Assembly (NCBI GenBank): GCA_001873215.1 | Contig: MNYS01000002.1 | Location: 28,395 to 92,394, forward strand | Direction: 5' to 3' | DNA: 64,000 nt | From: Candidatus Levybacteria bacterium CG2_30_37_29 | Lineage (GTDB): Bacteria; Patescibacteriota; Microgenomatia; Levybacterales; GWA1-39-11 | Shown here: positions 1-64,000 of the stretch, piece by piece | How the letters are laid out: the number at the start of each line of letters is the position of its first letter | How positions within the stretch are numbered: position 1 is the first letter of the stretch | Translations under genes and position numbers: made by a program | The notes under the pieces: generated by a model | What the model saw: the letters and a program-made list of their open reading frames with translations, nothing else | What the model was told of the DNA's origin: nothing | The model's database searches: none

Positions 1-86
1 TCAATGCGTCTCCGCTTCTTGTAATTTGGTACGAGTTTGATAAGAGGAGAAAGCAAAACCCAAAGTTTAAAATTAAAAAATAAACC

Positions 87-236
87 ATGAAATGCGTAAA
101 GTGCAAAAAAGAGATGGAAAAGAGTAGTGATACAAGTTTTGGTAGAGGTGAAAAAGAATATTCTCGAACTATTTATGTCTGCAAAGAAGACGATATCTGG
201 GTAACAATAGAAATTCCAAAAAAAGAAATTAACTAA
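87..236 (+). CDS. Small Cys-containing hypothetical protein (49 aa, MKCVKCKKEM...YVCKEDD)
   Basis: ATG-initiated ORF below the 60-aa track cutoff, read directly from the sequence. CxxC plus a later Cys. Its 3' end overlaps the convergent yqeY stop by a few nt. Confidence 0.25.
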   Translation: MKCVKCKKEMEKSSDTSFGRGEKEYSRTIYVCKEDDIWVTIEIPKKEIN

Positions 237-678
237 GTTTTTCTCGAACAACAGAACTTACTAATTGTCCATCCGCTTTGCCTTTTGTTTTTGGCATCAG
301 TGCTCCCATGACTTTTCCCATATCCTGCATGGTTTTTGCTCCTGTTTGGGTTATTGCCTCGTTTACCAATACTTGAACTTCTTCCTCGGTCATTTGTTCA
401 GGAAGATAAGTTTGCAATATTTCAAGTTCGAGTTTTTCCTTATCTGCGAGTTCTTGCCGTCCGCCTTTTTCGTACATTTCGATTGACTCGCGTCTCTTTT
501 TAATTTCCCGACCGATTACATCCATAACGTCTTCGTCTGTTGCCTCGTATCCTGCCCCGCCTTTTTGAATTTCAAAATATTGAAGAGCGGATTTTAACAT
601 CCGGATAGTTGAAAGTTTTTCAACTTCTTTTGCGAGCATAGCCTGTTTTAGGTCTTCCTGAATTTTATCTTTTAACAT
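229..678 (-). CDS. yqeY: GatB/YqeY domain protein
   Basis: Translation matches the YqeY family along its whole length (LSTIRMLKSA..., EKGGRQELADKEKLELEIL, AKTMQDMGKVMGALMPKTKGKADG). Start moved to the internal Met MLKDKIQ; the MYNICM extension looks spurious. Confidence 0.8.
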   Translation of the reverse strand: MLKDKIQEDLKQAMLAKEVEKLSTIRMLKSALQYFEIQKGGAGYEATDEDVMDVIGREIKKRRESIEMYEKGGRQELADKEKLELEILQTYLPEQMTEEEVQVLVNEAITQTGAKTMQDMGKVMGALMPKTKGKADGQLVSSVVREKLS

Positions 679-703
679 ACAGATATTATACAATAATGGT
701 TAG

Positions 704-759
704 TTAGTTAATAGTTCACGGTAAAAGAGAGATGTCGTTCTTAGTTAATAGTTCACGGT
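704..759. repeat. Two direct copies of TTAGTTAATAGTTCACGGT (704-722 and 741-759) at the 3' flank of the four-helix-bundle gene
   Basis: Exact 19-nt direct repeat 18 nt apart, read directly. An inverted partner lies at 1118-1145. Confidence 0.6.
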
Positions 760-1106
760 TCACGGAGAGAAGTTTTAAGAGCGTTAAGCATTTTAGTTAT
801 TATATTGCACTTATTGTAAAGTTCAAGAAATTTTGTTTCCTCTATATACTTTCTTCTTTTAGCAATTGTAAGAATAGCAATGCATTCATAACAAGAACCT
901 CGTGATAAATCTATAAAGTGCCTAAAATCCTTCTTTGTCCTGCTTGTTCCTTCAGCAATATTTAATGTTATAGAAACAGACGCTCTCCTTAATTGATTGG
1001 TAAGTCCGAACAGCTCATTCTTGGGAAACTGTTTTGTAATAAAATAAATTTCGTCATTAAAACTAAGCGCTTCTTGGTAAACACGAAGATCCTCAAACTT
1101 AAACAT
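753..1106 (-). CDS. Four-helix-bundle protein (23S rRNA intervening-sequence protein family, TIGR02436-like)
   Basis: 117 aa. Motifs typical of the family: FKFEDLRVYQEA, ITKQFPK.E.FGLTNQLRRASVSI.LNIAEG, CYECI. Here it is free-standing between protein genes rather than inside 23S rDNA. Confidence 0.75.
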   Translation of the reverse strand: MFKFEDLRVYQEALSFNDEIYFITKQFPKNELFGLTNQLRRASVSITLNIAEGTSRTKKDFRHFIDLSRGSCYECIAILTIAKRRKYIEETKFLELYNKCNIITKMLNALKTSLREP

Positions 1107-1117
1107 ATTTAATTACT

Positions 1118-1145
1118 GTGAACAGTTAGCAGTGAACTAGCTAAC
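1118..1145. repeat. Imperfect inverted-repeat partner (GTGAACAGTTAGC / GTGAACTAGCTAAC) of the 704-759 repeats
   Basis: The reverse complement of TTAGTTAATAGTTCAC is GTGAACTATTAACTAA; GTGAACTAGCTAAC at 1132-1145 matches it at 14/16. Overlaps the cca stop codon. Confidence 0.45.
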
Positions 1146-2510
1146 GCTTATTTCATGTATTCTTTTGAGTAAATGATCACGATTGTTTAGTTCTAGATTT
1201 TCGTCTACTTCCTCAAAAAGTGTTTGGAGAATTTTTCCGACAGCAGGTCCAGGATCAATGTTTAATTCTTTCATAACATCCGTTCCGTTAACGGCGAGGT
1301 CATTTATTGAAAAAGGCGGATTTAGCTGTTCATTTAATCTTTCCTTAAATTTCTTAAGACGCCAACTTTCCGCGAATTGTGTTCCTCCTCCAAGTCTATC
1401 GCCAATCCGCAAATCTATCATGTCATTAACGTTTTCAACACCAACGCGGCGGATAAATCTGCGGATTGCGCTATCCGTTATGTGCTCGTCGATAGTAAAC
1501 ATATGCCATCGAATAAGCGTATGAATTTTTTCCCGCTGTTTTTTTGAAAATCTCAATCTGTCTGCAATTTCGCTTGCGATTTTTGCGCCCCTTACTTCAT
1601 GATTATAAAAAATAACTAGTCCGTTCTCATCTTTTGATTCAACACTTGGTTTCCCAACGTCATGTAAAAGTGTTGCAAATCTTACAACTGGATCTTTTGA
1701 TGGACAGTTCTTTAAAGACAATACATTGTGGTCAAAAACGTCTGTTGTGTGATGTCTGCCTGGTCTCGCTTGGGAAACGCTTTTCCCGTCAATTAATTCG
1801 GGAATAATATGTTTTAAAAGTCCTGCAGTGTCAAAAAGCATAACTCCTTCGTAGGGGTTATTGGTTGCAAGAGTTTTTAGCAATTCATCTCTAATCCTTT
1901 CTTTTGAAATCTGATTGATAGTTTTTGCTTTTTCTATTACTGCATCCCATGTTTTTGGTTCTATTTCAAACTGCAATTGTGTAGCTATGCGAATTGCGCG
2001 CAATAATCGGAGAGCATCTTCGGCAAAACGCTCTATGGGATTTCCTACCGCACGGATTATTTTTTTTTCAAGATCAAGTTTTCCCCCATATGGATCAATA
2101 ATGTTTTCTTCTCCATCTTTGTTAATTGAAAGCGCAATTGCGTTGATAGTAAAATCACGTCTTGTAAGATCTTCTTCTATAGTTTTTCCCCATTCTACTT
2201 TTTCCGGATGTCTATTATCTGAATATGACGATTCTGTTCTGAAGGTTGTTATTTCAATAATGCCTTTGTGTTCTGTTTCTTCAATGTTTGGAAGCGGGAT
2301 TCCCACAGTTCCAAAAGAATTATCATAAAAAGAATCAGGAAAGAGTTTTTGAATTTCTTCGGGAGTTCCGCTGGTTGCCATATCCCAATCTTTAACTTCT
2401 CTGTCCAAAAGTAAGTCGCGGACACAACCTCCAACAAAAAAAACTTCAAATCCCGAGCTTTTTATTTTGTGGTATATTTCTAGTACATCTTTTTTGACAG
2501 GGAAAATCAT
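1137..2510 (-). CDS. cca: CCA-adding tRNA nucleotidyltransferase (polyA polymerase head domain + HD domain)
   Basis: N-terminal GGCVRDLLL nucleotidyltransferase motif, RRDFTINA, and an HD domain (HDVGK, RWHMF). 457 aa. Confidence 0.85.
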   Translation of the reverse strand: MIFPVKKDVLEIYHKIKSSGFEVFFVGGCVRDLLLDREVKDWDMATSGTPEEIQKLFPDSFYDNSFGTVGIPLPNIEETEHKGIIEITTFRTESSYSDNRHPEKVEWGKTIEEDLTRRDFTINAIALSINKDGEENIIDPYGGKLDLEKKIIRAVGNPIERFAEDALRLLRAIRIATQLQFEIEPKTWDAVIEKAKTINQISKERIRDELLKTLATNNPYEGVMLFDTAGLLKHIIPELIDGKSVSQARPGRHHTTDVFDHNVLSLKNCPSKDPVVRFATLLHDVGKPSVESKDENGLVIFYNHEVRGAKIASEIADRLRFSKKQREKIHTLIRWHMFTIDEHITDSAIRRFIRRVGVENVNDMIDLRIGDRLGGGTQFAESWRLKKFKERLNEQLNPPFSINDLAVNGTDVMKELNIDPGPAVGKILQTLFEEVDENLELNNRDHLLKRIHEISVS

Positions 2511-2531
2511 ATTCTAAAAAGAGTATATCAT

Positions 2532-4175
2532 ATGAAAAAATGGAACATTATAAATAAGTTAAAAAATAATGGAGCAGAGAAGGATATTGTAAAAATTCTT
2601 CTTGCAAACCGAGGTATAAAAACTAAAAAAGACATTGAGGAATTTATTAATCCCAAGCTTACAAGCGTTACCCTTGAGTCTGTTGGAATTGATAAAAAGG
2701 AAGTAAAAAAAACAATTGTGCGAATAGAAAAAGCGATTAAAAAAAATGAAACAATCGTTATTTATGGAGATTATGATGTTGACGGAATTTGCGGCACGGC
2801 AATTTTGTGGGAAACCATCTACGGTTTTTATAAAAATGTAACTCCCTACATTCCTCATAGAGTTGAAGAAGGATACGGCCTATCAATCAAGGGAATTGAA
2901 AATCTAAAAAATAAAAATTGCCGTCTTATTATCACTGTTGATAATGGAATTGTTGCCTACGATGCGATTGAATATGCAAAAAAAGAGGGAATAGATATTA
3001 TTGTCACAGATCACCATTTGCCTTCAAAAAAAGAATTGAATGCTTATGCGGTCGTGCATACGACACAACTTTGTGGAACAAGCGTTGCATATCTTTTAAG
3101 CCGGGAAATTTCCAAAGATAGAAGTTTAGAAAGTTCAGAATTAAATCATTTAGATCTTGTCGCGCTTGCAACTGTTGCAGATATGGTTCCTTTGCTCGAT
3201 GCAAACAGAGCGCTCTTAAAGTTTGGATTAGACTCTCTTAGAGAAACAAGAAGAGTGGGGTTACTTTCATTGTTTTCAGCTTCAGGAATCGAAAAAGAAA
3301 AAATCGGTACTTATGAAATTGGATATATTATTGCGCCAAGGCTAAATGCTGCAGGAAGAATGGAACATGCAATTGACGGTTTGCGTCTTATTTGTACAAC
3401 CGATAAAAACCGTGCAGCTATTTTAGCCAAAAAATTGAACGAAACAAATAAAGATAGACAGATATTAACAGAAGAAATGAGGCTTCACGCCGAAGAGATT
3501 TCTGAAAAAATAAGCACCTCTGAAAAAATTATTTTTGTTTATGATAAAAGCTACAATCAAGGCGTTGTCGGACTGGTTGCATCCCGGCTTGTTGAAAAAC
3601 ATTACCGCCCATCCTTTGTTGTATCAGTTGGGGAAAAATTGTCGAAAGGATCCGCGCGTTCTATAAAAGGTTGTAATATTATTGAGTTTATCCGTAAGTT
3701 TCAACATTTTCTTATTGATACCGGAGGGCATCCGATGGCTGCAGGATTTACAATTGAGACTTCAAAAATAGAAATCTTTAAAAAAGCACTTGAAGAGCAT
3801 GGAAAAGAGATCATAAAAGACGAGCAGTTAATAAAAAGTCTTGATATAGATCTAGAATTTAACTTTAATCAGATAACCTTTGAAATGTTTGAATCAATAC
3901 AAAAACTCTTACCTTTCGGAATGAAAAACCCCGAGCCGGTTTTTCTCACTAAAAATGTTACAGTTTCCGATATTAAAACAGTCGGTAAAGACGGGAAGCA
4001 TTTGAAATTATTGCTTGAAAAAAATGGAAAAAAAATATTGGGAATTTGGTTTGGAAACGGAAAGAATGACATGAAGATAGGTAAAGAAGTAGATGTTGTT
4101 TATACGATTGATAGTAATTATTGGAATGGAGAGAGCAAGCTTCAGTTAAAAATTAAGGATGTAGGAAAGACTTAA
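2532..4175 (+). CDS. recJ: Single-stranded-DNA-specific exonuclease RecJ
   Basis: DHH family motifs: GDYDVDGICG, ITVDNG, IIVTDHH, and DHHA1 GGHPMAAG. 547 aa. Confidence 0.9.
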   Translation: MKKWNIINKLKNNGAEKDIVKILLANRGIKTKKDIEEFINPKLTSVTLESVGIDKKEVKKTIVRIEKAIKKNETIVIYGDYDVDGICGTAILWETIYGFYKNVTPYIPHRVEEGYGLSIKGIENLKNKNCRLIITVDNGIVAYDAIEYAKKEGIDIIVTDHHLPSKKELNAYAVVHTTQLCGTSVAYLLSREISKDRSLESSELNHLDLVALATVADMVPLLDANRALLKFGLDSLRETRRVGLLSLFSASGIEKEKIGTYEIGYIIAPRLNAAGRMEHAIDGLRLICTTDKNRAAILAKKLNETNKDRQILTEEMRLHAEEISEKISTSEKIIFVYDKSYNQGVVGLVASRLVEKHYRPSFVVSVGEKLSKGSARSIKGCNIIEFIRKFQHFLIDTGGHPMAAGFTIETSKIEIFKKALEEHGKEIIKDEQLIKSLDIDLEFNFNQITFEMFESIQKLLPFGMKNPEPVFLTKNVTVSDIKTVGKDGKHLKLLLEKNGKKILGIWFGNGKNDMKIGKEVDVVYTIDSNYWNGESKLQLKIKDVGKT

Positions 4176-4340
4176 CTATTTGTTGGGTGTTGTATTTTCT
4201 GCTTCTTTGTCTGTTTCAAGTCTTCGTAATTTCTGCCATTCCACAAACTTTCTTTGTTTTCTTGTTTCCTCCTCGGAAGTTTTAACATATGGGTTTGCAA
4301 GTGGTTTTTCGTCGATTTCTATGTCCGGCGCGTCTGGCAT
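4176..4340 (-). CDS. Small hypothetical ORF (54 aa, MPDAPDIEIDEKPLANPYVK...)
   Basis: ATG ORF on the minus strand abutting the recJ stop. Below the track cutoff; found by reading the sequence. No recognisable family. Confidence 0.2.
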   Translation of the reverse strand: MPDAPDIEIDEKPLANPYVKTSEEETRKQRKFVEWQKLRRLETDKEAENTTPNK

Positions 4341-4370
4341 ATTTTTATTACATCAAGCAAGCAAATTTAT

Positions 4371-4604
4371 TTATCGGTCTGGTTCCAAATAGCTATCAAG
4401 CCAGGGCATTGGTCTACCAAGTGGGTATACACGTGTCGGAATCATCTCTATGCCATTAAAAAATCTTATAATATGATTTGGGTTAATATCTGTTTCATAC
4501 GGTTGTTTGGGCCTAAACGCGCCAAACTCAGCATAATCGGGAATATCCATTCCCTGCATGCTTATTAATGTTCTTCTTGTCATGTGTTTTTTTGATTCTT
4601 TCAT
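4371..4604 (-). CDS. Hypothetical protein (approx. 77 aa)
   Basis: Minus-strand ORF in the recJ-aspS gap. Start placed at MKESKK, preceded by an A/G-rich stretch. No family recognised. Confidence 0.35.
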   Translation of the reverse strand: MKESKKHMTRRTLISMQGMDIPDYAEFGAFRPKQPYETDINPNHIIRFFNGIEMIPTRVYPLGRPMPWLDSYLEPDR

Positions 4605-4759
4605 AATTTTCCACAAAAAAACCCCCGCTTTGTTTTGGGAGTTTGTTCAGCTTTTATTCCGCGCAAACTTCCCTAGCTTCGAATGAAGCTAAGGATAGTG
4701 CGCTTTAATGAACAAAATATTTTCATGCTTACTTTTCATGCTAGCACAGTAAAAAGTGC

Positions 4760-4788
4760 TTGTCAAGTAAGGCTGGTCAGTGTATTAT
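4760..4788 (+). promoter_or_regulatory. Sigma70-like promoter TTGTCA-17 nt-TATTAT immediately upstream of the aspS start
   Basis: Near-consensus -35/-10 with 17-nt spacer. The predicted transcription start falls at about 4795-4797, on the GTG at 4796, which implies a leaderless or near-leaderless aspS mRNA. Confidence 0.4.
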
Positions 4789-4795
4789 TAAGGTT

Positions 4796-6136
4796 GTGAA
4801 CAGAAGTTTGAGTTTGGATCTGACAAAGAAAATAGGAGAAGAAGTGCTTTTGAAAGGCTGGGTTGAGCGTGTGAGGTCCCATGGCAAAATAGCCTTTTTT
4901 GACCTTAGGGATATGTCAGAAACGGTCCAAATAGCCGCATTTGACGATCTGGCCTTAAAAGTTGCAGGTTTGGGTGTGCAGGATGTGGTTGAGGTGGAAG
5001 GTCTGGTTAAGGCCAGGGAAGAAAGATATATAAACAAAGAAGTTCCAACAGGCTCAATAGAAGTTGAGCTTAAAAGTTTAAAAGTAATTGTAAAATCACA
5101 AGAAATGCCTTTTGATATGGGAGGAAAAGATCTTGACCTTCAGCTTCCGACGCTTCTTGATTACCGTGCGTTAACTTTAAGACATTCGAAAGTCAGAGAA
5201 ATTTTCTTGATTCAATCCGCCCTTCTTTCAGGTTTTAGAAAGGCGGCTGAAAGTCTTTCTTGTGTTGAGCTTTCTGTTCCGACAATTGCTGCAAGCGCAA
5301 CAGAAGGAGGAGCGGAAGTTTTTGACATCAATTATTACGGACACCGCGCATACCTCACTCAAAGCCCGCAGCTATACAAACAGATGATGATTCCTGTTTT
5401 TGAGAGAGTTTTTACGATTTCACACGCATACCGCGCCGAGCCATCCGTTACAACGCGTCACCTATCTGAATCAACGCAAATGGATTGCGAATTTGGGTTT
5501 GTTGATTTTCAAATGCTTTTAGATTTACTTGAAGAGGTTGTAATAAAAATGCTTAAAGAAGTTGAAGCTACATGTGGGGATATTTTAAAAGCTCGTGGGG
5601 TTGAAAAACTACTGCTTGGTAAAACTCCAAGACTGACTTTGCGTGAATCACAAAAAATAATTTATAAAGAAACAGGAAGAGATAATAGAAAAGAAAAAGA
5701 TCTTACTCCACAGGATGAAATTGATATTTGTGAGTGGGCAAAGAAAAATCATAATAGCGATTTAGTAACTATTACTCATTTTCCAACTGCCAAGCGAGCT
5801 TTTTATACGATGCCCGATCCAAATGATCCAGAATACAGTCTTTCTTATGATGTTTTATTTAGGGGCGTAGAAATTTCAAGCGGAAGTCAGAGGATTAGCG
5901 ATTATAATGAACTTGTTCAAACGATAAAAAATAGAGGTATGAATCCTAAAAATTTTGAATTGTATCTGCAGGCTTTTAAATACGGAATGCCTCCTGAGGG
6001 AGGATTTTCTTTTGGTTTGGAACGCATGACGATGCATATTCTAAATCTTGCAAATGTTAGGGAAGCATCTCTTTTCCCTCGGGATATGGAGCGGGTTGAT
6101 GAAAGATTCTCACAAATCGAAGAAAAAGAGGTTTGA
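4796..6136 (+). CDS. aspS: Aspartyl-tRNA synthetase, short archaeal/eukaryotic-type class IIb
   Basis: N-terminal OB fold (LLKGWVERVRSHGKIAFFDLRD). Class II motifs FRGVEISSGSQRISD and GMPPEGGFSFGLERMTMHIL. Start set to the GTG at 4796 because the promoter lies inside the track ORF; the exact start is uncertain (TTG at 4760, 4808 or 4814 are alternatives). Confidence 0.85.
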   Translation: MNRSLSLDLTKKIGEEVLLKGWVERVRSHGKIAFFDLRDMSETVQIAAFDDLALKVAGLGVQDVVEVEGLVKAREERYINKEVPTGSIEVELKSLKVIVKSQEMPFDMGGKDLDLQLPTLLDYRALTLRHSKVREIFLIQSALLSGFRKAAESLSCVELSVPTIAASATEGGAEVFDINYYGHRAYLTQSPQLYKQMMIPVFERVFTISHAYRAEPSVTTRHLSESTQMDCEFGFVDFQMLLDLLEEVVIKMLKEVEATCGDILKARGVEKLLLGKTPRLTLRESQKIIYKETGRDNRKEKDLTPQDEIDICEWAKKNHNSDLVTITHFPTAKRAFYTMPDPNDPEYSLSYDVLFRGVEISSGSQRISDYNELVQTIKNRGMNPKNFELYLQAFKYGMPPEGGFSFGLERMTMHILNLANVREASLFPRDMERVDERFSQIEEKEV

Positions 6137-7091
6137 TTTCCTGTCAAAAATTTCTTTCCGGCGTTTTTTTTCAGAAATTAAGCTTGTAAGAAAGATAAAA
6201 CTTTCATATATCTTTTTTTTTCTTTTTTTCCTAAATTTAATTTTTATAACCATTTTTGTTTATTTGTTTCATCTTGTACAAAAAGAAAGTATATCCAAAG
6301 TGCAAATAAAGGAATTGGCGCGACATTTGCTTCCGTATTCTTCTAAATCTCCCGGAGAGCTTCCTGTGTCTGCCAGGTCAATTGCGGTATACGAAAAAGA
6401 TTCACGCGCTTTTGTAATCGAGAAGAATTCAACGCTTCGTTTTTCCCCTGCATCAAGTGCAAAAATTATGACGTCTCTTGTTGCTCTTGAAGCTTTTGGT
6501 ACAGATAAAATACTTAATGCCACAAATATAAATATTGTTGAGGGTTCTAAGATGGGCCTTTTTGAAGGAGAGGCAATAAGTGTTGAGAATTTACTTTATG
6601 GACTTCTGCTTCCTTCGGGAAACGACGCGGCATTTGTTATTGCAAATAGTTATACCGGAGGACAAAGCGAATTCATTTCGCGAATGAATACAAAGGCGCG
6701 TGAATTAAAGCTTTTAAATACAAATTTTATTGATGCAGCGGGATTTGAGGATGATAATTATACGACTGCAAACGACTTGGCAAGGCTTGCGTCGGCGGCT
6801 TTGGAAAATAGTGAATTTAGAAAAATTGTCTCAACAAAAAAAAAGATTGTTTATGACACAAGCGGAAAAATTCCACACGACCTAAAAAACTTAAATGAGC
6901 TGCTTGATGTACCTGGAGTTTATGGTGTTAAAACAGGATTTACGGATGAGGCAGGTGGAGTTTTGGTAACAGCTATCGATGTTAATAAAAAAACATATAT
7001 AGTTGTCGTTTTAAAAAGCGATGATAGATTTGCTGATACAAATGACATAATAAGAGAAGTTGTGAAGAATATACAACTTATTTCCTTCTGA
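6099..7091 (+). CDS. D-alanyl-D-alanine carboxypeptidase (peptidase S11, PBP5-like), membrane-anchored
   Basis: SSAK (SxxK), SGN and KTG active-site motifs. N-terminal TM helix. Start set to the internal MKDSHKS and still overlaps the aspS 3' end by about 38 nt. Confidence 0.8.
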   Translation: MKDSHKSKKKRFDFLSKISFRRFFSEIKLVRKIKLSYIFFFLFFLNLIFITIFVYLFHLVQKESISKVQIKELARHLLPYSSKSPGELPVSARSIAVYEKDSRAFVIEKNSTLRFSPASSAKIMTSLVALEAFGTDKILNATNINIVEGSKMGLFEGEAISVENLLYGLLLPSGNDAAFVIANSYTGGQSEFISRMNTKARELKLLNTNFIDAAGFEDDNYTTANDLARLASAALENSEFRKIVSTKKKIVYDTSGKIPHDLKNLNELLDVPGVYGVKTGFTDEAGGVLVTAIDVNKKTYIVVVLKSDDRFADTNDIIREVVKNIQLISF

Positions 7092-7093
7092 TT

Positions 7094-8146
7094 TTAATTA
7101 CCAATAGAAGTATCGGGGACTGCATTAACGTATGCTGTAAATCCATTTCCTTTAAAAACATAAATTGGGACAGTGTAGCTTTGAGTTTCGTCATCGCTAA
7201 AATAATATCCTAGAAAAACTTCAATTAAATCAAGTGATTTAGATCCCGGATTGTCTAAAAAGACAAACGCTTTTCCTGCTTGTAGATCATCAAATGCTTG
7301 TTGTGTTATTTTGATAGGATATGTTGTAACCATATTTTTATCAACAACATTATGAGTAAATCCTGCTTCTATAATTCTTTGAATGCCGTCCACATTGGCT
7401 AAATAGAAATACATTATTGATTGATTATTGTTTGGGTAATACATTTTAAGCTGCAATCCGTTCTCCGAAAGGTCATTTTGAAACAAATCAACGCGCGCGA
7501 CTTGTGCCTCAAATTGATTGTCTACCGGGATTAACGTTCCGGATGAGAGCTTAAAGTATTTAACAGTTGTTAAATTTGTATCAATGTCGGAAGTATCTAT
7601 GCCGACATTAGCAAGAAATGAAAAAATAAACCTTGATATTTCATCTTTTTTTGCTGTTTGTTCGTAAACTTTTAGAGGCGGGTTTGCTATAAAATTAGAT
7701 TTTATTTGGAAATTGTTTCTATAAATGTCATATGTAATAGTTTCTCCATTTGAATTAGTCCACGATGATTTGGTGTCAGATATTCTTTTCTCGAAAAGTT
7801 TATAGTCTAGCTTCTTTAATTTATCGCGTACGTCTTGAAGAGCACCGAGAATTGGCGGGAATTCGCGCGTTTTGTATACTTTCATTCTGTCAGGAGATGC
7901 TGGAAGAGTTTTGTTAACAGTATTAATCCTGTATTCAATACGGGTAATATTTTGGGAAGGGAAAGAAACTATCGGGAGCTTTCCGAATTTTTCTTCAGGA
8001 GGTGGAAGGGGAGTAGGAAAAAATATTTTTTTAAATAAGGTTGCGCCGTTTACGGTTAGATACAAAATAAACATAACACTTCCGACAATTGCCAAAATTT
8101 TTAAAAGGATTCGCGTTTCACGGGTAATTTTTACAAGAGTTGCCAT
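7094..8146 (-). CDS. Hypothetical membrane-anchored protein (350 aa)
   Basis: Single N-terminal TM helix (ILAIVGSVMFILYLTV) and a large extracytoplasmic domain. No family recognised. Confidence 0.5.
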   Translation of the reverse strand: MATLVKITRETRILLKILAIVGSVMFILYLTVNGATLFKKIFFPTPLPPPEEKFGKLPIVSFPSQNITRIEYRINTVNKTLPASPDRMKVYKTREFPPILGALQDVRDKLKKLDYKLFEKRISDTKSSWTNSNGETITYDIYRNNFQIKSNFIANPPLKVYEQTAKKDEISRFIFSFLANVGIDTSDIDTNLTTVKYFKLSSGTLIPVDNQFEAQVARVDLFQNDLSENGLQLKMYYPNNNQSIMYFYLANVDGIQRIIEAGFTHNVVDKNMVTTYPIKITQQAFDDLQAGKAFVFLDNPGSKSLDLIEVFLGYYFSDDETQSYTVPIYVFKGNGFTAYVNAVPDTSIGN

Positions 8147-8198
8147 ATTTATAAGGTACTATTTGAGTATACGCAAGACTTCGTGTAAAATTCAAGAT

Positions 8199-9413
8199 AT
8201 GAATGTAAATGTGCGTTTTGCTCCAAGTCCCACAGGAACGCTTCATGTTGGAGGAATTAGAACTGCTCTTTTTAATTATTTTTTTTCAGAGTCTAATAAG
8301 GGAACTTTTATTCTTAGAAACGAAGATACAGATCAAGCAAGAAAGGTTGAGGGATCGCTTGAGGTAACAGAGCAATCTTTAAAATGGCTTGGTGTTTCTT
8401 GGGATACATTGGTTACTCAGTCGGAACGGTTGGAGCATTACAAAAAATACGCGATGCATCTTGTTTCTGACGGGAAAGCAAAAGAAGAAGAAGGCGCAAT
8501 TAGATTTTTTGTTCCGAAGACAGACAAAACATCATGGACAGATGCGATTGGTAACAAAGAGATAATATTTGAAAATAAAGACATTGAAGATTTTATAATT
8601 CTTAAAAAAGACGGTTTTCCAACATACCATTTAGCAAATGTAGTAGACGACCATTTAATGGAAATAACGCATGTTATAAGGGGGGAAGATTGGATTCCGT
8701 CAACTCCCAAGCATATACTTTTGTATCAAGCTTTTGAATGGAACGTACCTATATTTGCCCATGTGCCAAATGTTTTGGGAATTGATGGAAAAAAGCTTTC
8801 AAAAAGAAGAGGTGCAAAATCAGTTTTGGATTTTAAGGGAGAAGGGTATTTAGCCGAAGCTCTTTTGAATTACTTAATGCTCCTTGGGTGGTCACCAAAA
8901 GATGACCGTGAAATTTTATCAAAAGAGGAAATTATAAAAGATTTTTCTCTGGAAAAAATAAATTCGGCACCCGCAATATTTGATTCAAAAAAACTTGATT
9001 GGTTAAACGGAGAATATATCCGGAGTTTGGGCGACAAAGAGTTAGGTAATAGGTTGTTAGAATTTGATTCGAATATTTCTAATATCCCTAATTTTGAGAA
9101 ATATTTACCTCTTGCCAAAACAAGAATGAAAACACTTGCTGATTTTCGCCTCCTTGTGGAAGATAAAAATGTCCAGTTGCTTGATAAACAAAGAGATTTG
9201 AATATTAATCTTGAGAAGAATTATCTTAATCTAAAACAATGGACAGCCCCGTTTATTTTGCCAGCTACATTTTCAGCAAGAGATGAATCGGGAGCTACAA
9301 CTCAAGATATATATACTGTATTGACAGGAAAACCAAGCGGATTACCCTTTTCTGAGAAGCTTGAAATAGAGGGCAGAGAAAAAACTCTTGAACGTCTTAG
9401 AAAACAAAAATGA
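8199..9413 (+). CDS. gltX: Glutamyl-tRNA synthetase (short form, about 404 aa)
   Basis: HIGH-region MNVNVRFAPSPTGTLHVGG and KLSKR (KMSKS). Start placed at MNVNVRF; the 109-codon upstream extension overlaps the convergent gene and is rejected. Confidence 0.85.
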   Translation: MNVNVRFAPSPTGTLHVGGIRTALFNYFFSESNKGTFILRNEDTDQARKVEGSLEVTEQSLKWLGVSWDTLVTQSERLEHYKKYAMHLVSDGKAKEEEGAIRFFVPKTDKTSWTDAIGNKEIIFENKDIEDFIILKKDGFPTYHLANVVDDHLMEITHVIRGEDWIPSTPKHILLYQAFEWNVPIFAHVPNVLGIDGKKLSKRRGAKSVLDFKGEGYLAEALLNYLMLLGWSPKDDREILSKEEIIKDFSLEKINSAPAIFDSKKLDWLNGEYIRSLGDKELGNRLLEFDSNISNIPNFEKYLPLAKTRMKTLADFRLLVEDKNVQLLDKQRDLNINLEKNYLNLKQWTAPFILPATFSARDESGATTQDIYTVLTGKPSGLPFSEKLEIEGREKTLERLRKQK

Positions 9414-9997
9414 AAAATTTTGCTGCCCACGCCATTTCATTCATTTGTCATCCTTCTTTTGTTGCAATCCTGGCTACATTTTTAATTACTCTTCACAGCT
9501 ATAAAAATCTTACAGCCGCATTTATGTGGGCATTTGTTATGGTATTTATTGTATTGGTTGTATTTTTCTTCGAGTTATATGGAATAAAAAAAGGTTTTTT
9601 TTCAGACTTGGATGTTTCAAAAAGAAATCAGCGCCGCCCCCTTTTTATATTTGTTTTTATGATGGTAATTATATTTATGGGAAGTATTTATTTGTTTCAT
9701 GGACCAATGGATCTTTTGGCAGGAGGAATATATATTATAGCTGGAATTGTGATATTTATCCTTGTGAACAGGCAAATAAAGGCAAGCGTGCATGTTGGAG
9801 CTCTTTCTGCATTTTTTGTTTCTATGGCGTTATTATTTGGTGGTATATTTTATCTTGGGCTTTTGTTTATTCCTCTTATATCATGGTCACGTGTGGTTTT
9901 ACACAGACACACTATTCCTGAAGTTGTGGTAGGTGCTTCTTTAGGAATAAGTCTAACCGTGGTTATTTACATTGTGATACAATATTTTAATCTATGA
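9410..9997 (+). CDS. PAP2-family membrane phosphatase (candidate undecaprenyl/phosphatidyl pyrophosphate phosphatase)
   Basis: Multi-TM protein. KRNQRRP (KxnRP-like) and SRVVLHRHTIPE (SRx5Hx3D/E-like) resemble PAP2 motifs 1 and 3. Translationally coupled to dgkA. Confidence 0.6.
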   Translation: MKNFAAHAISFICHPSFVAILATFLITLHSYKNLTAAFMWAFVMVFIVLVVFFFELYGIKKGFFSDLDVSKRNQRRPLFIFVFMMVIIFMGSIYLFHGPMDLLAGGIYIIAGIVIFILVNRQIKASVHVGALSAFFVSMALLFGGIFYLGLLFIPLISWSRVVLHRHTIPEVVVGASLGISLTVVIYIVIQYFNL

Positions 9998-10365
9998 TTG
10001 AGCATAGGTCCCTTTTGCAATCTTTTCATCATGCTTGGGCAGGAGTTGTTTTTGCAGTAAAAAATAATCAAAACATAAGAATTCATTTTATTATTGCAGT
10101 ACTTGTTGTTATAGTTGGATTTGTTTTAAATGTAAGTGCATTTGAGATTGGAATCTTAGGAGTTATGATTTTGTTCGTTTTTTCAGCAGAAATGATAAAT
10201 ACAGCTATTGAGGAAATGACAAATTTAATTACCCGTGAGCACAGGGCAGAAGCAAAAATTGCAAAAGATGTTTCTGCAGGAATGGTTTTAGTTGTGTCGG
10301 TCGGAGCGGCAATGGTAGGAATACTTGTTTTTCTTCCACACATTCTTGAGTTGACAGGTATTTAA
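9994..10365 (+). CDS. dgkA: Diacylglycerol/undecaprenol kinase, prokaryotic DgkA family
   Basis: 123 aa with 3 TM helices. Signature SAEMINTAIEE, and a conserved layout with an N-terminal amphipathic helix. Confidence 0.8.
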   Translation: MIEHRSLLQSFHHAWAGVVFAVKNNQNIRIHFIIAVLVVIVGFVLNVSAFEIGILGVMILFVFSAEMINTAIEEMTNLITREHRAEAKIAKDVSAGMVLVVSVGAAMVGILVFLPHILELTGI

Positions 10366-10625
10366 TTTTTTCTTTCTGTTTTTGATTGATTTGTGGTAAG
10401 TGCCAAAATTTCAGAAAGCTTTTTTACAAATTTTTCTGCGTGTTGTCTACTCATTCCAAGACGTGTTACGACTTGAAGTTCAGAATTACTTCCGGGAATT
10501 TTTTGACAAACGTCAAAAGTAACCCCGTCCTCATTCACATTCATAAAAACAGTGTCTGTAAAAAGGATTGGAATATTATTTGAGTGAAGATGGAAATTAA
10601 GATTTTCTTCCGTTTTTTTTGCCAT
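10362..10625 (-). CDS. DUF3467-like small protein
   Basis: About 88 aa. The C-terminal SRQHAEKFVKKL resembles the DUF3467 TPQHAKRLLKAL motif. Start moved to MAKKTEE. Confidence 0.45.
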   Translation of the reverse strand: MAKKTEENLNFHLHSNNIPILFTDTVFMNVNEDGVTFDVCQKIPGSNSELQVVTRLGMSRQHAEKFVKKLSEILALTTNQSKTERKN

Positions 10626-10642
10626 TTTTATCACCCCTTTTT

Positions 10643-10981
10643 TTATCTAAGTGTAGCCCCGGGTTTAACTTTTGTTGCAGGTTTAATAAGAGCCGGTTTG
10701 TCAGTGTTTGTTGCAAGTATCATAGCGTGACTTTCAAGTCCCATCATTTTTCGCGGTTCAAGATTTGTTGCAAAAATGAAAGATTTTCCAATTAAATCTT
10801 TTGGGCTGTACCATTTTGCAATTCCCGACAAAACCTGCCTGCCGGCAGGCAGGCCTACCTCGTTTTCTTCTCCAAAATCAACTTGAAGTTTTAGCAATTT
10901 TTCAGAATCTTTAATTGGTTCAGCAGATAGAATTTTCCCAACTTTTAATTCGACTTTTGCGAAATCATCAAAATTTATCAC
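10643..10981 (-). CDS. tRNA-binding protein (CsaA/Trbp111/EMAP-like OB-fold domain)
   Basis: DFAKVELKVGKI...DFGEE...RQVLSGIA...GKSFIFATNL matches the tRNA-binding-domain family. Contains the 20-nt palindrome encoding LPAGRQ. Confidence 0.8.
   Translation of the reverse strand: MINFDDFAKVELKVGKILSAEPIKDSEKLLKLQVDFGEENEVGLPAGRQVLSGIAKWYSPKDLIGKSFIFATNLEPRKMMGLESHAMILATNTDKPALIKPATKVKPGATLR
10834..10853. repeat. Perfect 20-nt palindrome CCTGCCTGCCGGCAGGCAGG, in frame inside the tRNA-binding protein gene (encodes LPAGRQ)
   Basis: Read directly from the sequence. A GC-rich island within an AT-rich CDS. Identical to the copy at 13138-13157. Confidence 0.9.
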
Positions 10982-11032
10982 TTTTTAATTATATCACCAA
11001 TTTTTAACTTTAAACTTTACACTTTTAACTAT

Positions 11033-12559
11033 TTATTCCCACTCCATAGTCGCGGGGGGTTTTGTGGTTATATCATAAACGACGCGGGAAATTCCCGGGA
11101 CTTCATTTACGATTCTTGAGGAAATTACTTGTAGTAGGTCATATTCCAATCGCGACCACGTTGTTGTCATAATGTCCTTTGACTCAATAATTCGAAGTGC
11201 AACAACTTCACCAAAAAATCTTCCATCTCCTTTTACAGCTGTTGAGTGTGCATCAGTCATTACAGGAAAAGAAATAAAAACTTTAGGAAGCCATCCTGCC
11301 TTTTCCAGTTCTTTAATTACGATCTTATCTGCTTGTCTCTCTTTTGATAAACGATCAGCTGTTACTTCTCCTCTAATTCGAATCGCGTATCCAGGACCGG
11401 GAAAGGGTTGTTTCATAACAATATTTTCAGGTAAACCAATTTTTCTCCCCAATACTCTAACTTCATCTTTATATAATTCTCGAAGCGGTTCCAATAGTTG
11501 TAGTTTCATTTCCTTGGGAAGTCCACCTACATTGTGATGGCTTTTAATCTTGCTTGCGTGTTTTGTTCCTTTTGATTCGATTACGTCAGAGTAAATAGTT
11601 CCTTGAAGCAAGAATTTTACAGCTTGATTTTTTAAAACAAGACGTTTCATTTCGCGTTCGAATACTTCAACATAAAAATTTCCAATAGCCTTTCTCTTTT
11701 TCTCACTATCTGTAATACCCTTTAGCTTTCTTAGCATTTCGGGTTCAACATGAACAACTACAGGTTTAATTCTCAGAGGCTTGAAAGCTGTTGTGACTGT
11801 AAGTTCTGCGTCATCCCTCATAAGACCGTTATTAACAAAAACCGGTATAAATTGCTTTCCGATAGCTTTTGCAACAAGTGTTCCGGCAACTGTCGAATCT
11901 ACCCCGCCAGAAACAGCACCGATAACGTATGCATTACCGACTTTTTGTTTAATATCTTGAATTATTGTTTTGGGATCTATCGTATGATTAATTTTTTTAA
12001 TACCGCAGATACTAATAAAATTATCAAGAATTTGGTTTCCAAACTCCGTATGTTCGACTTCGGGATGGAATTGGACTCCGTACTTCTTATTTTTCTCATC
12101 TGTGACAAATGCATAGCGTACATTTTCACTTGATCCGACAATGGTAAAGTTTTTAGGAATAGAAAGAACCGAATCTCCGTGGCTCATCCATACAGTAAGT
12201 GTTTTGGGTAGACCCTTGGTAATCTTTGAATCCTGTTTGACCAGCTTTATTTTAACCGGACCATATTCTTTAGTTCCCGGTTTTACTTTACCGCCCAAAA
12301 GGTGAGATCTAAGCTGAAGCCCGTAGCAAATATCAAGCATCGGTATATTAAGAGAAAAAACCTTTTTATCAATCGTTGGTGAATTTTTTTCATAAACCGA
12401 TGCAGGTCCTCCTGAAAATATCAGTCCTTGTGGTTTTACTTTTTCAATTTCTGACAATGCGTTTTCAGGTTCTATAAGATGCGTTGAAACTCCAAGATCG
12501 CGTAGGCGACGGGATATAAGGTGTGCTGTTTGTCCGCCAAAATCAACAATTATAATCAT
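11033..12559 (-). CDS. guaA: GMP synthase (glutamine-hydrolysing)
   Basis: N-terminal class I glutamine amidotransferase (IIIVDFGGQ, catalytic ICYGLQL). ATP-PPase SGGVDS motif. C-terminal dimerisation domain. 508 aa. Confidence 0.9.
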   Translation of the reverse strand: MIIIVDFGGQTAHLISRRLRDLGVSTHLIEPENALSEIEKVKPQGLIFSGGPASVYEKNSPTIDKKVFSLNIPMLDICYGLQLRSHLLGGKVKPGTKEYGPVKIKLVKQDSKITKGLPKTLTVWMSHGDSVLSIPKNFTIVGSSENVRYAFVTDEKNKKYGVQFHPEVEHTEFGNQILDNFISICGIKKINHTIDPKTIIQDIKQKVGNAYVIGAVSGGVDSTVAGTLVAKAIGKQFIPVFVNNGLMRDDAELTVTTAFKPLRIKPVVVHVEPEMLRKLKGITDSEKKRKAIGNFYVEVFEREMKRLVLKNQAVKFLLQGTIYSDVIESKGTKHASKIKSHHNVGGLPKEMKLQLLEPLRELYKDEVRVLGRKIGLPENIVMKQPFPGPGYAIRIRGEVTADRLSKERQADKIVIKELEKAGWLPKVFISFPVMTDAHSTAVKGDGRFFGEVVALRIIESKDIMTTTWSRLEYDLLQVISSRIVNEVPGISRVVYDITTKPPATMEWE

Positions 12560-12607
12560 GTTAAATATATTTACTAAAGATACTCGTTGCGCTCGTTTTT
12601 TGCTTCG

Positions 12608-13786
12608 CTACAAATAGTTTTTCCCCGGCTCAGTAACAAAAATATCGTGGGGATGACTTTCTTGAAGGGAAGATTGAGTAATTTGGATAAATTTTGCTTT
12701 TTCCCAAAGATCAAGAATTGTTTTTGCCCCCACATAATACATTCCGGATTTAATTCCCCCAATTGCTTGTTCAACGAGTTCTGTAACCGTTCCTTTCACA
12801 GGAACTAGCCCTTCAACCCCTTCTGCAACAAGAACTCTATCAGAGTAGCTTTTTCCGTGAAATTCTCCCTCAGATTTTATTTTTGCGCCTCGCTCCATAG
12901 CACCGATTGATCCCATTCCACGATACTCTTTGAACATGTATGTTTTGTGTTTTCTAAAAATACTTTTAAAACGAGAAGGGACCTGCGATTCGGAAAACCG
13001 TGTAGTTTTGCCGGGAGATTCTTCACATGTAGCAAAAAAGGATCCCATCATAACGGTTGACGCTCCAACAGCAAGTGCTTTTACAATGTCTCCAGAATAC
13101 TGAATTCCACCGTCCGCAATTACAGGAATATTTGTCTCCTGCCTGCCGGCAGGCAGGTTTCGTGCCGCGCGCACAACTTCAGTAATAGCAGTAATTTGAG
13201 GTACTCCAATTCCCGAAATTACTCGAGTGGTACAAATTGCACCCGGCCCCATACCGACGCGTAGGCAATCCGCTCCTGCACGAATTAGAGCGGAAGCTCC
13301 TTCATGCGTTGCAACACTTCCGCAAATTACATCTATTTTAAAATTGTTCTTTATGGAAGTTAGTGTTTCAATAACGCTTTTTGAAAACCCGTGTGCTGAA
13401 TCTATAACAATTACATCAACGCCTGCTTTCATCAGGGTTTCAACACGTTTTTCAAATCCGTTATTGGCTCCAATTGCCGCACCGACAAGCAATGTTTGGC
13501 CTGTCGAAGTATCTTTTTTTACTTTTCTCACTTCATTTGCTTGTTTTTCTATTGGTAAATTTCGGTGAATTATTCCAATTCCTCCAAGTTTTCCAAGAGC
13601 AATTGCAAGCTTTGATTCGGTAACCGTATCCATGGGAGAAGAAATAAATGGGATAGAAAGAGAAATATTCTTTGTAAGTTTTGTTGAAAGGTCAATTTTT
13701 TCGCGGGGAAAGTCAGTGTAATTTGGAAGAAGAAGAATGTCGTTAAAAGTAAGGCCTACTAAGAAATCTTTTTTTTGGAGTACCAT
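12608..13786 (-). CDS. guaB: IMP dehydrogenase, CBS (Bateman) domain-less form
   Basis: [12 protein letters not shown]-terminus, catalytic GIGVPQITA and [23 protein letters not shown], active-site Cys loop [10 protein letters not shown]. 392 aa: the roughly 110-aa CBS pair is missing between EVRKVKK and LLVGAAIG. Contains the 20-nt palindrome encoding LPAGRQ. Confidence 0.85.
13138..13157. repeat. Perfect 20-nt palindrome CCTGCCTGCCGGCAGGCAGG, in frame inside guaB (encodes LPAGRQ)
   Basis: Read directly from the sequence. Lies in the loop just N-terminal to IPVIADGG, where this protein has about 4-6 more residues than E. coli GuaB. Confidence 0.9.
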
Positions 13787-13791
13787 AATTT

Positions 13792-13820
13792 ATATTACAG
13801 AAGTGTACTTTTATTGTCAA
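13792..13820 (-). promoter_or_regulatory. Consensus sigma70-type promoter (TTGACA-17 nt-TAATAT) ending 5 nt before the guaB ATG
   Basis: The minus strand reads TTGACAATAAAAGTACACTTCTGTAATATAAATT then ATG. Implies a leaderless guaB-guaA transcript. Confidence 0.45.
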
Positions 13821-13843
13821 TGGAGAGTTTTTATCCACCTTCG

Positions 13844-13870
13844 CAGAAAACCCCGATTTAATCGGGGATA
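13844..13870 (-). terminator. Rho-independent terminator (CCCCGATTAAATCGGGG followed by TTTTCT) downstream of the methyltransferase gene
   Basis: The minus strand reads ATCCCCGATTAAATCGGGGTTTTCTGC: a 7-bp GC-rich stem, 3-nt loop and U-run. A second perfect hairpin, CCGCGGGTgtcaACCCGCGG, lies at 13930-13949 right after the stop codon. Confidence 0.55.
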
Positions 13871-13953
13871 AATGCTAAGAAATTTCTGCTTCGGCGGATT
13901 TCGCTCAGCCGGACAAAGTGGAGAAGATACCGCGGGTGTCAACCCGCGGAGCT

Positions 13954-14742
13954 TCATTTCGTTGCCTTTAAGGAAAATAAAAGCGGAATTTGAATTTTTT
14001 TATTTTTTAAGACATATTGACCTTTTTTATTTTTTTCCATAAATCCTGGGAATTGGTCATACATACTAAAAGGAAATTCATGCATGTATTCTATTTTTAA
14101 CCCATTATTTACTAGTGCGTTTATCACGTCTCCTATGGTATATCTCCATTCATATGTTACGCCCTTTGCCTTTTCCCAATCTATGTATGTTCCCGAATCA
14201 TCCATGTCAGGTCCCCTATCGAAGTATTTATACAATAATTTAAAATCGTAACTTAAAATATTGGTGAAAGGATGAACCTCAACAATATAAAATATTCCTC
14301 CATCACAAAGAAAATTATTTATAATTTCGGCGAATTTCTTAATATTTGATAGCCATAAAAGTACACCGTATGAAGCAAAAATAATGTCAAATTTTTTATC
14401 AAGAATTTTTGGTAGCTCGTATATGTCAGAGCAGATAAATGTTGAGGGAATACCGGTTTGCCGGCTTAATTTTTTGGCAAGTCTTATTGAGCTGTCTGAA
14501 ATATCAACGCCAGTTGTTATCGCTCCTTTTCTTGCCCAAGACAATGTATCCATGCCAAAATGACAGAGCAGATGCAAAAGAGTTTTTCCACGTACTTTTC
14601 CCAATTCGTCAATTTCTATAGATTGAAGACTTGTTTTTCCTTTTATAAACCTTGGGATGTCGTAGAATTTGGAACCGGCGTGGGCAGGGGTGGCATTATT
14701 CCACCATTTTCTGTTTATCGCGGCGTAATCCTTCACTAACAC
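13954..14742 (-). CDS. Class I SAM-dependent methyltransferase
   Basis: Motif I-like LLHLLCHFGMDTLSWARKGAITTGVDIS and a Rossmann-fold pattern (DIIFAS..., GGIFYI). 262 aa. Confidence 0.7.
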   Translation of the reverse strand: MLVKDYAAINRKWWNNATPAHAGSKFYDIPRFIKGKTSLQSIEIDELGKVRGKTLLHLLCHFGMDTLSWARKGAITTGVDISDSSIRLAKKLSRQTGIPSTFICSDIYELPKILDKKFDIIFASYGVLLWLSNIKKFAEIINNFLCDGGIFYIVEVHPFTNILSYDFKLLYKYFDRGPDMDDSGTYIDWEKAKGVTYEWRYTIGDVINALVNNGLKIEYMHEFPFSMYDQFPGFMEKNKKGQYVLKNKKIQIPLLFSLKATK

Positions 14743-14789
14743 AAATATTACTCATTTTTTATTTTTATGTCAAACAATCACCTAATAAG

Positions 14790-15380
14790 TTACAGTAGTT
14801 CTCTTGTGGCTTGGTGAATTGTATTCAAATATTTTTTGTTTCCTATCTCGTGTTTTGTTTTTGAAATTCTGATTAAATGTTTCTTTTTAGATGAAATTTG
14901 ATTAAATGCGCCCGTTACGCGTTTTATCAATGTTCTTGCCTCTTGTGATCCGTAAAGCATAAGAATTTTTTTTGCTTTTATTTTTTTGGCAAGCGTTTCG
15001 CAATGCAATTTTGAAAAATCTTCATATCGTGATGTCATAAGCAAGGAGAGATTTTTATTTATTTTTCTCAAATCCTCTTTAAAGTATGGAGACAGAGAAC
15101 AAAGAATAAGTCCTTCAGAACGTACTTTTGTAGAAGCAATAAAAGCAATCATTGCGCCGTATGAAAATCCAAGTATATATTTTTTCTCTGCTTTTGTTTT
15201 TTTATAAAGCTTTAAGAAATATTCTGTATTTTGCGAAATTGTTGTATTTTTCCATGGAATATCTACAAGAATAGGGTAATAGCCTTCGCTTTTTAAAATT
15301 TTTGCAATATCAATATATGCTTTATTTGTTGGGTGTTGTGCAAAACCCGGGATAATAAAAATAGTCTTTTCCTGCGCCAT
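14790..15380 (-). CDS. Alpha/beta-hydrolase fold protein (putative esterase)
   Basis: Nucleophile elbow GFSYG (GxSxG) and an N-terminal IFIIPGF oxyanion region. 196 aa. Confidence 0.6.
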   Translation of the reverse strand: MAQEKTIFIIPGFAQHPTNKAYIDIAKILKSEGYYPILVDIPWKNTTISQNTEYFLKLYKKTKAEKKYILGFSYGAMIAFIASTKVRSEGLILCSLSPYFKEDLRKINKNLSLLMTSRYEDFSKLHCETLAKKIKAKKILMLYGSQEARTLIKRVTGAFNQISSKKKHLIRISKTKHEIGNKKYLNTIHQATRELL

Positions 15381-15452
15381 CCGCGGATTATAGCAAAGTT
15401 GAGGCTAAATGTCTATTTTGTATTGATTCTAAAACCCGTATTGTCGGTATGT

Positions 15453-15767
15453 TTAGCGGGTGAAAGTTACCAGGAGAATTATTGCAAGAAAGGTGATTAT
15501 TGAAAAGAAAGTTAGGGTTTGCGCAAGGAGTGATAATGCCTCTTTTTTCTTTCCGTCTATATACATAAGAGCTGGTTTTCCAAAGATTAAAAATCCGGTA
15601 ATTGAGGCAGACATTACAAGAAGTAAAAGCAGTACAATCGGGGCAAGAAAAGCATTTGTTTTTCCTATCTTTATTGAATTTCCGTAGTACATAAAACATC
15701 CTACGCCAACTATGTAAAGCGTAGTCAAGCCTGCATTTATAAGAGCCATTTTCCTAATCTTATTCAC
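15453..15767 (-). CDS. Small integral membrane protein (3 predicted TM helices)
   Basis: Hydrophobic segments read from the translation. Preferred over the overlapping alternative-frame ORF 15388..15699. Confidence 0.45.
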   Translation of the reverse strand: MNKIRKMALINAGLTTLYIVGVGCFMYYGNSIKIGKTNAFLAPIVLLLLLVMSASITGFLIFGKPALMYIDGKKKEALSLLAQTLTFFSIITFLAIILLVTFTR

Positions 15768-15802
15768 AATATTATTATACCACTTAGGGGAAAGAGAAAA
15801 TT

Positions 15803-16018
15803 TTATTCACTTATAAACTTAAAACGGTGAACTTTTTTACCATTTATTTCAACTTCTTCAAAAAACATTTTCATTGGACGTATCCAGAATTTACTTTTTG
15901 GATTTTTATATAGTGCTTCGTACACTACAAATTCTTCAAGCGTTTCGGAGTGTTTTGCTATAGCAATAACTCTGTAATAATTTCCTGTTTTAGAATGCTG
16001 ATATTTACCCAATTTCAT
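15803..16018 (-). CDS. DUF1653 family protein
   Basis: MKLGKYQHSKTGNYYRVIAIAKHSETLEEFVVYEALY...FWIRPMKMFFEEVEINGKKVHRFKF matches the DUF1653 consensus YRHYKG.YY.V...A.HSETLEE.VVY.ALY...W.RP..MF. Start set to the internal Met; the longer track ORF looks over-extended. Confidence 0.6.
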   Translation of the reverse strand: MKLGKYQHSKTGNYYRVIAIAKHSETLEEFVVYEALYKNPKSKFWIRPMKMFFEEVEINGKKVHRFKFISE

Positions 16019-16392
16019 CTGCAGAACGCACCACTTTAGACCCATTATATCACTCCCGGAAAAACCGTTTGCATAATCAAGATATAGGTCGATATGTGTT
16101 TTTATCAGTAGCGACTTGATACTTAGCAATTGCTTTATCTGTAATCTCTGACATATTTTATGCTTAATCATGTGGGTAGGGTTGCAGACCTGCCCGTCTT
16201 TGCTGCATAGATTGTATCCTGTGAGAACCTATTATGTCCAGCAGGTAATGCAGGTCGATTTGAATTACATCAACGCTATTCTACTCAACGAACAAGCCCA
16301 AGTATCGAATCAATATCAAGATAGAAGCACCGAATATTTAGTAGCAAGGAAGTATTAGAACCTAGTAAATAAGATGTATAATAAAGAGGAAT

Positions 16393-16923
16393 ATGATTCC
16401 ATTCCATCCTCATTTTCAATATGGCGCTGCAACAGATAATTGGACTGCGTGGGAGGCTATAGGTACTATTGCAGCAGCTACGGTATCTTTCTTTACGTTA
16501 CTTTTGCTTAGAAGTCAGCTCGAAAAAGAGCAAGAACCATTCGTTGTAGCCCGTGATGATGTTTCTTTCGAAAGTGGCAATTTCAAGATAAAGCTAAAAA
16601 ATGTAGGAAGAGGACCAGCTTTTAATATAACAGGTTGTCGAACATCAAATGAGAAAGAACGGAATGACGCTTTTTTTATGAGCAATCAACCTCATAGCAA
16701 AAATCTTTGTGCAAACAACGCTGATGCGGAAGGTGAAAAGCAATGGAGAATTGATAAATTTGTTATAGATTCACTAAAAGTGGATAAAACTAACAAGGAG
16801 ATTTATAAATACTTCTATTTTTTTTATGAGAGTCAATTGGGTTCGGTTTACCATACAAAAGTTAAGATAAAAAAAGATGGAGATAATTTTATAGTGATGG
16901 AGAATACGCGATTAAAATTATAG
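16393..16923 (+). CDS. Hypothetical protein with N-terminal TM helix (176 aa)
   Basis: TM helix AIGTIAAATVSFFTLLLL. No family recognised. Appears operonic with the downstream 307-aa protein (40-nt gap). Confidence 0.45.
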   Translation: MIPFHPHFQYGAATDNWTAWEAIGTIAAATVSFFTLLLLRSQLEKEQEPFVVARDDVSFESGNFKIKLKNVGRGPAFNITGCRTSNEKERNDAFFMSNQPHSKNLCANNADAEGEKQWRIDKFVIDSLKVDKTNKEIYKYFYFFYESQLGSVYHTKVKIKKDGDNFIVMENTRLKL

Positions 16924-16963
16924 AAAAGAATGCAGTAGTCTCCTTAAGCTATAATTCAACCAT

Positions 16964-17887
16964 ATGTCAGTAGTTGTGGGCTTCGGTTTTCCAGAAGAAG
17001 CAATACTCATAAGTGATAGTAGAGTTTCATTTGACGAGCCAAGGCTTGAGCCTCGTGATGAAATTAGAAAAATCTACCAGTTAGGCAAACATTTGACAGT
17101 TGGCTTCACCAGTCAGCATGTCCAATTTACATTAGAAATATTAAGGAGAATTACAAATTACTCGTTAAACAAATCAAAATCACAAGCTACTTTATATCTA
17201 TTAGACAAAGTTCCAAAAGTAGCAAGATATTTTTATAATCAGCTCTCTGAGAAGGTAGGATGGAAACCACCAATGGAAATAGTCTACGCTGGCGTTGTAA
17301 CCGACAGATACCTGGGTGTATCGGAGCAACTCATATTTGATTTAATGAAAAATAAAGGTGGCGGACATATTCCAACGAAAATTGCGATTGGCATGCAAAA
17401 TACCCAAAACGGGATTATGAATTTACCTCCCCCTTCTCCTGTCGTGACAAAACAAATTTTTCCCTCAGGCGAAATACTCCCGCTAGTCTCTCTTGGTTTC
17501 GTTGTATCTGGAACTGGTTCAGGAATCGCCAAGAAAATTCAGGAATCTGAAGCTGAATTGTTTTTCGCAGATTCCGAAATACCAATGAGATTATCTATGA
17601 TAAGAATGCTTTGCGATGATTACATTAAAGAGGCGAGTGTCGACACTATCGGAGGACTAGTTCAAATATTGAAAGTTAACGAAAAAGGTATTTTCCCAAT
17701 GATATACTCGCGTACAAATATTAGCCCAGAGGGTAAAGAGATTAAGGCTGAAACATTAAGTTTTGTTAATGGAGAATGGATTATGGAATATCACCAGACG
17801 GGGAAAATTATCCGTGTTAAACAAAATCCTTTAATTATGGATATAAAGAAAAATGTTAATGTTAAAAAACAGTCTTGGGCAGCCTGA
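16964..17887 (+). CDS. Hypothetical protein with an HslV/proteasome-beta-like (Ntn-hydrolase-like) N-terminal region
   Basis: MSVVVGFGFPEEAILISDSRVSF...IRKIYQLGKHLTVGFTSQHVQFTLEIL parallels HslV TTIVSVRR.G.VVIGGDGQ.S....KVRRLY.GKVLAGFAGGTADAFTLFE. Ser occupies the position that would be exposed after Met removal. Inference from pattern only. Confidence 0.4.
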   Translation: MSVVVGFGFPEEAILISDSRVSFDEPRLEPRDEIRKIYQLGKHLTVGFTSQHVQFTLEILRRITNYSLNKSKSQATLYLLDKVPKVARYFYNQLSEKVGWKPPMEIVYAGVVTDRYLGVSEQLIFDLMKNKGGGHIPTKIAIGMQNTQNGIMNLPPPSPVVTKQIFPSGEILPLVSLGFVVSGTGSGIAKKIQESEAELFFADSEIPMRLSMIRMLCDDYIKEASVDTIGGLVQILKVNEKGIFPMIYSRTNISPEGKEIKAETLSFVNGEWIMEYHQTGKIIRVKQNPLIMDIKKNVNVKKQSWAA

Positions 17888-18144
17888 TATACTAATAGTT
17901 AGTAACAAGACCGAAAGATAATCAACTATAGAAGTACCACTCGGAGTAACATTTTTCAAAAAAGTAGAGCTTTACCAAAAAATCGAGCTCTCTGAGGGAA
18001 TTATAGGGATAAATAGGCATCTCGGTCAGAAGCTATAGGTTATTTGGCTGGCACTGGTTGAGGATTTCAGAACTGCAAACTGGACTGAAATCATCAAATA
18101 TCCAGAGCTAGTATATCAAAAATCAGAAGGATATCTTCAGCTAT

Positions 18145-18747
18145 TTAACTGATAAGTTTCTTTTTCTTTGCTTCTTCAATAATTTGTTTCATCATTGTAT
18201 TTACATCTATTAGATATGTTTCAACATTTTCTTTTATGAAAATATCTTTTTTTAACTTAGCGGAAGGTAATTCCCATTTGTTATTTATATAGTCTACATA
18301 TAAATGTCTCCACTTTAATTTTTCTGTTTCTCCTTCCTCAATCTCCTTAATGCTTTTTAGAATTTCTTTTATTGAATTATTTATATCCTCAATAGTTCTC
18401 CCTTCTAAGAATTTAGGATTATTTTTCTTTATATCTTCAAAGTTTTCTCTTAAAAGATTTTGTCCTACGAGCATCATTTTAATCAAACCAGTTTGCTTAA
18501 ATTTATGGTCTCTAAATGTCTTCCAAAATTCTTGCCAATCAACTGTTTTATTCTCTATGAGGTTTATTGCAACAAGCCCTAGATAATATGCTTTTGATAG
18601 CTCTTCAATAGCTATTGCATATAGAAAAGTTGCAGTTGGAGATTTTGCTTTTTCTAATAAGTTACCATCGTCTTTTATTTTATGTGCGTTATATAGCATT
18701 TTATCCATTCCCACTATACATTGAGTAATATCAAGATTTGTTTTCAT
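18145..18747 (-). CDS. AbiV-like abortive-infection family protein (putative)
   Basis: 200 aa, all-helical. The AIAIEELSKAYYLG segment resembles the conserved A.EE.GK core of the AbiV family. Size matches AbiV (about 200 aa). Moderate confidence. Confidence 0.45.
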   Translation of the reverse strand: MKTNLDITQCIVGMDKMLYNAHKIKDDGNLLEKAKSPTATFLYAIAIEELSKAYYLGLVAINLIENKTVDWQEFWKTFRDHKFKQTGLIKMMLVGQNLLRENFEDIKKNNPKFLEGRTIEDINNSIKEILKSIKEIEEGETEKLKWRHLYVDYINNKWELPSAKLKKDIFIKENVETYLIDVNTMMKQIIEEAKKKKLIS

Positions 18748-18814
18748 AAGTTATATTTTCTTATAATCTTTCTAAAGTTAAAAAGCAATCATTCTTAAAT
18801 GCTACAATAATGAT

Positions 18815-19207
18815 ATGACGAAACTCACTCCTGATGAGAGGTGGAAAAGATTTAATCAGAAACTAAATGAGCAAATGAAAGCTAATGATTTCTACAGTTT
18901 AGGTATTACTTATCAAGAGATGGCTAACTTCTTAGATAAAGAAGGGAAAAATTCAGAAGAAATGCGAAATAAAGCTTACGAAATGAAACTTTTGCATCAC
19001 CAAAACTATATTAAAAACCTACAGAATAATTCTCCGGTAAGTAAAGGTGTTGAGATACTTTCAGCACCTGATAGTTGTGAAAGTTGCTTAGCTTTAGATA
19101 GTAAGGCATTTGAGTTTAAGAAGGTTTTAGATAGTCCACCACTCCCCGTAAAAGAGTGCAAGCATATTTACGGGTGTAGATGCACATATCTTCCTGTAGC
19201 AAATTAA
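18815..19207 (+). CDS. Hypothetical Cys-rich protein; C-terminal GCRCTY motif reminiscent of the phage Mu-F/SPP1 gp7 head-morphogenesis domain
   Basis: CESC...C..YGCRCTYLP cysteine cluster. Similarity to the MuF H.NCRC motif is by pattern only. Confidence 0.35.
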   Translation: MTKLTPDERWKRFNQKLNEQMKANDFYSLGITYQEMANFLDKEGKNSEEMRNKAYEMKLLHHQNYIKNLQNNSPVSKGVEILSAPDSCESCLALDSKAFEFKKVLDSPPLPVKECKHIYGCRCTYLPVAN

Positions 19208-19902
19208 GTTTTTTCTACAATTTTAATTTCAAATTCAGGAGTTAAGAGAACTTGTTTTCCAGTATGTTCATATTCAAATTTATCAGCCCTTCCTCTATAG
19301 GGATGTATAAAACTATGCTGTTCTTTAGTTGAAAGAACTTCATCATAATCTAAATCTATCGCAAGCGTATTCGGATAAAGCTGTATTATTCTCCATGTTT
19401 TAGCATCTGGCGTTACATCACCTAAATACCATATGTCCTTAACTTTAGGATTTATCTCTTTTAGTTTTTGGTTTAATTCAACGGCGGGTGGAACTACTTG
19501 GTTTCTCCTTATGTAACAGACAAGGGTAAGGTTAGGGTCAACAATTTTGTTAAGTTTTATTTTCTTTAATGCTTCTAAAAAATCTCCTTCATTATCTTCT
19601 TTTCTGTATTCAAATACTTCAAGTTTAATTTCAGGTCTTTCGCTTCCCCCTATTTTTTTGTTGTGAATAAAAGTATAGCAATAGAAATCCGGTGAACCTG
19701 ATTTTATTTCTGGCTTGAAAAACCATTCCTCTCCCGAATGGTTTTTAAGTCCGAGCAAAAACATTGCTGTTATCCAAGCTTCCCTTGTTACTTTATATTT
19801 TCTATCTGTAAAGATTGTATCTCCAATACTCAAATAGGTTCTTGCAAATAAGCGGATTGCAGTATAAGGATGTATAAGTATTTCTTCGCTTGAATTTTTC
19901 AT
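19204..19902 (-). CDS. Hypothetical protein (232 aa), weak PD-(D/E)xK-like pattern
   Basis: GSPDFYCYTF ... EIKLEVFEYRK could be a degenerate PD...ExK nuclease core. Unverified. Last gene of the minus-strand operon. Confidence 0.4.
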   Translation of the reverse strand: MKNSSEEILIHPYTAIRLFARTYLSIGDTIFTDRKYKVTREAWITAMFLLGLKNHSGEEWFFKPEIKSGSPDFYCYTFIHNKKIGGSERPEIKLEVFEYRKEDNEGDFLEALKKIKLNKIVDPNLTLVCYIRRNQVVPPAVELNQKLKEINPKVKDIWYLGDVTPDAKTWRIIQLYPNTLAIDLDYDEVLSTKEQHSFIHPYRGRADKFEYEHTGKQVLLTPEFEIKIVEKT

Positions 19903-19933
19903 ATTGCGGCTATTTTATTATAAGGAAGAAAAT

Positions 19934-20848
19934 TTAACGAGTGGCAAGTTTTTTTAATCCTCGCTTCTGAACAAAGAGAAGTAGAAGCATCCTATTCAAA
20001 TTGGCAATATTAGCCATATCTTCTAATAGTTTTGTTTCATTCTTTACTCCACCCAAAAATCCACCTTCCCATTCTCCGCCAGCGAGTAGTCCATCATGAA
20101 GAAAGTTAGACCTTAAATTATGATAAAGTTTTTTTGTCATTTTCACGGCAGTATCAACATTTGAACCGGTAATAAGGCTTCTTATTAGCTTTTCTATTTC
20201 ACTTGCATGACTTGTTTCATGCTTTTTATTTATCTTTTCCCCACAATCAGGACATACTAAAAAAGATGAACAAATTGGTTTAGGATTATCTGCTAATTGG
20301 TTTATAGAAGACAACAAGAGTGTCATATAAAGAGTATATTTCAGATGTGGATTTGGTAATCTTTGGATATCCTCTGCCCACACAAATGTTTGCAAAGCTT
20401 TTTCAAATCTCATGAGTTCATCAGCATTGAGCTTTTGCAAGAGCTTACAGAAAAAGAATAATTTACCGACAGGATTAAGTTCATTTACTATTCCACCATA
20501 GCTTATGCCTTTTTCATAGAATGTTTGAGCTTTATATTTTTTGAATACATCTTCAAAACCATTCAGTCCAACAATATCTTGCGGTGCTGTATCTGAAGGC
20601 AAACCTGTAGTTAGAAGCAGGAGATTGCTAATTCTATAAAGATTTCTATACATGTTTGAAGAAGTAAGAGGCTTTATTGTTTCTAAATATAGAAAGGTTT
20701 TTTGTTTATCAAAAGCCCTTTTGTTATCTGGATTTCCTGCAAATAATATTGCACTTTTTATGTCAGAGTGAGGTAAAGCTACCAACTCATAATAAGGTTG
20801 TTCATTATTGTAAATATTAAGATGATATAAAAATAAGTATCTGGACAT
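19934..20848 (-). CDS. Hypothetical protein (about 304 aa) with CPDCGEK zinc-ribbon-like motif
   Basis: Start moved to Met32 to remove the overlap with the upstream nuclease gene. No family recognised. Confidence 0.4.
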   Translation of the reverse strand: MSRYLFLYHLNIYNNEQPYYELVALPHSDIKSAILFAGNPDNKRAFDKQKTFLYLETIKPLTSSNMYRNLYRISNLLLLTTGLPSDTAPQDIVGLNGFEDVFKKYKAQTFYEKGISYGGIVNELNPVGKLFFFCKLLQKLNADELMRFEKALQTFVWAEDIQRLPNPHLKYTLYMTLLLSSINQLADNPKPICSSFLVCPDCGEKINKKHETSHASEIEKLIRSLITGSNVDTAVKMTKKLYHNLRSNFLHDGLLAGGEWEGGFLGGVKNETKLLEDMANIANLNRMLLLLFVQKRGLKKLATR

Positions 20849-20907
20849 TAGGGCTATAGCATATTTACGATGTATTATATTACAAATGAGGCTAAGATAT
20901 AATCGCT

Positions 20908-21882
20908 TTATTGCTGACAATGCAATGGAGCACCATCGCAAGCTATACCGTCTCCATCAGCATCTCTAACAGAGCACCCACATGTATTTAATTGGTATTG
21001 TGCTTCTGCACATGAAGAAATTTGGGTGCATGTTTTACTGCAGTTACAGGAATAACCACCTGTATTTTGTTGATATGTGTTATTTGTTGCAGGCGTTTGA
21101 GAGGTAGACTGACTTGCCGGCTTGGGGGTTGTTGAAGAACATGCACTCCATAACCCTTTGTTATTTGTTCTTGCTTGTTGCTCTGCTTGTCGTAATTTGT
21201 CTTGATATTTTATATCTGGCGGATAAGAAACTGCATGAGCGTATCCTTCGCTTACCAGAACTTGATTGATAAAAAGGTCTCCCATATACACATAACGCAA
21301 TAGCCTTCCATATCTGTCAGTTTCAGAAATATCCTTCTCAAGCCCTACAATACCATTTCCAACGAGTTCTTGGTTCTTTGCTGATGCTTCTTTACCATAA
21401 CATTGAACTGATTTTCTTGGGTCAACAGTTTCAGGGGTATCAATTCCTATATATCTAACGGTTTTCTTGTTGCCATTTCCTAAATCTACCTCAATGGTAT
21501 CTCCGTCAATTATTCTTATTACCCGAGCAAGCACTATATTTGCATTTGCCGGTGCAGTTTGTGGTTTCCATGTTGGAGTGGGAGAAGTATCTGATATAGA
21601 AGGCTTAGTAGCTTGAGATTGATTAAAATCTACCTTTTCTTCTTGTTTTTGTGCTTGCTTAGGAGTAGTTGAAGATAAACCTGCCACCCATGCACTGCCT
21701 ATAAAAAGTGTCAATAAGGCAATAAGAGCAATTACTCCATATTTTGCCTTCTTATTTCCTATCTTCTTATACGCAAAATAACCCGCACCAATTCCAATTA
21801 CAAAAGGAAGGAATGGTAGAGCGAGAATACCTATAGCAGGAACTGTGAGAAATTTTCTTTTACCTATAAATAATTTCTTCAT
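20908..21882 (-). CDS. Membrane-anchored thermonuclease (staphylococcal nuclease/SNase fold) with C-terminal Excalibur Ca-binding domain
   Basis: N-terminal TM helices. SNase motifs ARVIRIIDGDTIEV...VRYIGIDTPE...RYGRLLRYVY. Low-complexity T/S/P/Q linkers. C-terminal Cys-rich DADGDGIACD, the Excalibur DxDxDGxxCE signature. Confidence 0.8.
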   Translation of the reverse strand: MKKLFIGKRKFLTVPAIGILALPFLPFVIGIGAGYFAYKKIGNKKAKYGVIALIALLTLFIGSAWVAGLSSTTPKQAQKQEEKVDFNQSQATKPSISDTSPTPTWKPQTAPANANIVLARVIRIIDGDTIEVDLGNGNKKTVRYIGIDTPETVDPRKSVQCYGKEASAKNQELVGNGIVGLEKDISETDRYGRLLRYVYMGDLFINQVLVSEGYAHAVSYPPDIKYQDKLRQAEQQARTNNKGLWSACSSTTPKPASQSTSQTPATNNTYQQNTGGYSCNCSKTCTQISSCAEAQYQLNTCGCSVRDADGDGIACDGAPLHCQQ

Positions 21883-21928
21883 GCTTGGGAAGTATTATAC
21901 TACTAACAATGCGGATGTTTAATTTGTT

Positions 21929-22636
21929 TTATAACGAATTGCTAGGTTTAGTTCCCAGAAATACTAAACTAAAACCATTTTTCACATATACACAACCTAC
22001 ATTAAAATCACCGAGAATAATTTCTTTAGTTCCATCTTTCTTATCTCGAAGAAACTCAATAGCTCTGTCTGCTGTCTTGGTAATCACCCATAACTCTGTC
22101 ATTGGAGCATATTGGTTTAGTCCTGCATTTTCTACCCATTGGTCAAAACTTTCTTGCTGATTATTTGGGTCTTTTTTCAAGATTTGATATCTGCTCTCTA
22201 ACTTATTACAGATTGATGGCTCTAAAATAATAGGTTCCACATCATGTTTTTTCCTATACTCGTTTAATTTTCCAAATACTTCATTACTTGTAAATTCCCA
22301 TTCTTTGGGGGCTGTAGAGCTTACTGGATATTGTTGTTTGAATTGAACGGCATTTACAAAAATGTAAATTCCAAAAAGTAGAAAAATTGCAAATATAATT
22401 TTTGAAGCTATGCTTTTTATGCTAAATTTCTTTGAAAGAATAGGTTTTGCAAGGAAAAAAAAGATAATTACAGATAAAATGAGAACCGAAAATTTATCAA
22501 GCACATATCCTCCGCTTGTAAACTGTTGAGCTTCTACGCTTCTATCAAGAGTATTGTAAGTAAAAAGAAGCCAAACATATAGAGCACCTACAAAAGCTAG
22601 AATTCTTAATACCGGTTTTATTATTTTTCTAAACAT
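21929..22636 (-). CDS. Hypothetical membrane protein (3 TM helices + soluble C-terminal domain)
   Basis: Hydropathy read from the translation. Operonic with the nuclease gene. Confidence 0.45.
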   Translation of the reverse strand: MFRKIIKPVLRILAFVGALYVWLLFTYNTLDRSVEAQQFTSGGYVLDKFSVLILSVIIFFFLAKPILSKKFSIKSIASKIIFAIFLLFGIYIFVNAVQFKQQYPVSSTAPKEWEFTSNEVFGKLNEYRKKHDVEPIILEPSICNKLESRYQILKKDPNNQQESFDQWVENAGLNQYAPMTELWVITKTADRAIEFLRDKKDGTKEIILGDFNVGCVYVKNGFSLVFLGTKPSNSL

Positions 22637-22640
22637 TTTA

Positions 22641-22949
22641 CTATAGTTTTCTTATCCATTCGTATAATAACCCAAAGGGTATAATTGATATATCCTCTAT
22701 TTTACTTCTAAAAATTATCATTATGACCCAAGATAAAATTACAATTTTCCAATCAAAGAAAAAGAAAATTATAGTTGAGACAATAAATGCAATCATTACT
22801 AGAACAAATAGCAACTGAATAATCAAGGAGTTGAGCAGGAGAGGTCTTTCAAAAGCATGTGTCTTGCCATATCTTCCATAATATGAAGTGCAACCGGAAA
22901 AGAATAAATACATTACACTTAGTGCTATAAATTCTATATTCATACTCAT
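22641..22949 (-). CDS. Hypothetical small membrane protein (102 aa)
   Basis: Three hydrophobic segments. First gene of the minus-strand operon, divergent from the XRE regulator. Confidence 0.4.
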   Translation of the reverse strand: MSMNIEFIALSVMYLFFSGCTSYYGRYGKTHAFERPLLLNSLIIQLLFVLVMIAFIVSTIIFFFFDWKIVILSWVIMIIFRSKIEDISIIPFGLLYEWIRKL

Positions 22950-23054
22950 CTAATGTATTTAAATTATAGCTTATCTTAATCAATTTACAAGGCGAGTATT
23001 AAGGTTAAAAGGGCTATATAAAGACAATTTGAATGTTTAGGTTAATGGAAAATA

Positions 23055-23081
23055 GCAGTATATGGCTTATTATTATACTGC
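23055..23081. promoter_or_regulatory. Inverted repeat GCAGTATA-N11-TATACTGC spanning the start codon of the XRE regulator (candidate autoregulatory operator)
   Basis: Perfect 8-bp arms read directly. Lies in the divergent intergenic region between the HTH gene and the 5-gene minus-strand operon. Confidence 0.4.
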
Positions 23082-23286
23082 TAAAATTAGAGAGGAGATT
23101 GGCAAAAATATACAAAGGTCTAGAAAAAGAAAAGGATTGAAACAGGTTGATGTAGCTGTAGATGCGGGAATAAACACAAGCTATTATGGGAAAATAGAAA
23201 GGGGAATTGTCAACCCTTCTCTTGAAAAACTTTTTAGAATAATTAAATCTCTAAAAGTTAAATCCTCTGATATACTCCCTTTTTAG
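23062..23286 (+). CDS. XRE-family helix-turn-helix transcriptional regulator
   Basis: 74 aa. LKQVDVAVDAGINTSYYGKIERG is a classic Cro/C1-type HTH. Confidence 0.7.
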   Translation: MAYYYTAKIREEIGKNIQRSRKRKGLKQVDVAVDAGINTSYYGKIERGIVNPSLEKLFRIIKSLKVKSSDILPF

Positions 23287-23351
23287 TGGGAAAGTGTGAG
23301 TAAATACTCTGTATATCCCTATATGAATAAGGTGTTTACAGTAGGGAGCGT

Positions 23352-23777
23352 CTAGCTACGCCCCAACGTTTGTAGAAGCATTTCTTCTAGATGACCCTTT
23401 ACCTGCTCCACAAAGGCATGAAGGTTCTGATAGTCCTTCCAAACAATCCTTTTGACACCCTTTGCTTCTAGCTCTTGGTTATAAGGGGGTATAGAGGATA
23501 TGCCTATTATTTTATTAGGCGGGTATTTATTAAAGTCTAAGACATGAAAGCTTCCTGATGCAAAGCAATCACGGTCAAGAAGTATTATGTCAAATACATT
23601 CCTTGATACTTTATTTAGGTATTCTTCTACCTGCGTATATTCAGAAAGAACTGTAATTGCTATGGATAATCTATCCTCAAAGTGTTTTTGAAGCTTATAC
23701 AGGCATTGTAGAAGCAGAGAAAGGGTTTCCACATCGTCCTCCAACAGGAGTATTCGTATGTCTTTTAGCCTACCCAT
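23352..23777 (-). CDS. Standalone response-regulator receiver (CheY-like) domain protein
   Basis: IRILLLEDD acidic pocket, phospho-acceptor DIILLDRD, and GISS / K-like downstream residues. No output domain. 141 aa. Confidence 0.6.
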   Translation of the reverse strand: MGRLKDIRILLLEDDVETLSLLLQCLYKLQKHFEDRLSIAITVLSEYTQVEEYLNKVSRNVFDIILLDRDCFASGSFHVLDFNKYPPNKIIGISSIPPYNQELEAKGVKRIVWKDYQNLHAFVEQVKGHLEEMLLQTLGRS

Positions 23778-23928
23778 CTTATCTAAAATATAGCTTACCT
23801 TTACTTATTAAACAAGGTAGGATGGGGGGCTGGACACAAACCCTATTTGATTTATGACAAGAATATAATAAATAGTGGCGAGCATTGGCGTGTAAAAAAT
23901 ATAGGCTAAATGGTAAAATAGAGCTAAT

Positions 23929-24606
23929 GTGAATATGAATGACAATAGTTTATTTTTAGGTTTATCTCCTCATGCGGATGCTGTTAAAAGTTTAAGCAAT
24001 GAGAATTTAGAATTACTTGATAAGACTGTTCGGGAAATTTTGCGGAAAAACGAACTATCAGCTTTTCAGGAAATAACATTTGATGCCGACCCAAATACAA
24101 AAGAAACAGTGGATTATCTCAATAGGCATATTCTTCATAAAAATATCAATACAAATTCGGAGCGGATAATTTTAGACCTTTCAGAAGAAGATATAGAAGC
24201 CTTGTATAGGTGTAGTCAAGCAATAAAGGATGAGAAAGAAAAGAGGCAGATAATAAGCCCATTAAATAATGCAGGCGTAGATAAAATAAAAATCCCTGCT
24301 GGATGGACGCTAGAAGAAGATGAAAAAGGTAGGGCTTTCCTTAACAGGAATGGAAAAGTTATGTTTGAATTCAAGCATAATTGGACAAATAAGTATAAAT
24401 ACTTTAAGGTAATGTGGGAAAATTATGGTCAAAAGGTTGATTATAAAATTGTCTACGAGTTTCGTTCAAAGCTAATCTACCCGGAAAAGGGTGTATCCAA
24501 ATTCAATAGTAACATGCGAAACACCATAAATAAATTAAGAAAAGAAATGAAACATTTACCTATTAAAATTAAAACATCAAAGGGTTTTCAACTCCTTATA
24601 AGATAA
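23929..24606 (+). CDS. Hypothetical protein (225 aa)
   Basis: No family recognised. Lies within the mobile element. Confidence 0.4.
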   Translation: MNMNDNSLFLGLSPHADAVKSLSNENLELLDKTVREILRKNELSAFQEITFDADPNTKETVDYLNRHILHKNINTNSERIILDLSEEDIEALYRCSQAIKDEKEKRQIISPLNNAGVDKIKIPAGWTLEEDEKGRAFLNRNGKVMFEFKHNWTNKYKYFKVMWENYGQKVDYKIVYEFRSKLIYPEKGVSKFNSNMRNTINKLRKEMKHLPIKIKTSKGFQLLIR

Positions 24607-24683
24607 ACTACCCCCGAAAAGCTCTTAAAAGCTCTATTTCGCTCTAATAGACAGGCTCTAATTGTGCCCTTTATATTAAGCTC

Positions 24684-24929
24684 ATGATTATAAATGATAA
24701 TAAAAATCATTTCCAAACTTCAGATTTAGCATTAGCTTCTTTTCTGTCCCTTACCTACCCTATTGAAAAGATAGATAAATCAAACCCCAAACGGGCAGAA
24801 TTTGTCTTTAAGAACCCTGAAGAACTACATAATCTGATTGATACCTATTGGCAAGGTAAGGCAAGAGTTGAACCACAAGTATTCTTCAATCAATTAAAAA
24901 TTGTAAAAGCTCGTTTATATGGAGAATAA
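24684..24929 (+). CDS. DUF5659 domain protein
   Basis: TSDLALASFLSL...PKRAEFVFKNPEEL..LIDTYWQGKARVEPQVFFNQLKIVKARLY matches the DUF5659 pattern (TSDL.LASFL...P.R.VFVFE...EL....FW.G.ARV.P..FF.AL...K.RIY), common in phage/plasmid contexts. Confidence 0.55.
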   Translation: MIINDNKNHFQTSDLALASFLSLTYPIEKIDKSNPKRAEFVFKNPEELHNLIDTYWQGKARVEPQVFFNQLKIVKARLYGE

Positions 24930-24933
24930 ATTT

Positions 24934-25080
24934 ATGTTGAGTAAGCCTTTATTAGAAGAACTAAGACAAATAATGAAAAGAAAGTATAGTTTGGAGCTTA
25001 ACGATAAAGAGCTTTTTGAGTTTGCCAACTCACTTGTAGGCTATTTTGACTTACTCTTGAAAGGAAGTCTAAGAAAATAA
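24934..25080 (+). CDS. Small hypothetical ORF (48 aa, MLSKPLLEELRQIMKRKYSLELNDKELFEF...)
   Basis: ATG ORF below the track cutoff that tightly fills the gap between DUF5659 and the next gene. Helical. Confidence 0.3.
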   Translation: MLSKPLLEELRQIMKRKYSLELNDKELFEFANSLVGYFDLLLKGSLRK

Positions 25081-25082
25081 GT

Positions 25083-25814
25083 ATGGCAAAAGCACGAATG
25101 CTACATAAAAAGATTTCTGTTTCAACACAGGTAAATAAACTTTACTTACCCGCAAGGCTTCTTTTTACATGGATGATTGCACACGCAGATGATGAAGGTA
25201 GGTTGAAAGGAGATGCAGATTACATAAGGGCGATTGTTGTCCCAATGACAAAGTGGTCTTTCAAAAAGATAGGAAATTATCTTGAAGAAATAAAAAACGC
25301 AGGACTTATTTATTACTGGCAACAAAATGGTGAGTGGTTTGTAGAATTTATAAAATGGCGAGAGCATCAAAGCATAAGAAGTGATAGATATATTTCTTCA
25401 TTGCTACCCTCATTTATGAAAGGGACTGATGACAAATTGGCTACCAATAGTCAACCGGATGACAACCAAAAGCCTACTCAAGATAATATAGTTCAATCCA
25501 AAATAAAACAAGAGAATTTTAATAAAAGCGAATATAAGGAAGACGCCGATAAAACATCTAAAGTCATAAACCCTAGAACCTTTACACCAAGCAATGATGG
25601 AGAGAGTATTGCCTTAGAAACATATAAGCGGTTAGAACCGAATAACCCATTTGCATTTCAAGCTACCTATCTAAAGGCTCTAAAAAGAGGTTTGCCTCTA
25701 CATTTGTTCGGTGAATTCGCTAGTCAAATAGAACAAGATAACTCTGTTAAAAATCGGGGTGCAGTGTTTAATATAAAAGTTGATGAATACTTTGAAAACA
25801 GAGTTCGGAAATAG
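25083..25814 (+). CDS. Hypothetical protein; N-terminal region resembles phage replication-initiator/replisome-organiser winged-helix domains (tentative)
   Basis: LPARLLFTWMIAHADDEGRL...YLEEIKNAGLIYYW pattern. Low-complexity acidic/polar middle. Function inferred weakly. Confidence 0.35.
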   Translation: MAKARMLHKKISVSTQVNKLYLPARLLFTWMIAHADDEGRLKGDADYIRAIVVPMTKWSFKKIGNYLEEIKNAGLIYYWQQNGEWFVEFIKWREHQSIRSDRYISSLLPSFMKGTDDKLATNSQPDDNQKPTQDNIVQSKIKQENFNKSEYKEDADKTSKVINPRTFTPSNDGESIALETYKRLEPNNPFAFQATYLKALKRGLPLHLFGEFASQIEQDNSVKNRGAVFNIKVDEYFENRVRK

Positions 25815-25863
25815 TCCTATGAGCCTTATTGCAAAACAAAATAAAAGAGGGATAATTAAGAAA

Positions 25864-27408
25864 ATGAGAATGAAAATAGTATCATTTGCCAGAGTTTCTA
25901 CAAGAGAGCAGGCAGAGGAAGGCTACTCTTTGCCTGCCCAAGAGAAACTACTCAACGAGTATTCTTTCCGACATAGCGATTGGGTAAATATCAAACACTT
26001 TGCAGTTCCTGAAAGTGCATCCGGAAAGCAAGAGAGGAAAGTGTTTAACATACTTTTGGATTACCTAGATACACATAAAGATATTAAAGTTCTTCTTTGT
26101 GAAAAAGTTGATAGAATTTCTAGAAATTTTAAGGATGCGGTTAGGCTTGACGAATGGTTAAATGAAGACGAAGAAAGACAAATACATTTTGTTAAACAAA
26201 ATCTAGTAATACATAAAAACTCCCGTTCCCACGAAAAATTCCAATGGGATATGTATATTGCTCTTGCAAGGCAATATAGCAACAACCTTTCAGAAGAAAC
26301 AAAAAAAGGTCTTTATGAGAAAGCAGAGCAAGGTTGGTTTCCGGGCAATCACAAGAGGGGGTATAAGTGTATTGGAGATAGAGGACATAAAATATGGGAG
26401 ATAGACCAAGAAAAACCAGACGCAAAGTATATTGAGATGGGATTTGTCTTATTCAACACAGGTAACTTTACATTACGAACACTTGCAGTTGAGCTATTTA
26501 AGCAAGGATGGAGTGTTAAAACTAAACCTATTTCAATAAGTGAGCTTCACAAACTTTTAACTGACCCCTTCTATTGCGGTGAGTTTATTTTTAGAGGGAA
26601 GCATTATAAGAATGGTAAGCATCAGCCTTTAGTTTCCCAAGAACTCTTTTATAGCGTTCAAGAGCGTTTGCAACGCAAAGTAAAAGCAGGTAAATACAGA
26701 AAGCATCATTTTCTTTTTGGTGGTGGTTTAGCTACCTGTGGCGAATGTGAAAGAACAATTACATGGGAGCTTCAAAAAGGACACCATTATGGGCGTTGCA
26801 CGAAACACAAGACAAGCTGTTCCCAAAAAGCATATACAAGAGAAGAAGATGTCCAAGGACAAGTTCTTACATACCTAGATAAATTAAGAATTGATGACCC
26901 TGAATTACTTGAATGGGTTAGGAAAGCCTTAAAAGAAGCACACAGGGCAGGAAGCGAATATCATGAAGATATTGTTAAAGAACTTGATACACAATATCTT
27001 AGGGTCAAGAATAGGTTGGATGTTCTCTATGATGATAGAGCTGATGGTCTGATTTCAAAAGACCAATACGAATATAAAAAAGGTCAATACGAAAAGCAAC
27101 TAAACGACATTGTAGAGGCAAAGCAAAAACACTGCAAGGCAAATATAGACTACATGAGATTAGGAATAAACATTTTTGAACTTGCACAAAGGGGGCGTGA
27201 AATCTACGAAAAGAAACTCTTAATGGAAGAAAAGAAGGAGCTACTCAACTTTGTATTTTTGAACCTTAAAATCAGGGATAAAAAGGTCATTCCTAGCTTC
27301 AAAAATGGGTTTGAAGTGGTGGCAAAGCGGGCAGAAGATGGGAATTGGCTGGGAGTCAGGGATTCGAACCCCAATAAACAGGTCCAGAACCTGTTGTCCT
27401 ACCATTAG
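25864..27408 (+). CDS. Large serine recombinase (resolvase/invertase catalytic domain + recombinase domain + zinc ribbon)
   Basis: MRMKIVSFARVSTREQ catalytic Ser motif, DRISRN, and a Cys cluster CGECERTITW...GRCTKHKTSC. AGAGGG RBS upstream. The ORF 3' end runs into the tRNA-Gln sequence, so the true stop/att overlap is uncertain. Confidence 0.8.
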   Translation: MRMKIVSFARVSTREQAEEGYSLPAQEKLLNEYSFRHSDWVNIKHFAVPESASGKQERKVFNILLDYLDTHKDIKVLLCEKVDRISRNFKDAVRLDEWLNEDEERQIHFVKQNLVIHKNSRSHEKFQWDMYIALARQYSNNLSEETKKGLYEKAEQGWFPGNHKRGYKCIGDRGHKIWEIDQEKPDAKYIEMGFVLFNTGNFTLRTLAVELFKQGWSVKTKPISISELHKLLTDPFYCGEFIFRGKHYKNGKHQPLVSQELFYSVQERLQRKVKAGKYRKHHFLFGGGLATCGECERTITWELQKGHHYGRCTKHKTSCSQKAYTREEDVQGQVLTYLDKLRIDDPELLEWVRKALKEAHRAGSEYHEDIVKELDTQYLRVKNRLDVLYDDRADGLISKDQYEYKKGQYEKQLNDIVEAKQKHCKANIDYMRLGINIFELAQRGREIYEKKLLMEEKKELLNFVFLNLKIRDKKVIPSFKNGFEVVAKRAEDGNWLGVRDSNPNKQVQNLLSYH

Positions 27409-27419
27409 ACGAACTCCCA
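27346..27419 (-). tRNA. tRNA-Gln (anticodon CTG)
   Basis: Manually folded cloverleaf: acceptor TGGGAGT/ACTCCCA, D-stem GTCT/GGAC, anticodon stem ACAGG/CCTGT with loop TTCTGGA, T-loop TTCGAAT, discriminator G, and an encoded CCA. Confidence 0.8.
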
Positions 27420-27546
27420 ATGTGTGTTTATTTTACTAAAAACTGAACTTATTTGCTACGGGATATTGATTATTGCATATGCTTAAACTATACTAAGTCT
27501 CACCTCAGAATTTATTTTGATATACTTGACCCTGAAAAGATCGGGG

Positions 27547-27575
27547 TTGACAATTAGCAATAGGGATGCTAAACT
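27547..27575 (+). promoter_or_regulatory. Sigma70-like promoter (TTGACA-17 nt-TAAACT) upstream of lon
   Basis: Consensus -35 with 17-nt spacing to an A/T-rich -10, about 20 nt upstream of the lon ATG. Confidence 0.4.
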
Positions 27576-27594
27576 GCTAATACACTTTTAATAC

Positions 27595-29994
27595 ATGATA
27601 AAATCTGTAATAAAACCAAAAGAAAAACTTATTCCGGTTATTCCGATAAGAGACGGAATTGTTTTTCCGCACACAGAAAGCATCCTTACGTTCGGACGCC
27701 CGAAAAGCCTTGCCGCTCTTGAGACAGCATTTAACGGCGAAAGAGTTGTTTGCTTTGTCCTCCAGAAAAACCCCAAACAAAATGATCCGGAGCCGGAGGA
27801 TTTGTATACAATCGGTACCGTTTCCCATATTGAAAGGATGATTAGAACAGAAGGAGAGGTAAACGCTCTTGTGAGGGGTCTCTCCCGTGCAAAAATTGTT
27901 TCATATGATGACCGAGGCGGATATTTTCTTGCACAAATTGAAGAAATTGATGAGGATATTAACGATGCTCCCGAAATAAAAGCACTCTCAAACCATCTTA
28001 TTGCAGAATTCAAAAAAGCCCTCGGTCTTGGAAAACAAGCCGACTTTTTGGTTTTTATGAATATTATGTCAGACATTACGCCTGATTCTCTTGCAGATCA
28101 GATTGCATCTACGTTGGACATTAAAGGAAGTGAAAGGCAGGATATTCTTGAGACTATAAATATCAAAAAAAGACTTGAGAAAATATCCGGATATCTTTCG
28201 CGGGAAGTTAAAGTCCTGGAACTTGAAAGGAAAATTTCAAGCAAGACTCAAGAACAATTTGAAAAAGGAGCAAAAGAGGCAATACTTCGTGAAAGAATAA
28301 AAACAATAGAGAAAGAGCTTGGGGAGGATGATGGCGGTGAGATAAAAGAGCTTTTGATGAAAATAAAAGCTGCGGGAATGCCTGAGGATGTTGAAGAAAA
28401 AGCGCATAAAGAGCTTAAAAAATTACAGCAAACAACACCTTACAATCCTGAAGCCGGATATATACGAAATTATCTTGAATGGCTTGTTTGTCTGCCATGG
28501 AGTAAGAAAAGTAAGCATACAGTAGACATAAAACAAGCGGAAAAAATACTTGACCAGGAACATTATGGACTTGCAAAAGTAAAAGAGCGGATGGTTGAAT
28601 ATTTGGCTGTTCACAAACTTTCAGGAAAAATGAAAGGCCCTATTCTCTGTTTTGCAGGACCGCCCGGAGTTGGAAAAACTTCAATTGGTAAATCTATTGC
28701 AAAAGCATTGGGCAGAAAATTCGTAAAAGTTTCGCTTGGAGGAATACGGGATGAAGCAGAAATTAGGGGACATAGAAGAACTTACGTGGGAGCATTGCCT
28801 GGAAGAATTATACAGGGAATAAAAGACGCCGGAACAAAAAACCCAGTATTTATGCTTGATGAAATAGATAAGGTGGGCGCGGATTTTCGCGGCGACCCGT
28901 CAAGCGCGCTTCTTGAAGCGCTTGATCCCGAACAAAACAATGGTTTTTCCGATCATTATCTTGACGTACCTTTTGATTTATCAGACGTTATTTTTATAAC
29001 AACTGCAAATATGCTTGATACAATTCCTCCGGCATTGCGTGACAGACTCGAAATTATAAATTTTGCAGGATATACGGAAGATGAGAAATTTCATATCGCA
29101 AAACAGTTTTTGGTAAAAAAACAATTAGAAATGCATGGGCTTAAAGACACAAATCTTGAAATAAAAGATGATGCAATTCATTTTATTGCCCAGCGCTACA
29201 CGCGTGAAGCGGGAGTGCGAAGTCTTGAGAGGGAATTTGCTTCAATTATGAGAAAAGTCGCAAAGCTTATTGCTCAAGGTGATAAAACGAAAACAATTAT
29301 TACCTCCAAAAATATCGCAAAATTTTTGGGACCTGCAAAATTTTCAGCAACAATTGCAGAGAAAAAAGATGACATTGGTATTTCAACCGGCCTTGCGTGG
29401 ACTCAGGCTGGAGGAGACATATTATTTATTGAAGTTGCTCTTATGCCGGGAAAAGGGCAGCTATTGTTAACAGGACAACTTGGGGATGTTATGAAAGAAT
29501 CTTGCCAAGCGGCCATGTCCTACATAAGAGCTAGGGCAAAAAAATTCGGAATTCCGGAAAACTTCTACCAAAAAATGGATGTTCACGTTCATGTTCCTGA
29601 AGGTGCGGTACCAAAAGACGGTCCATCTGCAGGCGGTGCGATTACGACAGCGCTTGTTTCAGCGCTTACTAAAATTCCCGTTAATCATATAGTTGGAATG
29701 ACGGGAGAAGTGACTTTACGAGGAAGAATTCTTGAAATAGGCGGAGTAAAAGAAAAAGTAATTGCCGCGCACAGAGCAGGTCTTAAAACAATCCTATTGC
29801 CGAAAGAAAACAGAAAAGATTTGGAGGATATTCCAAAGCAAGTTTTAAGAGAGTTAAGATTTGTTTTTGTGTCTCACATGGATGATGTATTGAAAGTCGC
29901 GCTTACCAAACCTCTTCCCGGATTTAGTCAAATTAAAGGCGAAAAAGAGCAATCGGCAAATATTACCCGTCTCCAACCAACCCCCGCAGATTAA
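27595..29994 (+). CDS. lon: ATP-dependent Lon protease (LonA)
   Basis: N-terminal LON domain, Walker A GPPGVGKTS, Walker B FMLDEIDK, catalytic Ser (PKDGPSAG) and Lys (GGVKEK) in the C-terminal protease domain. 799 aa. Confidence 0.9.
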   Translation: MIKSVIKPKEKLIPVIPIRDGIVFPHTESILTFGRPKSLAALETAFNGERVVCFVLQKNPKQNDPEPEDLYTIGTVSHIERMIRTEGEVNALVRGLSRAKIVSYDDRGGYFLAQIEEIDEDINDAPEIKALSNHLIAEFKKALGLGKQADFLVFMNIMSDITPDSLADQIASTLDIKGSERQDILETINIKKRLEKISGYLSREVKVLELERKISSKTQEQFEKGAKEAILRERIKTIEKELGEDDGGEIKELLMKIKAAGMPEDVEEKAHKELKKLQQTTPYNPEAGYIRNYLEWLVCLPWSKKSKHTVDIKQAEKILDQEHYGLAKVKERMVEYLAVHKLSGKMKGPILCFAGPPGVGKTSIGKSIAKALGRKFVKVSLGGIRDEAEIRGHRRTYVGALPGRIIQGIKDAGTKNPVFMLDEIDKVGADFRGDPSSALLEALDPEQNNGFSDHYLDVPFDLSDVIFITTANMLDTIPPALRDRLEIINFAGYTEDEKFHIAKQFLVKKQLEMHGLKDTNLEIKDDAIHFIAQRYTREAGVRSLEREFASIMRKVAKLIAQGDKTKTIITSKNIAKFLGPAKFSATIAEKKDDIGISTGLAWTQAGGDILFIEVALMPGKGQLLLTGQLGDVMKESCQAAMSYIRARAKKFGIPENFYQKMDVHVHVPEGAVPKDGPSAGGAITTALVSALTKIPVNHIVGMTGEVTLRGRILEIGGVKEKVIAAHRAGLKTILLPKENRKDLEDIPKQVLRELRFVFVSHMDDVLKVALTKPLPGFSQIKGEKEQSANITRLQPTPAD

Positions 29995-30069
29995 CATCCA
30001 GTTTGAAATCTCTAGAAGCTTGACAGGGTACATACTATCCACTAATATTATTTGAATACTTTTTTAAAT

Positions 30070-30300
30070 ATGAAATTAGCAAAAGCTTTTTGGAAAAACT
30101 GGATAAAATTCGGACAAATATTAGGTAATTTTTACGCGCAGGTTTTTTTAACTCTTTTCTATTTTCTGATACTGTGGATGATTGGTATTATTACAAAATT
30201 ATTTTCAGATCCGCTTTTGATAAAACGCAGTAAAAAATCAAATTTTACAGAATGGATACATTCCAAAGATACACTTTCAAGTGCCCGTAATCAATATTAA
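30070..30300 (+). CDS. Small membrane protein, SxtJ-like accessory protein of carbamoyltransferases (tentative)
   Basis: About 76 aa with one or two TM helices, immediately upstream of and abutting the carbamoyltransferase gene. Small membrane proteins commonly accompany NodU/CmcH-type genes. Confidence 0.4.
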   Translation: MKLAKAFWKNWIKFGQILGNFYAQVFLTLFYFLILWMIGIITKLFSDPLLIKRSKKSNFTEWIHSKDTLSSARNQY

Positions 30301-32088
30301 ATGTATATACTTGGAATTTCTTGTTTTTATCATGAATCAGCTGCAGCTCTTATAAAAGACGGCAAAATTGTCGCTTGCTCCTCCGAAGAACGGTTTTCAA
30401 GAAAAAAACACGATAGTAACTTTCCAAAACTTGCAGTTGAATTCTGTTTGAAAAAAGCAGGAATAGCCGTAAATGATTTGGATTATGTTGTTTTTTACGA
30501 AAAACCTTTTTGGAAATTTGCGCGAATTTTTCAATCAATACTTGCGACGTATCCTTCATCAAGCCGGCTTTTTGCAAAATCAATGGTTACATGGCTTACA
30601 GATAAATTATGGGTTAGATCAATTATTTGTGACGCGTTTAAAATAAATTCTGAGAAGATATTGTTTGTTCCACATCACATATCTCATGCAGCAAGCTCTT
30701 TTTATCCATCCGGATTTGATAAAGCAGCAATTATGACCTTTGACGGTGTAGGAGAATGGACAACTACAACTTTTGGGACAGGAGAGGGTTTGGAAATAAA
30801 CATTAAAAAAGAAATAAAATTTCCCCATAGTCTTGGTCTTCTTTATTCGGTGTTCACAGCATTTTTGGGTTTTGAAGTAAATGATGGAGAGTATAAAGTG
30901 ATGGGAATGGCGCCTTACGGAAAACCTAAGTACCTCTCAAAAGTTCGAAAATTAGTAAAAACTTTTCCTGACGGGTCATATGCTTTAAATATGGAATATT
31001 TTACTTTTCATAAATCGCCGACAAAAGCTTTTGGAAAAAAGTTTGTAGATTTATTCGGGCAACCGCGACAAAAAGACTTACATTTTTTTACAAAAGGCTC
31101 CGGATACCCGAGTTATTTTGGAGAAAAACCGAAAAATTATAACGAGCTTTGTGAAAAAAACCAGCATTATGCAGATATTGCAGCGTCCATTCAGGCATTA
31201 ACCGAGGAGATTCTACTCACTGCGGCAAAAATTTTGCAAAAAGAAACAAAACTTGAGAATTTGTGTATTGGCGGTGGAGTAGGTTTGAATTCTGTTGCAA
31301 ACGGAATGCTTTTGCGGAAATCACCGTTTAAACAAATCTTTATACAGCCCGCATCAGGTGATGATGGAGGAGCCCTTGGCGCCGCACTTTATGTTTACCA
31401 CGCGCTTTTAGGTAAAAAAAGAAACTTTACTCAGGATAATTGTTATTTTGGCGCGGAATATACAAATTCTGAAATTGAAAATTTCTTAAAAGAAAAAAAG
31501 CTTAAGTATAAAAAAATTGCGTCAGAGGAAAAGCTGACGGATTTTTTAGCAGACGTACTCTCAAAAAATAAAGTCGTAGGATTTTTCCACGGCAGAGCAG
31601 AGTGGGGTCCCAGAGCCTTGGGTGCGCGGTCGATACTTGCTTCTCCAGTTAAGAAAGAAATGAAAGAGGTTGTAAATGTAAAAATAAAATTTAGGGAACC
31701 ATACAGACCATTTGCGCCCGTGGTAATTGCTGAAAAAGCAAATATTTATTTTGAATTAGAAAAAAAAGAACACAAGCATCTTACAAATTTTATGCTTGGT
31801 GTTTTTCCTGTAAAAAAAACGGCGAAAAAATTAATTCCTGCGGTGACTCATGTTGACGGAAGCGCCCGTATTCAAATAATAACCGAGGTACAAAATAAAA
31901 GATATTACAACATTATAAAAAAATTCGGCAAAAAAACAGGAGTTTATGTTCTTATGAATACGTCGTTTAATTTAAAAGGTGAGCCTATTGTAAATTCACC
32001 AGAGAACGCTTTTAACACTTTTAAAAAATCCGGACTTGATATTTTAGCTCTTGAAAACTATATAATTTTAAAAGAGGACATCGTATAA
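30301..32088 (+). CDS. Carbamoyltransferase (NodU/CmcH/NovN family; Kae1/YgjD-like + YrdC-like domains)
   Basis: MYILGISCFYHESAAALIKDG, HHISHAASSFYPSGF, and a C-terminal carbamoyltransferase domain. 595 aa. Confidence 0.85.
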   Translation: MYILGISCFYHESAAALIKDGKIVACSSEERFSRKKHDSNFPKLAVEFCLKKAGIAVNDLDYVVFYEKPFWKFARIFQSILATYPSSSRLFAKSMVTWLTDKLWVRSIICDAFKINSEKILFVPHHISHAASSFYPSGFDKAAIMTFDGVGEWTTTTFGTGEGLEINIKKEIKFPHSLGLLYSVFTAFLGFEVNDGEYKVMGMAPYGKPKYLSKVRKLVKTFPDGSYALNMEYFTFHKSPTKAFGKKFVDLFGQPRQKDLHFFTKGSGYPSYFGEKPKNYNELCEKNQHYADIAASIQALTEEILLTAAKILQKETKLENLCIGGGVGLNSVANGMLLRKSPFKQIFIQPASGDDGGALGAALYVYHALLGKKRNFTQDNCYFGAEYTNSEIENFLKEKKLKYKKIASEEKLTDFLADVLSKNKVVGFFHGRAEWGPRALGARSILASPVKKEMKEVVNVKIKFREPYRPFAPVVIAEKANIYFELEKKEHKHLTNFMLGVFPVKKTAKKLIPAVTHVDGSARIQIITEVQNKRYYNIIKKFGKKTGVYVLMNTSFNLKGEPIVNSPENAFNTFKKSGLDILALENYIILKEDIV

Positions 32089-32095
32089 TTTAAAA

Positions 32096-32275
32096 ATGAG
32101 AATTTTTAAGTCAGTATTTTTGCGGGGGACAGAAATAAGAGACCTTTTTAAATTTTTGTGGAAGGCAAAAATGTATTTTTTGATTCCATTTGTCGTGATT
32201 TTAATTCTTTTTGGATCGATTTTAATTTTTGTGCAAACAACGGGCGTTGCTCCCTTCATCTATACTCTTTTTTAA
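32096..32275 (+). CDS. DUF5989-like small membrane protein
   Basis: 59 aa. MRIFKSVFLRG...YFLIPFVVILILFGSILIFVQTTGVAPFIYTLF ends in the characteristic APFIYTLF of the small proteins that follow carbamoyltransferase genes. Preferred over the antisense track ORF 32068..32259. Confidence 0.5.
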   Translation: MRIFKSVFLRGTEIRDLFKFLWKAKMYFLIPFVVILILFGSILIFVQTTGVAPFIYTLF

Positions 32276-33349
32276 ACCCTCAATTTTTCTTTCACATTCC
32301 TTTACGATAATATTTATTAACTTTTTTGTATTTTTTTCATCTTCCTTAGAATCTATTCCCCAGTAGATTCCGGGATTAATATTTCCTTCAAGAAAATATA
32401 CATTTCCTTCGTTGCTTACAACAAAATCCAAAGCAAATAACGCGTTTTTCCTGTCTAATTTACTTACAATCTTTCGAGCTGTTGTAAGTACATTTATGGG
32501 AATATCTTCGATTTTTATATATTTTACAGTTGCCCCTTGGTGTTCGTTGCATCGAAAGTCGCCTTTTTTTGCCATACGTATGTATTGTTGGATAATTTTT
32601 CCTCTGGAAAAAATGATTCGGATGTCAGTTGCAGTCATAACATTATTAAATTTAAATCCTTTGTCAAACTTTACAAAGGGCTGTATGACAAATGAAGTTT
32701 TTTCCCTTCTTTGAAGTATTTCATGTATGTTCTTTTGGTAACTTGAACCTATTTTATAAATATCTACGCCTCCTGCTCCAAATCGGTCCTTTATAATAAA
32801 ATCCGCTGAAAAATCATTCCTGTGTGGATGGGAGGCTACAAGATTTTTGAGTTCTTTGACGGCTTTTATTATAGAATTTTTAGAATTATAAGCGATATTA
32901 ACAGTAGGAATGCTAAATTCCGGAAGAGCCGTGAATGTTAATAGCTTATCGTCAAAGAGGGGATGAAGGTAAGAGTCGTTAAAAGGGAGAACGCCTGTAT
33001 TTGAAAAAAAAAGTAATTGATTTATGGGTTGCGATGATCTAACGGGTGAGAATTTATTAAATACAAGCTTTGAATAACACTTGTTATTTGTTTTTGTCCA
33101 TCCTGAATCTATATACTCCCAATAACTTCTACATTTTCCACCTGATATGATATCTGAAGTTGTAGTAAGCGCGGCTGAAATATTATTTTTTTTGCAAGTA
33201 TTAAGAAAAAAAGCATACGCATTATTGTAATGTGGTTTTCCTCCCAAAAGAGAGAATGGCATTAGATTTTCGCACGCCTGAGATGAAGCGCTTGTTGCAA
33301 CGCTTTGAGCATAAACAACCAACAGGTCAAAAATGCGAACATTTTCCAT
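32222..33349 (-). CDS. ATP-grasp domain protein (RimK/glutathione-synthetase-like ligase)
   Basis: FIIKDRFGAGGVDIYKIG, KKGDFRCNEHQGATVKYI and ALDFVVSNEGNVYFLEGN match ATP-grasp motifs. Start set to MENVRIF. Its 3' end overlaps the convergent DUF5989 ORF by about 50 nt. Confidence 0.7.
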   Translation of the reverse strand: MENVRIFDLLVVYAQSVATSASSQACENLMPFSLLGGKPHYNNAYAFFLNTCKKNNISAALTTTSDIISGGKCRSYWEYIDSGWTKTNNKCYSKLVFNKFSPVRSSQPINQLLFFSNTGVLPFNDSYLHPLFDDKLLTFTALPEFSIPTVNIAYNSKNSIIKAVKELKNLVASHPHRNDFSADFIIKDRFGAGGVDIYKIGSSYQKNIHEILQRREKTSFVIQPFVKFDKGFKFNNVMTATDIRIIFSRGKIIQQYIRMAKKGDFRCNEHQGATVKYIKIEDIPINVLTTARKIVSKLDRKNALFALDFVVSNEGNVYFLEGNINPGIYWGIDSKEDEKNTKKLINIIVKECERKIEGLKKSIDEGSNARCLHKN

Positions 33350-33518
33350 AATATTTGAGATACAAGGTGTAATTCTATTTGTGGGGGAAGAATTAAATAT
33401 GTAAGACACCTTTATTATACGTTATGAGAAGGTTAATAGATAGGGCAGCTTACGATTTTAATCTATAACCCAATGGATAATAGTGTTTTCTAAAAACACT
33501 TTTAAAAATCATGCGTAA

Positions 33519-33536
33519 TCGAGGTGCCACCTCAAT
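33519..33536. repeat. Copy 1 of palindromic motif CGAGGTGCCACCTCAA
   Basis: GAGGTG/CACCTC inverted core. The same 16-nt core plus similar A-rich flanks recur at 34956-34974. Together they bracket the two-gene unit 33662-34929. Confidence 0.6.
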
Positions 33537-33661
33537 CACTTAAGAATTTGCTTTATTAATGCTATAACCTTGAGCGAGAAGTTCTCGAGGTTCTGATTTA
33601 TTAGGTATATTATTTTATGAAGATAGTCGAATTTTGATTAATTGACAATAAATAAATAGTT

Positions 33662-34348
33662 GTGGATACTTATGTTATGGATAGTTCACAGAATCAAGGA
33701 GAAAAATTCATTTCCTCCGCAGATTCTGCACAGCAAACAAAAACCACAGTAATAGCACAGGTACATCCTATACCTTTACAAAACGCTACTAAAGTGGGAT
33801 TTGATTTTGGACTTTTAAATTCATTATTAGTAGGATGTATTGTTTTTTTTGCACAGTTTGTAACTGAGGTTATCTCTGACGCAATGGTTAACTTTTCTCC
33901 CCAAGGAAAGGATTCACTAATAAGAAATTTTGGAAGGATTAGCTTATGGGAGGAGCCGACATTCGGTCAATTAACATTTTTTGGTTATTTGTATCTTTTT
34001 GTAGCTATTTTTTTTATTACCAAATATCCCCGTATCGGGAAATATTTTGTGATATTTCCAATAATGGGCTTAATAATGGGGGTATATGGACTTCTGATGA
34101 TGTTTGCTTTTGGAGGTTTTACTGTTTTAGTATTAATATTTGACAATCTGATTCCTCCATCAGTTCTATTGCTATATAGAAGAAAGGTTACGCTTTTCAA
34201 CTTTAGGAGTTTTCTAAAATATTATTTATTAATTCTGTTTTTTATCTTATTAGTAAATATAATTGCAAGTATTGCTCAGTTATCCAAAGTTACTAACGCA
34301 GTAAATAATGCAACTCCAGATATGATGATAAAGAATGCAAACTATTAA
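33662..34348 (+). CDS. Hypothetical polytopic membrane protein (228 aa)
   Basis: Four or five hydrophobic helices. No family recognised. Confidence 0.45.
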   Translation: MDTYVMDSSQNQGEKFISSADSAQQTKTTVIAQVHPIPLQNATKVGFDFGLLNSLLVGCIVFFAQFVTEVISDAMVNFSPQGKDSLIRNFGRISLWEEPTFGQLTFFGYLYLFVAIFFITKYPRIGKYFVIFPIMGLIMGVYGLLMMFAFGGFTVLVLIFDNLIPPSVLLLYRRKVTLFNFRSFLKYYLLILFFILLVNIIASIAQLSKVTNAVNNATPDMMIKNANY

Positions 34349-34461
34349 GCAGGGTAAAAAGAAAAACGACAGTTATCCCACAAATTTATCTTGTGACCCC
34401 ACAGGAATTTAGATCAAAATAACTATTGTAATTAAATTTTTACGGTGTTAATAATAAGAAT

Positions 34462-34929
34462 ATGGCTAAGTTGATGAAAGATTTGTCACCTCGTCGACAA
34501 GTGATTTATTGGATTACGGAATTTGCAGCATTTGATACCGAAAGGAGAGAAAGTAACAAAATGAAGCTTTATGATCTCCACGAAGTGGACTTACTGAAGA
34601 AATTGACTGCGATGACAAATTTTCCGAAAGTTTTTCTAACCAAAGATAAAGATATTTTTAATAACTTCGTAACATTTCTAGAAGTCTTTTCAAATTCTAT
34701 TAATGAAACCGATAAGATTGCCAAAGAAGGTCCAGTAATAGAGTCAAGCGAAAGCCTTGCAAGCTGTCAGTATCTCTTATCACTTGCCGGAGGCATAATA
34801 TCTAGTAGGGGGTTTGATAAATTGTTAACAAACGATAGAAGGAAAGCGTTAGTTAAGAGTTTGAGAGAATCGAGATTGGTACTTTCGAATAAAATTGATG
34901 CAGCCACAGACTACCTGAATATTCGTTAG
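34462..34929 (+). CDS. Hypothetical soluble protein (155 aa)
   Basis: No family recognised. Its 3' end abuts repeat copy 2. Confidence 0.4.
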   Translation: MAKLMKDLSPRRQVIYWITEFAAFDTERRESNKMKLYDLHEVDLLKKLTAMTNFPKVFLTKDKDIFNNFVTFLEVFSNSINETDKIAKEGPVIESSESLASCQYLLSLAGGIISSRGFDKLLTNDRRKALVKSLRESRLVLSNKIDAATDYLNIR

Positions 34930-34955
34930 ACTAGGACTAAAAAACAATACTCAAC

Positions 34956-34974
34956 CGAGGTGCCACCTCAAATA
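34956..34974. repeat. Copy 2 of palindromic motif CGAGGTGCCACCTCAA
   Basis: Read directly from the sequence; see 33519. Confidence 0.6.
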
Positions 34975-35045
34975 GATTCAAATCTCCTTATTTACCTATT
35001 AGTAATTTTGGTGATAGGAAATTTAGGTAATTGAATTACGAGCAG

Positions 35046-35330
35046 TTATTTAGATTTGGGTTTAAAAATTCGTGTTATAACAACACATGATACACAATAA
35101 GAGATAATAAATAAACCAATCGTGTATAAATTTAGTATAAAATGGTTTTGTGGAAAAAGATAACAAATAAAAGGTTTAGGCGGAGGGGAATATGGAGTTC
35201 CGTCAAGAGAGGGTATGCGTAGATCAAGACTTATGCAGGGACTCCGTAAAATACCAAGTACTACCCAAAATATAACTAAGAAAAACATCCAGGCAATGAT
35301 TTTCTTCAGTGTCGGTTTAAAAAACTTCAC
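35046..35330 (-). CDS. Hypothetical small membrane protein (94 aa)
   Basis: Two TM helices. No family recognised. Confidence 0.4.
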   Translation of the reverse strand: MKFFKPTLKKIIAWMFFLVIFWVVLGILRSPCISLDLRIPSLDGTPYSPPPKPFICYLFPQNHFILNLYTIGLFIISYCVSCVVITRIFKPKSK

Positions 35331-35550
35331 TACTTAGTATATGTGTAAATTTAATTTTATGTCAAATATATTTGGTGACCCGACATCATCTCTCTTCGAA
35401 TCATCTTTAGCATGGTTAGAACGTTTACGAAAAGTTTATCTTGACGAAAAAATAGATATATGTGAAGGAGTAAGTGGATATTAACCCGTTTTTAGATTAC
35501 TTTTGATCATTAGCGTGTACTCAATACTTAATTTGTAGTAAAATCACACA

Positions 35551-36624
35551 ATGAATATACGAGAACGAGCTGAGGTAGAGCTTGGTATACAAAATGTTGA
35601 CGCATTTACAGCCTCCTTTGGATCTAAATGTCCTGATGCAATGCAAGCATTGCCAAAAGAAGAATTTGAACCTGCCCAAGCTGCCTTTACTGAAGCCTTT
35701 GAAGATGCCGCAGGACTGACACAAATCGATCCAAGCAAGTTTTTTATAGCTAGAGTTAAAGACAGGGTGGTTAGACGCGAATATTATAGACCTACGCCTC
35801 AGGATGAAGATTCATTTAGGTTTGCGCCTCAGGCATTATGTGAGGTAGGAATTATCAAGGGAAGATTTGGGGTGAACATTGAATGGAGGCACGATGCAAA
35901 TTTCAGACGAGATTCACTAACAGTTTTCCCCTTTGATGACGAAATGAAACTTAGATTAAAACCCGGAGAAGAGCTATCTGTTGACTGGAAACAAGGGCTA
36001 GTCTCGAGTATTGAGCTAAAAACACACAAAGTAGAAAATGGTAAACCCCAATTACACAATGCGTTTGCCACACTCAACATGTTTGGTGATGCGCAAAACA
36101 AAGGGAATGTAAACTATTGGAAAAGCAACTGGGAAAGGAGATTTCAAAGAGTAATCGACCTAGATTATTTAAGGGCAAATCCCAGGACAAGGGATGAAAT
36201 GGATAAGTCTATGGAAATAATGGCTAGAACAGACACGGGGTTAGGAGATTATCCATATACACCGATAAACTTATTGCATCTAGAAAGAAATTTAGACGAT
36301 GGAGAGATAACGATAAATCAAATAAATGTTAATTCTGAAGATGCTAACTCAGAAACAGGAATCACTATTGAAAGATTTGATTCTCCAGAACGAGAAGAAC
36401 TTTTAGATAGTATTTTTATTCCAGAACCTTTCAATCCCCTAGCTTTAATCGCAACAATATTTCAAAGAAACATGTTGAATCAACCTGAAAACTCTCCATT
36501 GGCTTATGATAGAGAATGGCTAAATCAACATTCAATTGTAAGAGAATTAATTGAGTTGAAGTGGATTCGCCACGATATTGACCCGCTCAGGAAATTTTCA
36601 CAAACTAGTTCTGATAGTCTGTAA
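35551..36624 (+). CDS. Hypothetical protein (357 aa), compositionally more GC-rich than its neighbours
   Basis: Long ORF with good coding look. Acidic. No recognisable motifs. Confidence 0.5.
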   Translation: MNIRERAEVELGIQNVDAFTASFGSKCPDAMQALPKEEFEPAQAAFTEAFEDAAGLTQIDPSKFFIARVKDRVVRREYYRPTPQDEDSFRFAPQALCEVGIIKGRFGVNIEWRHDANFRRDSLTVFPFDDEMKLRLKPGEELSVDWKQGLVSSIELKTHKVENGKPQLHNAFATLNMFGDAQNKGNVNYWKSNWERRFQRVIDLDYLRANPRTRDEMDKSMEIMARTDTGLGDYPYTPINLLHLERNLDDGEITINQINVNSEDANSETGITIERFDSPEREELLDSIFIPEPFNPLALIATIFQRNMLNQPENSPLAYDREWLNQHSIVRELIELKWIRHDIDPLRKFSQTSSDSL

Positions 36625-36747
36625 CCCGTGTTAATTGTTTGAACCAGAAATGAGGCTAAAGATTTTTATACAAGAAATACTAGACAATAACTCTTCAAAA
36701 AATCTGAGCTTAGCGGTTCGAACACCTTGCCTAGGTGCTCCCTTCGG

Positions 36748-36820
36748 TGACCCCACAGGAATTCGAATCCTGGTTCCCAGAATGAGAATCTGGTGTCCTA
36801 GGCCACTAGACGATGGGGCC
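36748..36820 (-). tRNA. tRNA-Glu (anticodon CTC), no encoded CCA
   Basis: Manual fold: acceptor GGCCCCA/TGGGGTC (one G-U pair), D-stem GTCT/GGAC, anticodon stem CCAGA/TCTGG with loop TTCTCAT, T-arm CAGGA-TTCGAAT-TCCTG, discriminator A. Confidence 0.75.
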
Positions 36821-37057
36821 ATTAATTAATTTTTCAATTACCTTCTTACTTTTCAACGATTTAAGATAATATTCTCTTTTTTTAGCTTCAGAATTAGTAT
36901 TATATTCTTCTTTGTATGATAGTTCAAACGGTCCCTTATTTTTAGTATATCGCGAACGGTTCGAATTATGTTCTGCAATTCTTCTTTCTAAATTATTTGT
37001 ACTGCCAATATAAAACATTCCGTTTTTTATACTTCTTAGAATATATAAGAAATACAT
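36806..37057 (-). CDS. Small GIY-YIG nuclease (URI domain only; COG2827/YhbQ-like)
   Basis: MYFLYILRSIKNGMFYIGSTNNLERRIAEHN is a canonical GIY-YIG core. 83 aa. The last 5 codons (NGPIV) and the stop are made from the first 15 nt of the tRNA-Glu gene. Confidence 0.75.
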   Translation of the reverse strand: MYFLYILRSIKNGMFYIGSTNNLERRIAEHNSNRSRYTKNKGPFELSYKEEYNTNSEAKKREYYLKSLKSKKVIEKLINGPIV

Positions 37058-37059
37058 AT

Positions 37060-37138
37060 TGGTGTCCTAGGTCACTAGCCTCGATGATCGCAGTCATCGG
37101 GATCCCGAATGAAAACTATCATCGGGAACGATGGGGCC
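37060..37138 (-). pseudogene. Duplicated 5' fragment of tRNA-Glu (positions 1-30) interrupted by a 49-nt structured insertion
   Basis: GGCCCCATCGT [TCCCGATGATAGTTTTCATTCGGGATCCCGATGACTGCGATCATCGAGG] CTAGTGACCTAGGACACCA compares with the intact tRNA GGCCCCATCGTCTAGTGGCCTAGGACACCA. One substitution. The insertion contains two hairpins. The GIY-YIG start codon follows 2 nt later. Confidence 0.65.
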
Positions 37139-37228
37139 AAGTAGCCCCTTATTTTACTAGAAATAGGTTAAATTCACAAGAAAAATATAGAGTGGAGTTT
37201 ATTTTTTCTTCTATGTATAATAAAAGTT

Positions 37229-38017
37229 ATGAAAAAGACAAACTTGGACAATTTCTTGCTTTCCGTTGTTATCCCCTCATATAACGAAATGGGGAATCTT
37301 CAAAAGGGAACTCTTGATAAAGTAGAGCATTATCTTGAGAAAAATAAGTTTAATTACGAAGTTTTGGTAGTCGATGACGGATCAACCGATGGAAGTCTTG
37401 AATTTGTCAAAAAGTTTTCCCGCGAAAATCCCAAATTTAAAGTCGTAGAAAACAACCATACGGGGAAAGCAGGAGCTGTAACAGCGGGGGTTTTGAAAGC
37501 TGCAGGAGATTATATACTTTTTACGGATATGGATCAGGCAACACCGATTGAGGAAATTGAAAAGATTTTGCCGTTTACAAAGGCCATGCCTGCCGGCAGG
37601 CAGGAATTCGATATTGTTATCGGCTCGCGAAATAACACAAGGCGCGGCGCGCCATTCTCAAGAAAATTAATGGCCAAAGGGATGATTGTTCTACGTTCTC
37701 TTCTCGTCGGTTTTCCGGAAATTAAGGATACGCAGTGCGGATTTAAGCTTTTTACAAAAAAATCCGCCCGAGAAATTTTTGAGAAAATGTTAAATTTGCA
37801 CGGAGGATTTAAGTCTATAAAGAATTCAAGTGTTACGGCAGGATTTGATGTAGAACTTTTGTATATCGGCACACGACTTGGGTATAAAATTAAAGAAGTC
37901 CCGGTAGAGTGGTTATATGTTGAGACAAGAAGAGTGAATCCGATAAAGGATTCGTTGGACGGCTTTTTAGATCTTGTAAGAATCCGTGGAAGAATTTTAA
38001 AAGGACGGTATGGGTAG
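37229..38017 (+). CDS. GT2 glycosyltransferase (polyprenyl-phosphate sugar synthase, DPM/DPG-synthase-like)
   Basis: VVIPSYNE...VLVVDDGSTDGS, DMD and DIVIGSR motifs. Contains the third palindrome copy (MPAGRQ). Confidence 0.8.
   Translation: MKKTNLDNFLLSVVIPSYNEMGNLQKGTLDKVEHYLEKNKFNYEVLVVDDGSTDGSLEFVKKFSRENPKFKVVENNHTGKAGAVTAGVLKAAGDYILFTDMDQATPIEEIEKILPFTKAMPAGRQEFDIVIGSRNNTRRGAPFSRKLMAKGMIVLRSLLVGFPEIKDTQCGFKLFTKKSAREIFEKMLNLHGGFKSIKNSSVTAGFDVELLYIGTRLGYKIKEVPVEWLYVETRRVNPIKDSLDGFLDLVRIRGRILKGRYG
37585..37604. repeat. Third copy (18/20) of the GC-rich palindrome, in frame inside the GT2 gene (encodes MPAGRQ)
   Basis: CATGCCTGCCGGCAGGCAGG, with the perfect palindromic core TGCCTGCCGGCAGGCA. 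Same reading frame relative to the palindrome as the other two copies. Confidence 0.85.
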
Positions 38018-39179
38018 AAAATTATTGTTGTGGGGTTGGATTATTGGAGCTTTGCTTCTTCTTCTTTATTCTTTTACTCAAATTGATCTGTCTTTGACAT
38101 TTTCGCAAATTTCTATTTGGCAAGTCTTTCAAAAACAATTTCAGTATATCGGCTATTTTAACAGACCCTTATCAACAGTTTTTTATATTTTCTTAATCGT
38201 TATAAGTTCGAGCTTATATGTATTAACACTGCGGGAGGTTATTAAAAATAAATTGAACAGAAAAACGGTTTGGACAATTATATTTGCTGTTGCAGCAATA
38301 CTTTTTTTCTCCTACAACGCTTTTTCTTATGACTTTTTCAATTACATGTTTGATGCAAGAGTTGTAACTCATTACCATCTCAATCCTTATCTTTATAAAG
38401 CTCTCGATTTTCCTGGTGACCCGATGCTTTCTTTTATGAGATCAACTCATAGAGTTTATCCATATGGTCCGTCGTGGCTTTTATTTACTGTTCCTCTTTC
38501 ATTTATCGGAGTCAAACTATTTATTCTTACATTTTACTTGTTTAAACTTCTTGTTGTTGCAAGCACGGTTCTTGCGGCTTTTATGATTGAAAAAATAGCT
38601 CGGATTTTGAAATTAAAAAATCCGTTATTTCCGGTTGTATTTTTTGCACTAAACCCACTTGTTTTATTTGAGGCATTTGTATCGGGGCATAACGATATGG
38701 TAATGGTCTCATTAGTACTTGTTTCTTTTTATCTTTTGTTTAAGCAAAAATATGTTGGATCGATTTTATTTTTACTTCTTTCAATAGGAGTAAAGTTTGC
38801 AACAATTATTTTTATCCCTCTATATTTGCTAATTATTTTTAAAAAAAGTTCAAACACATTTATAGTAAATTCTCTTGCGTTTTTGGCAGCAGTAGGTGTT
38901 GTAATTACGTCTTTGGCTTCGGGACAAAATAAAAATCCCGAATTTCAACCTTGGTATTTACTTCTTTTTCTTCCGTTCGTATCTCTTCTTGAATCAAAAA
39001 AAATTATTTTGTTTGTTACTGTTTTTATTACAATAGCTTCCCTCCTCTCGTATTTTCCGTTTATTGCAGACGGACACTGGCCAAAAAACATAGTTGAGCT
39101 AAAAAATATTATTCTTTTAGTATCTGCTCTTTCCGGTGTAGTTGTTTATTCGCTTTCAAAAAAACTCTCTGATGTGTAA
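38010..39179 (+). CDS. Polytopic membrane protein, probable GT-C-type glycosyltransferase (DUF2029/GT87-like)
   Basis: About 10 TM helices, overlapping and translationally coupled to the upstream GT2. Family assignment tentative. Confidence 0.45.
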   Translation: MGRKLLLWGWIIGALLLLLYSFTQIDLSLTFSQISIWQVFQKQFQYIGYFNRPLSTVFYIFLIVISSSLYVLTLREVIKNKLNRKTVWTIIFAVAAILFFSYNAFSYDFFNYMFDARVVTHYHLNPYLYKALDFPGDPMLSFMRSTHRVYPYGPSWLLFTVPLSFIGVKLFILTFYLFKLLVVASTVLAAFMIEKIARILKLKNPLFPVVFFALNPLVLFEAFVSGHNDMVMVSLVLVSFYLLFKQKYVGSILFLLLSIGVKFATIIFIPLYLLIIFKKSSNTFIVNSLAFLAAVGVVITSLASGQNKNPEFQPWYLLLFLPFVSLLESKKIILFVTVFITIASLLSYFPFIADGHWPKNIVELKNIILLVSALSGVVVYSLSKKLSDV

Positions 39180-39224
39180 TTTACATTTGCCCAGCTAACC
39201 TTATTTTATGTATAATCATTACAT

Positions 39225-40742
39225 ATGAAATTTGTTTGGCATTGGTATCGCCATATCGGCGTCATTGCCTCCGCAATTGCGCTATTTTTCCTAACACGCC
39301 TTTACAATATTACCTCACTTCCAATTTTTACCGACGAAGCAATATATGTGAGATGGTCGCAAATTGCAAAACAGGATGCTTCTTGGCGTTTTATATCGCT
39401 TACTGACGGAAAACAACCTCTTTTTATTTGGATTTCAGCAATAAGTATGAAATTTATAAGCGATCCACTCCTTGCGGCAAGATGCGTTTCGGTTGGAGCG
39501 GGATTTGTAAGTTTAGTCGGCCTTTTTTTCTTGGGATACGAAGTTTTTAGAAGTAAAAAGGTAGGATTTTTGGCTAGCGCGCTGTATGTTTTGTTTCCAT
39601 TTGCGCTCGTCTATGACAAAATGGCCCTTTATGATTCGCTTCTTGGGGCACTAGCCGTATGGGCTTTGTATTTTGAAATCCATCTTATTAAGAGAAAAAG
39701 ACTTGATATAGCGTTAATATTGGGAATGGTTTTGGGTACGGGTTTACTCACAAAATCATCCGCCTTTTTCTTTATTTACCTGTTGCCTCTATCTTTTTTG
39801 CTTTTTGACTTTAAGTCGCACAAGAAAGTAGGGCAGGCTATAAAATTTGTTCTTCTTGCTACTGTTTCAATTGTTCTTGCGTACGCAATGTATGGAATAC
39901 TTAGACTTTCTCCGTTCTTTCATATTGTCGATGAAAAAAACACAATTTTTGTCTATCCTTTTTCGGAGTGGTTATCCCACCCTTTCACTTTTTTCATAGG
40001 AAATGTTCGAGGTCTTTTTGATTGGCTTTTAACTTATATTACATATCCTATTGCGGGACTTTGTCTTTTGTCATTTTTCTTAGGAAAGAGGATATATCTT
40101 CGGGAAAAGATATTATTATTTTCTTGGTTTTTGGTACCGTTTTTGGCTCTTGCCCTATTTGGGAGAGTTATTTATCCAAGATTTATATTCTTTATGACCC
40201 TGCCTCTTCTTGTTCTTGCGGCATATTCTTTATATGTTCTTCTGGAAAAAATAAAAATACAGAGTGGAAAAATAGTGCTGATTTTGCTTTTCGTATTTAT
40301 TATGATAAGAACAGACTACTTTATTTTAACTGATTTTTCCCGCGCCCCAATCCCATTTTCTGATTTAAGTCAGTATATAAACGAATGGCCTGCAGGAGGA
40401 GGAGTTGCCGAAGCCGTACAATTTTTCAAAGAACAATCTGTGACCGGGAAGGTAACTGTTTTTACGCAAGGAACCTTTGGTCTTATGCCTTACGCTTTTG
40501 AGATATATTTAAAAGATAATCCAAATATCCAAGTGAAAGGTTTTTGGCCGGTTACCGATATAATGCCAAAAGAATTTAGTATGCAGGCAAAATCAACAAA
40601 AGTATATTTGGTTTTTTATCAGCCTTGTGTACCTTGTAGGGCTAATGGAGAGATTCCAATTTCCTGGACGGCAAAAAAAATTCTAAGCTACAAAAAAGGG
40701 GCAGGGAATGCATATTTAAATATTTATGAAGTTATTCCATAA
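39225..40742 (+). CDS. GT-C glycosyltransferase, ArnT/PMT (GT83/GT39)-like
   Basis: N-terminal first-loop motif FTDEAIY (the DE of GT-C enzymes). Polytopic N-terminal half plus a soluble C-terminal domain. Confidence 0.6.
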   Translation: MKFVWHWYRHIGVIASAIALFFLTRLYNITSLPIFTDEAIYVRWSQIAKQDASWRFISLTDGKQPLFIWISAISMKFISDPLLAARCVSVGAGFVSLVGLFFLGYEVFRSKKVGFLASALYVLFPFALVYDKMALYDSLLGALAVWALYFEIHLIKRKRLDIALILGMVLGTGLLTKSSAFFFIYLLPLSFLLFDFKSHKKVGQAIKFVLLATVSIVLAYAMYGILRLSPFFHIVDEKNTIFVYPFSEWLSHPFTFFIGNVRGLFDWLLTYITYPIAGLCLLSFFLGKRIYLREKILLFSWFLVPFLALALFGRVIYPRFIFFMTLPLLVLAAYSLYVLLEKIKIQSGKIVLILLFVFIMIRTDYFILTDFSRAPIPFSDLSQYINEWPAGGGVAEAVQFFKEQSVTGKVTVFTQGTFGLMPYAFEIYLKDNPNIQVKGFWPVTDIMPKEFSMQAKSTKVYLVFYQPCVPCRANGEIPISWTAKKILSYKKGAGNAYLNIYEVIP

Positions 40743-42375
40743 TCTTTTAAGAGTTGGGACATATAGATATTATGTTCTGGTATTTCTTGTTTCTTCTCTT
40801 CCTCTTACCGCTTTTTTTATAACAACAAATCTTGTACATACAAGCGATGGACTAGTGCATGTTCCTCGGATAGCCGCGTTCTATAAAGCGCTTGTTGATG
40901 GTCAATTTCCTGTGCGTTGGGCCGGTGATTTAAATTTTGGATACGGTATGCCGCTTTTCAATTTCATGTATCAATTGCCATATTTGGTTTCATCCTTTTT
41001 TATTGTTGTAGGTTTTGATTTAGTTTCATCTTTCAAGCTTTCTATGGCAACAAGTTTTTTACTATCGGGATTTTTTATATTTTTATTCGCAAGAGAATTT
41101 TTTAAAGATGAAAAAAAAGCGTTACTTATAACTCTCCTATATCAATTTGCCCCTTTTCATTTGGTAGAGCTATTGGTGCGAGGAAGTTTTGGGGAGTTGT
41201 ATACCTATACCTTTTTGCCACTAGTTTTATTTGGTTTAACAAAGATTATAAATAAACCAACAGTAAAATCTTTTGTTCTTACCTCCGTTGCGACTTTTTT
41301 TCTTATAATTTCACATAATGCAATAAGTTTAGTTTTTTTTGGAGTATGTTTGTTTTACATCCTCTTTTTTGCTCCGCGCAAAAAATGGCTGGTAAGTTTT
41401 GCATCGTTATTTTTCGGATTGGGTCTTTCTGCATATTATTTTATTCCGGCTATATTTGAACATAAATATACTTATGGAGATTTATATATGAAGGATTTAT
41501 ATAAAAGTCATTTTGTTCCTCTCTATTATTTTTTTGTCCCTAATATTTTAAAAAGTCAGGAATTTCGGATAGGAGCAGTGTCTGTCCAGTTTGGGCTATT
41601 CCATGTATTAGCAATTATTGCCGGATTTTTTGCATACACGAGAAGAAAAAGAGAATCAGGACGTATAATTCTTTTTTGTCTTATACTTGTTGGCGTTTCA
41701 TTATTTTTTATGCAGCCTATATCTAAGATCTTGTGGGAAAGACTTACGCTTCTTCGTCAATTCCAGTTTCCGTGGAGGTTTATTTCAGTCGTAGTTTTTG
41801 CAACTTCTTTTTTAGGAGTAACATTTTTTGAATTCAAAAAATTTTCAAAACATTTGGTTTTCGTTAGCGTTTGTATATTTATTGTTTTATCGACTGTTTT
41901 TTACTGGGTTCCTCAAGAAGGATTCGACAAAATAAATGAGAATTACTATCGAAATTTCCCTCTTACTACAACTTACTATGGTGAAACAGATGTAATATGG
42001 ACTGCAGGAGAGTTTCATTCTTACCCGAAAAAACCGGTAGAGACAATAGAAGGAAATGCAATAGTTTCAAATTACAAAAAGAAATCAAACGTTCACACCT
42101 ACATTGTTGTTTCTCAGAAACCGAGCAAAATTGTTGACCATACGGAATATTTTCCGGGTTGGAAAGTATATGTAAATGGAAAACAAACCTCGATAGAATT
42201 TCAGGATCAAAACTATCGTGGAGAGATAACGTTTGCTGTTCCTGCGGGAAGTAATGATGTAAAGGTTGTATTCGGTGAAAGTCCAATTCGTGCTGTGTCT
42301 GATGGGATAAGCATTCTTTCTTTTGCAGGAATTATTGGATATGTTGGATTTCGTAAAGTCAGGAAAAAAAGATGA
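40726..42375 (+). CDS. Membrane protein of the PTPS-related family (PF10131-like), paralog 1
   Basis: N-terminus HTSDGLVHVPRIAAFYKALVDGQFPVRWAGDLNFGYGMPLFNFMYQLPY matches the family signature. C-terminal YFPGWKVYVNG module. Confidence 0.6.
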   Translation: MKLFHNLLRVGTYRYYVLVFLVSSLPLTAFFITTNLVHTSDGLVHVPRIAAFYKALVDGQFPVRWAGDLNFGYGMPLFNFMYQLPYLVSSFFIVVGFDLVSSFKLSMATSFLLSGFFIFLFAREFFKDEKKALLITLLYQFAPFHLVELLVRGSFGELYTYTFLPLVLFGLTKIINKPTVKSFVLTSVATFFLIISHNAISLVFFGVCLFYILFFAPRKKWLVSFASLFFGLGLSAYYFIPAIFEHKYTYGDLYMKDLYKSHFVPLYYFFVPNILKSQEFRIGAVSVQFGLFHVLAIIAGFFAYTRRKRESGRIILFCLILVGVSLFFMQPISKILWERLTLLRQFQFPWRFISVVVFATSFLGVTFFEFKKFSKHLVFVSVCIFIVLSTVFYWVPQEGFDKINENYYRNFPLTTTYYGETDVIWTAGEFHSYPKKPVETIEGNAIVSNYKKKSNVHTYIVVSQKPSKIVDHTEYFPGWKVYVNGKQTSIEFQDQNYRGEITFAVPAGSNDVKVVFGESPIRAVSDGISILSFAGIIGYVGFRKVRKKR

Positions 42376-44726
42376 AAAAAAATATATTAATTTTATTATT
42401 TTTTCTTGGAGTTACAGCGATATTTTTTTATAAAACATTTTTGTTTGGGAAAATTCCTTTTCCAGGAGACCTTCTTCTTGCAGAATACAATCCTTGGAAA
42501 AGTTATTCCTTTGAAGGATATGTTCCCGGAAGTATTCCAAATAAAGCACAATATTTTGACACCATTCGACAGATTTATCCTTGGAAAACATTTGCAATTG
42601 ACACATTAAAGCACGGAAATTTTCCTCTATGGAATCCGTATAATTTTGCAGGTGCTCCGCTTTTTGCAAATTCGCAGTCGGCCGTACTCTATCCTTTAAA
42701 TATTTTTTATCTTTTTCTTCCTCAAGTTTCAGTTTGGGCGTTACAAGTTGCTTTCCAGCCGCTTTTGGCTTTGGTATTTACATTTATTTACGCAAGAGTG
42801 ATTGGATTGTCAAAAAAAGGGGCGGTTTTTTCATCTGTTGCATATTCTTTTTCGCTTTTTATGAGCGTATTTTTGGAATACAATACTGTTGGTCACGTAA
42901 TTTTGTTTCTCCCTCTGGTGCTTTTTTCAGTTGAGAAAATAATTACAAAAACAAGATGGGTTTGGGTAGCACTTCTTATTGCCTCTATTGCAGGTGCATT
43001 TACGGCAGGACACATACAAATATTCGGCTTTCTTTATATTTTTTCTTTGATATATGCGGTAACAAGAATTGTTTTTGCAAAAAGTAAAAAATTAACCGTA
43101 ATTACTATAATTGTATGTTTTCTTCTGCCGCTTGGTATTGTTGCGCTTGAACTTTTTCCGCTTATGGAGCTTATTAAAAATTCTGCGCGCGCAAGCCAAG
43201 ACTATAATTTTTTGCTGCGAGTGCTATTAATCCAGCCGTACCAAATGATACTTTTTATAGCACCTGATATTTTTGGAAACCCTGCTACAAGAAACTACAT
43301 GATTGGTTTTGATGCTTACCCCGGTAACTCAATTTATATTGGTATCTTGCCGTTTTTATTTTCTTTTCTTTCATTTAAACACTTCAAAATAAATTTTTAT
43401 GTTAAGTTTTTTTCAATTACAATTGTTGTTCTTTTGTTGCTTTTTGTACATACACCGTTAACAGAGTTACTTTACCGCTTTAATATTCCACTTTTTTCAA
43501 CAGGCTCGCCGACAAACGCAATTTTTCTTTTGTCTTTTAGCTTATCAATTCTTGCAGGAATAGGAATAGACTTGTGGTTATTAAAAAAGGAAATGTCCAA
43601 ACAAATAGTTGTAAGTTTTGGCATCCTTTTTATCTTTTTGTGGGGATTTTTTATTCTCGGCCGTCCATCAATAGTTTTGATAAAAAACTTTATTTTGCCT
43701 ACCATGCTTTTTTGCGTACTATTTTTTGCAGTTATTATTGGAAACAAAAAACACAGTTTTAAAAAGATAGTCTTTTTTGTTCTTCTGGCATTAACTATAT
43801 TGGATTCTTTCTACTATTTTCAAAAATTTAATCCTTTTGTCCCGCGTGGTTTTGTTTTTCCTGATACTAAAATTATTTCATTTCTTCAAAAAAATACAGG
43901 GATTAACAGAATTTGGGGATATGGGAATGCTCAAATAGAATCAAATTTCCATACGCAATATTCTATTTTTTCTGCCGAAGGGTATGATCCGCTTTACCCA
44001 AAAAACTATGGAAGTTTTATTCAATCTACAAAAAACGGAAAAATAGGCAGCGAATTTAACAACGAAACTCGCTCTGATGCAGTGATTGCTCCCGGTTCAG
44101 GAGAAGTGGATTTGCCAAACAATATAAACCGTCTAAAAGTATTAGATTTACTTGGTGTAAAATACATTTTGGATAAAAAGGAAAACGGAACAACGGAAAA
44201 AACCTTTCCAGACTCGCGGTACAAAAAAATATTTGATGCAGATGGGTGGGTAATATTTGAAAATAAAAATAGCCTTCCAAGATTTTATTTGGCGGATAAT
44301 TTTGCGGTTTATAATAACAATAAAGAATTTGAGAATATATTTTTTTCAAATACTTTTGACCCGAACAACACAGTTCTTTTAAATGAAAAGATAAACGGGT
44401 TTAGCAACGCGCCGGGTGAAAGAGGAACAGCGATTCTTTTATCATATGCACCATCCAAAATATCAATTCGAACAGAATCAAAAACTAATAAGATTCTGTT
44501 TTTATCAGATACTTATTATCCGGGATGGGAGGCATATGTTGATAATGTAAAGACCGAAATTTTAAGAGCAAATTATGCATTTCGCGGAGTTGTAGTTCCA
44601 AAAGGCAGCCATGCGATAACATTTTTGTACCAGCCTAAATCCTTTTCAAATGGGGTTATAGTATCTATAATAAGTAGCGTAGTAGCTTTTATTTTTATAC
44701 TTAAGATAAAAAGATATGAAACTTAA
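42372..44726 (+). CDS. YfhO-family membrane protein (putative glycosylation enzyme), paralog 1
   Basis: IRQIYPWKTFAIDTLKHGNFPLWNPYNFAGAPLFANSQSAVLYP is the YfhO N-terminal signature. 784 aa, polytopic. C-terminal YYPGWEAYVDN...AFRGVVVPKGSH module. Confidence 0.7.
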   Translation: MKKNILILLFFLGVTAIFFYKTFLFGKIPFPGDLLLAEYNPWKSYSFEGYVPGSIPNKAQYFDTIRQIYPWKTFAIDTLKHGNFPLWNPYNFAGAPLFANSQSAVLYPLNIFYLFLPQVSVWALQVAFQPLLALVFTFIYARVIGLSKKGAVFSSVAYSFSLFMSVFLEYNTVGHVILFLPLVLFSVEKIITKTRWVWVALLIASIAGAFTAGHIQIFGFLYIFSLIYAVTRIVFAKSKKLTVITIIVCFLLPLGIVALELFPLMELIKNSARASQDYNFLLRVLLIQPYQMILFIAPDIFGNPATRNYMIGFDAYPGNSIYIGILPFLFSFLSFKHFKINFYVKFFSITIVVLLLLFVHTPLTELLYRFNIPLFSTGSPTNAIFLLSFSLSILAGIGIDLWLLKKEMSKQIVVSFGILFIFLWGFFILGRPSIVLIKNFILPTMLFCVLFFAVIIGNKKHSFKKIVFFVLLALTILDSFYYFQKFNPFVPRGFVFPDTKIISFLQKNTGINRIWGYGNAQIESNFHTQYSIFSAEGYDPLYPKNYGSFIQSTKNGKIGSEFNNETRSDAVIAPGSGEVDLPNNINRLKVLDLLGVKYILDKKENGTTEKTFPDSRYKKIFDADGWVIFENKNSLPRFYLADNFAVYNNNKEFENIFFSNTFDPNNTVLLNEKINGFSNAPGERGTAILLSYAPSKISIRTESKTNKILFLSDTYYPGWEAYVDNVKTEILRANYAFRGVVVPKGSHAITFLYQPKSFSNGVIVSIISSVVAFIFILKIKRYET

Positions 44727-46404
44727 CATTAAATTACTTATTTTATTGGGAATTTTTGTTATTGCATTTATCCTTAGGTTTTATAAACTTGGAGACGTTC
44801 CTAACGGTCTATACCAGGACGAAACATCAATCGGATACAATGCATATTCGATTATGACAACAGGAAAGGATGAATATGGAAAAATTTTTCCGTTGTATTT
44901 TAAATCATTCGGAGACTACAAGCTTCCAATTTATATTTACTCGGCAATTATCCCTATTAAATTATTTGGATTAAATGCGTTCGCAGTACGATTTCCTTCG
45001 GCGTTTTTTGGTTTTTTAACTGTTGTAATGTTTTATTTTTTTATAAAGGAAATTACCGATAAAAAAAACCTTGCACTTGTCGCAACATTTTTACTTACGA
45101 TTAACCCATGGCATCTTCATTATAGTAGAGCAACTTTTGAAGTTAGTATTTCTCTTTTCCTATTTATTGTAGGAACTTACCTTCTTTCCCGAGCTTTTAA
45201 AAAAGGGAAGAGCATTGAATTTTTTGTTGGAACATGCCTTTTTATATTATGTATTTATACATATAACCTGACACGGCTTCTTTCGCCTATTTTATATTTT
45301 AGCGTAATTCTTATTTATAAAAATGAACTTAAGAAAATTAGCAAGGGAACGTTTATTATTAGTACAATTTTCTCAATTTTTTTATTAACCCCTTTTATAA
45401 TTAGTTTTATCTCTGGAGGGGGTATATCTTCAGCCTTGGGAACTCTTATTTTTTCAAGCGCCGCAGTAAAAGCTCCTCTTCTGGAATTAAGAAGTTATTT
45501 TATTAACATACCACCTATTATTTCAAAACTGTTTTTCAGTATTAATGCTATGATATTACTGCAGTATTTGCAAAATATAGCGTCGTATTTTTCGATAAAC
45601 TTTTTCTTTATCGCTGGATCACTCCACGGAAATCATGGAATAGGAAATGTGGGACAGTTTTACCTTTTTGAGTTGCCACTATTTATATATGGTTTAATCC
45701 TTTCTTTAAAACATAATTCGTGGGGTAAAATATTTGTATTATGGGGAATTATAACAATTCTTGTTGCGGGGGCGACAAGAGAGGTTCCACATGCTACCAG
45801 AAGCTTTTTTCTTGTTGTTCCTATAATAGTTTGTATTGCTTTAGGAGTACTAGCTGTTTGGAAAAAGATAATAAGCATTAAAATTTCCTCGCTCAGAATT
45901 GGGATTTTGGCTATTTGTTTGGCTTTCGCATTCTATAATATCATTTATTATTTTGCGTCCTATTACATTCGCTTCCCAATTGCATATGCAAAAGCTTGGA
46001 GAACAACAGATAAAGAATTATCGCTTTTTCTTGCACAAAATGAAATCCGTTATGACAAAATTATTTTTGATAAGGATGCAGGATTTATCTATTCATCAAT
46101 GCTTTTCTACTCAAAATATCCACCTTTAGATTTTCAGAAGACTTCTATGCGAGAGGCTGATACTTCTGAGGGGTTTTCTAATATAAAATCGTTTGGAAAA
46201 TATGAATTTAGAACAATAAATTGGGATAAAGATATAAAAATACCAAACGCACTAATTATTACGGATTTTCTAAAAAAACCTAAAGATCTATCAGCTTTGA
46301 CTATATTTTATTATCCATTGCGTCCTATTGTTTTAGCAGTTGAGCAGAAAATTATCTCATATCCTTTCAGGGAGCCTTCTTATGTCGTTTACGAAACACA
46401 TTAA
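44716..46404 (+). CDS. GT-C glycosyltransferase, ArnT/PMT (GT39/GT83)-like
   Basis: YQDETSIGYNAYS DE motif in the first loop. KLPIYIYS. Polytopic. Confidence 0.65.
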   Translation: MKLNIKLLILLGIFVIAFILRFYKLGDVPNGLYQDETSIGYNAYSIMTTGKDEYGKIFPLYFKSFGDYKLPIYIYSAIIPIKLFGLNAFAVRFPSAFFGFLTVVMFYFFIKEITDKKNLALVATFLLTINPWHLHYSRATFEVSISLFLFIVGTYLLSRAFKKGKSIEFFVGTCLFILCIYTYNLTRLLSPILYFSVILIYKNELKKISKGTFIISTIFSIFLLTPFIISFISGGGISSALGTLIFSSAAVKAPLLELRSYFINIPPIISKLFFSINAMILLQYLQNIASYFSINFFFIAGSLHGNHGIGNVGQFYLFELPLFIYGLILSLKHNSWGKIFVLWGIITILVAGATREVPHATRSFFLVVPIIVCIALGVLAVWKKIISIKISSLRIGILAICLAFAFYNIIYYFASYYIRFPIAYAKAWRTTDKELSLFLAQNEIRYDKIIFDKDAGFIYSSMLFYSKYPPLDFQKTSMREADTSEGFSNIKSFGKYEFRTINWDKDIKIPNALIITDFLKKPKDLSALTIFYYPLRPIVLAVEQKIISYPFREPSYVVYETH

Positions 46405-47935
46405 AAATCAAATTTTGGTTATCTTTCTTGTTGTGGTAATATCCTTGCCGGCGGTTTTTGCTCTTTTCCAAACAGGTTTTCCTCAAACAGATGACGGGAA
46501 CTGGATGGTTATTAGGTTTTCAGCGTTTTATGCATCATTTCGCGACGGACAAATCCCCGTACGTTTCCTGGAAAGACTGAATTACGGATATGGATATCCG
46601 GTTAGCAATTTTTTGTATCCGGGATTTATGTATTTGGGTATTCCGATACATATTCTTGGAATAAATTTTGTTGATACGATCAGAATTTTATTCGGCGTTT
46701 CTCTTTTAAGTTCATCATTGTTTTGTTTTTTTTGGCTTTCGAAATTATTTAGACAAAAAGCCGCTTTTTTAGGAGCTATTTTTTATCTTTATGTACCTTA
46801 TCATCTGTTTGATGTTTATAAGAGGGGAAGTCTTGGTGAGGTTTTATCACTTGCGATTGTTCCGTTTGTTTTATGGATGATAGAGAAGAATTTTTTTTTC
46901 TTTGTGGCTCTTGGAGTTTTTCTTCTATCGATTTCGCATAATACGCTCGCCTTATTATTTTTGCCTCTTTTATTTATTTATTCTTTGATAAGAAAAATTC
47001 CGTTATCAAAGATAATTCTAAGTTTTTTTACCGGAATTTTACTTTCTTCTTTTTTTATTATTCCTGCAGTTTTGGAACTCTCGTATACGAATTTTTCAAA
47101 AACAAAAATTTCAGATATTTCAGGTTACTTTACGGATGTTAATCTAATCGGTTTCTCAACTTTTTTTGTTCTTGTTATGTCTTGTTGGTTATTGTTAAAA
47201 AATAAAGTAAATGAAAAAGACGGACAACGACCACTTTCTATTTTATTTGTAACAATTTTATCGGTAAGCATTATATTCTCCACAAGCGTTTCGGAGTTCT
47301 TGTGGAAGTTTCTACCGCAAACTTTTATTCAATTTCCTTTTAGGCTTCTTTCGTACGAAATTGTTGCCGGAAGTTTTCTTACAGCATTTGTTTTCTCCCG
47401 ATTAAAACGATTTTTTGTGCCTACAGCAAGTATTTTTCTTATTTTAGTTTTTATAAATGTATTTCAATATTTAAAACCTAGTGCTAGTCAAAATCTTCCT
47501 GATACTTTTTATTCAACAAATGAAGCGACGACAACAGTTCAAGATGAATACATGCCGGTTTGGGTAAAAGAAAAACCAAAGTCACACTTTGAAAGAAAAG
47601 TGGAAGTTATTTCGGGAAACGCCACCATGTCAAACATTTTGTCTAGTGCTAAAAAAATCAGTTTTATACTAAACGCTCAAACACCTACAACAATAAGAAT
47701 TAATACAATATATTATCCTGGGTGGAAAGCCAGTCTAAACGGAAATAATTTGAGTATTGACTACTCAAATATTTATGGAGTCATGGATTTGTCTATTCCG
47801 AAAGGAGACAATAGCATAATGCTTACTTTTGGCGAAACTCCTTTAAGACTTGTGGCCGACGGCATAAGCTTTGCAGGTTTAATTTTCTTGTTTTCAGCGC
47901 CTTTTATTCGAGTAAAAAACAAAGCGTTGCTATAA
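46382..47935 (+). CDS. PTPS-related family membrane protein, paralog 2
   Basis: TDDGNWMVIRFSAFYASFRDGQIPVRFLERLNYGYGYPVSNFLYP. C-terminal YYPGWKASLNG module. Start set to the internal Met. Confidence 0.6.
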   Translation: MSFTKHIKNQILVIFLVVVISLPAVFALFQTGFPQTDDGNWMVIRFSAFYASFRDGQIPVRFLERLNYGYGYPVSNFLYPGFMYLGIPIHILGINFVDTIRILFGVSLLSSSLFCFFWLSKLFRQKAAFLGAIFYLYVPYHLFDVYKRGSLGEVLSLAIVPFVLWMIEKNFFFFVALGVFLLSISHNTLALLFLPLLFIYSLIRKIPLSKIILSFFTGILLSSFFIIPAVLELSYTNFSKTKISDISGYFTDVNLIGFSTFFVLVMSCWLLLKNKVNEKDGQRPLSILFVTILSVSIIFSTSVSEFLWKFLPQTFIQFPFRLLSYEIVAGSFLTAFVFSRLKRFFVPTASIFLILVFINVFQYLKPSASQNLPDTFYSTNEATTTVQDEYMPVWVKEKPKSHFERKVEVISGNATMSNILSSAKKISFILNAQTPTTIRINTIYYPGWKASLNGNNLSIDYSNIYGVMDLSIPKGDNSIMLTFGETPLRLVADGISFAGLIFLFSAPFIRVKNKALL

Positions 47936-47943
47936 TAAAGAAC

Positions 47944-49665
47944 ATGAAATTTATAAAGTCTCATTTTTCATCCGTGATTCTTGTTTTGGTCCTTTCTGTT
48001 GTTTCGGTTTTTCCGTTTTTTCAATTTGGATTTTTTTCAATGCATGATGATACTCAGGTCGCACGGGTATTTGAAATGGGCAAGAGTTTAAGTGATGGAA
48101 TGTTTCCCGTGCGGTGGGTTAGTGATTTGGGGTATGGTTATGGATACCCCATTTTTAATTTTTACTCTCCGCTACCTTATTATATAGGCGGATTTCTAAC
48201 GTTTATTGGTATTGATGCTCTTCTTGCAACAAAAATTGTTTTTTTACTCGCAATTATTGGTGCAGGAATATCAATGTATTTTTTGATTAATAAATTTTTT
48301 GGCAAGTCAGCAGGAATTGCTGCGGCAGTAATATATGTTTATTTTCCATATCATGCTGTAAATATTTACGTACGAGGGGCAATATCGGAATTATTTGCTT
48401 ATGTATTTTTGCCTCTTGTCTTTTTAGCTTTAGTTAATATTCATTATGGAAAGCCGGAAAAAACAAATACTTTTCAGGCGAATTTACCATCTATACTTCT
48501 GGGCGCGTTTGCAATAGCTGCGGTTATACTTTCTCACAATCTGTCAGCCTTTATGATGTTTTTATTTTTGCTGATATTTATTCCGGTATCGCTCGTTTTT
48601 TCAAAAGAAAGAAGTAAAAGATTTATTGTTTATCTGGCTGTTTTATTTGTTGGATTTTTATTATCGGCATTTTATTCAGTGCCGGCAGTTTTTGAAGCCC
48701 GTTTTACAAATGTTTCCTCACAAATTGGTGGAGGAGCCAATTATTCTGACCATTTCGTGTGCATAAATCAGTTGTGGGATAGTCCCTGGGGATTTGGTGG
48801 TTCTGCAAAGGGGTGTACAGACGGAATGAGTTTTCGGATTGGAAAATTAAATATTATTTTCGTACTACTAGCTTTTATGTTTATACCAATTTGGTTTAAA
48901 AAAATAAGAGAAAGAAGTTTTTTTATACTTTTGACTATTGGGTTTTTTGCTCTATCTCTTTTTATGAGCATAGAATACTCGTTACCTATTTGGAAAACCA
49001 TACCATTTAGTCAATTTTTACAATTTCCGTGGAGATTTCTTGGCCCGGCAGGACTTTTTATAAGCATAATAATTGGGGTATTGGTATTTATACTCGGAAA
49101 AATTTTAAAAACCCCTTTTGTTGTTTTATCTTATATTTCTATAATCCTTGGAACAATTTTTCTAAACGTCAAGCTTTTTACTCCTCAGCAAATTATTTCT
49201 CAAGATGTAAATTTTTATACGAACATAGATAATCTTACATTTAAAACTTCAAAAATTTCAGATGAATACATGCCGCAAAATTTTATAAAGCCCTTAAGTC
49301 AAAGAGACATTAAAAAAGAAAGCGTAGAGATAGTATCAGCAAAAGGAACAATACAAAACATACAAACGAACACAGACAATATAAGTTTTAATATAGTTAT
49401 AAATCAACAGGGTACAATAAGAATAAATAGGGCATACTTTCCGGGGTGGAAAGTTTATGTTGACGGAATCGAAAGTGAATATGTTGTAAAAAACGACGGA
49501 ATATACACAGAAGTATTACAGGGTTCACATATAGTTGGGGTAAAGCTTGTCCAAACTGCAATTGAAAAATTTAGCAACGTGCTTAGTTTTATTGGTTTGA
49601 TTATCGTTTTTATTGTTATAATATTGGATAACAGACTTTATGGATACACAAGAAAAGCTTCCTGA
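47944..49665 (+). CDS. PTPS-related family membrane protein, paralog 3
   Basis: HDDTQVARVFEMGKSLSDGMFPVRWVSDLGYGYGYPIFNFYSPLPY. C-terminal YFPGWKVYVDG module. Confidence 0.6.
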   Translation: MKFIKSHFSSVILVLVLSVVSVFPFFQFGFFSMHDDTQVARVFEMGKSLSDGMFPVRWVSDLGYGYGYPIFNFYSPLPYYIGGFLTFIGIDALLATKIVFLLAIIGAGISMYFLINKFFGKSAGIAAAVIYVYFPYHAVNIYVRGAISELFAYVFLPLVFLALVNIHYGKPEKTNTFQANLPSILLGAFAIAAVILSHNLSAFMMFLFLLIFIPVSLVFSKERSKRFIVYLAVLFVGFLLSAFYSVPAVFEARFTNVSSQIGGGANYSDHFVCINQLWDSPWGFGGSAKGCTDGMSFRIGKLNIIFVLLAFMFIPIWFKKIRERSFFILLTIGFFALSLFMSIEYSLPIWKTIPFSQFLQFPWRFLGPAGLFISIIIGVLVFILGKILKTPFVVLSYISIILGTIFLNVKLFTPQQIISQDVNFYTNIDNLTFKTSKISDEYMPQNFIKPLSQRDIKKESVEIVSAKGTIQNIQTNTDNISFNIVINQQGTIRINRAYFPGWKVYVDGIESEYVVKNDGIYTEVLQGSHIVGVKLVQTAIEKFSNVLSFIGLIIVFIVIILDNRLYGYTRKAS

Positions 49666-50365
49666 GTTATCAATTTTCTTTCCATTCTGGAACGAAGAGA
49701 AAAATATTGAGAAGGTTGTAACAGACGCAATTTCTGTTGCTCGTGATGTTGCGGAAACGTGGGAGATTATAATGGTTGATGATGGATCAACTGATAAAAC
49801 ATCTGAAATCGCAAAAAACTTAGAAAAAAAACACAAAAATTTAAAGCTAATTGCGCTGCATCCAAATAAAGGATATGGGGCAGCGCTTAGAGCAGGCTTG
49901 GAGCATTCGCAATATAAATATGTCGTATTTACAGACGGCGATTTACAATTTGATTTTTCGGAATTGACAAAATTTATTGAAAAAATTGATTCCGCAGATA
50001 TTGTTATCGGGTATAGAAAAAAAAGAAAAGACGAAAAGATTTTCAAAAGACTTCTATTGATGAATCTTTTGAAGGTTTGGGATTTTGTATTGTTTGGGTT
50101 TTATTTTAGGGATATAGATTGCGGATTTAAAATGTTTACGCGGAATGCTCTGGATCAGCTTGGGTCTTTGCGTTCGGATGGAGCTATGATAACCTCGGAA
50201 ATTCTTGCAAAAGCAAAGAAAAAGAAGCTAAAAATACTTCAAGTAGGAGTGGAGCATTATCCTAGAAAATATGGTTTGCAAACAGGAGCAAATTTATTTG
50301 TTATTGTTCGCGCAATTCTCGAAAGTTTAATTCTTTGGTCAGATATCCACAATGGAAGAATTTGA
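49640..50365 (+). CDS. GT2 glycosyltransferase (polyprenyl-phosphate glycosyltransferase-like)
   Basis: LSIFFPFWNEE...IIMVDDGSTDKT, TDGDLQ (DxD), IGYRKKR. Confidence 0.8.
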   Translation: MDTQEKLPELSIFFPFWNEEKNIEKVVTDAISVARDVAETWEIIMVDDGSTDKTSEIAKNLEKKHKNLKLIALHPNKGYGAALRAGLEHSQYKYVVFTDGDLQFDFSELTKFIEKIDSADIVIGYRKKRKDEKIFKRLLLMNLLKVWDFVLFGFYFRDIDCGFKMFTRNALDQLGSLRSDGAMITSEILAKAKKKKLKILQVGVEHYPRKYGLQTGANLFVIVRAILESLILWSDIHNGRI

Positions 50366-51806
50366 TACAGAAAAAGAGCATATTGGTTTGACTTCTGCAA
50401 AGGGTGTTGCGGCTCTTGCTTCAAGAACATTTATTCTCAACCTTATTTCTTTTGCGACGTCTCTTGTGATATTTACAATACTTACGCCGCGGGATGTTGG
50501 AGTATATGTTGCAGTTATTGCGATTCAACGAGTTGTAAGTTTTTTCACAGATTTTGGTTTTGGCGCAGCTCTTATTCAGAAAAAAGATAAATTAACTCGA
50601 GAAGACACGACAACTACATTTACACTGCAGAGCAGTGTTACTTTAGCGATATTTGTAATTATTTTTGTCTTAAAAGATTTTATTGCGCGAGGATTTAATC
50701 TTGCAAATGATGCGGTTATACTACTTTTAGTTTTGGTGTTTACCATATTTGTTTCTTCGTTTAAGACGATTCCATCAATTGTGCTTGAAAGGAAAATACA
50801 CTTTCATAAGCTTATTTTCCCTCAAATTGTTGAGTCTTTAGTTTTTAATGCAATTTTACTTTTTCTTGTTATTAATCGTTTTGGTCTTTACAGTTTTTCA
50901 TGGGCATTTTTTATATCAAGCATTGTAAGCATTCCTGTTTATTATTATATCCAGCCATGGCACATCGGAGTTGGGGTAGATAGAAAATCGCTTGGTCATC
51001 TTCGTTTTGGGCTGCAATTTCAGCTAAAAAATATTCTTGCGACAATAAAAGATGATTTTTTAACAGTTATTCTTACAAAATTTCTTTCATATACGCAAAT
51101 TGGGTATATCGGATTTGCACAAAAATTAGCCTTTTTTGTTTTTAGGTATGTTGTCGATAGTGTTACAAAAGTAACTTTTTCCGCATACTCAAGGCTTCAA
51201 GACGACAAAGTGCTTTTGAGACGAGCAATCGAGAAATCACTTTTTTTTGTTTCATCTCTTATGTTTCCGATGCTTTGTGGTCTTATTATCGCTGCTCCTT
51301 TTGTAATCCGATATTTTCCTAAATGGCAAAATAAATGGGAACCTGCAGTTATAAGCCTTGTGTTTTTTTCCCTTAACGCGATTGTTTCTTCTTTGTCCGG
51401 AATTCTAGTAAATGTTCTTGATTCAACAGGTAAAGTTAAAACTACTCTCAAGCTTATGGTTGTTTGGACAACTCTTACTTGGGTTTTGACGCCAATTTTT
51501 ATAAAAATTTGGGGATACAATGGAGTTTCTATTGCTTCTTTTTTAGTAACGCTCACAATTTTTTATACAGTTTACCTCGTAAAACAGGTTGTACAATTTT
51601 CTTTTTTAAAAAGTATCTACAAGCCGTTTTTTGCAACTACAGCTATGGGACTTCTTTTTTACTTTTTATCTTCGCTTTTTGTGACAAGCATGGCAAGCCT
51701 TATATTTTTTAGTGTAATTTCGGGATTGTTTTATTCTGTGCTATTCTATTTAATAGCAGGAGAAGAAGTTATTGGTGATTTTAAAAAAATAATTTTTAAG
51801 AAATAA
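50352..51806 (+). CDS. Polysaccharide/oligosaccharide flippase (Wzx-like, MOP superfamily)
   Basis: 484 aa with about 12-14 TM helices and typical Wzx N-terminal charged loops. Confidence 0.65.
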   Translation: MEEFDTEKEHIGLTSAKGVAALASRTFILNLISFATSLVIFTILTPRDVGVYVAVIAIQRVVSFFTDFGFGAALIQKKDKLTREDTTTTFTLQSSVTLAIFVIIFVLKDFIARGFNLANDAVILLLVLVFTIFVSSFKTIPSIVLERKIHFHKLIFPQIVESLVFNAILLFLVINRFGLYSFSWAFFISSIVSIPVYYYIQPWHIGVGVDRKSLGHLRFGLQFQLKNILATIKDDFLTVILTKFLSYTQIGYIGFAQKLAFFVFRYVVDSVTKVTFSAYSRLQDDKVLLRRAIEKSLFFVSSLMFPMLCGLIIAAPFVIRYFPKWQNKWEPAVISLVFFSLNAIVSSLSGILVNVLDSTGKVKTTLKLMVVWTTLTWVLTPIFIKIWGYNGVSIASFLVTLTIFYTVYLVKQVVQFSFLKSIYKPFFATTAMGLLFYFLSSLFVTSMASLIFFSVISGLFYSVLFYLIAGEEVIGDFKKIIFKK

Positions 51807-51810
51807 AAAA

Positions 51811-52737
51811 ATGACAACTCAAAAACAAACAATTTCTGTTGTAGTTTCCGCATACAACGAAGAAGAAAAAATCAAAGAGTGTCTTTTGTCGGTAAAATTT
51901 GCCGATGAAATTATAGTTGTTGATAACCAGTCGTCGGATAATACGGCCAAGACTGCAAAACATGCTGGTGCAATAGTCATAAGCCGCCCCAACAATGCAA
52001 TGCTAAATATTAACAAAAATTTTGGGTTTTCAAAAGCCAGTAGCGTATGGATATTAAATCTTGATGCTGATGAAAGGGCAACTCCACAACTAATTTCTGA
52101 AATTAAAAAAAAGATTGGGGAAAGAAACGGAACGGATGGATACTGGATTCCGCGGAAAAATATTATTTTTGGAAAATGGATAGAGCACTCAATTTGGTGG
52201 CCCGATTATCAGTTGAGGTTGTTTAAAAACGGAAAAGGAAAATTTGCAGAAAGACACGTTCACGAGCCAATTGAAGTACACGGTAAAACAGAAAAATTAG
52301 AAGAATCACTTATTCATATAAATTACACGACTGTTTCACAATACCTTCAAAAGCTTGATAATATATATACCGAGAATGAGGCAGAGCAATTTATTGCGGA
52401 GGGAAAAACAATACATTGGGTTGACGCAATTCGATTTCCTGTAAACGATTTTTTAAAAACCTTTTTTCTGCAAAAAGGCTACAAGGAGGGACTTCATGGA
52501 CTCGTACTTTCTCTTCTTCAAGCATTTTATTCTCTTATAATTTTTGCAAAAGTATGGGAAAAACAAGGATTTAAAGAAGAAAACAGTAAAACATTTCTTA
52601 AAGATACATATAAAGAGTTTGAGAAGGCTTTCAGCGATATTACATACTGGTTTTTAACCGTAACTTTGGATGAAACATCTCAAAAAGGGAAAAAGTTCTT
52701 CTATAAACTTCGGCGAAAAATGATTAAAAGACCTTAA
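51811..52737 (+). CDS. GT2 glycosyltransferase
   Basis: ISVVVSAYNEEEKI...IIVVDNQSSDNT and DADE (DxD) motifs. Confidence 0.75.
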   Translation: MTTQKQTISVVVSAYNEEEKIKECLLSVKFADEIIVVDNQSSDNTAKTAKHAGAIVISRPNNAMLNINKNFGFSKASSVWILNLDADERATPQLISEIKKKIGERNGTDGYWIPRKNIIFGKWIEHSIWWPDYQLRLFKNGKGKFAERHVHEPIEVHGKTEKLEESLIHINYTTVSQYLQKLDNIYTENEAEQFIAEGKTIHWVDAIRFPVNDFLKTFFLQKGYKEGLHGLVLSLLQAFYSLIIFAKVWEKQGFKEENSKTFLKDTYKEFEKAFSDITYWFLTVTLDETSQKGKKFFYKLRRKMIKRP

Positions 52738-53651
52738 TGAAGAAAGTAGCGATAATAATTATTAACTATAACCGAGAAAAAGATACGGTTGATTGTCTGG
52801 AGTCTATTTTAGCAATTGAGTCTTCAAAAAATATATTAACAACCATTGTCGTAGATAACGGGTCTAAAAATAAATTCGCAACAAACAAAAACTATAAAGA
52901 AATTGGGCTTAAAATTTTAAGAAGTGAAAAAAATCTTGGATTTGCCGGCGGAAATAATTTCGGAATTAAACATGCGTTAAATAATGGTGCAGATTATGTT
53001 TTGCTTTTAAATAATGACACTTTCGTAGATAGGAAATTTATAAAAGAATTAATAGATGTTTTCGAAGAAAAAAAGGATGCAGGGATTGTAGCACCAAAAA
53101 TTTACTTTGCAAAAGGATTTGAATTTCATGATAGATATAGGGCAGAAGATCTCGGAAAAGTTTTCTGGTATGCAGGCGGAATAATGGATTGGAATAATGT
53201 TATTGGAAAACACCGCGGAGTTGATGACGTTGACACCGGACAGTACGATAAGATTGAAAAAACAGATTTTGCAAGCGGTTGCTGTTTTTTGACAAGTAGG
53301 GAGGTTTTGGAAAAAGTTGGGATGTTTGATGAAAAGTTTTTTTTGTATTATGAAGAGAGCGATTTATGTGAAAGGGTAAAAAGAAATGGATTTAGTATTT
53401 TCTATACACCAAAATCTGTTCTTTGGCATAAAAATGCCCAATCTACAGGAGGATCGGGTTCTGATCTTCAGGATTATTATATTAGCAGAAATAGGTTATT
53501 GTTTGGCATGAAGCACGCGCCTTTCCGATCAAAAATAGCTTTATTTCGTGAAAGTCTAAAATTATTAATTATGGGTAGAAAATGGCAAAAAATTGGAATA
53601 CGTGATTTTTACATACTAAAATTTGGAAAAGGGAGCTTTAGTCTTGATTAA
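52737..53651 (+). CDS. GT2 glycosyltransferase (rhamnosyltransferase/WbbL-like)
   Basis: IIINYNREKDT...VVDNGS, LLLNNDT (DxD-equivalent), GGCCFL. Confidence 0.75.
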   Translation: MKKVAIIIINYNREKDTVDCLESILAIESSKNILTTIVVDNGSKNKFATNKNYKEIGLKILRSEKNLGFAGGNNFGIKHALNNGADYVLLLNNDTFVDRKFIKELIDVFEEKKDAGIVAPKIYFAKGFEFHDRYRAEDLGKVFWYAGGIMDWNNVIGKHRGVDDVDTGQYDKIEKTDFASGCCFLTSREVLEKVGMFDEKFFLYYEESDLCERVKRNGFSIFYTPKSVLWHKNAQSTGGSGSDLQDYYISRNRLLFGMKHAPFRSKIALFRESLKLLIMGRKWQKIGIRDFYILKFGKGSFSLD

Positions 53652-53664
53652 TAATTTTTATAAA

Positions 53665-55305
53665 ATGAAAAGGTTTTTTGGTCTAGGAATTATTATTCTC
53701 ATATCAATACTTCCATTGCTTGATTTTCTTCATCCCGGACTTCCCTTGACTCACGATGGGCAAGACCACATAGCACGTATTGCAAATTTTTACCAAAGTC
53801 TAACTGAGGGAAACCTAATTCCGCGATGGGCTGGGAATCTTAATTGGGGATACGGACATCCGATACTTATGTTTTTGTATCCTTTGCCGTCATACTCCGC
53901 CTCACTGTTTCATTTATTTGGTGTTAATTTTGTTGACAGTCTGAAAATTGTTTTTGCCACAACATTTATTCTTTCTGGAATAACTATGTATTTATGGATT
54001 CGTGAATTTTTAGGAGAAGAAGCAGGTATTATTGCAGGAGCGTTCTATATGTTTGCGCCGTACAGATTAGTTGATTTATATGTAAGAGGAGCTTTAGGTG
54101 AACACGTGGCATTTGTTTTCCCGCCGCTTATTTGTTATTTTATGTTTAAGCTTTCAAAGAAATATTCTTTTTCAAATTTTGCTTTTGCTGCGTTTTCAGT
54201 TGCCTTTCTTGTCCTTTCACACAACGCAATTACTATAATGTTTATGCCATTTGTTCTTTTATATTGCGTTATTCTTCTTAAAAACGCAAAAAATTTAAAA
54301 AAACTTTTATTGTTATACTTTTTTGCAATTCTTCTTGGTGTTGGTATTTCGGGATTTTTCTTGATCCCTGCGTTTTTGGAGGGAAAATATACTCTTCGTG
54401 ATATAGTGACGGCAAAAGAATATGCATCGCGTTTTGTTGTTCCACAAGCTCTTATATATTCACAATGGAGTTATGGAGGAACAGGATTATTCTCTGCACA
54501 GCTTGGATTGCTTCACTTTATAGGAGTTGTAATTTCTATTTTTTCTTTTAAAAAGGTCTATCAAAAAAATAAAATAATAAAATGGTTTTTTTTCTTAACC
54601 GGAATTTTCTTTCTTTTTTCAATATTTATTATGCTAAAAGAATCAGACTTTATCTGGAAAATTTTTACAATTCTACAAAAATTCCAGTTTCCATGGAGAT
54701 TTCTTTCGCTATCCGTTTTTTGCGAGTCAATTCTTGCCGGTATAGCGATAGCTTTGATGCCCAAAAAACATAAAATGTTAGGAGTTTTAGTTATAGTCGT
54801 AGCTCTTCTTATAGTGAATAAAAATTACTGGCACGCAAACGGATTTTTGCAAAAGCCGGAAAATTTTTATACAAAAGTTTATCAGGGGACAACAGATACA
54901 GGGGAAAGCAGTCCTATTTGGTCGATAAGATTTATGGAACAAGAGGCGCCATCTCATATACAGGTGATAGGAGGTATGGCAGTTAGTAAAGAGGTAATAC
55001 GTACCTCAGTACGTCATCTGTATGTGTTAAATGTAAAATCGGATAGTGCAAGAATTCGTGAAAATACACTTTATTTTCCGGGTTGGAATATATACGTTGA
55101 TGATAAAAAAACCAATACGGAATTCCAAGACCCAAACAATCGAGGAGTAATGACATTTTTTGTACCTACAGGACTTCATAAAATTGAGTTGAGGTTTGAA
55201 GATACTAATACCCGAAAATTGTCAAATATTATATCTGTTATTTCGCTTGCAGGAGTTTTTGGAATAGGTCTCTTTTTTAAAACAAAATATGGTAGAACTA
55301 TTTAG
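53665..55305 (+). CDS. PTPS-related family membrane protein, paralog 4
   Basis: THDGQDHIARIANFYQSLTEGNLIPRWAGNLNWGYGHPILMFLYPLPSY. C-terminal YFPGWNIYVDD module. Start set to the internal Met. Confidence 0.6.
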   Translation: MKRFFGLGIIILISILPLLDFLHPGLPLTHDGQDHIARIANFYQSLTEGNLIPRWAGNLNWGYGHPILMFLYPLPSYSASLFHLFGVNFVDSLKIVFATTFILSGITMYLWIREFLGEEAGIIAGAFYMFAPYRLVDLYVRGALGEHVAFVFPPLICYFMFKLSKKYSFSNFAFAAFSVAFLVLSHNAITIMFMPFVLLYCVILLKNAKNLKKLLLLYFFAILLGVGISGFFLIPAFLEGKYTLRDIVTAKEYASRFVVPQALIYSQWSYGGTGLFSAQLGLLHFIGVVISIFSFKKVYQKNKIIKWFFFLTGIFFLFSIFIMLKESDFIWKIFTILQKFQFPWRFLSLSVFCESILAGIAIALMPKKHKMLGVLVIVVALLIVNKNYWHANGFLQKPENFYTKVYQGTTDTGESSPIWSIRFMEQEAPSHIQVIGGMAVSKEVIRTSVRHLYVLNVKSDSARIRENTLYFPGWNIYVDDKKTNTEFQDPNNRGVMTFFVPTGLHKIELRFEDTNTRKLSNIISVISLAGVFGIGLFFKTKYGRTI

Positions 55306-57598
55306 AAAATACTATCAATTTATTTTTCTTTTGACGATTTGGGCGATATTTTCAAGCCCTTATTTAATTTTTGGAAAAGTGCCATATTCGTCTACGTACC
55401 AAGTTAATCATTTTCCTCCGTGGACAGCATATGAAAAATACTGGGGACCTGTTAAAAATGGTGCAATGCCTGATATTACGGATCAAATTTATCCGTGGCG
55501 CCATTTTACTATTGAAAGTTTGAAAAAGTCTCAAATTCCTCTTTGGAATCCATACAACTTTTCAGGTAATCCTCATCTTGCAAATTTTCAGTCTGCGGTA
55601 CTTTCACCGTTTAATTTACTATTTTTTATTTTACCGTTTGTTGATGCGTGGAGTTTAAATGTTTTATTAGCACCGCTTTTAGCAGGAATTTTTACATATT
55701 TTTTACTACGAGAATTTGGGAACGGCAAAAACTCATCTCTTATTTCTGCCATATCATTCATGTTTTGTGGATTTATAACCGTTTGGATGGCATACGGAAC
55801 TCTTTCTTTAGCAATAGCATTTCTTCCTCTCTCTTTATTTTGTTTGGAAAAATGGTTTAATACAAAAAAAACTTGGGCGCTAGCTCTTCTTGCATTTTCT
55901 ATTCCTCTTTCTTTTTTTGCCGGGCACTTTCAAACGAGTCTGTATTTTTTTATTTTTCTAGCGTTTTATCTTATTTTTAAAATAATAAATTCTAAAAGTA
56001 AAAAAGGTGTTTTATCGGTTTTCTTGTCGGTTTTGTTCGGTCTCTTAATTATTCTTCCTCAAATAGTGCCGTCAATCGAGTTTTATTACAATACTGTTCG
56101 TAGCCAGGTGTTTAATAGTGGTGGAGGAATACCTTGGTGGCACTTAGTAACTTTTTTCAGTCCCGATTTTTTTGGTAATCCTGTGACGCGCAATGATTGG
56201 ATTGGAAGTTATGCCGAATGGGCAAATTTTATTGGAATAATTCCTTTTGCGCTTATTTTATTTAGCGTTTTTTCGGTAAAGAAGAAATCACGCGTTTGGT
56301 TTTTTATTTTAGCAGGTATTACAACGTTAATTCTTGCAATTGAATCCCCATTACAACCTTTTATTGGTAATTTAAAAATTCCTGTTTTGTCCACAAGTAA
56401 CCCATCAAGAATAATTGTTCTTGCAAGTTTTTGCTTTTCTGTTCTTGCCGGATTTGGATTGGAAAGTCTATTAGAATTTATAAACAAAAAGTCTCTGAAA
56501 AAAATTATTACCGGCTTTTTTCCAACATTTCTTATTCTTGCGTCCGTTTGGATTTTCATTTACTTTACCCATATTTTGTCCGCTGAGCAATTGATAGTTG
56601 TAAAGCGAAATATGGTTTTGCCGACAATTATGTTTGGTTTGGTGTTTGGGGCTGCAATACTTTTTTCTTTTTTCAATATAAAAAAATATTTGTGGGCATT
56701 TATAGTAATTGTACTTGTTGTAACTTCTTTCGATAGTCTTCGTTTTGCACAAAAGTGGATGCCTTTTGATCCAAAAAATTTAGTTTTTGCAAACATTCCT
56801 GTTTTTTCGGGGATTAAAGAAAATATTGGGTATGGGCGTATTTTTGGCAATCTTGGTGCGCAAGTAGAGACTTATTATGGATACCCTTCAATACAAGGGT
56901 ACGATCCGTTGTATGTAGGAAGGTATGGTGAGTTTATAAGATCTGCTTTAAGCGGTGAATTCTTGGAGGGAGAAAGGTCGGTTGTAAAGCTTGAAAAATT
57001 TGGGGCTGGAACGAAAAGAGTACTTGATGTTTTAGGAGTAACTCTTATTTTTCATCCGGTTGCCGACACAAATCAATCGTGGGCTTTTCCCGTCTGGCGC
57101 GATAGTCGGTATATTAAAGTATACGGAGACAATAAATTCCAACTTTTTAAGAATACGTCGGCGCTCCCGCGAGCAGAATTATTTAACCGATTCGAACTAA
57201 TTCATAACGATAAGCAAACATTAAAAAGATTTTATTCAAATTCCTTTGATTTTAGAAAAACCATAATTGTTGAAGAAAATCCAAATATTGTCTTAAATAA
57301 GGAAGCAAAAGGAAAATCAGAAATTATTTCATATACGCCAAATAAAATTATTATAAAGGTGAATACTGATAGTCCTGCATTGTTATTTCTTTCTGACAAT
57401 TATTATCCCGGATGGGAAGCATTTATAGACGGTAGCCAAACAAAAATTTTTCGGGCAGATTATGCTTTTCGCGCAGTTGTTGTTCCAAAAGGAACTCACA
57501 CTGTCATCTTTAACTATTCACCGTTAAGTTTCAAGTTGGGTATAGTAGGTGCTATAATCGGTCTTATAGGACTTGTAATTTTGTTGATTAAAAAATAA
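55289..57598 (+). CDS. YfhO-family membrane protein, paralog 2
   Basis: ITDQIYPWRHFTIESLKKSQIPLWNPYNFSGNPHLANFQSAVLSP. C-terminal YYPGWEAFIDG...AFRAVVVPKGTH. Confidence 0.7.
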   Translation: MVELFRKYYQFIFLLTIWAIFSSPYLIFGKVPYSSTYQVNHFPPWTAYEKYWGPVKNGAMPDITDQIYPWRHFTIESLKKSQIPLWNPYNFSGNPHLANFQSAVLSPFNLLFFILPFVDAWSLNVLLAPLLAGIFTYFLLREFGNGKNSSLISAISFMFCGFITVWMAYGTLSLAIAFLPLSLFCLEKWFNTKKTWALALLAFSIPLSFFAGHFQTSLYFFIFLAFYLIFKIINSKSKKGVLSVFLSVLFGLLIILPQIVPSIEFYYNTVRSQVFNSGGGIPWWHLVTFFSPDFFGNPVTRNDWIGSYAEWANFIGIIPFALILFSVFSVKKKSRVWFFILAGITTLILAIESPLQPFIGNLKIPVLSTSNPSRIIVLASFCFSVLAGFGLESLLEFINKKSLKKIITGFFPTFLILASVWIFIYFTHILSAEQLIVVKRNMVLPTIMFGLVFGAAILFSFFNIKKYLWAFIVIVLVVTSFDSLRFAQKWMPFDPKNLVFANIPVFSGIKENIGYGRIFGNLGAQVETYYGYPSIQGYDPLYVGRYGEFIRSALSGEFLEGERSVVKLEKFGAGTKRVLDVLGVTLIFHPVADTNQSWAFPVWRDSRYIKVYGDNKFQLFKNTSALPRAELFNRFELIHNDKQTLKRFYSNSFDFRKTIIVEENPNIVLNKEAKGKSEIISYTPNKIIIKVNTDSPALLFLSDNYYPGWEAFIDGSQTKIFRADYAFRAVVVPKGTHTVIFNYSPLSFKLGIVGAIIGLIGLVILLIKK

Positions 57599-57599
57599 T

Positions 57600-58349
57600 A
57601 TGCTTTCAATAATTATTCTTACAAAAAATTCTGAGGAAACTCTTGCAGATACAATAGAAAGCCTAAAGAATTTTGGTGACCAACTTATCGTTGTCGATTC
57701 AGGATCGGATGACAGAAGCGTTGAGGTTGCCAAGCATCTTGGAGCAACGGTTTTTAAAAATAAATTTGAGGACTTTTCTGCTCAAAGAAATTTTGCTATA
57801 TCAAAAGCAAATAATCCATGGGTTTTATACATAGATGACGATGAACAGATAACAGAAGAATTTAAAAAAGAAGTAAAAAATACAATTGCTGCTTATGATA
57901 AGAATTCCGAAATAGGTGGTTATTATATAAGGCGTAAAACTTTTTATTATGGAAAAGATTGGGGGTTTGCAGATAAAGTACAGCGCCTTTTTTATAAAGA
58001 AAAATTTACCCGGTGGCATGGGGTAGTTCACGAAACTCCAACAATAAAAGGTGCTTTTGGTGAAATTGAACGTCCTATTAATCATTACACGCATCGTAGT
58101 CTTTCACAAATGGTAGAAAAAACTAACGAATGGTCTGAATATGAAGCAGAGCTACGTATTAAAGCCGGGCATCCGGAGATGACGTGGTGGAGATTTTTTA
58201 GGGTCATAGTAACTGCATTTTTTAAATCGTATGTTTTTGAAAAAGGCTACAAAAACGGAACAGAAGGAATTATTGAGGCAATATACCAATCCTTTTCAAT
58301 TTTTATTACCTACGCTAAATTGTGGGAGATGCAAAGAGAGAAGAAATAA
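57600..58349 (+). CDS. GT2 glycosyltransferase
   Basis: LSIIILTKNSEETL...LIVVDSGSDD, YIDDDE (DxD). Confidence 0.75.
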   Translation: MLSIIILTKNSEETLADTIESLKNFGDQLIVVDSGSDDRSVEVAKHLGATVFKNKFEDFSAQRNFAISKANNPWVLYIDDDEQITEEFKKEVKNTIAAYDKNSEIGGYYIRRKTFYYGKDWGFADKVQRLFYKEKFTRWHGVVHETPTIKGAFGEIERPINHYTHRSLSQMVEKTNEWSEYEAELRIKAGHPEMTWWRFFRVIVTAFFKSYVFEKGYKNGTEGIIEAIYQSFSIFITYAKLWEMQREKK

Positions 58350-58353
58350 CTAC

Positions 58354-58641
58354 TTAATTTTTTACAAACCAGGAGCGAATTTCTCTAAAAGAGAGTTTTT
58401 TTTCTGAGAATTTGAAAAGGTAAACTATTTCAAGAATTCCAACAGTATTTAAAATAAGAAGAACGATAAACCAATTCCTTTGTTTGCTTTTTGCAGCTCT
58501 CCATAGCGAAAAACCCTTCCATAAAAGAGACCATACATAAAGACTAAGAAAAAGCAAAGAGTTTGGTTGCAATAAAGGATCAAAACCGTTCATGAAAAAA
58601 AGTTTATCATAGCTTTGAAAGATTATCAATACCTGATACAA
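58354..58641 (-). CDS. Small membrane protein (DUF5652-like, tentative)
   Basis: The only minus-strand gene in the 37-64 kb locus. Motif LWKGFSLWRAAKSKQRNWFIVLLILNTVGILEIVYL is typical of a small CPR membrane-protein family. Confidence 0.45.
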   Translation of the reverse strand: MYQVLIIFQSYDKLFFMNGFDPLLQPNSLLFLSLYVWSLLWKGFSLWRAAKSKQRNWFIVLLILNTVGILEIVYLFKFSEKKLSFREIRSWFVKN

Positions 58642-58650
58642 TAGCTTTAT

Positions 58651-59718
58651 ATGGTAAGTAGGCTTAAGATAGGGTTTTATTCTCCATATTTAGATACCCT
58701 TGGAGGAGGGGAAAAATACCTTTTCGATATTGCTGGTTACTTGTCTTCCAAGCACAACGTTTTTATATTCTGGGACAATAACCTTATTGCTTCCAAAGCG
58801 GAAAAAAGGTTTGATATAAAACTTAATCAAATACATTTTATTCCTAACATTTTTAATAAAAGAAACGCTTTTAAAACATCACTCAAATCACGTGATTTTG
58901 ATGTAATTTTTTATGTTAGCGACGGTAGTATACCGCTTCTTTTCTCAAAAAAAAACTTTGTAATTCTACAATTTCCGGTTAATTGGGTAAAGGTTAATCC
59001 TTTGCTTAAGCTAAAACTTTTACATGTAAACAAGCTTATTTGTTATTCGGAATTTGTAAAAAAAAGTTTGATTGAAAAATTTAAAAGAGAAACAATTGTG
59101 ATTCCTCCCTTTATTGACATAGTAAAAAAAGAAAAAACGAAAAAAGAAAATATTATTTTAAGCGTTGGTAGATTTACAAAAGCAATGAATACAAAAAAAC
59201 AAGAGGTATTAATTGATGTATTTAAGAAAATGTTTGAAAGTGGCCTAAAAGATTGGAAATTAATTCTTATTGGATCATACCGCGAAGAAGATGTTGATTA
59301 TTTTGAACAAATAAAAAAATTGGCTTCAGGATTTCCGATAGAAGTTTTGGGAAATATATCACACGATGAGCTTATCAACTACTATAATAAATCTAAAATC
59401 TACTGGCATGCTGCGGGGTACGGTGAAGACTTGGATACATATCCGGAGAAAGCAGAACACTTTGGAATTTCAACAGTTGAAGCAATGACTACGGGTAGTG
59501 TTCCGTTGGTTTTTAATGGTGGGGGGCAAAAAGAAATTGTTGAAGATAAAAAAGACGGTTTTTTATGGGAGAATACAGAGGAGCTTGCAGTCTTAACAAC
59601 AAAACTTATTAAAAGTCCAAATGTCTTTAGTGTTATGTCCAGTCAAGCAAAAAAAATTTCAGAACGGTTTTCTAAAGAAGTTTTTTGCAGAAGAATTGAA
59701 AATCTTGTCACTTCATGA
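58651..59718 (+). CDS. GT4 (GT-B fold, group 1) glycosyltransferase
   Basis: C-terminal EHFGISTVEAMTTGSVPLVFNGGGQKEIVEDKKDGFL (E-x7-E motif). Confidence 0.8.
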   Translation: MVSRLKIGFYSPYLDTLGGGEKYLFDIAGYLSSKHNVFIFWDNNLIASKAEKRFDIKLNQIHFIPNIFNKRNAFKTSLKSRDFDVIFYVSDGSIPLLFSKKNFVILQFPVNWVKVNPLLKLKLLHVNKLICYSEFVKKSLIEKFKRETIVIPPFIDIVKKEKTKKENIILSVGRFTKAMNTKKQEVLIDVFKKMFESGLKDWKLILIGSYREEDVDYFEQIKKLASGFPIEVLGNISHDELINYYNKSKIYWHAAGYGEDLDTYPEKAEHFGISTVEAMTTGSVPLVFNGGGQKEIVEDKKDGFLWENTEELAVLTTKLIKSPNVFSVMSSQAKKISERFSKEVFCRRIENLVTS

Positions 59719-61961
59719 AATTTATTAAGCGCTATTTTTTAATTTTTCTATTTACTCTAGCTTGTTCGTTATATTTTTATCCGACAATTGTAAAAGGGTT
59801 ATTGCCGATTCCATCAGATACGATTATAGGTCTTTATCATCCTTTCCGCGATTTTTATGCTAAAGAGTACCCACGCGGTATTCCATTTAAGAACTTCCTT
59901 ATTACGGATCCGGTAAGGCAAATAATTCCCTGGAAAGAACTGGTAATGGAAAGATTTGAGCATTTTCAACTTCCTTTATGGAATCCTTATGAGATGGCTG
60001 GAAAACCACTTCTTGCAAATTTTCAGTCAAGCCCGTTTTATCCATTAAACATCATTCTTTTGATAAAACCGTTTTATTTTTCATGGACAATTTTTATTCT
60101 TTCACAAATTGTTTTATCGGGGATATTTATTTATTTTTACCTAAGAAACTTAAGCCTTCATAAATACGCTTCGTTATTTGGGAGTTTTGCTTATTCATTT
60201 TCAGGTTTTTCAGTTGCCTGGTTTGAGTGGGGAAATATTGTACACACAGTACTTTGGCTTCCATTAATACTGTTATCGATAGATAAAGTATTTTCAAAAA
60301 CTAAAACAAAAAAAACTTGGGGCTTGGTATTTTTATTTGGATTATTATCGTCATTTTTCGCAGGGCACCTGCAAACATTTTTCTACATTTTTATTTTTAC
60401 CTTTTTTTACTTTTTTACAAGATGGATTCAAAATGGCAAGAAACGTAATGTTTTATTTATTTTTATATTACTTACCTGTTTGTTTTTAATAATAACTTCA
60501 GTTCAGTGGATTCCAACCCTACAATTCATTAACCTTTCTGCCAGAAGCGTTGATCATCTGGAATGGACAAAAGCGGGATGGTTTATCCCTTGGGAAAATC
60601 TTGCTCAATTCATCGCTCCTGATTTTTTTGGCAACCCGACAACTCTTAATTATTGGGGAGTATGGAATTATGGCGAATTTGTAGGCTACATCGGTCTCCT
60701 ACCTATTTTATTTGCATGTTTTGCTGTGGTTACAAGACGAGACAAAAAGACACTTTTTTTCGCAGGAGCTATTGTTTTATCCTTTCTTTTTGCTTTTCCA
60801 ACGATTTTTGGAAAGCTGCCATATATTCTAAATATACCTTTTATTTCTACCTCTCAGCCAACAAGACTTGTTGCAATAATCTGTTTTTCTCTTGCGGTCC
60901 TTTCGGCTTTGGGTTTTGACTATTATCTCAAAAATAAAAAAATTGTAAAAGGAAAAGCTATATTTGTTTTTTTTCTTTCAACTATTTTTTTGATTTGGCT
61001 TTTTACCGTAACTTTATTTGGCGATAAGTTATTTGCAATTTCTCCTGATTTTCTTGTTTTGGCAAAAAGAAATTTAATTTTTCCGTCTTTTGTTCTTGCT
61101 TGTTCTTTTATATTATTCTTTCTTTCTGTAACAAATAAAAATATACATTTAAAGAAACTTATTTTAATATTGGTTTTTGTCCTTATTGTGTTTGATCTTT
61201 TTAGATTTGCAAATAAATTTGAGCCATTTACTAAAAAAGAATATTTATTTCCGATAACACCTTCTATTAATTTTATTAAAAATGATAATAGTATTTTTAG
61301 AGTAGCATCAAATGATTCACGAATTCTTCCTCCAAATTTTGCAACACACTACAAAATACAATCGATAGAAGGGTATGACCCGTTATATTTGCTGAGATAC
61401 GCAGAATTTGTTGCGGCAATGGAAAGAAATACACCAAACATCTCTGCGCCTTTTGGCTTTAACAGAATAATTACTCCGCATAGTGTTTCTTCTTTGTTGG
61501 ATTTGTTAAACGTTAAGTATGTATTTTCTTTCAACGATATTTCTTCATCCCGATTTAAAAAAGTATTTAATGAAGGACAAACGCAAATATTCGAAAATAA
61601 AACAGTCTATCCAAGAGCATTTTTTGTGAAAAATATTATTAATGCAAATTCAAAAAAAGAAGTTATAGAGAAAGTTTTTGAATCAAATCTTCGAGAAACT
61701 GCGGTTGTTGAGGATTTTATAAATAAAGCAAATCTTTCGATTGGACAGGCAGAAATTTTAAGCTATCAGGAAGAAAAAATAGTTATCAGGACAAATAATT
61801 ATTCTAACGGATTTTTAGTTATAAGTGATGTATATTATCCAAATTGGAAAGCATTGATAGACAAAAAAGAGACAAAAATCTACATAACAGATTACGCATT
61901 TAGGGGTGTGTATGTTCCCAAAGGAAACCATATAATAGAAATGTACATGAGTATTTTTTAA
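59715..61961 (+). CDS. YfhO-family membrane protein, paralog 3
   Basis: ITDPVRQIIPWKELVMERFEHFQLPLWNPYEMAGKPLLANFQSSPFYP. C-terminal YYPNWKALIDK...AFRGVYVPKGNH. Confidence 0.7.
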   Translation: MKFIKRYFLIFLFTLACSLYFYPTIVKGLLPIPSDTIIGLYHPFRDFYAKEYPRGIPFKNFLITDPVRQIIPWKELVMERFEHFQLPLWNPYEMAGKPLLANFQSSPFYPLNIILLIKPFYFSWTIFILSQIVLSGIFIYFYLRNLSLHKYASLFGSFAYSFSGFSVAWFEWGNIVHTVLWLPLILLSIDKVFSKTKTKKTWGLVFLFGLLSSFFAGHLQTFFYIFIFTFFYFFTRWIQNGKKRNVLFIFILLTCLFLIITSVQWIPTLQFINLSARSVDHLEWTKAGWFIPWENLAQFIAPDFFGNPTTLNYWGVWNYGEFVGYIGLLPILFACFAVVTRRDKKTLFFAGAIVLSFLFAFPTIFGKLPYILNIPFISTSQPTRLVAIICFSLAVLSALGFDYYLKNKKIVKGKAIFVFFLSTIFLIWLFTVTLFGDKLFAISPDFLVLAKRNLIFPSFVLACSFILFFLSVTNKNIHLKKLILILVFVLIVFDLFRFANKFEPFTKKEYLFPITPSINFIKNDNSIFRVASNDSRILPPNFATHYKIQSIEGYDPLYLLRYAEFVAAMERNTPNISAPFGFNRIITPHSVSSLLDLLNVKYVFSFNDISSSRFKKVFNEGQTQIFENKTVYPRAFFVKNIINANSKKEVIEKVFESNLRETAVVEDFINKANLSIGQAEILSYQEEKIVIRTNNYSNGFLVISDVYYPNWKALIDKKETKIYITDYAFRGVYVPKGNHIIEMYMSIF

Positions 61962-61964
61962 ATT

Positions 61965-62921
61965 ATGGATACGCGGGCAATTGAAGTAATTATTCCTAAC
62001 TATAACGGTACAAGTCTTATTAAAAGAAATCTAGGCGCAGTTTTGGCTTCACTCTTTGAAGAAAAAAATGTAAAAGTTACGATTGTAGATGACGGTTCTG
62101 ATAAAAAACAGATTGAAGAGCTGGAAGAGTTATTATCTGAATTTAAAAAAAAATCAGATATAGAAATAACTCTTGTTAAAAAAAGCAAGAATGAAGGATT
62201 TTCTTCAACAGTAAATAAGGGTGCTTTTGCGTCAAGTGCTGATTTTTTAGTATTGTTAAATACTGATGTATCTCCCCAAAAAAACTTTTTAAAAATTGCG
62301 TTAAGCCATTTTGACCAGAACCCAAAACTTTTTGGAGTAGGGTGTTTGGATAAAAGTATTGAAGGAAGTAAAACTATATTACGAGGAAGAGGAATAGGGG
62401 ATTGGAAACGCGGATTTGTTGTGCATAAAAAAGGAGAGATTACAAGAAGTGATACGTTTTGGATTGGTGGAGGAAGCTCTATTATTAAAAAGAATTTATT
62501 TGTCCAGTTAGGAGGCTTTGATGAAATCTACAACCCTTTTTACTGGGAGGATATTGATCTTTCATACAGAGCTAAAAAAAGCGGTTACGAAATCATATTT
62601 GAAAAAGAAAGTGTTGTTGTGCATAGACACGCTGAAGGCGCGATTCAAACACATTACTCGCCTTTTAGGATAAAAACAATATCTTTTCGGAATCAATTTA
62701 TTTTTGTTTGGAAAAATATCGATGACGTAACACTTCTTGTAAATCATTTGGTCTGGCTTCCATATTATTTTTTAGTAGCCCTTTTGCACATGGATTTGGC
62801 TTTTTATGCCGGATTTATTCTTGCGATAAGCCGTTTTACTGATATAATAAAAAAAAGAAAAAAGCAAAAAGAACAGTATAAAAAAACTGATAGGCAACTT
62901 TTGAAGCCAGAAAACGCATGA
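61965..62921 (+). CDS. GT2 glycosyltransferase with C-terminal TM segment
   Basis: IEVIIPNYNG...VTIVDDGSD, LLNTDV (DxD). Confidence 0.75.
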   Translation: MDTRAIEVIIPNYNGTSLIKRNLGAVLASLFEEKNVKVTIVDDGSDKKQIEELEELLSEFKKKSDIEITLVKKSKNEGFSSTVNKGAFASSADFLVLLNTDVSPQKNFLKIALSHFDQNPKLFGVGCLDKSIEGSKTILRGRGIGDWKRGFVVHKKGEITRSDTFWIGGGSSIIKKNLFVQLGGFDEIYNPFYWEDIDLSYRAKKSGYEIIFEKESVVVHRHAEGAIQTHYSPFRIKTISFRNQFIFVWKNIDDVTLLVNHLVWLPYYFLVALLHMDLAFYAGFILAISRFTDIIKKRKKQKEQYKKTDRQLLKPENA

Positions 62922-63634
62922 AGTTATCAATTATTATTCCCGCTTTTAATGAAGAAAAAACTGTCGGAATTGTTTTGGATTCGATTATAAAACTTAAATT
63001 GCCAGGTATAGATAAAGAAATTATTGTTGTTGACGATGGATCAAGCGATAAGACTTCTGAAATTATTGAGAAAGTGAAAAAAAGGAATCCCGAATTAATT
63101 TTTTTAAATCACAAAAAAAACCAAGGTAAAGGTGCAGCAGTTGTAACGGGAATAAAAAATGCTAGAGGTGATTATATAGTTATTCAAGATGCGGATTCAG
63201 AATATGATCCAAAATATATAGCAAATCTTCTTGTTCCGATACAAAAAAAAGAAGCAGAAATAGTTTATGGAACCAGACTTAACCGTTTACCAAATCTTAA
63301 AGGCGAGGAGGCAAAACCGTTATTTGTTCTTCATTATTTGGGCAACAGGTTTTTAAGTTTTATTACAAGTATTTTATATGGACGGTGGGTTACCGATATG
63401 GAAACTTGTTATAAGTTATTTCCTAGAAGTGCTTTTGAAAATATTCGGCTTCGCGCAAAAGGATTTGAGCTAGAGCCTGAAATAACGGCAAAACTATTAA
63501 AATTAGGTCTTTCATTCAAAGAAGTTTCTATTACTGCGATTCCACGTGGATACAATGAAGGAAAAAAACTTAGCGCACTCCACGACGGTCCCCGTGCGCT
63601 TTGGGCATTGATTAAATATAGATTTGTTGATTAA
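62918..63634 (+). CDS. GT2 glycosyltransferase (polyprenyl-phosphate glycosyltransferase-like)
   Basis: LSIIIPAFNEEKT...IIVVDDGSSDKT, QDADSE (DxD), YGTRL. Confidence 0.8.
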   Translation: MKLSIIIPAFNEEKTVGIVLDSIIKLKLPGIDKEIIVVDDGSSDKTSEIIEKVKKRNPELIFLNHKKNQGKGAAVVTGIKNARGDYIVIQDADSEYDPKYIANLLVPIQKKEAEIVYGTRLNRLPNLKGEEAKPLFVLHYLGNRFLSFITSILYGRWVTDMETCYKLFPRSAFENIRLRAKGFELEPEITAKLLKLGLSFKEVSITAIPRGYNEGKKLSALHDGPRALWALIKYRFVD

Positions 63635-63640
63635 TTTATT

Positions 63641-64000
63641 ATGAATATACGCCTTGATACGATTTTACTTTTCGCTCTTCTTGTCCCATTTATAATGGCC
63701 AATCGCATAAGTCCCCAAGAGACTCCTTACTGGCTTTTTGGACTTATCTTTTTGGGTCTTTTATCAAACATCGTATTAGACATCATAAAGATTCAAAAGC
63801 CTTTATATAATAGGTTAAAACAAGGACTTCTATGGTGTTTAATTGCGGCAAGTATTGGGGCAGGATTCCTCTCGGCAATTATAGTAAGGCACAGAGTGGC
63901 CCCGACTTATATGATTCATGATATTGTTTTACAGCAGGAAGCATCAATTAGATTTTTTCTTGACGGAAAAAATCCATACAACACTTCATACTTTGGGACT
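63641..64000 (+). CDS. Membrane protein, 5' partial (continues beyond the window)
   Basis: ATG at 63641 with hydrophobic helices. Truncated by the window end. Confidence 0.4.
   Translation, partial: MNIRLDTILLFALLVPFIMANRISPQETPYWLFGLIFLGLLSNIVLDIIKIQKPLYNRLKQGLLWCLIAASIGAGFLSAIIVRHRVAPTYMIHDIVLQQEASIRFFLDGKNPYNTSYFGT

Follow-up and report, generated by a model that had tools for sequence, protein, structure and literature searches.

In a 64,000-nucleotide stretch of Candidatus Levybacteria bacterium DNA (the window), three genes carry copies of a 20-nt palindrome (the 20-mer) that are probably solo copies of the cognate hairpin repeat of tRNA-linked, single-domain GIY-YIG nucleases. Insertion polymorphism, an exact 20-nt unit, a pan-phylum distribution and an association with GIY-YIG/tRNA cassettes were all observed in this study. 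From the precedent of the Ssn/NTS system, we infer that the hairpin is bound and cut by the nuclease and that this enzyme mobilizes the 20-mer. The latter is probably among the smallest mobile DNA elements known, and our literature search found no published description of a 20-mer/GIY-YIG system.

Three Genes in the Window Carry an Inserted 20-nt Palindrome

Exact copies of the palindrome, CCTGCCTGCCGGCAGGCAGG, are present at positions 10834-10853 and 13138-13157, with a third, CATGCCTGCCGGCAGGCAGG (beginning CATGCC), at 37585-37604. The host ORFs encode a PF01588 tRNA_bind protein that is CsaA/MetG-C-like (10643-10981, minus strand), IMPDH/GuaB (12608-13786, minus strand) and a PF00535 GT2 glycosyltransferase (37229-38017, plus strand). 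The copies are read as GLPAGRQ, NLPAGRQE and AMPAGRQ, respectively, i.e., as (L/M)PAGRQ in each case, and that in guaB lies just ahead of the IPVIADGG motif. A preliminary description of this DNA had reported a perfect 20-nt palindrome within three genes in a common frame. This was confirmed, with two exact copies and one of 19/20, although the GT2 copy had been wrongly scored as 18/20 and has a single mismatch. The expected number of copies was zero in 100 dinucleotide-preserving shuffles. Direct reading of the 20-mer found no stop codon in any of the six frames, as had been claimed, and the described GC spike in AT-rich DNA was also upheld, the 20-mers being the top G+C-rich palindromes of a window with a GC content of about 35%.

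Close orthologues of all three genes lack the 20-mer, and because these carry empty alleles, the 20-mers are insertions and not ancestral sequence. For the tRNA_bind gene, an orthologue (P0122/L256) with 93% amino acid identity in the alignment reads AAC-CCAAGACAA-GTT, as compared with AAC-GAGGTAGG-(20-mer) in the window, a net gain of 18 nt (6 aa). In L170, a related species, an identical 20-mer fills this site amid flanking codons that have visibly diverged. For guaB, the empty site (GCGGC-A8-CAAAT) was found in P0002/L169 (94% identity) and P0003/L170 (92%), whereas the filled site reads GCGGC-ACGAAA-(20-mer)-AGA-CAAAT; the net gain is 21 nt (7 aa), i.e., 20+1 nt only, and the insertion must be recent, given the empty site in orthologues of 94% and 92% identity. 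For GT2, 18 nt are absent at this position from an orthologue with 88% identity (P0242/L257), giving a net gain of 18 nt, whilst a 73%-identical orthologue (P0249/L258) holds a more decayed copy, CCATGCCTGCCGGTAAGCAGG, at the same site. Additional residues were also apparent there in comparison with DPMS 5mlz. The proposal of 18-nt insertions into tolerant loops thus held for insertion and tolerance, as judged from the empty orthologues, but not for a uniform length, since the alignments gave a clean 6-aa indel for tRNA_bind and GT2 and a gain of 7 aa for GuaB.

The GuaB protein, LPAGRQ included, was identical in 68 blocks from independent assemblies (JGI, NCBI GCA_002793055.1, ENA). These blocks, together with the diverged L170, which has the same 20-mer at the same tRNA_bind site, rule out the assembly or adapter artefact against which the preliminary description had cautioned.

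The 20-mer Is Distributed Across Phyla and Lies Mostly Outside Long ORFs

Amid unrelated flanks, the exact 20-mer was found in at least 120 GTDB species genomes from many phyla, the carrier groups including Patescibacteria, Bacteroidota, Omnitrophota, Planctomycetota, Proteobacteria, Nitrospirota, Chloroflexi, Elusimicrobia and others, as well as in 44 viral-contig stretches. Amongst the carriers are cultured isolates (cultured Bacteroidota) and records labelled as complete chromosomes. In the GTDB sample, 86 of the 98 classifiable copies, i.e., those in genomes under 50% GC, were outside long ORFs. Copies within long ORFs used the LPAGRQ frame in 7/12 cases, as did 3/3 in the window, such that in-frame insertion was seen in the three window ORFs and in seven long ORFs elsewhere.

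On these data, the 20-mer is not an element specific to the CPR or to one lineage. The predicted frame bias was recovered within long ORFs, but no bias towards coding sequences. Similarly, the likening of the 20-mer to a miniature Rickettsia palindromic element (RPE) was apt for a repeated palindromic element with in-frame copies that favor LPAGRQ, but not for one found in many phyla and mostly outside long ORFs. Of two other alternatives raised at that time, a restriction-related site cannot account for exact conservation over 20 nt, and a transposon excision footprint should consist of local sequence, which would not be identical from phylum to phylum.

The 20-mer Is Associated with tRNA-linked GIY-YIG Nuclease Genes

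A search for a co-occurring nuclease, advocated in the preliminary description, identified a partner that had been missed there, namely a tRNA-linked, single-domain GIY-YIG nuclease. In 80 metagenome loci sampled solely by similarity to this small protein, the exact 20-mer was present in 38. In the 76 loci with at least 100 nt of upstream sequence, a 20-mer with at most 4 errors was detected within 160 nt upstream of the ORF in 58, and a tRNA just downstream of the ORF in 55 (57/80 overall). The palindrome was almost always within the D-loop of a partial tRNA copy directly upstream of the nuclease ORF, which was followed by an intact tRNA. The insertion point mapped to tRNA position 20-24 in 24 of 38 cases and to 14-15 in a further 8, the D-loop position being fixed over at least nine tRNA identities. 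In roughly a tenth of the cassettes, a second palindrome followed closely after the ORF or its tRNA, in an IS-like layout. As a negative control, the 20-mer was found in 0/18 more distant GIY-YIG genes (26-42% identity) from viral contigs. In loci selected by the 20-mer itself, five GIY-YIG domains began 39-60 nt downstream of a copy and more were located within a few kb; over 95% of the copies in these loci were not adjacent to a GIY-YIG gene.

The cassette proteins are 77-83 aa in length, with PF01541 as the only domain found, and group by tRNA identity (nearest neighbors matched in 45/58 cases vs. 16.6 expected). The alignment shows no variation at the Tyr/Gly of the second GIY-YIG motif or at one Arg, one His and one Glu, which presumably form the catalytic set, as judged from the fold. 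The closest solved relatives were UPF0213 proteins 1zg2 (E = 1e-14) and 1ywl (2e-13), then SLX1, and the best matches in a plasmid collection included B. subtilis yazA (46% identity). These matches point to a UPF0213/SLX1-like branch.

The window contains one tRNA/GIY-YIG cassette of its own, at 36746-37138 and 530 nt from the GT2 copy. It consists, on the minus strand, of a partial 5′ tRNA-Glu copy (about positions 1-30; 37058-37138) that abuts the start codon of a small single-domain GIY-YIG ORF of 83 aa (36806-37057; PF01541, E = 1.8e-20), and of an intact tRNA-Glu(CTC) (36746-36820; ARAGORN and sequence) that begins inside the final codons of this ORF, in the same orientation. The protein is 32-43% identical to those of tRNA-linked GIY-YIG genes with a 20-mer upstream, and the architecture is that of the 20-mer cassettes. 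The cassette itself is without a 20-mer because its D-arm, split at 37079-37127, holds a different insert, a 49-nt double hairpin; the partial copy thus reads GGCCCCATCGT(49 nt)CTAGTGaCCTAGGACACCA-at-ATG vs. GGCCCCATCGTCTAGTGGCCTAGGACACCAGA in the intact tRNA-Glu.

The Inserted Unit Is Exactly 20 nt

Comparison of the partial tRNA copy with the intact downstream tRNA showed a difference of exactly the 20-mer in more than 25 cassettes, with neither duplication nor loss at the junction. Free of reading-frame constraints, the insert measures exactly 20 nt and brings no target duplication. As the unit is 20 nt and not 18, coding copies need an adjustment of +1 or -2 nt to keep the frame. A MITE, i.e., a DDE-transposon derivative with terminal inverted repeats and target-site duplication, was rejected, since no such duplication was seen at these more than 25 junctions with an internal empty-site comparator and guaB gained 20+1 nt only.

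The flanks of the 20-mer were random save at position -1 (A 41%, T 9%), with no conserved flanking tetranucleotide. Enrichment at hairpin tips was modest, with stems of 7 or more at 7.0% of copies vs. 1.9% of random positions, the latter including coding DNA. Some copies were nested in the center of another (L066, L090) and tandem arrays also occurred. Variants resembled one-sided decay of a single master sequence and compensatory pairs were almost absent, a pattern that fits sequence-specific recognition rather than that of a generic hairpin.

Proposed Mechanism and Alternative Explanations

In the model that we favor, the autonomous unit would comprise a partial 5′ tRNA copy with the palindrome in its D-loop, an 80-aa GIY-YIG ORF that begins within the anticodon-arm region and an intact copy of the same tRNA, with solo palindromes strewn elsewhere in the same kinds of genomes. 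Addition of the 20-mer would involve exactly 20 nt and no target-site duplication, with a preference for a preceding A and a slight excess, relative to random positions, of sites within or next to hairpin loops. If the Ssn nucleases and their NTS repeats are a guide, the enzyme most likely recognizes the folded palindrome in ssDNA and nicks at its base, and repair or re-ligation of these cuts may then spread the 20-mer. Gene insertions would mostly be purged, leaving those in surface loops in which a change of +1 or -2 nt restored the frame and the reading, LPAGRQ, does the least harm. It is the association of nuclease and palindrome that suggests their link. GIY-YIG enzymes are hydrolytic and unable to rejoin DNA themselves, which leaves integration without a known agent. 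Frequent horizontal transfer of the cassette, and not local transposition, could also explain why the 20-mer is identical in different phyla.

It is unlikely, though worth considering, that the cassette is instead a homing endonuclease element targeting tRNA genes, with the 20-mer placed in the spare tRNA copy as an integral disrupting or regulatory insert that breaks the target site, interrupts the direct repeat by which the ORF would otherwise be deleted or stabilizes the mRNA 5′ end. Solo copies would then be accidental by-products of off-target break repair, with a short piece of the cassette serving as template and a template switch imposed by the palindrome at its ends. The constant D-loop position over at least nine tRNA identities, the co-oriented and abutting ORF, and the grouping of the proteins by tRNA identity, as in homing lineages, are in keeping with this, as is T4 SegB, a homing enzyme of the GIY-YIG type from a tRNA cluster (PMC2330249). 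The tRNA_bind insertion, moreover, overlaps a native AGACAAG similar to the palindrome end, AGGCAGG, which hints at microhomology. However, the protein consists of the catalytic domain only, without the DNA-binding domain used by homing GIY-YIG enzymes, and in a test for the Seg/I-TevI type its TIGR01453 score was 28.5, below the cut-off of 56. The intact downstream tRNA has an unbroken D-loop, such that no immunity would obviously follow from the insert; apart from the A at -1, solo sites show no likeness to the D-loop, and solo copies, including those nested or in tandem, vastly exceed cassettes.

We regard as quite improbable an independent selfish hairpin moved by another trans-acting enzyme, such as a REP/RAYT-like Y1 transposase or other ssDNA recombinase, for which the non-functional tRNA copy upstream of the GIY-YIG gene would be a safe landing site of favored structure. 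Transposition via ssDNA (IS200/IS605, REP-type) typically shows hairpin form, a lack of target duplication and a slight bias to unpaired loops, and the nested copies would be accommodated. An occupancy of 76% at one position in the leader of one gene family nevertheless far exceeds passive landing, the distant GIY-YIG genes have no 20-mer, a conserved flanking tetranucleotide like the REP GTAG is absent, and an unsystematic look noticed no transposase recurring near copies. There is scarcely any prospect that the 20-mer is a selected functional motif (hexapeptide or regulator-binding site) or an artefact, a reading already contradicted by the data. The one frame shared by three proteins and the identity in very different assemblies, suggestive of a reagent sequence, could be cited for it, but close orthologues work without the 20-mer, most copies are outside long ORFs, cultured isolates and complete chromosomes carry it, the same site is filled in the 68 blocks and the diverged sister species, and a 20-nt artefact would disrupt reading frames.

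Comparison with Known Systems

Like REP/BIME sequences, the 20-mer is a short, G+C-rich, mostly extragenic palindrome in many copies, and it shares with REP/RAYT a partner enzyme gene flanked by the repeat, the absence of target-site duplication and an ssDNA-hairpin logic. REPs, however, are imperfect, species-specific and oriented by a conserved 5′ GTAG, whereas the 20-mer is perfect, invariant across phyla and randomly flanked save for the A at -1; RAYT is an IS200/IS605-type HUH/Y1 transposase with covalent intermediates, whereas the recurrent neighbor here is a hydrolytic GIY-YIG enzyme. RPEs are likewise selfish palindromes inserted in frame in protein genes, adding a loop and leaving the protein intact, but are about 100-150 bp long, confined to Rickettsia and close relatives and without a known partner gene, whereas the 20-mer is 20 nt long, is spread over many phyla, has only a minority of its copies in long ORFs and is partnered by a nuclease. 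The GC clusters of yeast and other fungal mitochondria are also G+C-rich palindromes in an A+T-rich genome, strain-optional and occasionally in frame in a gene (var1). They differ from the 20-mer in being organellar, 30-50 bp long, of several sequence classes and often accompanied by short target duplications, and we know of no established nuclease partner. T4 SegB (PMC2330249) shares with the cassette a GIY-YIG gene lodged among tRNA genes and selfish inheritance. Seg enzymes differ in that they have a C-terminal DNA-binding domain, cut dsDNA and are not known to have a hairpin repeat or a partial tRNA duplication.

The present system resembles Ssn/NTS but has a different hairpin. SsnA of Neisseria meningitidis is a 94-aa single-domain GIY-YIG protein that binds its hairpin repeat as ssDNA only and cuts a few nt away, just upstream; its gene is flanked by this repeat, and NTS is reported to be 2% intragenic (Chenal et al., 2025, Nat Commun, PMC11893778). 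Both systems have a single-domain GIY-YIG protein of about 80-95 aa with no extra DNA-binding domain, a 20-50-nt inverted-repeat hairpin that flanks the cognate nuclease gene (here in 58/76 loci), many scattered solo hairpins, mostly between genes, and recognition that is sequence-specific and not by structure alone, as the 20-mer variants suggest. Unlike NTS/SRM, the 20-mer is a perfect palindrome without oriented flanks, is identical across many phyla and has copies in frame inside conserved genes; its nuclease gene lies within a duplicated tRNA gene whose D-loop harbors the hairpin, and the nearest characterized relatives of the protein are UPF0213/YazA/SLX1-like rather than demonstrably cd10448. 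The 20-mer does not match the SRM consensus HGTCWYN(0-2)YYVSBRHN(0-5)WNVSBRGN(0-2)RNCYNB, and an SRM was found within 200 nt in 0/80 GIY-YIG loci. True SRM/NTS-like hairpins were present in other parts of some of these genomes (L149, L222, L115).

An inserted 20-nt palindrome in three unrelated genes

A pattern search of the window returned two exact copies of the self-complementary 20-mer CCTGCCTGCCGGCAGGCAGG, at 10834-10853 and 13138-13157, and a third copy (CATGCC...) with one mismatch at 37585-37604, where shuffled window sequence is expected to hold none. These copies lie, respectively, within the genes for a tRNA-binding-domain protein (tRNA_bind; 112 aa, 10643-10981, minus strand), IMP dehydrogenase (guaB; 392 aa, 12608-13786, minus strand) and a family-2 glycosyltransferase (GT2; 262 aa, 37229-38017, plus strand). 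All three are read as (L/M)PAGRQ, confirming the observation in the preliminary description of one palindrome lying in the same frame in three unrelated genes. Self-complementarity makes this frame identical on both strands. The window has a G+C content of approximately 35% and the 20-mers are its strongest G+C-rich palindromes; folded as ssDNA, the 20-mer forms an 8-bp stem with a CCGG loop.

Alignment with orthologues bore out the further proposal that relatives lack the insertions. The two nearest guaB orthologues (94% and 92% identity) lack 7 residues precisely at the 20-mer site, with an empty allele that reads GCGGC-AAAAAAAA-CAAAT, as against GCGGC-ACGAAA-[20-mer]-AGA-CAAAT in the window, a net gain of 21 nt. 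For tRNA_bind, the empty allele of the orthologue P0122 (93% amino acid identity) is AAC-CCAAGACAA-GTT (ENP-RQ-V) and the filled allele of the window AAC-GAGGTAGG-[20-mer]-TT; here the net gain is 18 nt and the conserved Arg-Gln is encoded by the palindrome itself. A sister species carries the unchanged 20-mer at the same tRNA_bind site, though the flanking codons have visibly diverged. Finally, a GT2 orthologue at 88% identity lacks 18 nt, and one at 73% identity has a further decayed copy that shares a C-to-A change. From these comparisons it follows that the 20-mer was gained, recently so in guaB, that it is able to persist for long periods, and that the insert in genes is 20 nt long apart from a gain or loss that restores the frame. 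The 20-nt unit is polymorphic between close relatives and is added without duplication.

An assembly or adapter artefact, which the preliminary description had named as a possible undoing of its claim, was ruled out by identical filled sites across many independent assemblies, by the filled site in the diverged sister species, and by cultured-isolate carriers and intact reading frames. An identical GuaB that contains the insert is indexed in 68 blocks from independent assemblies.

A tRNA-linked GIY-YIG cassette

Several 20-mers at first appeared to sit in tRNA D-loops, but their hosts are 5' fragments of tRNA genes. When the 20-mer was removed in silico and ARAGORN applied, a tRNA was recovered in one case only, because most hosts are partial tRNA copies. 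Within 40-60 nt of each fragment comes a small GIY-YIG ORF, after which the same tRNA is present as an intact copy. One cassette ORF of this kind lies at 2166-2396 of L085, in the curated WWE3 genome MEWB01000001. In order to avoid circularity, 80 metagenome loci were chosen by GIY-YIG protein similarity alone, from a four-sequence alignment and without reference to the 20-mer. The exact 20-mer was present in 38 of the 80; with up to 4 errors allowed, it lay no more than 160 nt upstream of the ORF in 58 of the 76 loci with enough upstream sequence (31 exact). A tRNA for Leu, Arg, Lys, Phe, Gly, Asn, Met, Thr or Ser was found directly downstream of the ORF in 55 of these 76 loci (57/80 overall). 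The standard home of the 20-mer in these cassettes is the D-loop of the spare tRNA copy: in the 38 mappable cases, it was sited at position 20-24 in 24, 14-15 in eight and 9-10 in three. It is almost always preceded by A and amounts to exactly 20 bases more than the intact tRNA, which revises the 18-nt insertion first put forward.

Where the exact 20-mer is absent, its position is mostly occupied by a decayed copy or one with an internal interruption. None of 18 more distant GIY-YIG genes from viral contigs (26-42% identity) had the 20-mer. The identity of the linked tRNA groups the GIY-YIG proteins, with the nearest neighbour matching in 45 of 58 cases versus 16.6 expected. The 20-mer is tightly linked to one nuclease subfamily, and the original account was incomplete in having missed this partner.

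The cassette protein consists of the GIY-YIG catalytic domain only (77-83 aa). Invariant in eight aligned sequences were the Tyr and Gly of the second motif, an Arg, a His and a Glu, which we take from knowledge of the fold to be the catalytic set. Among solved structures, the UPF0213 proteins BH0048 and EF2693 are its nearest relatives, followed by the SLX1 structure-specific nucleases; B. subtilis yazA is 46% identical, and the protein scores below threshold against the intron-type endonuclease model. It looks nearer to UPF0213/SLX1-like proteins than to anything we could tie to cd10448.

The window has a cassette of its own on the minus strand, made up of a partial 5' tRNA-Glu copy (37138-37058), an 83-aa GIY-YIG ORF (37057-36806) and an intact tRNA-Glu (36820-36746), inside which the ORF has its stop. 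The cassette (36746-37138) lies 530 nt from the GT2 copy of the 20-mer. The D-arm of its partial tRNA holds a 49-nt double-hairpin insert (37079-37127, minus strand) that differs from the 20-mer, and the TCCCGA/TCGGGA hairpins of this insert have no further copies within the window. A search of viral contigs for relatives of the window's GIY-YIG protein gave none that were useful. In two viral contigs (L033, 2239-2330; L007, 8616), the 20-mer occupies the variable loop of an initiator-like tRNA-Met gene; that of L033 is still called as a tRNA by ARAGORN (92 nt) and may still function as one, its extra arm being derived from the palindrome.

Distribution, context and decay of the 20-mer

Viral contigs were scanned with the inner 16-mer of the palindrome, and 44 stretches matched, with G+C contents from 38% to 69%. 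Approximately four fifths of the copies were the complete 20-mer in unrelated flanks, and some contigs had 3-6 copies. A scan of GTDB with the 20-mer, using one genome per species, yielded at least 120 stretches. Among the matches listed, carriers included Patescibacteria of many classes; Bacteroidota, with the cultured Winogradskyella, Flagellimonas, Longitalea, Flavivirga, Aquiflexum, Agriterribacter and Aestuariivivens; Omnitrophota, Planctomycetota and Verrucomicrobia; Bdellovibrionales and gamma- and delta-proteobacterial MAGs; and Thermodesulfovibrionales, Chloroflexi, Elusimicrobia and Ignavibacteria. Winogradskyella echinorum KCTC 22026, Flagellimonas yonaguniensis 334s03 and Longitalea luteola are among the cultured carriers. 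For genomes below 50% G+C among these matches, 86 of 98 copies lay outside long ORFs. Seven of the 12 inside were in the LPAGRQ frame, and these seven were in the longest ORFs. Coding insertions are therefore counter-selected, and surviving coding copies prefer the cysteine-free frame. Of the selfish in-frame palindrome originally proposed, the selfish character and the existence of in-frame copies stand, while its size, its restriction to a lineage and its mainly in-frame location do not.

Conservation ends abruptly at 20 nt, the sole bias in the flanks being at the adjoining base (A 41% and T 9% at position -1, mirrored at +1). Some copies are nested at the centre of other copies. Copies in or beside the loops of pre-existing hairpins were somewhat commoner than at random positions, an enrichment that is real yet modest, with control positions that include coding DNA; targeting of hairpin tips was rejected as the main rule. 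Variants show one-sided decay from a single master sequence, and the near-absence of compensatory changes rules out structural selection on the stem.

Many intergenic copies have 7-8-nt genome-specific tandem repeats on both sides (for example AATTACG x4, TCTAAAA x3, GGTGAGA xN), as at L149 1815, L130 346, L098 3400, L106 1870, L016 8396, L005 10596/11254 and L035 3452 in the sampled loci; in some cases the inverse repeat follows at a distance. Target-site duplication through repeated insertion was rejected as their origin, given that no duplication was seen at sites with an empty comparator. The viral contig L047 (IMGVR_UViG_3300025106_000007) has, at 3916-4142, 10 or more 21-nt units arrayed in tandem up to the contig end, each unit (CCATGCCTACCGGCAGGCAGG) being a palindrome variant plus one base; four further copies are scattered over this contig. 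In an Rfam search of 16 loci, tRNAs alone reached the gathering threshold.

Further short perfect palindromes, likewise rich in G+C, are found repeatedly in 20-mer-bearing loci, sometimes within 30 nt of the 20-mer. These are TCCGCCAGCTGGCGGA in three CPR genomes (L063 2857, L064 160, L080 966), TCCCGATAGCTATCGGGA in two Bacteroidota (L100 1631, L110 317) and CCTTGTCCGCCGCGGCGGACAAGG, present three times in one viral contig (L029 3000/8909/10512). They may be sister repeat families.

Relation to known systems and possible mechanism

Among published systems, the Ssn family comes closest. SsnA, a single-domain GIY-YIG protein of 94 aa, binds its hairpin repeat (NTS/SRM) as ssDNA only and cuts a few bases upstream of it, with recognition that is sequence-dependent beyond structure alone; the repeat typically flanks the ssnA gene, and the authors remarked on the IS-like layout (PMC11893778). 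Both systems share the logic of a GIY-YIG nuclease with a hairpin repeat. In contrast to Ssn, however, the present repeat is a perfect, unoriented 20-nt palindrome outside the SRM consensus, its sequence is constant across phyla, it has in-frame copies within conserved genes, its nuclease gene is embedded in a tRNA duplication, and the protein looks UPF0213/SLX1-like. No SRM was found near the GIY-YIG genes at any of the 80 loci. True SRM/NTS-like hairpins do occur in some 20-mer-bearing genomes. At 481-1420 of L149 (Candidatus Shapirobacteria PEWA01000028), three pilin-like ORFs in a row each have such a hairpin (CGTCATTCCCGCG...GCGGGAAC) at the N-terminus, encoding S-R-F/L-R/H-G-N-D in frame, and a 20-mer copy lies approximately 400 nt away. 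Hairpin repeats of a second family are thus also inserted in the coding sequence of CPR genomes.

Literature searches found no paper with the 20-mer, its shorter cores or LPAGRQ, none describing the cassette, and no description in work on palindromic in-frame elements, CPR palindromes or UPF0213/YhbQ; palindromes and GIY-YIG are both absent from a paper on group I introns within the tRNA genes of Patescibacteria. The 20-mer and its cassette are apparently a widespread, undescribed variant of GIY-YIG/hairpin-repeat systems.

GIY-YIG enzymes are hydrolytic. The nuclease probably recognises the folded palindrome in ssDNA and nicks at the hairpin base; such cutting would explain why the unit ends so sharply at 20 nt, and the 20-mer would then spread through repair or ligation wherever else single strands are exposed. 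A bolder reading, which we hold to be possible but rather doubtful, makes the 20-mer a micro-transposon that moves freely and is the smallest mobile DNA to date: a 20-nt ssDNA hairpin excised and inserted by a hydrolytic, single-domain GIY-YIG protein of the UPF0213/SLX1-like branch, to which no function is assigned, with host ligation or repair, and spread over more than ten bacterial phyla and their phages. REP/RAYT, RPE, MITEs and Seg-type homing enzymes are each at odds with the present element in one or more defining features. A serious alternative is a homing endonuclease, for which the palindrome would be a fixed part of a tRNA-targeting cassette and the solo copies by-products of repair. 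If the micro-transposon reading held, its chemistry of transposition would be new, and site-specific ssDNA nucleases would have a second, independent family whose defined site is a palindrome of 20 nt.

The data provide the first concrete candidate for the cognate sequence of the tRNA-linked single-domain GIY-YIG proteins, a large and uncharacterised group, together with an activity that can be tested. They add to the hairpin-guided ssDNA nucleases discovered in 2025 another hairpin and, probably, another branch of the superfamily; such nucleases are sought as tools for work on ssDNA, for which a perfect palindrome of 20 nt would make a convenient site. They also document a mobile unit of only 20 nt with the same sequence across phyla, raising the questions of how such a unit is copied and how easily it, or the cassette, crosses lineages. 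Those who annotate CPR, Bacteroidota and other genomes, or model structures from them, should be able to recognise the 20-mer; it puts LPAGRQ-type loops into conserved proteins such as GuaB and leaves interrupted tRNA copies that tRNA finders miss, and contigs can end in its tandem arrays.

Gene neighbourhood in the window and its relatives

The sister species (L170, 8699-8826) has no guaA between guaB and tRNA_bind, where the window has a 508-aa GMP synthase (11033-12559). A strain-level rearrangement was evident upstream of the palindrome-bearing GT2 gene: in L173 (ENA ERZ27293412 k141_9387), compared with the window at approximately 36600-37200, a NUDIX gene and a different tRNA precede GT2 in place of the tRNA-Glu/GIY-YIG cassette, with the breakpoint approximately 80 nt upstream of the GT2 start. 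Within 25780-27419 of the window, a large serine recombinase gene with Resolvase and Recombinase domains ends beside a tRNA-Gln (27346-27419, minus strand); it is preceded by many small ORFs without Pfam matches, an HTH protein, DUF5659 and an SNase; this region (18000-27000) looks like an integrated element. Serine recombinases are also found directly upstream of the 88%-identical GT2 orthologue (L257) and a few kb upstream of the 73%-identical one (L258). From GT2 onwards (37229-64000), the window contains a long co-directional series of membrane glycosyltransferase-type genes, including MptA_B-family, PMT_2, PTPS_related and YfhO members, several of which are repeated.

Follow-up and report, generated by a model that had tools for sequence, protein, structure and literature searches.

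A plasmid-like element at tRNA-Gln of a Levybacteria-like genome, with attP inside the gene of its own large serine recombinase

We propose with high confidence that positions 18052-27344 of the window (the whole 64,000-nucleotide stretch analysed) are an integrated plasmid-like element of the 6-9 kb kind, with attP in the gene of its large serine recombinase (LSR), a tRNA 3' end as target and what is probably an older relic upstream. The genome that carries it is Levybacteria-like (Microgenomates) and comes from groundwater. An earlier, sequence-only reading was correct in recognising an LSR-driven integrative element at the 3' end of tRNA-Gln with plasmid-type and defence-type genes; it saw the arrangement of LSR and tRNA but overlooked that attP falls within the LSR gene, which integration therefore splits; this is the chief point of interest. 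Comparison of sequences establishes where the junctions lie, that the LSR gene is split, that this geometry runs through the family, and that a circular relative, tandem arrays and a polymorphism at the site exist.

The LSR is identified by Pfam matches (Resolvase, 3.9e-20; Recombinase, 4.3e-10; Zn_ribbon_recom, 4.6e-5), by PDB sequence matches to the TP901-1 and A118 integrases, and by the AF2 model of a homologue, whose fold matches cryo-EM structures of full-length LSR-att complexes (E 1e-17 to 1e-11). That the gene ends in or against the 3' end of tRNA-Gln(CTG), as previously noted, is confirmed by ARAGORN, Rfam and Pfam: the LSR ORF runs antisense into the tRNA gene with a 63-nt overlap, and its final 20 codons, starting with a Trp TGG, are the reverse complement of tRNA-Gln from the CCA end. 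Residues 1-495 are native and the last 19 (LGVRDSNPNKQVQNLLSYH) come from antisense tRNA-Gln, the integrated tail reading LGVRDSNP...SYH in place of the native one. The native final 34 codons (LALVEDFRTANW...) are stranded at the left end (18048-18149), which was the sole match of a motif scan in the window; an nhmmer profile made from the orphan tails of other elements matched 18045-18151 at E 3.3e-16, and the orphan tail shares 80% identity with the intact one of P0053, encoded on the circular contig L095. As reconstructed, attP lies inside the LSR gene, 34 codons ahead of the native stop, and integration detaches the LSR tail because the attachment site is within its own gene.

The intact element measures 9.3 kb and has the 8-bp repeat TTGGCTGG at both ends (Table 1). 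Its left end at 18052 is proved by the orphan tail, the independent profile match and the divergence of contig L094 from the same sample, which is 100% identical to the window until 18052 and then continues into the P' arm of another element, with a different tail of the family (WLAVYKKCRTSIC; compare P0040). On the evidence of this contig, the junction of the intact element is held by a different family member in the same population. The minimal core of attR and attL in the family is GCTG, which is all that the two junctions of the sister element L104 have in common. The crossover would fall within GCTG (27348-27351, approximately tRNA positions 71-74), a stretch that takes in the final two bases of the acceptor stem, the discriminator and the leading C of CCA, and the exact dinucleotide would be CT or TG. 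There the recombinase would join attP (reconstructed as ..GATGGGAATTGGCTGGCACTGGTTGAGGATTTCAGAAC..) to the 3' end of the tRNA gene (attB, ..trailer-TTGGCTGGGAGTCAGGGATTCGAACC..), and tRNA-Gln remains intact, its CCA end being restored by the element. A repeat of the end of the tRNA, which had been anticipated at 15.7-16.5 kb, does exist, but it is only 8 bp long and lies at 18044-18051; a long tRNA repeat is absent, as a serine recombinase would lead one to expect. In composition there is no GC break (0.338 versus 0.344); the tetranucleotide use of 18052-27344 is outlying, its value of 0.202 equalling the maximum of 55 sliding 9.3-kb windows (median 0.113). All contigs with an identical Lon or 307-aa gene also carry the element; no excised circle or empty attB of the same element or species was recovered, and two metagenome scans gave no match.

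Table 1. Features of the inserted DNA and its target, in window positions
Feature	Position	Strand	Evidence or remark
Outer left junction attL1 (probable)	16189-16205	+	trailer B arm CCTGCCCGTCT, then TTG, CTG; core GCTG 16202-16205
Orphan recombinase tail, second type (LLHRLYPVRTYYVQQVMQVDLNYINAILLNEQ..., 52 codons + stop)	16200-16358	+	phmmer
176-aa gene and 307-aa gene	16393-16923, 16964-17887	+	307 aa: weak proteasome/HslV-like match
Possible scrap of lost recombinase 3' end (GCATCTCGGTCAGAAGCTATAGGTTATTTGG = ASRSEAIGYL)	18017-18047	+	weak
attL core TTGGCTGG of intact element	18044-18051	+	exact 8-bp copy of 27345-27352
Orphaned LSR 3' end (W LALVEDFRTANWTEIIKYPELVYQKSEGYLQLFN, then stop)	18045-18152	+	motif scan, nhmmer profile
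AbiV-type HEPN protein, cargo	18145-18747	-	Pfam HEPN_AbiV 4.9e-17; PADLOC AbiV 2e-4, weak
Three cargo genes: 130 aa (+), 232 aa (-), 304 aa (-)	18815-20848	mixed	no significant Pfam/PHROG/PADLOC match
Membrane-anchored SNase/Excalibur nuclease	20908-21882	-	Pfam SNase 8e-25, Excalibur 4.5e-4
Two small membrane proteins beside SNase	21929-22636, 22641-22949	-	
XRE-type HTH regulator, backbone	23062-23286	+	Pfam HTH_3 2.9e-12
141-aa gene (-) and 223-aa gene (+)	23352-24606	mixed	no Pfam/PHROG/PADLOC match
DUF5659 protein, backbone	24684-24929	+	Pfam 2.9e-9
Conserved 53-aa ORF, immediately before Rep and LSR	24919-25080	+	tblastn
Replication initiator-like protein, 243 aa	25083-25814	+	PHROG replication-initiation and DnaD-like, 1e-10 to 2e-7
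Large serine recombinase (LSR), integrated form	25864-27408	+	Pfam, PDB sequence matches, fold match
attR core TTGGCTGG	27345-27352	+	one trailer base + reverse complement of tRNA 3' end ...CCA-G-CCA
Host tRNA-Gln(CTG), intact	27346-27419	-	ARAGORN; Rfam 58 bits, full model

The same arrangement recurs among relatives. Of 72 genome loci, 44 have an antisense tRNA on the LSR 3' end, among them 22 of the 24 loci of the close clade, and the target tRNAs are Gln, Trp, Asn, Leu, Arg, Asp or Ser. At the majority of tRNA-Gln loci the CCA end, read as its reverse complement, supplies the Trp codon. Among the C-termini of homologues, approximately 86 of 120 are tRNA-antisense peptides and about 8 are intact tails, and orphan tails lie 6.3-9.3 kb upstream in ten further loci (among them L016, L017, L019, L028, L032, L034, L035, L037, L104). 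The relative L095 is a circular contig of 8103 bp, judged circular from the 68-nt repeat at the ends of one assembled contig; its LSR tail is intact and it has no tRNA. In tandem arrays (L102, L039 and L058) the upstream LSR reads into the tail of the next element. By these loci, the attP-in-LSR geometry is family-wide and widespread in Patescibacteria (CPR radiation).

In the free circle the enzyme would end in the conserved tail, predicted to form three helices (pLDDT 70-88); in the integrated state the tail coding sequence is stranded at the far end and the gene gains a host-dependent antisense-tRNA peptide. Tail codons 11-28 have pS 0.68 and pN 0.18 (pN/pS 0.26), indicating selection at the protein level, and this conservation together with the predicted fold points to a function of the tail that is lost upon integration. 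We give a chance not far short of even to the alternative that the swap of tails is functionless in itself, the overlap of LSR and attP resulting from compactness and a T-arm-imitating P' arm, and the integrated enzyme being equivalent to the free one. The integrated-state tails differ in sequence and length (2 to more than 60 residues), which argues against a conserved function for them, the catalytic and DNA-binding domains all precede the junction (Pfam, AF2 model), and the EDFRT codons coincide with a conserved DNA motif, GAKGAYTT.(A/C)GAAC; however, conservation of the tail as protein extends well past the ~25-bp half-site, and the tail is predicted to fold into helices. The tail swap, or convergent transcription with the tRNA, may also affect regulation.

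The P' arm (18048-18073, CTGGCACTGGTTGAGGATTTCAGAAC) is located within the orphan tail, and the B' arm (27349-27369, CTGGGAGTCAGGGATTCGAAC) consists of the acceptor 3' strand and T-arm of tRNA-Gln. P' (..GAGGATTTCAGAAC, encoding EDFRT) resembles the T-arm sequence of B' (..GGGATTCGAAC, encoding DSN), with the distal GAAC 5 bp further out in P' than in B' in both the Gln and the Asn clades. The distal motif of the A118 integrase attP is reportedly also about 5 bp further out than that of its attB, an offset like the GAAC shift here. The zinc-ribbon domain may recognise the T-arm. The B (left) arms are not conserved, and the half-site model is incomplete because P and P' are not obviously symmetric.

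Several known systems share parts of this design. The pSAM2/SLP1-type integrative plasmids have tyrosine integrases and use tRNA genes. In mycobacteriophage BPs and its relatives, which show integration-dependent immunity and use a tyrosine integrase, attP lies within the repressor gene, so that integration alters the C-terminus of the protein, a sensor of physical state; there the split gene is the repressor, whereas here it is the recombinase itself. Phage and element LSRs (Listeria A118/LI, Bxb1, phiC31, TP901-1, SPbeta SprA) resemble the present enzyme in having resolvase, recombinase and zinc-ribbon domains with a coiled-coil insert and attL and attR with just a short core in common. However, LSRs in phage and plasmid collections are at most 29% identical to it, and the known enzymes have protein-coding targets, whereas here the targets are tRNA 3' ends, attP is in the enzyme's own gene and tandem arrays are common. 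A large LSR survey (PMC10083194) nowhere mentions tRNA, and our literature search found no paper on an LSR with attP within its own gene. According to two reports (PMC7253208, PMC8371274), the 'suicidal' tyrosine integrases of SSV type, found in archaeal viruses and plasmids, have, as here, a site within the integrase ORF, a tRNA target and a split gene; they are tyrosine enzymes of archaea, in contrast to a serine enzyme of CPR bacteria, and SSV integration yields two inactive pseudogene halves, whereas in the present case no more than the final 34 codons come away and one ORF keeps all the catalytic and DNA-binding domains. The tRNA/tmRNA islands of tyrosine integrases (Islander/TIGER, PMC4383910) likewise use a tRNA 3' end, restore the gene from the element, keep the integrase adjoining the tRNA and form hot spots, tandem arrays and decayed relics, but they duplicate tens of tRNA bases as a direct repeat, whereas in the present case 4-8 bp are repeated and the body of the tRNA is wholly host-derived.

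The inserted block totals about 11.1 kb and is composite, with what is probably a second family member immediately upstream of the intact unit. We consider 16206-18043 to be probably the decayed relic of this second and probably older member, its recombinase lost. At its outer edge the 11-mer CTGCCCGTCTT (16190-16200) is 11/11 identical to the tRNA-Gln trailer of the relative L096, an unoccupied site with the tRNA-Gln and Lon arrangement (Lon 87% identical) and no recombinase; a related genome with an empty site, as sought by the sequence-only reading, is at hand, and its trailer matches the sequence left of 16202. The supposed degraded coding remnant at 16172-16392 does contain a 52-codon frame (16200-16355) and a probable junction at about 16202, but this is not the end of the intact element. 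A phmmer search of this second-type tail against 1.84e9 representative proteins gave 6 matches (E 4e-7 to 2e-4), and its homologues keep the W-L-x-x-h-x-x-h-R-T register, as in recombinase tails. P0259 reads ...ADYASRSAW followed by LRRLYPVRTFFVKEVM..., and P0261 reads ...ILRVKW followed by LARLYPVRTYF...; P0259 is a 78-aa fragment, and its N-terminal part reaches 13.0 bits with an HMM of the LSR-family C-terminus, the highest of 1000 shuffles being 7.7. In the P' arm of this tail GAAC is at 16225-16228, which is +23 to +26 when counted from C in CTG. The possible scrap at 18017-18047 is similar both to the P arm in the intact LSR (GCAAAGCGGGCAGAAGATGGGAATTGG, AKRAEDGNW) and to P0259 (ASRSAW). 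The features that speak for the relic are all short ones: the 11-mer, the 52-codon frame and the P0259 fragment. The outer junction is probable, not proven, because no full-length LSR with a second-type tail was seen. The 176-aa and 307-aa genes are probably leftover cargo of the decayed element; the pair has no PADLOC match, neither gene occurs in other elements of the family, and the 307-aa family has only 17 members, in varied contexts. The HslV-like identity once assigned to them is not confirmed: the Pfam Proteasome match of the 307-aa gene is sub-threshold (E 0.0047; 17 bits, where the cutoff is 22.4).

It is unlikely, though worth weighing, that the 9.3-kb unit is the sole element and that 16172-18043, the frame at 16200-16355 included, belongs to the host as ordinary DNA or a small gene. 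Profiles of the main-family tail and LSR 3' end found no match at 16.2 kb or 17.9-18.04 kb, the 307-aa homologues occur in varied chromosomal contexts with no consistent recombinase, and every homologue of the 16.2-kb peptide is a small ORF on a short contig. Against this reading stand the L096 trailer 11-mer, which occupies precisely 16190-16200 with GCTG after it, a frame that starts at the W-equivalent codon (W/L-L-x-x-h-x-x-h-R-T) and has its GAAC spaced as in every P' arm, and P0259, which links the second-type tail to an LSR-like C-terminus; in addition, the relative L100 has DUF1653 adjoining Lon, with the block absent between them.

The backbone of the intact element consists of the XRE regulator, DUF5659 protein, conserved 53-aa ORF, Rep and LSR, and the cargo of AbiV and the membrane SNase. 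Pfam bore out the earlier identification of the DUF5659, XRE HTH, AbiV-like and SNase/Excalibur proteins, and the guess of a replication protein is supported by PHROG replication-initiation families (1e-10), whereas the standalone receiver domain assigned to the 141-aa gene found no match in Pfam, PHROG or PADLOC. Homologues of the XRE regulator occur in at least 10 related loci, tblastn matches to DUF5659 in 12 and to the 53-aa ORF in 17, mostly immediately 5' of the recombinase; the 53-aa protein, which has no Pfam or PHROG family, is a candidate recombination directionality factor. L016 encodes a Rep-like homologue (51% identical), L104 keeps both the 141-aa and 223-aa genes, and homologous SNase cargo is found in L017, L018 and L102. 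The SNase module matches the PADLOC candidate-system model 'SNc+LTD' at 2.9e-36. The cargo may serve in defence and the element may replicate episomally; no transfer functions are encoded in it.

A prophage or phage satellite, instead of a plasmid-like element, is improbable. The LSR has a PHROG match to integrase family phrog_95 (2.6e-57), the 130-aa protein faintly matches the head-maturation protease (E 0.002) and Mu F (0.08) families, and AbiV-type and nuclease cargo is frequent on prophages, but neither the 9.3 kb nor nine related elements contain capsid, terminase, tail or lysis genes, a search of 2.9 million IMG/VR contigs found no relative, identity to the best phage LSR does not exceed 26%, and a Rep-like gene is present.

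Least probable of all is the earlier view of one 11.2-kb element (16172-27420) mobilised together: its outer limits (16.2-27.4 kb) do fall near those of the inserted DNA, and the 16.2-kb P' arm has the CTG...GAAC spacing of the inner arm, so that the resident enzyme could conceivably excise the entire block, but the intact unit is the 9.3 kb of 18052-27344, with the HslV-like pair outside it, a complete attL (8-bp core and cognate orphan tail) occupies 18044-18152, the two tails are of different types, related elements measure 6.3-9.3 kb, and the population variant L094 changes element exactly at that inner junction.

The reading frame of the large serine recombinase (LSR) runs antisense into the host tRNA-Gln(CTG) gene and overlaps it by 63 nt; the tRNA CCA end, in reverse complement, supplies its Trp codon TGG (27346-27348), and its final 19 residues, LGVRDSNPNKQVQNLLSYH, are tRNA-Gln in reverse reading. 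Among the best 120 LSR homologues (48-89% identity, from Woese-, Gottesman- and Roizmanbacteria and others), about 86 end in ...NW-L-x-x-(R/L/M)DSN(P/Q/H)...SY(H/R), the antisense reading of the T-arm GGTTCGAATCC, and 21 stop a few codons past the Trp. About eight carry a distinct conserved ending, L.LV(D/E)DFRT.NW.EI..YP.LVYQKS, which we take to be the native C-terminus of the enzyme. A scan of the window with this motif gave a single match, the orphan tail listed in the table, and a DNA profile made only from the tails of other elements matched 18045-18151 (E 3.3e-16). Joining 27344 to 18052 yields a complete recombinase gene whose restored C-terminus is 80% identical to that of the intact-tail homologue P0053; attP therefore falls within the coding sequence, 34 codons ahead of the stop, and the gene is cut in two on integration. 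Two junctions with a common core, together with element-borne sequence that rebuilds a split gene, mark a site-specific integrative element. The sequence-only reading had proposed a search for a direct repeat of the tRNA-Gln 3' end. No long one exists: none occurs within 3 mismatches of 27 nt, a general repeat search returned chance-level pairs only, and the flanks have nothing notable in common beyond the 8-bp core.

Features of the inserted block and reconstructed attachment sites
Feature	Position	Details
Intact element	18052-27344	9.3 kb
Probable relic upstream	16206-18043	
Gene pair of the probable relic (176 aa, 307 aa)	16393-17887	307-aa protein: sub-threshold proteasome/HslV match
Orphan tail	18045-18152 (+)	W LALVEDFRTANWTEIIKYPELVYQKSEGYLQLFN then stop
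8-bp core	18044 and 27345	TTGGCTGG
53-aa ORF	24919-25080	tblastn matches in 17 loci, usually directly upstream of the recombinase; no family assigned
LSR	25864-27408 (+)	
Resolvase domain (Pfam)	LSR residues 6-157	3.9e-20
Recombinase domain (Pfam)	in LSR	4.3e-10
Zn_ribbon_recom (Pfam)	in LSR	4.6e-5; 24.1 bits, slightly below the 25.3 cutoff
tRNA-Gln(CTG)	27346-27419 (-)	ARAGORN; 58 bits over the full model (Rfam)
Reconstructed attP, intact element		...GCAGAAGATGGGAATTGGCTGGCACTGGTTGAGGATTTCAG
Reconstructed inner attB		...GCTATAGGTTATTTGGCTGGGAGTCAGGGATTCG
Reconstructed outer attB		...CCTGCCCGTCTTTGCTGGGAGTCAGGG

The window enzyme is a bona fide large serine recombinase. R10, V11 and S12 are invariant across 32 homologues, as are in the homologues C292, C295, C312 and C319 of a Cys4 zinc ribbon, and a PDB sequence search matched the catalytic domain of TP901-1 integrase and also A118 integrase. 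The AF2 model of a homologue (pLDDT 81) has a coiled-coil insert of long paired helices (363-391 and 397-423) and is matched by Foldseek to the full-length LSR-att complexes 9dxd, 9iu2, 9rah and 4kis, reaching E 1e-17 with cryo-EM structures. The phage and plasmid collections searched held no LSR more than 29% identical to it. It would catalyze exchange between attP and attB with a crossover of 2 bp, as suggested by attL/attR pairs that have as little as GCTG in common.

Contig L094, from the same sample as one element-bearing contig, is 100% identical to window positions 17844-18052 and past 18052 diverges into CGTTTACAAAAAATGTCGAAC..., which codes for W-LAVYKKCRTSIC and a stop, the tail type of the homologue P0040, with a different XRE-like gene after it. 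Divergence at exactly this position shows that, within one population, a different family member has taken this junction, and L094 is independent proof of the left junction at 18052. Two related loci with tRNA-Gln, Lon and the native trailer, L096 and L097, lack a recombinase and present an unoccupied target; in L094 the junction at 18052 carries another element. The same locus as in the window occurs in the MAGs GCA_002793055.1 and GCA_002790535.1. Within the species no strictly empty site turned up, nor did an excised or empty form of the window element itself; a circular form is known for the relative L095 only. The exact 542-aa ORF protein is not on record because gene callers choose other start codons. 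Searches of metagenome contigs with a degenerate pattern of four att forms and with the exact 74-nt tRNA both returned zero, from a collection evidently without these samples, and carry no weight; JGI contigs L002 and L004-L007 do contain the att pattern, though the metagenome pattern scan gave zero.

With L096, comparison is limited to the trailer and the tRNA-Lon side, and L098 and L100 were rejected as syntenic empty sites since their tRNA-Gln is inverted or relocated. The tRNA-Gln(CTG) of these close relatives (L098 8245-8316; L100 5890-5961; L096 3064-3137) is inverted or relocated with respect to Lon, and next to its 3' end stand recombinase-less defence-type genes, AAA_21/AAA_15 ATPases and T5orf172. 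The site looks like a hot spot of rearrangement and accretion.

The sequence-only reading had proposed one inserted block of about 11 kb; its extent holds, at 11.1 kb, but the block is probably composite and not one element. The left junction that it suggested near 16.2 kb is probably real. In L096 (Lon 87% identical), where tRNA-Gln and Lon are arranged as in the window and the recombinase is absent, the tRNA trailer reads ...GCTGCCCGTCT-TGG-CTG..., and window positions 16189-16205 read CCTGCCCGTCT-TTG-CTG; the two trailers are identical at 11/11 positions, set exactly against the GCTG core. A frame of 52 codons is open from the junction (LLHRLYPVRTYYVQQVMQVDLNYINAILLNEQ...), keeps the tail register with GAAC at +23 to +26, and has five small-ORF homologues besides the same-species copy among 1.84 billion representative proteins. 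One of them, P0259 (E 4e-7), reads ...ADYASRSAW followed by LRRLYPVRTFFVKEVM..., and another, P0261, reads ...ILRVKW followed by LARLYPVRTYF...; upstream of the W, P0259 reaches 13.0 bits with the HMM of the family C-terminus, above all 1000 shuffles. In L100, DUF1653 lies directly beside Lon with the block absent between them. On the trailer match, the open frame, its library homologues and L100 together, we take the 16.2-kb junction as probable. Profiles of the main-family tail and of LSR 3' ends had no match in 15.7-18.04 kb, and the second tail type had no blastp or tblastn match among the 120 homologues and all loci. The segment between the two left junctions is probably the relic of a second family member with a different tail type, which would have kept two cargo genes and lost its recombinase; 18017-18047 is a possible scrap of the 3' end of that recombinase. 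The 307-aa family is very small, with 17 proteins in 5.8 billion, and its varied contexts are uninformative. One homologue adjoins an anti-Pycsar Apyc1-like gene; another, in L105, lies ~8.5 kb from a different large serine recombinase of 554 aa (16347-17874), which has an HTH_17 excisionase-like gene as neighbour.

The same geometry recurs across the Patescibacteria, from Microgenomates to Parcubacteria and Peribacteria. In a scan of one genome per species, which returned 72 loci, a tRNA lies antisense on the LSR 3' end in 44. The close clade has this arrangement in 22 of its 24 loci, with tRNA-Gln CTG or TTG and twice tRNA-Trp, and at most tRNA-Gln loci the LSR Trp codon is the CCA end; a Parcubacteria clade (~40% identical) is found mostly at tRNA-Asn, with Leu, Arg, Asp and Ser tRNAs as further targets. 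Eight loci (L016, L017, L019, L028, L032, L034, L035 and L037) have same-strand orphan tails at a distance of 6.3-9.3 kb upstream; L037 has three copies, and its stacked attL scars read as repeated integrations followed by deletion. The three tails of L037 (2895, 3551 and 4485) fall within 1.6 kb upstream of one element. The sister element L104 (recombinase 89% and backbone DNA 80% identical) measures 6582 bp and occupies a tRNA-Gln(TTG) whose neighbourhood is unlike that of the window. L095, the contig of P0053, lacks a tRNA and has ends that repeat each other directly over 68 nt; it appears to be a circular relative of 8103 bp. In the tandem arrays L102, L039 and L058 the upstream LSR reads into the tail of the next element and hence appears intact; in L041 and L069 another copy of the recombinase follows a few kb downstream. 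L102 (889-3782 and 10001-15543) has its two elements at tRNA-Gln(TTG), and upstream of the first backbone are TIR (CAP12-PCTIR), DUF6602 and SMODS-like genes with a CBASS-like look.

Across the family the core common to attL/attR pairs shrinks to G-CTG, and GCTG is all that the L104 junctions have in common, which places the crossover inside it. On the tRNA, the four positions of GCTG comprise the final two bases of the acceptor stem, then the discriminator and the initial C of CCA. Since GC is palindromic, CT or TG is the likely crossover dinucleotide. The element provides all sequence 3' of the crossover including the encoded CCA, so that the tRNA stays whole; L016, L017, L019 and L104, whose native tRNA is without CCA, have non-TGG triplets at attL. 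B', the arm on the host side, reads CTGgGGag.agGGATTCGAAC and has its GAAC at +18 to +21 from the C of CTG; in P', the arm of the element, which reads CTGG..CTGGT.GAtGATTT..GAAC, GAAC stands at +23 to +26. The tRNA-Asn clade has the same 5-bp offset. A118 integrase has a similar spacing difference between attP and attB, a likeness which suggests that the zinc-ribbon domain may read the T-loop motif. That motif is translated as EDFRT (GAG GAT TTC AGA ACT) in one reading and as DSN (GAT TCG AAC) in the other. Of the host arms, the left one is not conserved across the family sites, which may explain the frequent tandem arrays, and no convincing symmetry was found between P and P' or between B and B'.

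Comparison of ten elements shows a backbone of XRE, DUF5659, the 53-aa ORF, Rep and LSR, with cargo varying by element. A 243-aa protein matches PHROG replication-initiation and DnaD-like families (1e-10), and the 53-aa ORF is a candidate recombination directionality factor. An AbiV-type HEPN protein is putative defence cargo (Pfam PF18728 HEPN_AbiV, 4.9e-17, 62.9 bits against a cutoff of 27.1; the PADLOC AbiV model matches weakly, 2e-4), and the membrane SNase/Excalibur module matches PADLOC 'SNc+LTD' (2.9e-36). The receiver domain that the sequence-only reading had seen in a 141-aa product found no support in domain, phage-family or defence-model searches. The cargo of L095 (4079-7757) includes an HNH nuclease and a RelA/SpoT-domain protein of 969 aa; related RelA/SpoT fragments are also present in L019. 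A temperate phage or prophage is unlikely, as PHROG gave no virion structural, packaging or lysis match in the element and IMG/VR held no relatives of it. The best description is an integrative plasmid-like element. The whole account of the element and its family rests on sequence analysis, from which we infer replication, directionality control, cargo function, half-site recognition and any effect of the tail swap.

Integration at a tRNA end with restoration of the gene is classic for tyrosine integrases (PMC4383910). The archaeal SSV-type tyrosine integrases have attP inside the integrase ORF, target a tRNA and have their gene split (PMC7253208, PMC8371274). The window element works like them in layout, with attP in the ORF and the split at a tRNA gene; unlike them, it encodes a serine recombinase of an unrelated family, which loses its tail only, and is therefore not a member. 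A large LSR survey (PMC10083194) does not mention tRNA. In the literature searched, whose coverage is incomplete and where an earlier description is possible, nothing relevant was found on CPR/Patescibacteria serine recombinases, on tRNA-targeting LSRs or on attP within a serine integrase gene.

Codons 11-28 of the tail, 30-84 bp away from the core, lie beyond any plausible half-site, and the differences there among five elements are mostly synonymous (pS 0.68, pN 0.18, ratio 0.26). Three helices are predicted in the native tail (AF2, pLDDT 70-88), which together with the synonymous bias argues for a selected protein segment. The orphan copies are undecayed, suggesting either recent integration or a cycling of the elements between states; the replacement peptides of the integrated state are not conserved. 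We advance, with little confidence, the idea that in these CPR recombinases the enzyme's own gene is a state sensor, tail loss and the head-on tRNA switching the enzyme. The free element would make an LSR with a three-helix tail favouring integration; integration at the tRNA would remove the tail and leave the LSR gene head-on to a strongly transcribed tRNA, and tail loss or the tRNA clash could switch directionality, stability or expression without a classical excisionase. Alternatively, the switch could act jointly with the 53-aa protein. By reading the near-universal tRNA T-arm, the enzyme would allow the family to hop among tRNA species. If this proposed switch is real, the family is the serine-recombinase counterpart of the archaeal self-splitting integrases and a source of candidate integrases with ready-made landing sites in any genome.

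The genomes of CPR bacteria are tiny, and few mobile elements have been described in them. The defence-type cargo of the family changes (AbiV, SNase, HNH, RelA/SpoT, and TIR/SMODS beside one relative), and because the family leaves relics at tRNA genes it may be a main CPR route for exchanging and accumulating such genes. For recombinase biology, it presents serine integrases at tRNA 3' ends whose attP arm mimics the T-arm and whose gene layout alters the enzyme upon integration; neither trait turned up in the literature searched. Genome engineering may find a use for enzymes with an attB made up largely of a conserved tRNA segment.

The window is low in GC (~34%), and its housekeeping genes have their nearest relatives in Candidatus Levybacteria and other groundwater Microgenomates, with Lon homologues 77-87% identical. 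In the compositional scan that the sequence-only reading had proposed, GC shows no break (0.338 vs 0.344); the tetranucleotide value of the intact element, 0.202, equals the maximum among 55 sliding 9.3-kb windows (median 0.113). A few kb downstream of Lon, L096 (9405-15716) and L100 (12612-18403) have a type IV secretion/conjugation-like cluster with TraC-like, VirB4/TraG-type ATPase, TrbL, T4SS pilin and M23 peptidase genes, in place of which the window has a carbamoyltransferase gene and a long glycosyltransferase/PMT_2/YfhO operon. A GC-rich palindrome of 26 nt, ACAAAACCTGCCTGCCGGCAGGCAGG with its complement (96% complementary), occurs at 10828-10853 and again at 13138-13163, on either side of the GMP synthase and IMPDH genes, and is probably a shared bidirectional terminator. 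A similar CCTGCCC hairpin lies in the tRNA-Gln trailer at 16183-16196.

Follow-up and report, generated by a model that had tools for sequence, protein, structure and literature searches.

The genes of a 176-aa membrane protein, a proteasome-like hydrolase and an AbiV-family protein lie side by side in the locus described here, and we consider it probable that they belong to three independent neighbors: a unit of a leader, or small ORF, and the hydrolase gene; a 585-bp cassette; and an AbiV-bearing element of about 9.3 kb. This arrangement was examined in a window of 64,000 nt, the whole stretch of DNA analyzed. The DNA belongs to a CPR bacterium of Candidatus Levybacteria. All three ORFs are located where an earlier note had placed them, with a gap of exactly 40 nt between the 176-aa and 307-aa genes. 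The features on the left side of the locus are the following.

16200-16358, plus strand: leader that accompanies the hydrolase gene in all close relatives, probably a small ORF that begins with TTG at 16200 and encodes about 52 aa (62 aa if the ATG at 16170 is used instead); blastn and reading frame
16363-16945, plus strand: inserted cassette of about 585 bp with a TATAAT box, a Shine-Dalgarno sequence and the 176-aa gene; blastn comparison
16377-16382, plus strand: the cassette's own TATAAT box; upstream alignment
16393-16923, plus strand: gene of the 176-aa single-pass membrane protein, with the motif KNVGRGPA; ORF list
16950-16955, plus strand: TATAAT box of the hydrolase gene, 8 nt 5' of the ATG, retained by all relatives; upstream alignment
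16964-17887, plus strand: gene of the 307-aa proteasome-like N-terminal-nucleophile hydrolase; ORF list, profiles and AF2. Key residues: Ser2 (Ser1 once Met is cleaved off), Asp18, Arg20, Lys36 and Gly47; further key residues: Gly183-Thr184-Gly185, Thr228 and Gly230-Gly231
17928-17983, plus strand: relic of a 175-aa gene, which in L012 comes after the hydrolase homologue; start changed from ATG to ATA; alignment

Insertion architecture and pairing

In the related loci L012, L017 and L019, leader and hydrolase gene stand next to each other and exactly the cassette is lacking, and a segment matching window positions ~16335-16938 is found without the hydrolase in L011, L013, L014, L007 and L008. 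Homologues of the 176-aa protein at 56-85% identity occur alone, and the two genes are paired in the window and its near-identical counterpart L015 and in L016. Matches between the sequences around the pair, searched for long inverted or direct repeats, were at chance level only. Comparison of the loci identifies the 176-aa gene as a separately mobile, self-promoted cassette and not as half of a two-gene module; the cassette would have entered once, in the common ancestor of the window and L016 lineages, where the small ORF adjoined the hydrolase gene.

These observations bear directly on the proposal that the membrane protein and the protease constitute a two-gene abortive-infection or effector module, for example, one in which the protease activates a sensor or effector in the membrane, or processes it. 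In its favor, the two genes share an orientation and are separated by 40 nt in which no terminator was detected, the pair is seen again in L016, and the region is variable and adjoins a tRNA integration hot spot. However, in our sample of 12 independent hydrolase contexts and 4 solitary 176-aa contexts, the pair occurs in 2 of the former and none of the latter. The 176-aa gene is absent, by a clean indel of ~585 bp, beside hydrolases that are 92% (L017), 87% (L012), 79% (L019) and 75% (L009/10) identical to that of the window, and it is also absent beside all more distant homologues; moreover, the two genes have separate -10 boxes, and neither protein matched any PADLOC-DB v2 model at E up to 0.1. 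The co-occurrence data therefore largely refute the module, which we now regard as very improbable. Because the pair recurs in L016 and the genes are not separated by a terminator, co-transcription and a lineage-specific functional link may nevertheless exist.

The 176-aa protein itself has a single hydrophobic segment (residues 21-39, Kyte-Doolittle 1.81), in agreement with the single N-terminal transmembrane helix assigned to it previously. Its AF2 model (pLDDT 79) consists of a long helix at residues 17-46 followed by a beta-sandwich, for which the best Foldseek match in the PDB is a generic Ig-like fold (E 0.029) that is uninformative on function. None of its 16 homologues is annotated, and it has no match in Pfam, NCBIfam, PADLOC or PHROGs.

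The AbiV gene lies in a different genetic context, that of an integrative element with a serine recombinase.

18016-18052: attL-like junction, GGCAnnnCGGnCAGAAG...TTGGCTGG; comparison with L015
18053-27344: integrative element, ~9.3 kb; Pfam, PHROGs and comparison with relatives
18145-18747, minus strand: 200-aa AbiV-family (HEPN) gene; Pfam PF18728 (4.9e-17) and TIGR04498 (2.4e-17)
23062-23286: XRE repressor of the element
25083-25814: replication initiator of the element
25780-27408: large serine recombinase of the element
27318-27352, minus strand: attR-like repeat, overlapping the 3' end of tRNA-Gln(CTG)
27346-27419, minus strand: tRNA-Gln(CTG); ARAGORN

Apart from AbiV, its first (leftmost) cargo gene, the element carries genes of membrane proteins, of proteins of 130, 232 and 335 aa of unknown function, and of a membrane-anchored SNase/Excalibur nuclease that corresponds to the PADLOC candidate C3a212. 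The earlier note had also described the 176-aa/307-aa pair as lying within the element and inside a defense island. Neither description holds: the element, at ~18053-27344, starts past the pair and includes AbiV, whereas the pair sits on its chromosomal flank. The left boundary is sharply defined, in that L015, a contig 99.95% identical to the window, departs from it right after 18052/18053; blastn homology to L012 runs through 17983. Close relatives lack the element, and in L016 and L018 the tRNA-Gln(CTG) gene is located only ~780 nt 3' of the hydrolase gene. Because L016 and the window show no synteny on the right flank of this tRNA gene, the 'empty site' is deduced from relatives and not from the same strain.

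The identification of the 200-aa gene as AbiV-like is confirmed by scores far above the cut-offs (62.9 bits vs 27.1 for Pfam HEPN_AbiV, 63.6 vs 27 for TIGR04498), although its PADLOC AbiV match is weak, at 19 bits. It is thus a clear Pfam and TIGRFAM member of the family of AbiV, the Lactococcus abortive-infection protein of the HEPN superfamily, and it resides on a mobile element. Abi genes are typically carried by such elements. AbiV accompanies none of the 19 related loci, L015 included, and the comparison of these loci marks it as the cargo of a separate element, with no link to the pair. The element would have been inserted later, at the nearby tRNA-Gln gene, bringing AbiV next to the pair, and this origin of the adjacency speaks further against the module. 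Given that the 176-aa gene and AbiV are unrelated insertions, and that the pairing is not conserved across the contexts of homologues, the claim of a membrane protein-protease defense module beside AbiV falls, by the refuting condition that the earlier note had itself set. More generally, where two genes of a CPR genome lie close together in one orientation within a variable region, a cassette may simply have been inserted there by accident not long ago.

Fold and active site of the hydrolase

The 307-aa protein is a divergent member of the proteasome-like Ntn-hydrolase superfamily with an intact active-site set. Structure prediction yielded a proteasome-beta/Ntn fold (AF2; pLDDT 85.5, pTM 0.86) with Ser2 in the position of the nucleophile. 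When this model was compared to the PDB with Foldseek, 936 matches below 1e-3 were obtained, the best of them (E 4e-8) being 20S beta subunits; the best 50 of the 936 come without exception from 20S/26S proteasomes (core particles, complexes or assembly intermediates), with a probability of 1.0 and TM-scores of 0.65-0.71 normalized to target length. A profile of 17 family sequences likewise retrieved PDB beta subunits (E 7.8e-5), in an alignment that spans the N-terminal and the GSGS/GGL segments, and in the alignment to P. falciparum beta1, Asp18, Arg20 and Lys36 are in register with Asp17, Arg19 and Lys33. As a single sequence, the hydrolase gave only chance matches in the PDB. Residues 4-49 match the Pfam Proteasome family (PF00227) at 17.0 bits, below the gathering cut-off of 22.4, and the more distant family members P0059, P0062 and P0067 exceed this threshold (49.5, 42.5 and 28.7 bits, respectively). 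The N-terminal pattern by which the protein had been likened to HslV and the proteasome is present verbatim and, on the evidence of fold and profile, the resemblance is far above chance. The proteasome part of this assignment stands; HslV, in contrast, is too specific a label for a protein of 307 aa that has no HslU neighbor and finds its best matches among 20S beta subunits.

Among 143 aligned family members, position 2 is occupied by Thr (79) or Ser (58) in all 137 that are ungapped there. Asp18 (141/141), Arg20 (141) and Lys36 (141/142) are conserved throughout; Gly47 is found in 101 members, with Ala or Ser in the remainder; and Gly183 (143/143), Ser/Thr184 (137), Gly185 (139) and Gly230 (143/143) show similar constancy. 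It could be suspected that the protein is a catalytically dead scaffold, or pseudo-enzyme, like the alpha subunits or the inactive beta subunits of the proteasome, given that the window protein carries Ser and not Thr at the nucleophile position and that its Pfam score is sub-threshold. However, within this superfamily Ser1 is recognized as a nucleophile (PMC8665760), and the near-invariance of the catalytic positions in such a diverse set, along with the universal Ser/Thr at position 2, renders this explanation extremely improbable.

Most likely, the hydrolase would work in the manner of its superfamily. Methionine aminopeptidase would strip Met1 and expose Ser2, whose free alpha-amino group would act as the base and whose hydroxyl would be the nucleophile. 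Asp18 and Lys36, the equivalents of Asp17 and Lys33, would aid catalysis, Gly47 would form the oxyanion hole, and Gly183-Thr184-Gly185 together with Thr228-x-Gly-Gly (equivalents of Gly128-Ser129-Gly130 and Ser169-Gly170) would support the active site, so that a peptide or amide bond of a specific substrate could be cut.

The hydrolase has neither a propeptide nor a dedicated AAA+ partner. In the AF2 model, helices H1 and H2 correspond to residues 53-70 and 76-98, strands S3 and S4 are joined by a short loop, a two-helix insertion (~residues 113-176) lies between core strands after S6, and a beta extension (~residues 255-290, with Trp272 and Pro289) follows at the C-terminus. The insertion, of about 60 residues, and the extension are predicted to replace or cover the surfaces that ring-forming proteasome subunits use. 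Because ring-contact surfaces would be occupied in this way, the model, together with the analogy to connectase, suggests that this cytoplasmic enzyme probably acts as a monomer or small oligomer whose specificity is intrinsic, as opposed to an HslVU-type machine.

Comparison with known proteasome homologs places the family more precisely. With 20S proteasome beta subunits (PF00227), the hydrolase shares the alpha-beta-beta-alpha core, catalytic residues in register and a TM-score of ~0.7 on the target, but it is longer (307 vs ~200 aa), only 9-17% identical and below the PF00227 threshold, lacks an alpha-subunit partner and a propeptide, and possesses the two-helix insertion and the C-terminal beta extension. 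HslV (ClpQ) is likewise bacterial, with a proteasome-like fold and an N-terminal nucleophile freed by removal of Met, as predicted for the hydrolase; it differs in its length of ~175 aa, in the lack of insertions, in being encoded with hslU and in its near-universal presence within species that possess it; none of these traits applies to the hydrolase. Connectase, an archaeal monomeric proteasome homolog (PMC7980362), resembles the hydrolase in its ~300 aa, additional C-terminal beta domain and Ser/Thr1, and provides a precedent for a monomeric, sequence-specific homolog. Unlike the hydrolase, however, connectase lacks H1/H2 and has its two-helix insertion between S3 and S4 (PMC8665760). The hydrolase family profile found no sequence match among the connectase chains in the PDB at E up to 10, and connectase is restricted to methanogens.

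Fuchs, Alva and Lupas described in 2021 several uncharacterized subfamilies of proteasome-like homologs, including PMI-1 to PMI-6 ('multiple insertions'), PHI and WPH (PMC8665760). Like the hydrolase, PMI and the other homologs have no propeptide, a Thr1/Ser1-Asp17-Lys33-Gly47 core, lineage-specific insertions, C-terminal extensions, no AAA+ partner and an uninformative gene context; by the published description, the insertions of PMI follow H2 or separate H3 from H4 (PMC8665760), and that of the hydrolase lies after S6 (~113-176). The close relatives of the hydrolase are almost entirely metagenomic and were probably deposited later than the 2020 nr search behind that study. Our literature search found no follow-up characterization of the 2021 families. 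The PMI-3 representative has an accession with the OGZ prefix, which we take to be the mark of a candidate-phylum MAG.

The probable upstream small ORF and the contexts of the family

Directly 5' of the hydrolase gene, window positions 16192-16363 are conserved at 70-84% (blastn) in L012, L017, L019, L009/10 and L016. The reading frame of the putative peptide, LHRLYPVRTYYVQQVM.VDLNYINAxLxNEQ...YLVARKY*, is intact in 5 of 6 loci, even across an in-frame deletion of 24 nt, and is frameshifted in L017. Variable columns are distributed over the three codon positions as 20/11/30 (of 44 each), a coding periodicity that is statistically significant (chi2 16.5, p = 2.6e-4). The start codon is not uniform among the loci, the only database match is a 65-aa protein, P0184, and the ORF is absent near hydrolase homologues of less than ~75% identity. 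The conserved frame and the periodicity are consistent with a small ORF, which would be translated and is a candidate for a real, conserved companion of the hydrolase. Other interpretations of the leader were considered and rejected: a structured RNA, given no Rfam match at E up to 1 and an RNAalifold result of -9 kcal/mol and only one covarying pair; the leftover 3' end of some larger, widespread gene, in view of the single 65-aa match; and a genome-wide repeat, as its 3' motif, AGCAAGGAAGTATTAGAACC, occurs once in the window. The location of the TATAAT box, 8 nt from the ATG, suggests that the hydrolase gene has its own promoter and a nearly leaderless mRNA.

An exhaustive search with clustering at 50% identity places the family at about 365 clusters, which are essentially devoid of annotation, come from Candidate Phyla Radiation bacteria and unrelated high-GC organisms, and are patchily distributed over phyla at GC contents from 35% to 65%. 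When 185,579 species-representative genomes were scanned for exact peptide patterns of the window hydrolase, which reach close relatives only, no confirmed relative emerged. The hydrolase has no match in NCBIfam or PHROGs, nor in plasmid and phage collections searched by tblastn with the window hydrolase and two distant relatives. Viral contigs scanned for the hydrolase and 176-aa families contained neither, and a viral library gave only weak matches to HslV-type proteins.

The genes around family members show a mixed picture in what is a small sample. Recombinase or integrase elements hold or adjoin members in L100, L006 and L001, a CBASS pair lies 4 kb away in L101, and the homologue in L009 neighbors YaaC and an SNase homolog, while the contexts L005 and L017 are plainly housekeeping. 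PADLOC found no defense-consistent match among the neighbors; that of the AAA+ protein in L001 was marginal and of a generic ATPase type (E 0.002-0.01). Neighbors compared between contexts share no homology. Another conserved partner was sought among the proteins encoded upstream of distant homologues (354, 353, 343 and 216 aa) and rejected, as these are not homologous to one another and matched neither Pfam nor PADLOC.

One reading of these data is that the small ORF and the Ser1 hydrolase form a compact mobile conflict cassette, with a role in defense, anti-defense or a toxin-antitoxin-like system, in which the small protein is a substrate, inhibitor or labile antidote. Together, the two make up a unit of ~1.1 kb with sharp homology boundaries amid changing flanks (DUF1653, TauE, TrpF and others), and both the patchy spread of the family across phyla and GC contents and the neighborhoods with recombinases, CBASS or YaaC and SNase accord with such a role. 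However, the PADLOC, PHROG, plasmid, phage and viral-contig searches all came back negative, the housekeeping contexts and the lack of homology between neighborhoods fit poorly, and the small ORF, itself a predicted gene, is limited to the clade above 75% identity. We consider this reading unlikely. Our literature search found no paper that ties proteasome-like or Ntn hydrolases to phage defense.

Alternatively, the hydrolase could be a housekeeping or stress proteostasis protease that degrades unfolded proteins in HslV/BPH/Anbu-like rings, possibly with a generic chaperone or AAA+ protein. This would suit the proteasome fold with its complete catalytic set, the L005 and L017 contexts, the Mg-chelatase-type AAA+ gene that is divergently adjacent to the hydrolase gene in L001-L004, and the suggestion that many homologs may act without dedicated partners (Fuchs et al. 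2021, PMC8665760). Nevertheless, that AAA+ gene is confined to one lineage, with no AAA+ gene adjoining the hydrolase in the window and 11 of 12 contexts; the hydrolase gene appears accessory in the genome scan, within the reach of exact peptides to close relatives, and varies in placement even between these; and ring-forming HslV and BPH have no counterpart of the ~60-residue insertion or of the C-terminal extension. This option, too, strikes us as rather improbable.

Implications

For bacterial immunity, a defense system that couples a protease with a membrane protein would have been notable, and the evidence removes that reading. What the locus does offer, under the preferred interpretation of three independent neighbors, is an uncharacterized addition to the already described wealth of proteasome homologs, which enlarges the pool of orphan homologs that have awaited a functional assignment since 2021. 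The precedent of connectase indicates that such orphans can prove to be useful, highly specific enzymes, and the small ORF at this locus is a testable candidate companion of the hydrolase. As a long shot, the small ORF (~52 aa) and the hydrolase could constitute a self-contained CPR mobile conflict cassette of ~1.1 kb in which the protease processes or destroys the small protein (antidote, inhibitor or precursor), resulting in defense or addiction. Jointly with this conjecture, and with equally slender prospects, the junction between the two genes could be a hot spot for the capture of small self-promoted cassettes, such as the 176-aa gene here and the 113-aa membrane-protein gene in L009. If true, this would be the first function for a family of orphan proteasome homologs and a new protease-based conflict system.

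Fold and active site of the 307-aa protein

Three open reading frames are present where the earlier note had placed them, with 40 nt between the first two, as it stated, and 257 nt between the second and the third:

16393-16923, +, 176-aa ORF, the partner gene
16964-17887, +, 307-aa ORF, the hydrolase gene
18145-18747, -, 200-aa ORF, an AbiV-family HEPN gene

We identify the 307-aa protein as a proteasome-like Ntn hydrolase. It scores 17 bits against Pfam Proteasome (residues 4-49), under the cut-off of 22.4, and a single-sequence search of the PDB returned no match. Among 5.8 billion proteins we found 17 homologs; their sources name them, if at all, 'hypothetical protein', and just two carry a precomputed Pfam Proteasome match. 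In the alignment of the 17, M1, D18, S19, R20, D32, K36, F48 and T49 are invariant, and position 2 is S or T. The family profile matched proteasome beta subunits in the PDB (E 7.8e-5) over two stretches, of which the N-terminal one pairs D18/R20/K36 with D17/R19/K33 of P. falciparum beta1 and the second pairs SGTGSG and GGLVQ with the beta-subunit motifs GSGS and SGGL. The AF2 model (pLDDT 85.5, pTM 0.86) gave 936 Foldseek matches in the PDB below 1e-3 (best E 4.4e-8), the best 50 of which were all 20S/26S proteasome entries (core particles, complexes and assembly intermediates) with probability 1.0 and TM 0.65-0.71 on the target; phage-encoded proteasome homologs matched more weakly (best E 1e-5).

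When 1.84 billion cluster representatives were searched exhaustively by HMM (E up to 1e-3), 365 relatives emerged, ~310-340-aa and ~580-aa forms among them, several above the Pfam Proteasome threshold (maximum 49.5 bits). In the 143 family members that reach 250 aa or more, every ungapped sequence has T (79) or S (58) at position 2, and D18, R20, D32, K36, G183, G230 and G231 are essentially invariant. Because S or T at position 2 is universal and the catalytic residues barely vary, we read this conservation pattern as marking an active enzyme rather than a scaffold. Relative to a beta subunit of ~200 aa, the model carries two extra elements, a two-helix insertion (residues ~113-176) and a C-terminal three-stranded extension in which W272 and P289 are conserved. 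The ~580-aa relatives (P0056, P0059, P0061 and about 40 others) lack this insertion and are extended at the C-terminus by ~330 residues that include DUF6941 (PF22091); a proteasome homolog joined to DUF6941 is an undescribed multidomain architecture.

Thus, of the 'HslV/proteasome-like' assignment in the earlier note, the proteasome-type Ntn fold is borne out by profile, model and Foldseek, whereas HslV identity is ruled out by the size of the protein, its insertions and the missing hslU neighbour. Connectase is likewise ruled out, given that helices H1 and H2 are present and the S3/S4 insertion is absent from the AF2 model. Fuchs, Alva and Lupas described 22 new proteasome-like subfamilies with common core residues and diverse insertions, without informative contexts or AAA+ partners (PMC8665760); the hydrolase fits this general description. 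Our literature search found no further characterisation of these families and no paper tying such proteins to phage defence.

Pairing with the membrane-protein gene

The 176-aa protein has a single hydrophobic segment (residues 21-39, mean Kyte-Doolittle 1.81), in agreement with the one transmembrane segment noticed previously, and its AF2 model (pLDDT 79) shows a long helix (17-46) leading into a beta-sandwich. Its family comprises 16 members without informative annotation. We sampled 12 independent contexts of the hydrolase family in related loci (contigs designated L, proteins P).

Contexts of the hydrolase gene (identity to the window hydrolase or profile match; neighbourhood)
Window and L015 (same lineage): 100%; 176-aa gene upstream
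L016: 93%; 176-aa gene upstream, 79% identical
L017: 92%; no 176-aa gene upstream
L012: 87%; no 176-aa gene upstream
L019: 79%; no 176-aa gene upstream
L009/L010: 75%; no 176-aa gene upstream
P0004 contig: 64%; unrelated 274-aa gene upstream
L006: 39%; unrelated 354-aa gene upstream; integrase island
L001-L004: 39%; divergent Mg-chelatase-type AAA+ gene upstream
L005: 35%; between transketolase and ribulose-phosphate epimerase genes
L100: E 2.8e-109; two unknown genes (353 and 343 aa) upstream; within a serine-recombinase element
L101: E 3.0e-24; 216-aa gene upstream, opposite strand; CBASS pair 4 kb away

The proposal that the two genes form a defence module is not supported. Co-occurrence across genomes, the check that the earlier note itself had named, refutes it: the 176-aa gene accompanies the hydrolase in 2 of the 12 contexts and is solitary in L011 (85%), L013/L014 (83%), L007 (75%) and L008 (56%). 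The pairing is patchy because a ~585-bp segment with the 176-aa gene is present or absent at the DNA level. In L012, L017 and L019, the DNA matching window 16192-16363 joins that matching 16945-17900 directly, the intervening ~585 bp being missing, and at the solitary loci the match is confined to window ~16335-16938. Each gene has its own TATAAT box, at 16377-16382 for the partner gene, together with a Shine-Dalgarno sequence, and at 16950-16955, 8 nt before the ATG, for the hydrolase gene. The left junction of the insert is the same in the window and L016, so that one ancestral insertion would account for both.

The same site (window 16363/16945) was hit twice independently: L009/L010 carry a different insert of ~400 bp (L009 184-582) that encodes a 113-aa membrane protein on the opposite strand, and this gene recurs elsewhere in L017 (3708-4037). 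Taken together, the repeated use of the site and this recurrence suggest small self-promoted cassettes moving between sites.

The flanking element and the upstream small ORF

The AbiV-like gene on the opposite strand was correctly recognised (PF18728, 62.9 bits against a cut-off of 27.1; TIGR04498, 63.6 against 27), with only 19 bits for the PADLOC AbiV model. Its association with the pair does not hold, because AbiV sits in a separate element and is absent from all 19 related loci; nor does the pair lie within the element, which starts at 18053, after both genes (16393-17887).

18016-18052 and 27318-27352, att-like repeats bounding the element
23062-23286, XRE-type repressor
25083-25814, replication initiator
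25780-27408, large serine recombinase abutting tRNA-Gln(CTG), its ORF overlapping the tRNA 3' end
27346-27419, -, tRNA-Gln(CTG), with the Lon gene next

Recombinase, repressor and replication initiator make up a typical integrative module. L015 is 99.95% identical to window 15979-18052 and then diverges completely; in L016 and L018, only ~780 nt separate the hydrolase gene from the downstream tRNA-Gln(CTG); and an exact 8-nt repeat, TTGGCTGG, occurs at 18045-18052 and at 27345-27352, inside the tRNA 3' end, embedded in an imperfect repeat of ~35 nt (GGCAnnnCGGnCAGAAG...TTGGCTGG). These lines of evidence indicate that an element of ~9.3 kb (18053-27344) entered the interval separating the hydrolase gene from the tRNA, with AbiV as its leftmost cargo gene. 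Between the hydrolase stop and the att-like junction, 17928-17983 is what remains, without its start codon (ATG to ATA), of the 175-aa gene located after the L012 homolog (L012 1159-1686).

The cargo also includes a membrane-anchored SNase/Excalibur nuclease (PADLOC candidate C3a212, 2.9e-36) and several unknown genes. Past the junction, L015 continues with other genes (2075-5198), for an M48 peptidase and for proteins of 200, 187 and 215 aa, which suggests that a co-occurring strain carries different cargo at this site. In L011, a tRNA-Gln with anticodon TTG (7254-7325) lies ~1.5 kb from the solitary 176-aa gene, a hint that, in these genomes, the surroundings of tRNA-Gln genes are hot spots for variable genes.

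Upstream of the insertion point, ~160 nt (16200-16358) are 70-84% conserved in every relative at least 75% identical.

Window 16200-16358
L012 9-161
L016 2597-2749
L017 1524-1677
L019 5285-5413
L009 26-175

The segment has no Rfam match, and its alignment gives no covariation support for an RNA structure. It probably is a small ORF of ~52 aa (peptide LHRLYPVRTYYVQQVM.VDLNYINA...YLVARKY), a prediction based on frame conservation, coding periodicity and a database match. Of 6 loci, 5 preserve the frame LHRLYPVRTY(Y/F)VQQVM.VDLNYINA.L.NEQ...YLVARKY*, which survives an in-frame 24-nt deletion; variable columns at the first, second and third codon positions number 20/44, 11/44 and 30/44 (chi2 16.5, p = 2.6e-4); and one 65-aa database protein matches, starting one codon before LHRLYPV. 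Gene callers almost never call it (1 match in 5.8 billion proteins). Its weak points are a non-uniform start codon and a frameshift in L017, and it is absent near more distant hydrolase homologs. We consider it a probable, real conserved companion of the hydrolase gene.

Distribution and possible role

The Lon protease of the window is ~80% identical to those of Candidatus Levybacteria MAGs, placing the window in a CPR (Microgenomates) bacterium; the hydrolase family is not confined to CPR, as L005 and L101 are contigs of ~65% GC. Neither the hydrolase nor the 176-aa protein has relatives in plasmid, phage and viral-contig collections or a PADLOC match, and no neighbour family is shared across the hydrolase contexts. 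Variable placement, the recombinase or integrase elements of L100, L006 and L001, and YaaC and an SNase homolog beside the L009 gene speak for an accessory or conflict-type role, as does a CBASS pair in L101 (10253-12343; SMODS/DncV-like nucleotidyltransferase and SAVED effector), ~4 kb from the distant member P0065 in a 65%-GC organism, whereas two housekeeping contexts, L005 and L017, the missing PADLOC matches and the lack of a shared neighbour family speak against it. With evidence on both sides, we lean towards no defence role for the pair.

In L101, the CBASS pair and a DUF4427 gene together lie 1.4-5 kb from P0065. The 356-aa Mg-chelatase/ComM-type AAA+ gene of L001 (5772-6842; also in L002-L004), divergent and 127 nt from homolog P0012 (39%), is the only AAA+ neighbour seen among the hydrolase contexts, and its product is a possible unfoldase partner in that lineage; PADLOC on the tested neighbours gave only marginal, generic ATPase-type scores, for this gene. 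In L017, a C45-family Ntn hydrolase gene (2679-3698; Pfam AAT, 4.7e-22) follows the 92%-identical homolog at a distance of 48 nt, with only 5' remnants in L016 (~4410-4520) and L018 (~910-1020); the two unrelated Ntn hydrolases may be adjacent by coincidence.

Beyond the fold and the conserved catalytic constellation, which we regard as established, a mechanism can be proposed in which MetAP would expose Ser2, which would attack a peptide or amide bond while Asp18 and Lys36 presumably serve as proton relay and Gly47 as oxyanion hole. The enzyme has neither a propeptide nor an AAA+ partner; taken with the insertion and the C-terminal extension, this suggests that it acts as a monomer or small oligomer whose substrate specificity is intrinsic, for which connectase provides a precedent among proteasome homologs (PMC7980362). 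The small-ORF product is the only substrate candidate offered by the genomic evidence.

Overall, the original observation is real and its fold prediction right, whereas the module and the AbiV link are unsupported. At this locus, the gene of an orphan proteasome-like hydrolase and the probable small ORF upstream of it are split by an unrelated cassette, and an integrative element was added later on the flank. The hydrolase is one more uncharacterised member among the many proteasome-like homologs already on record.
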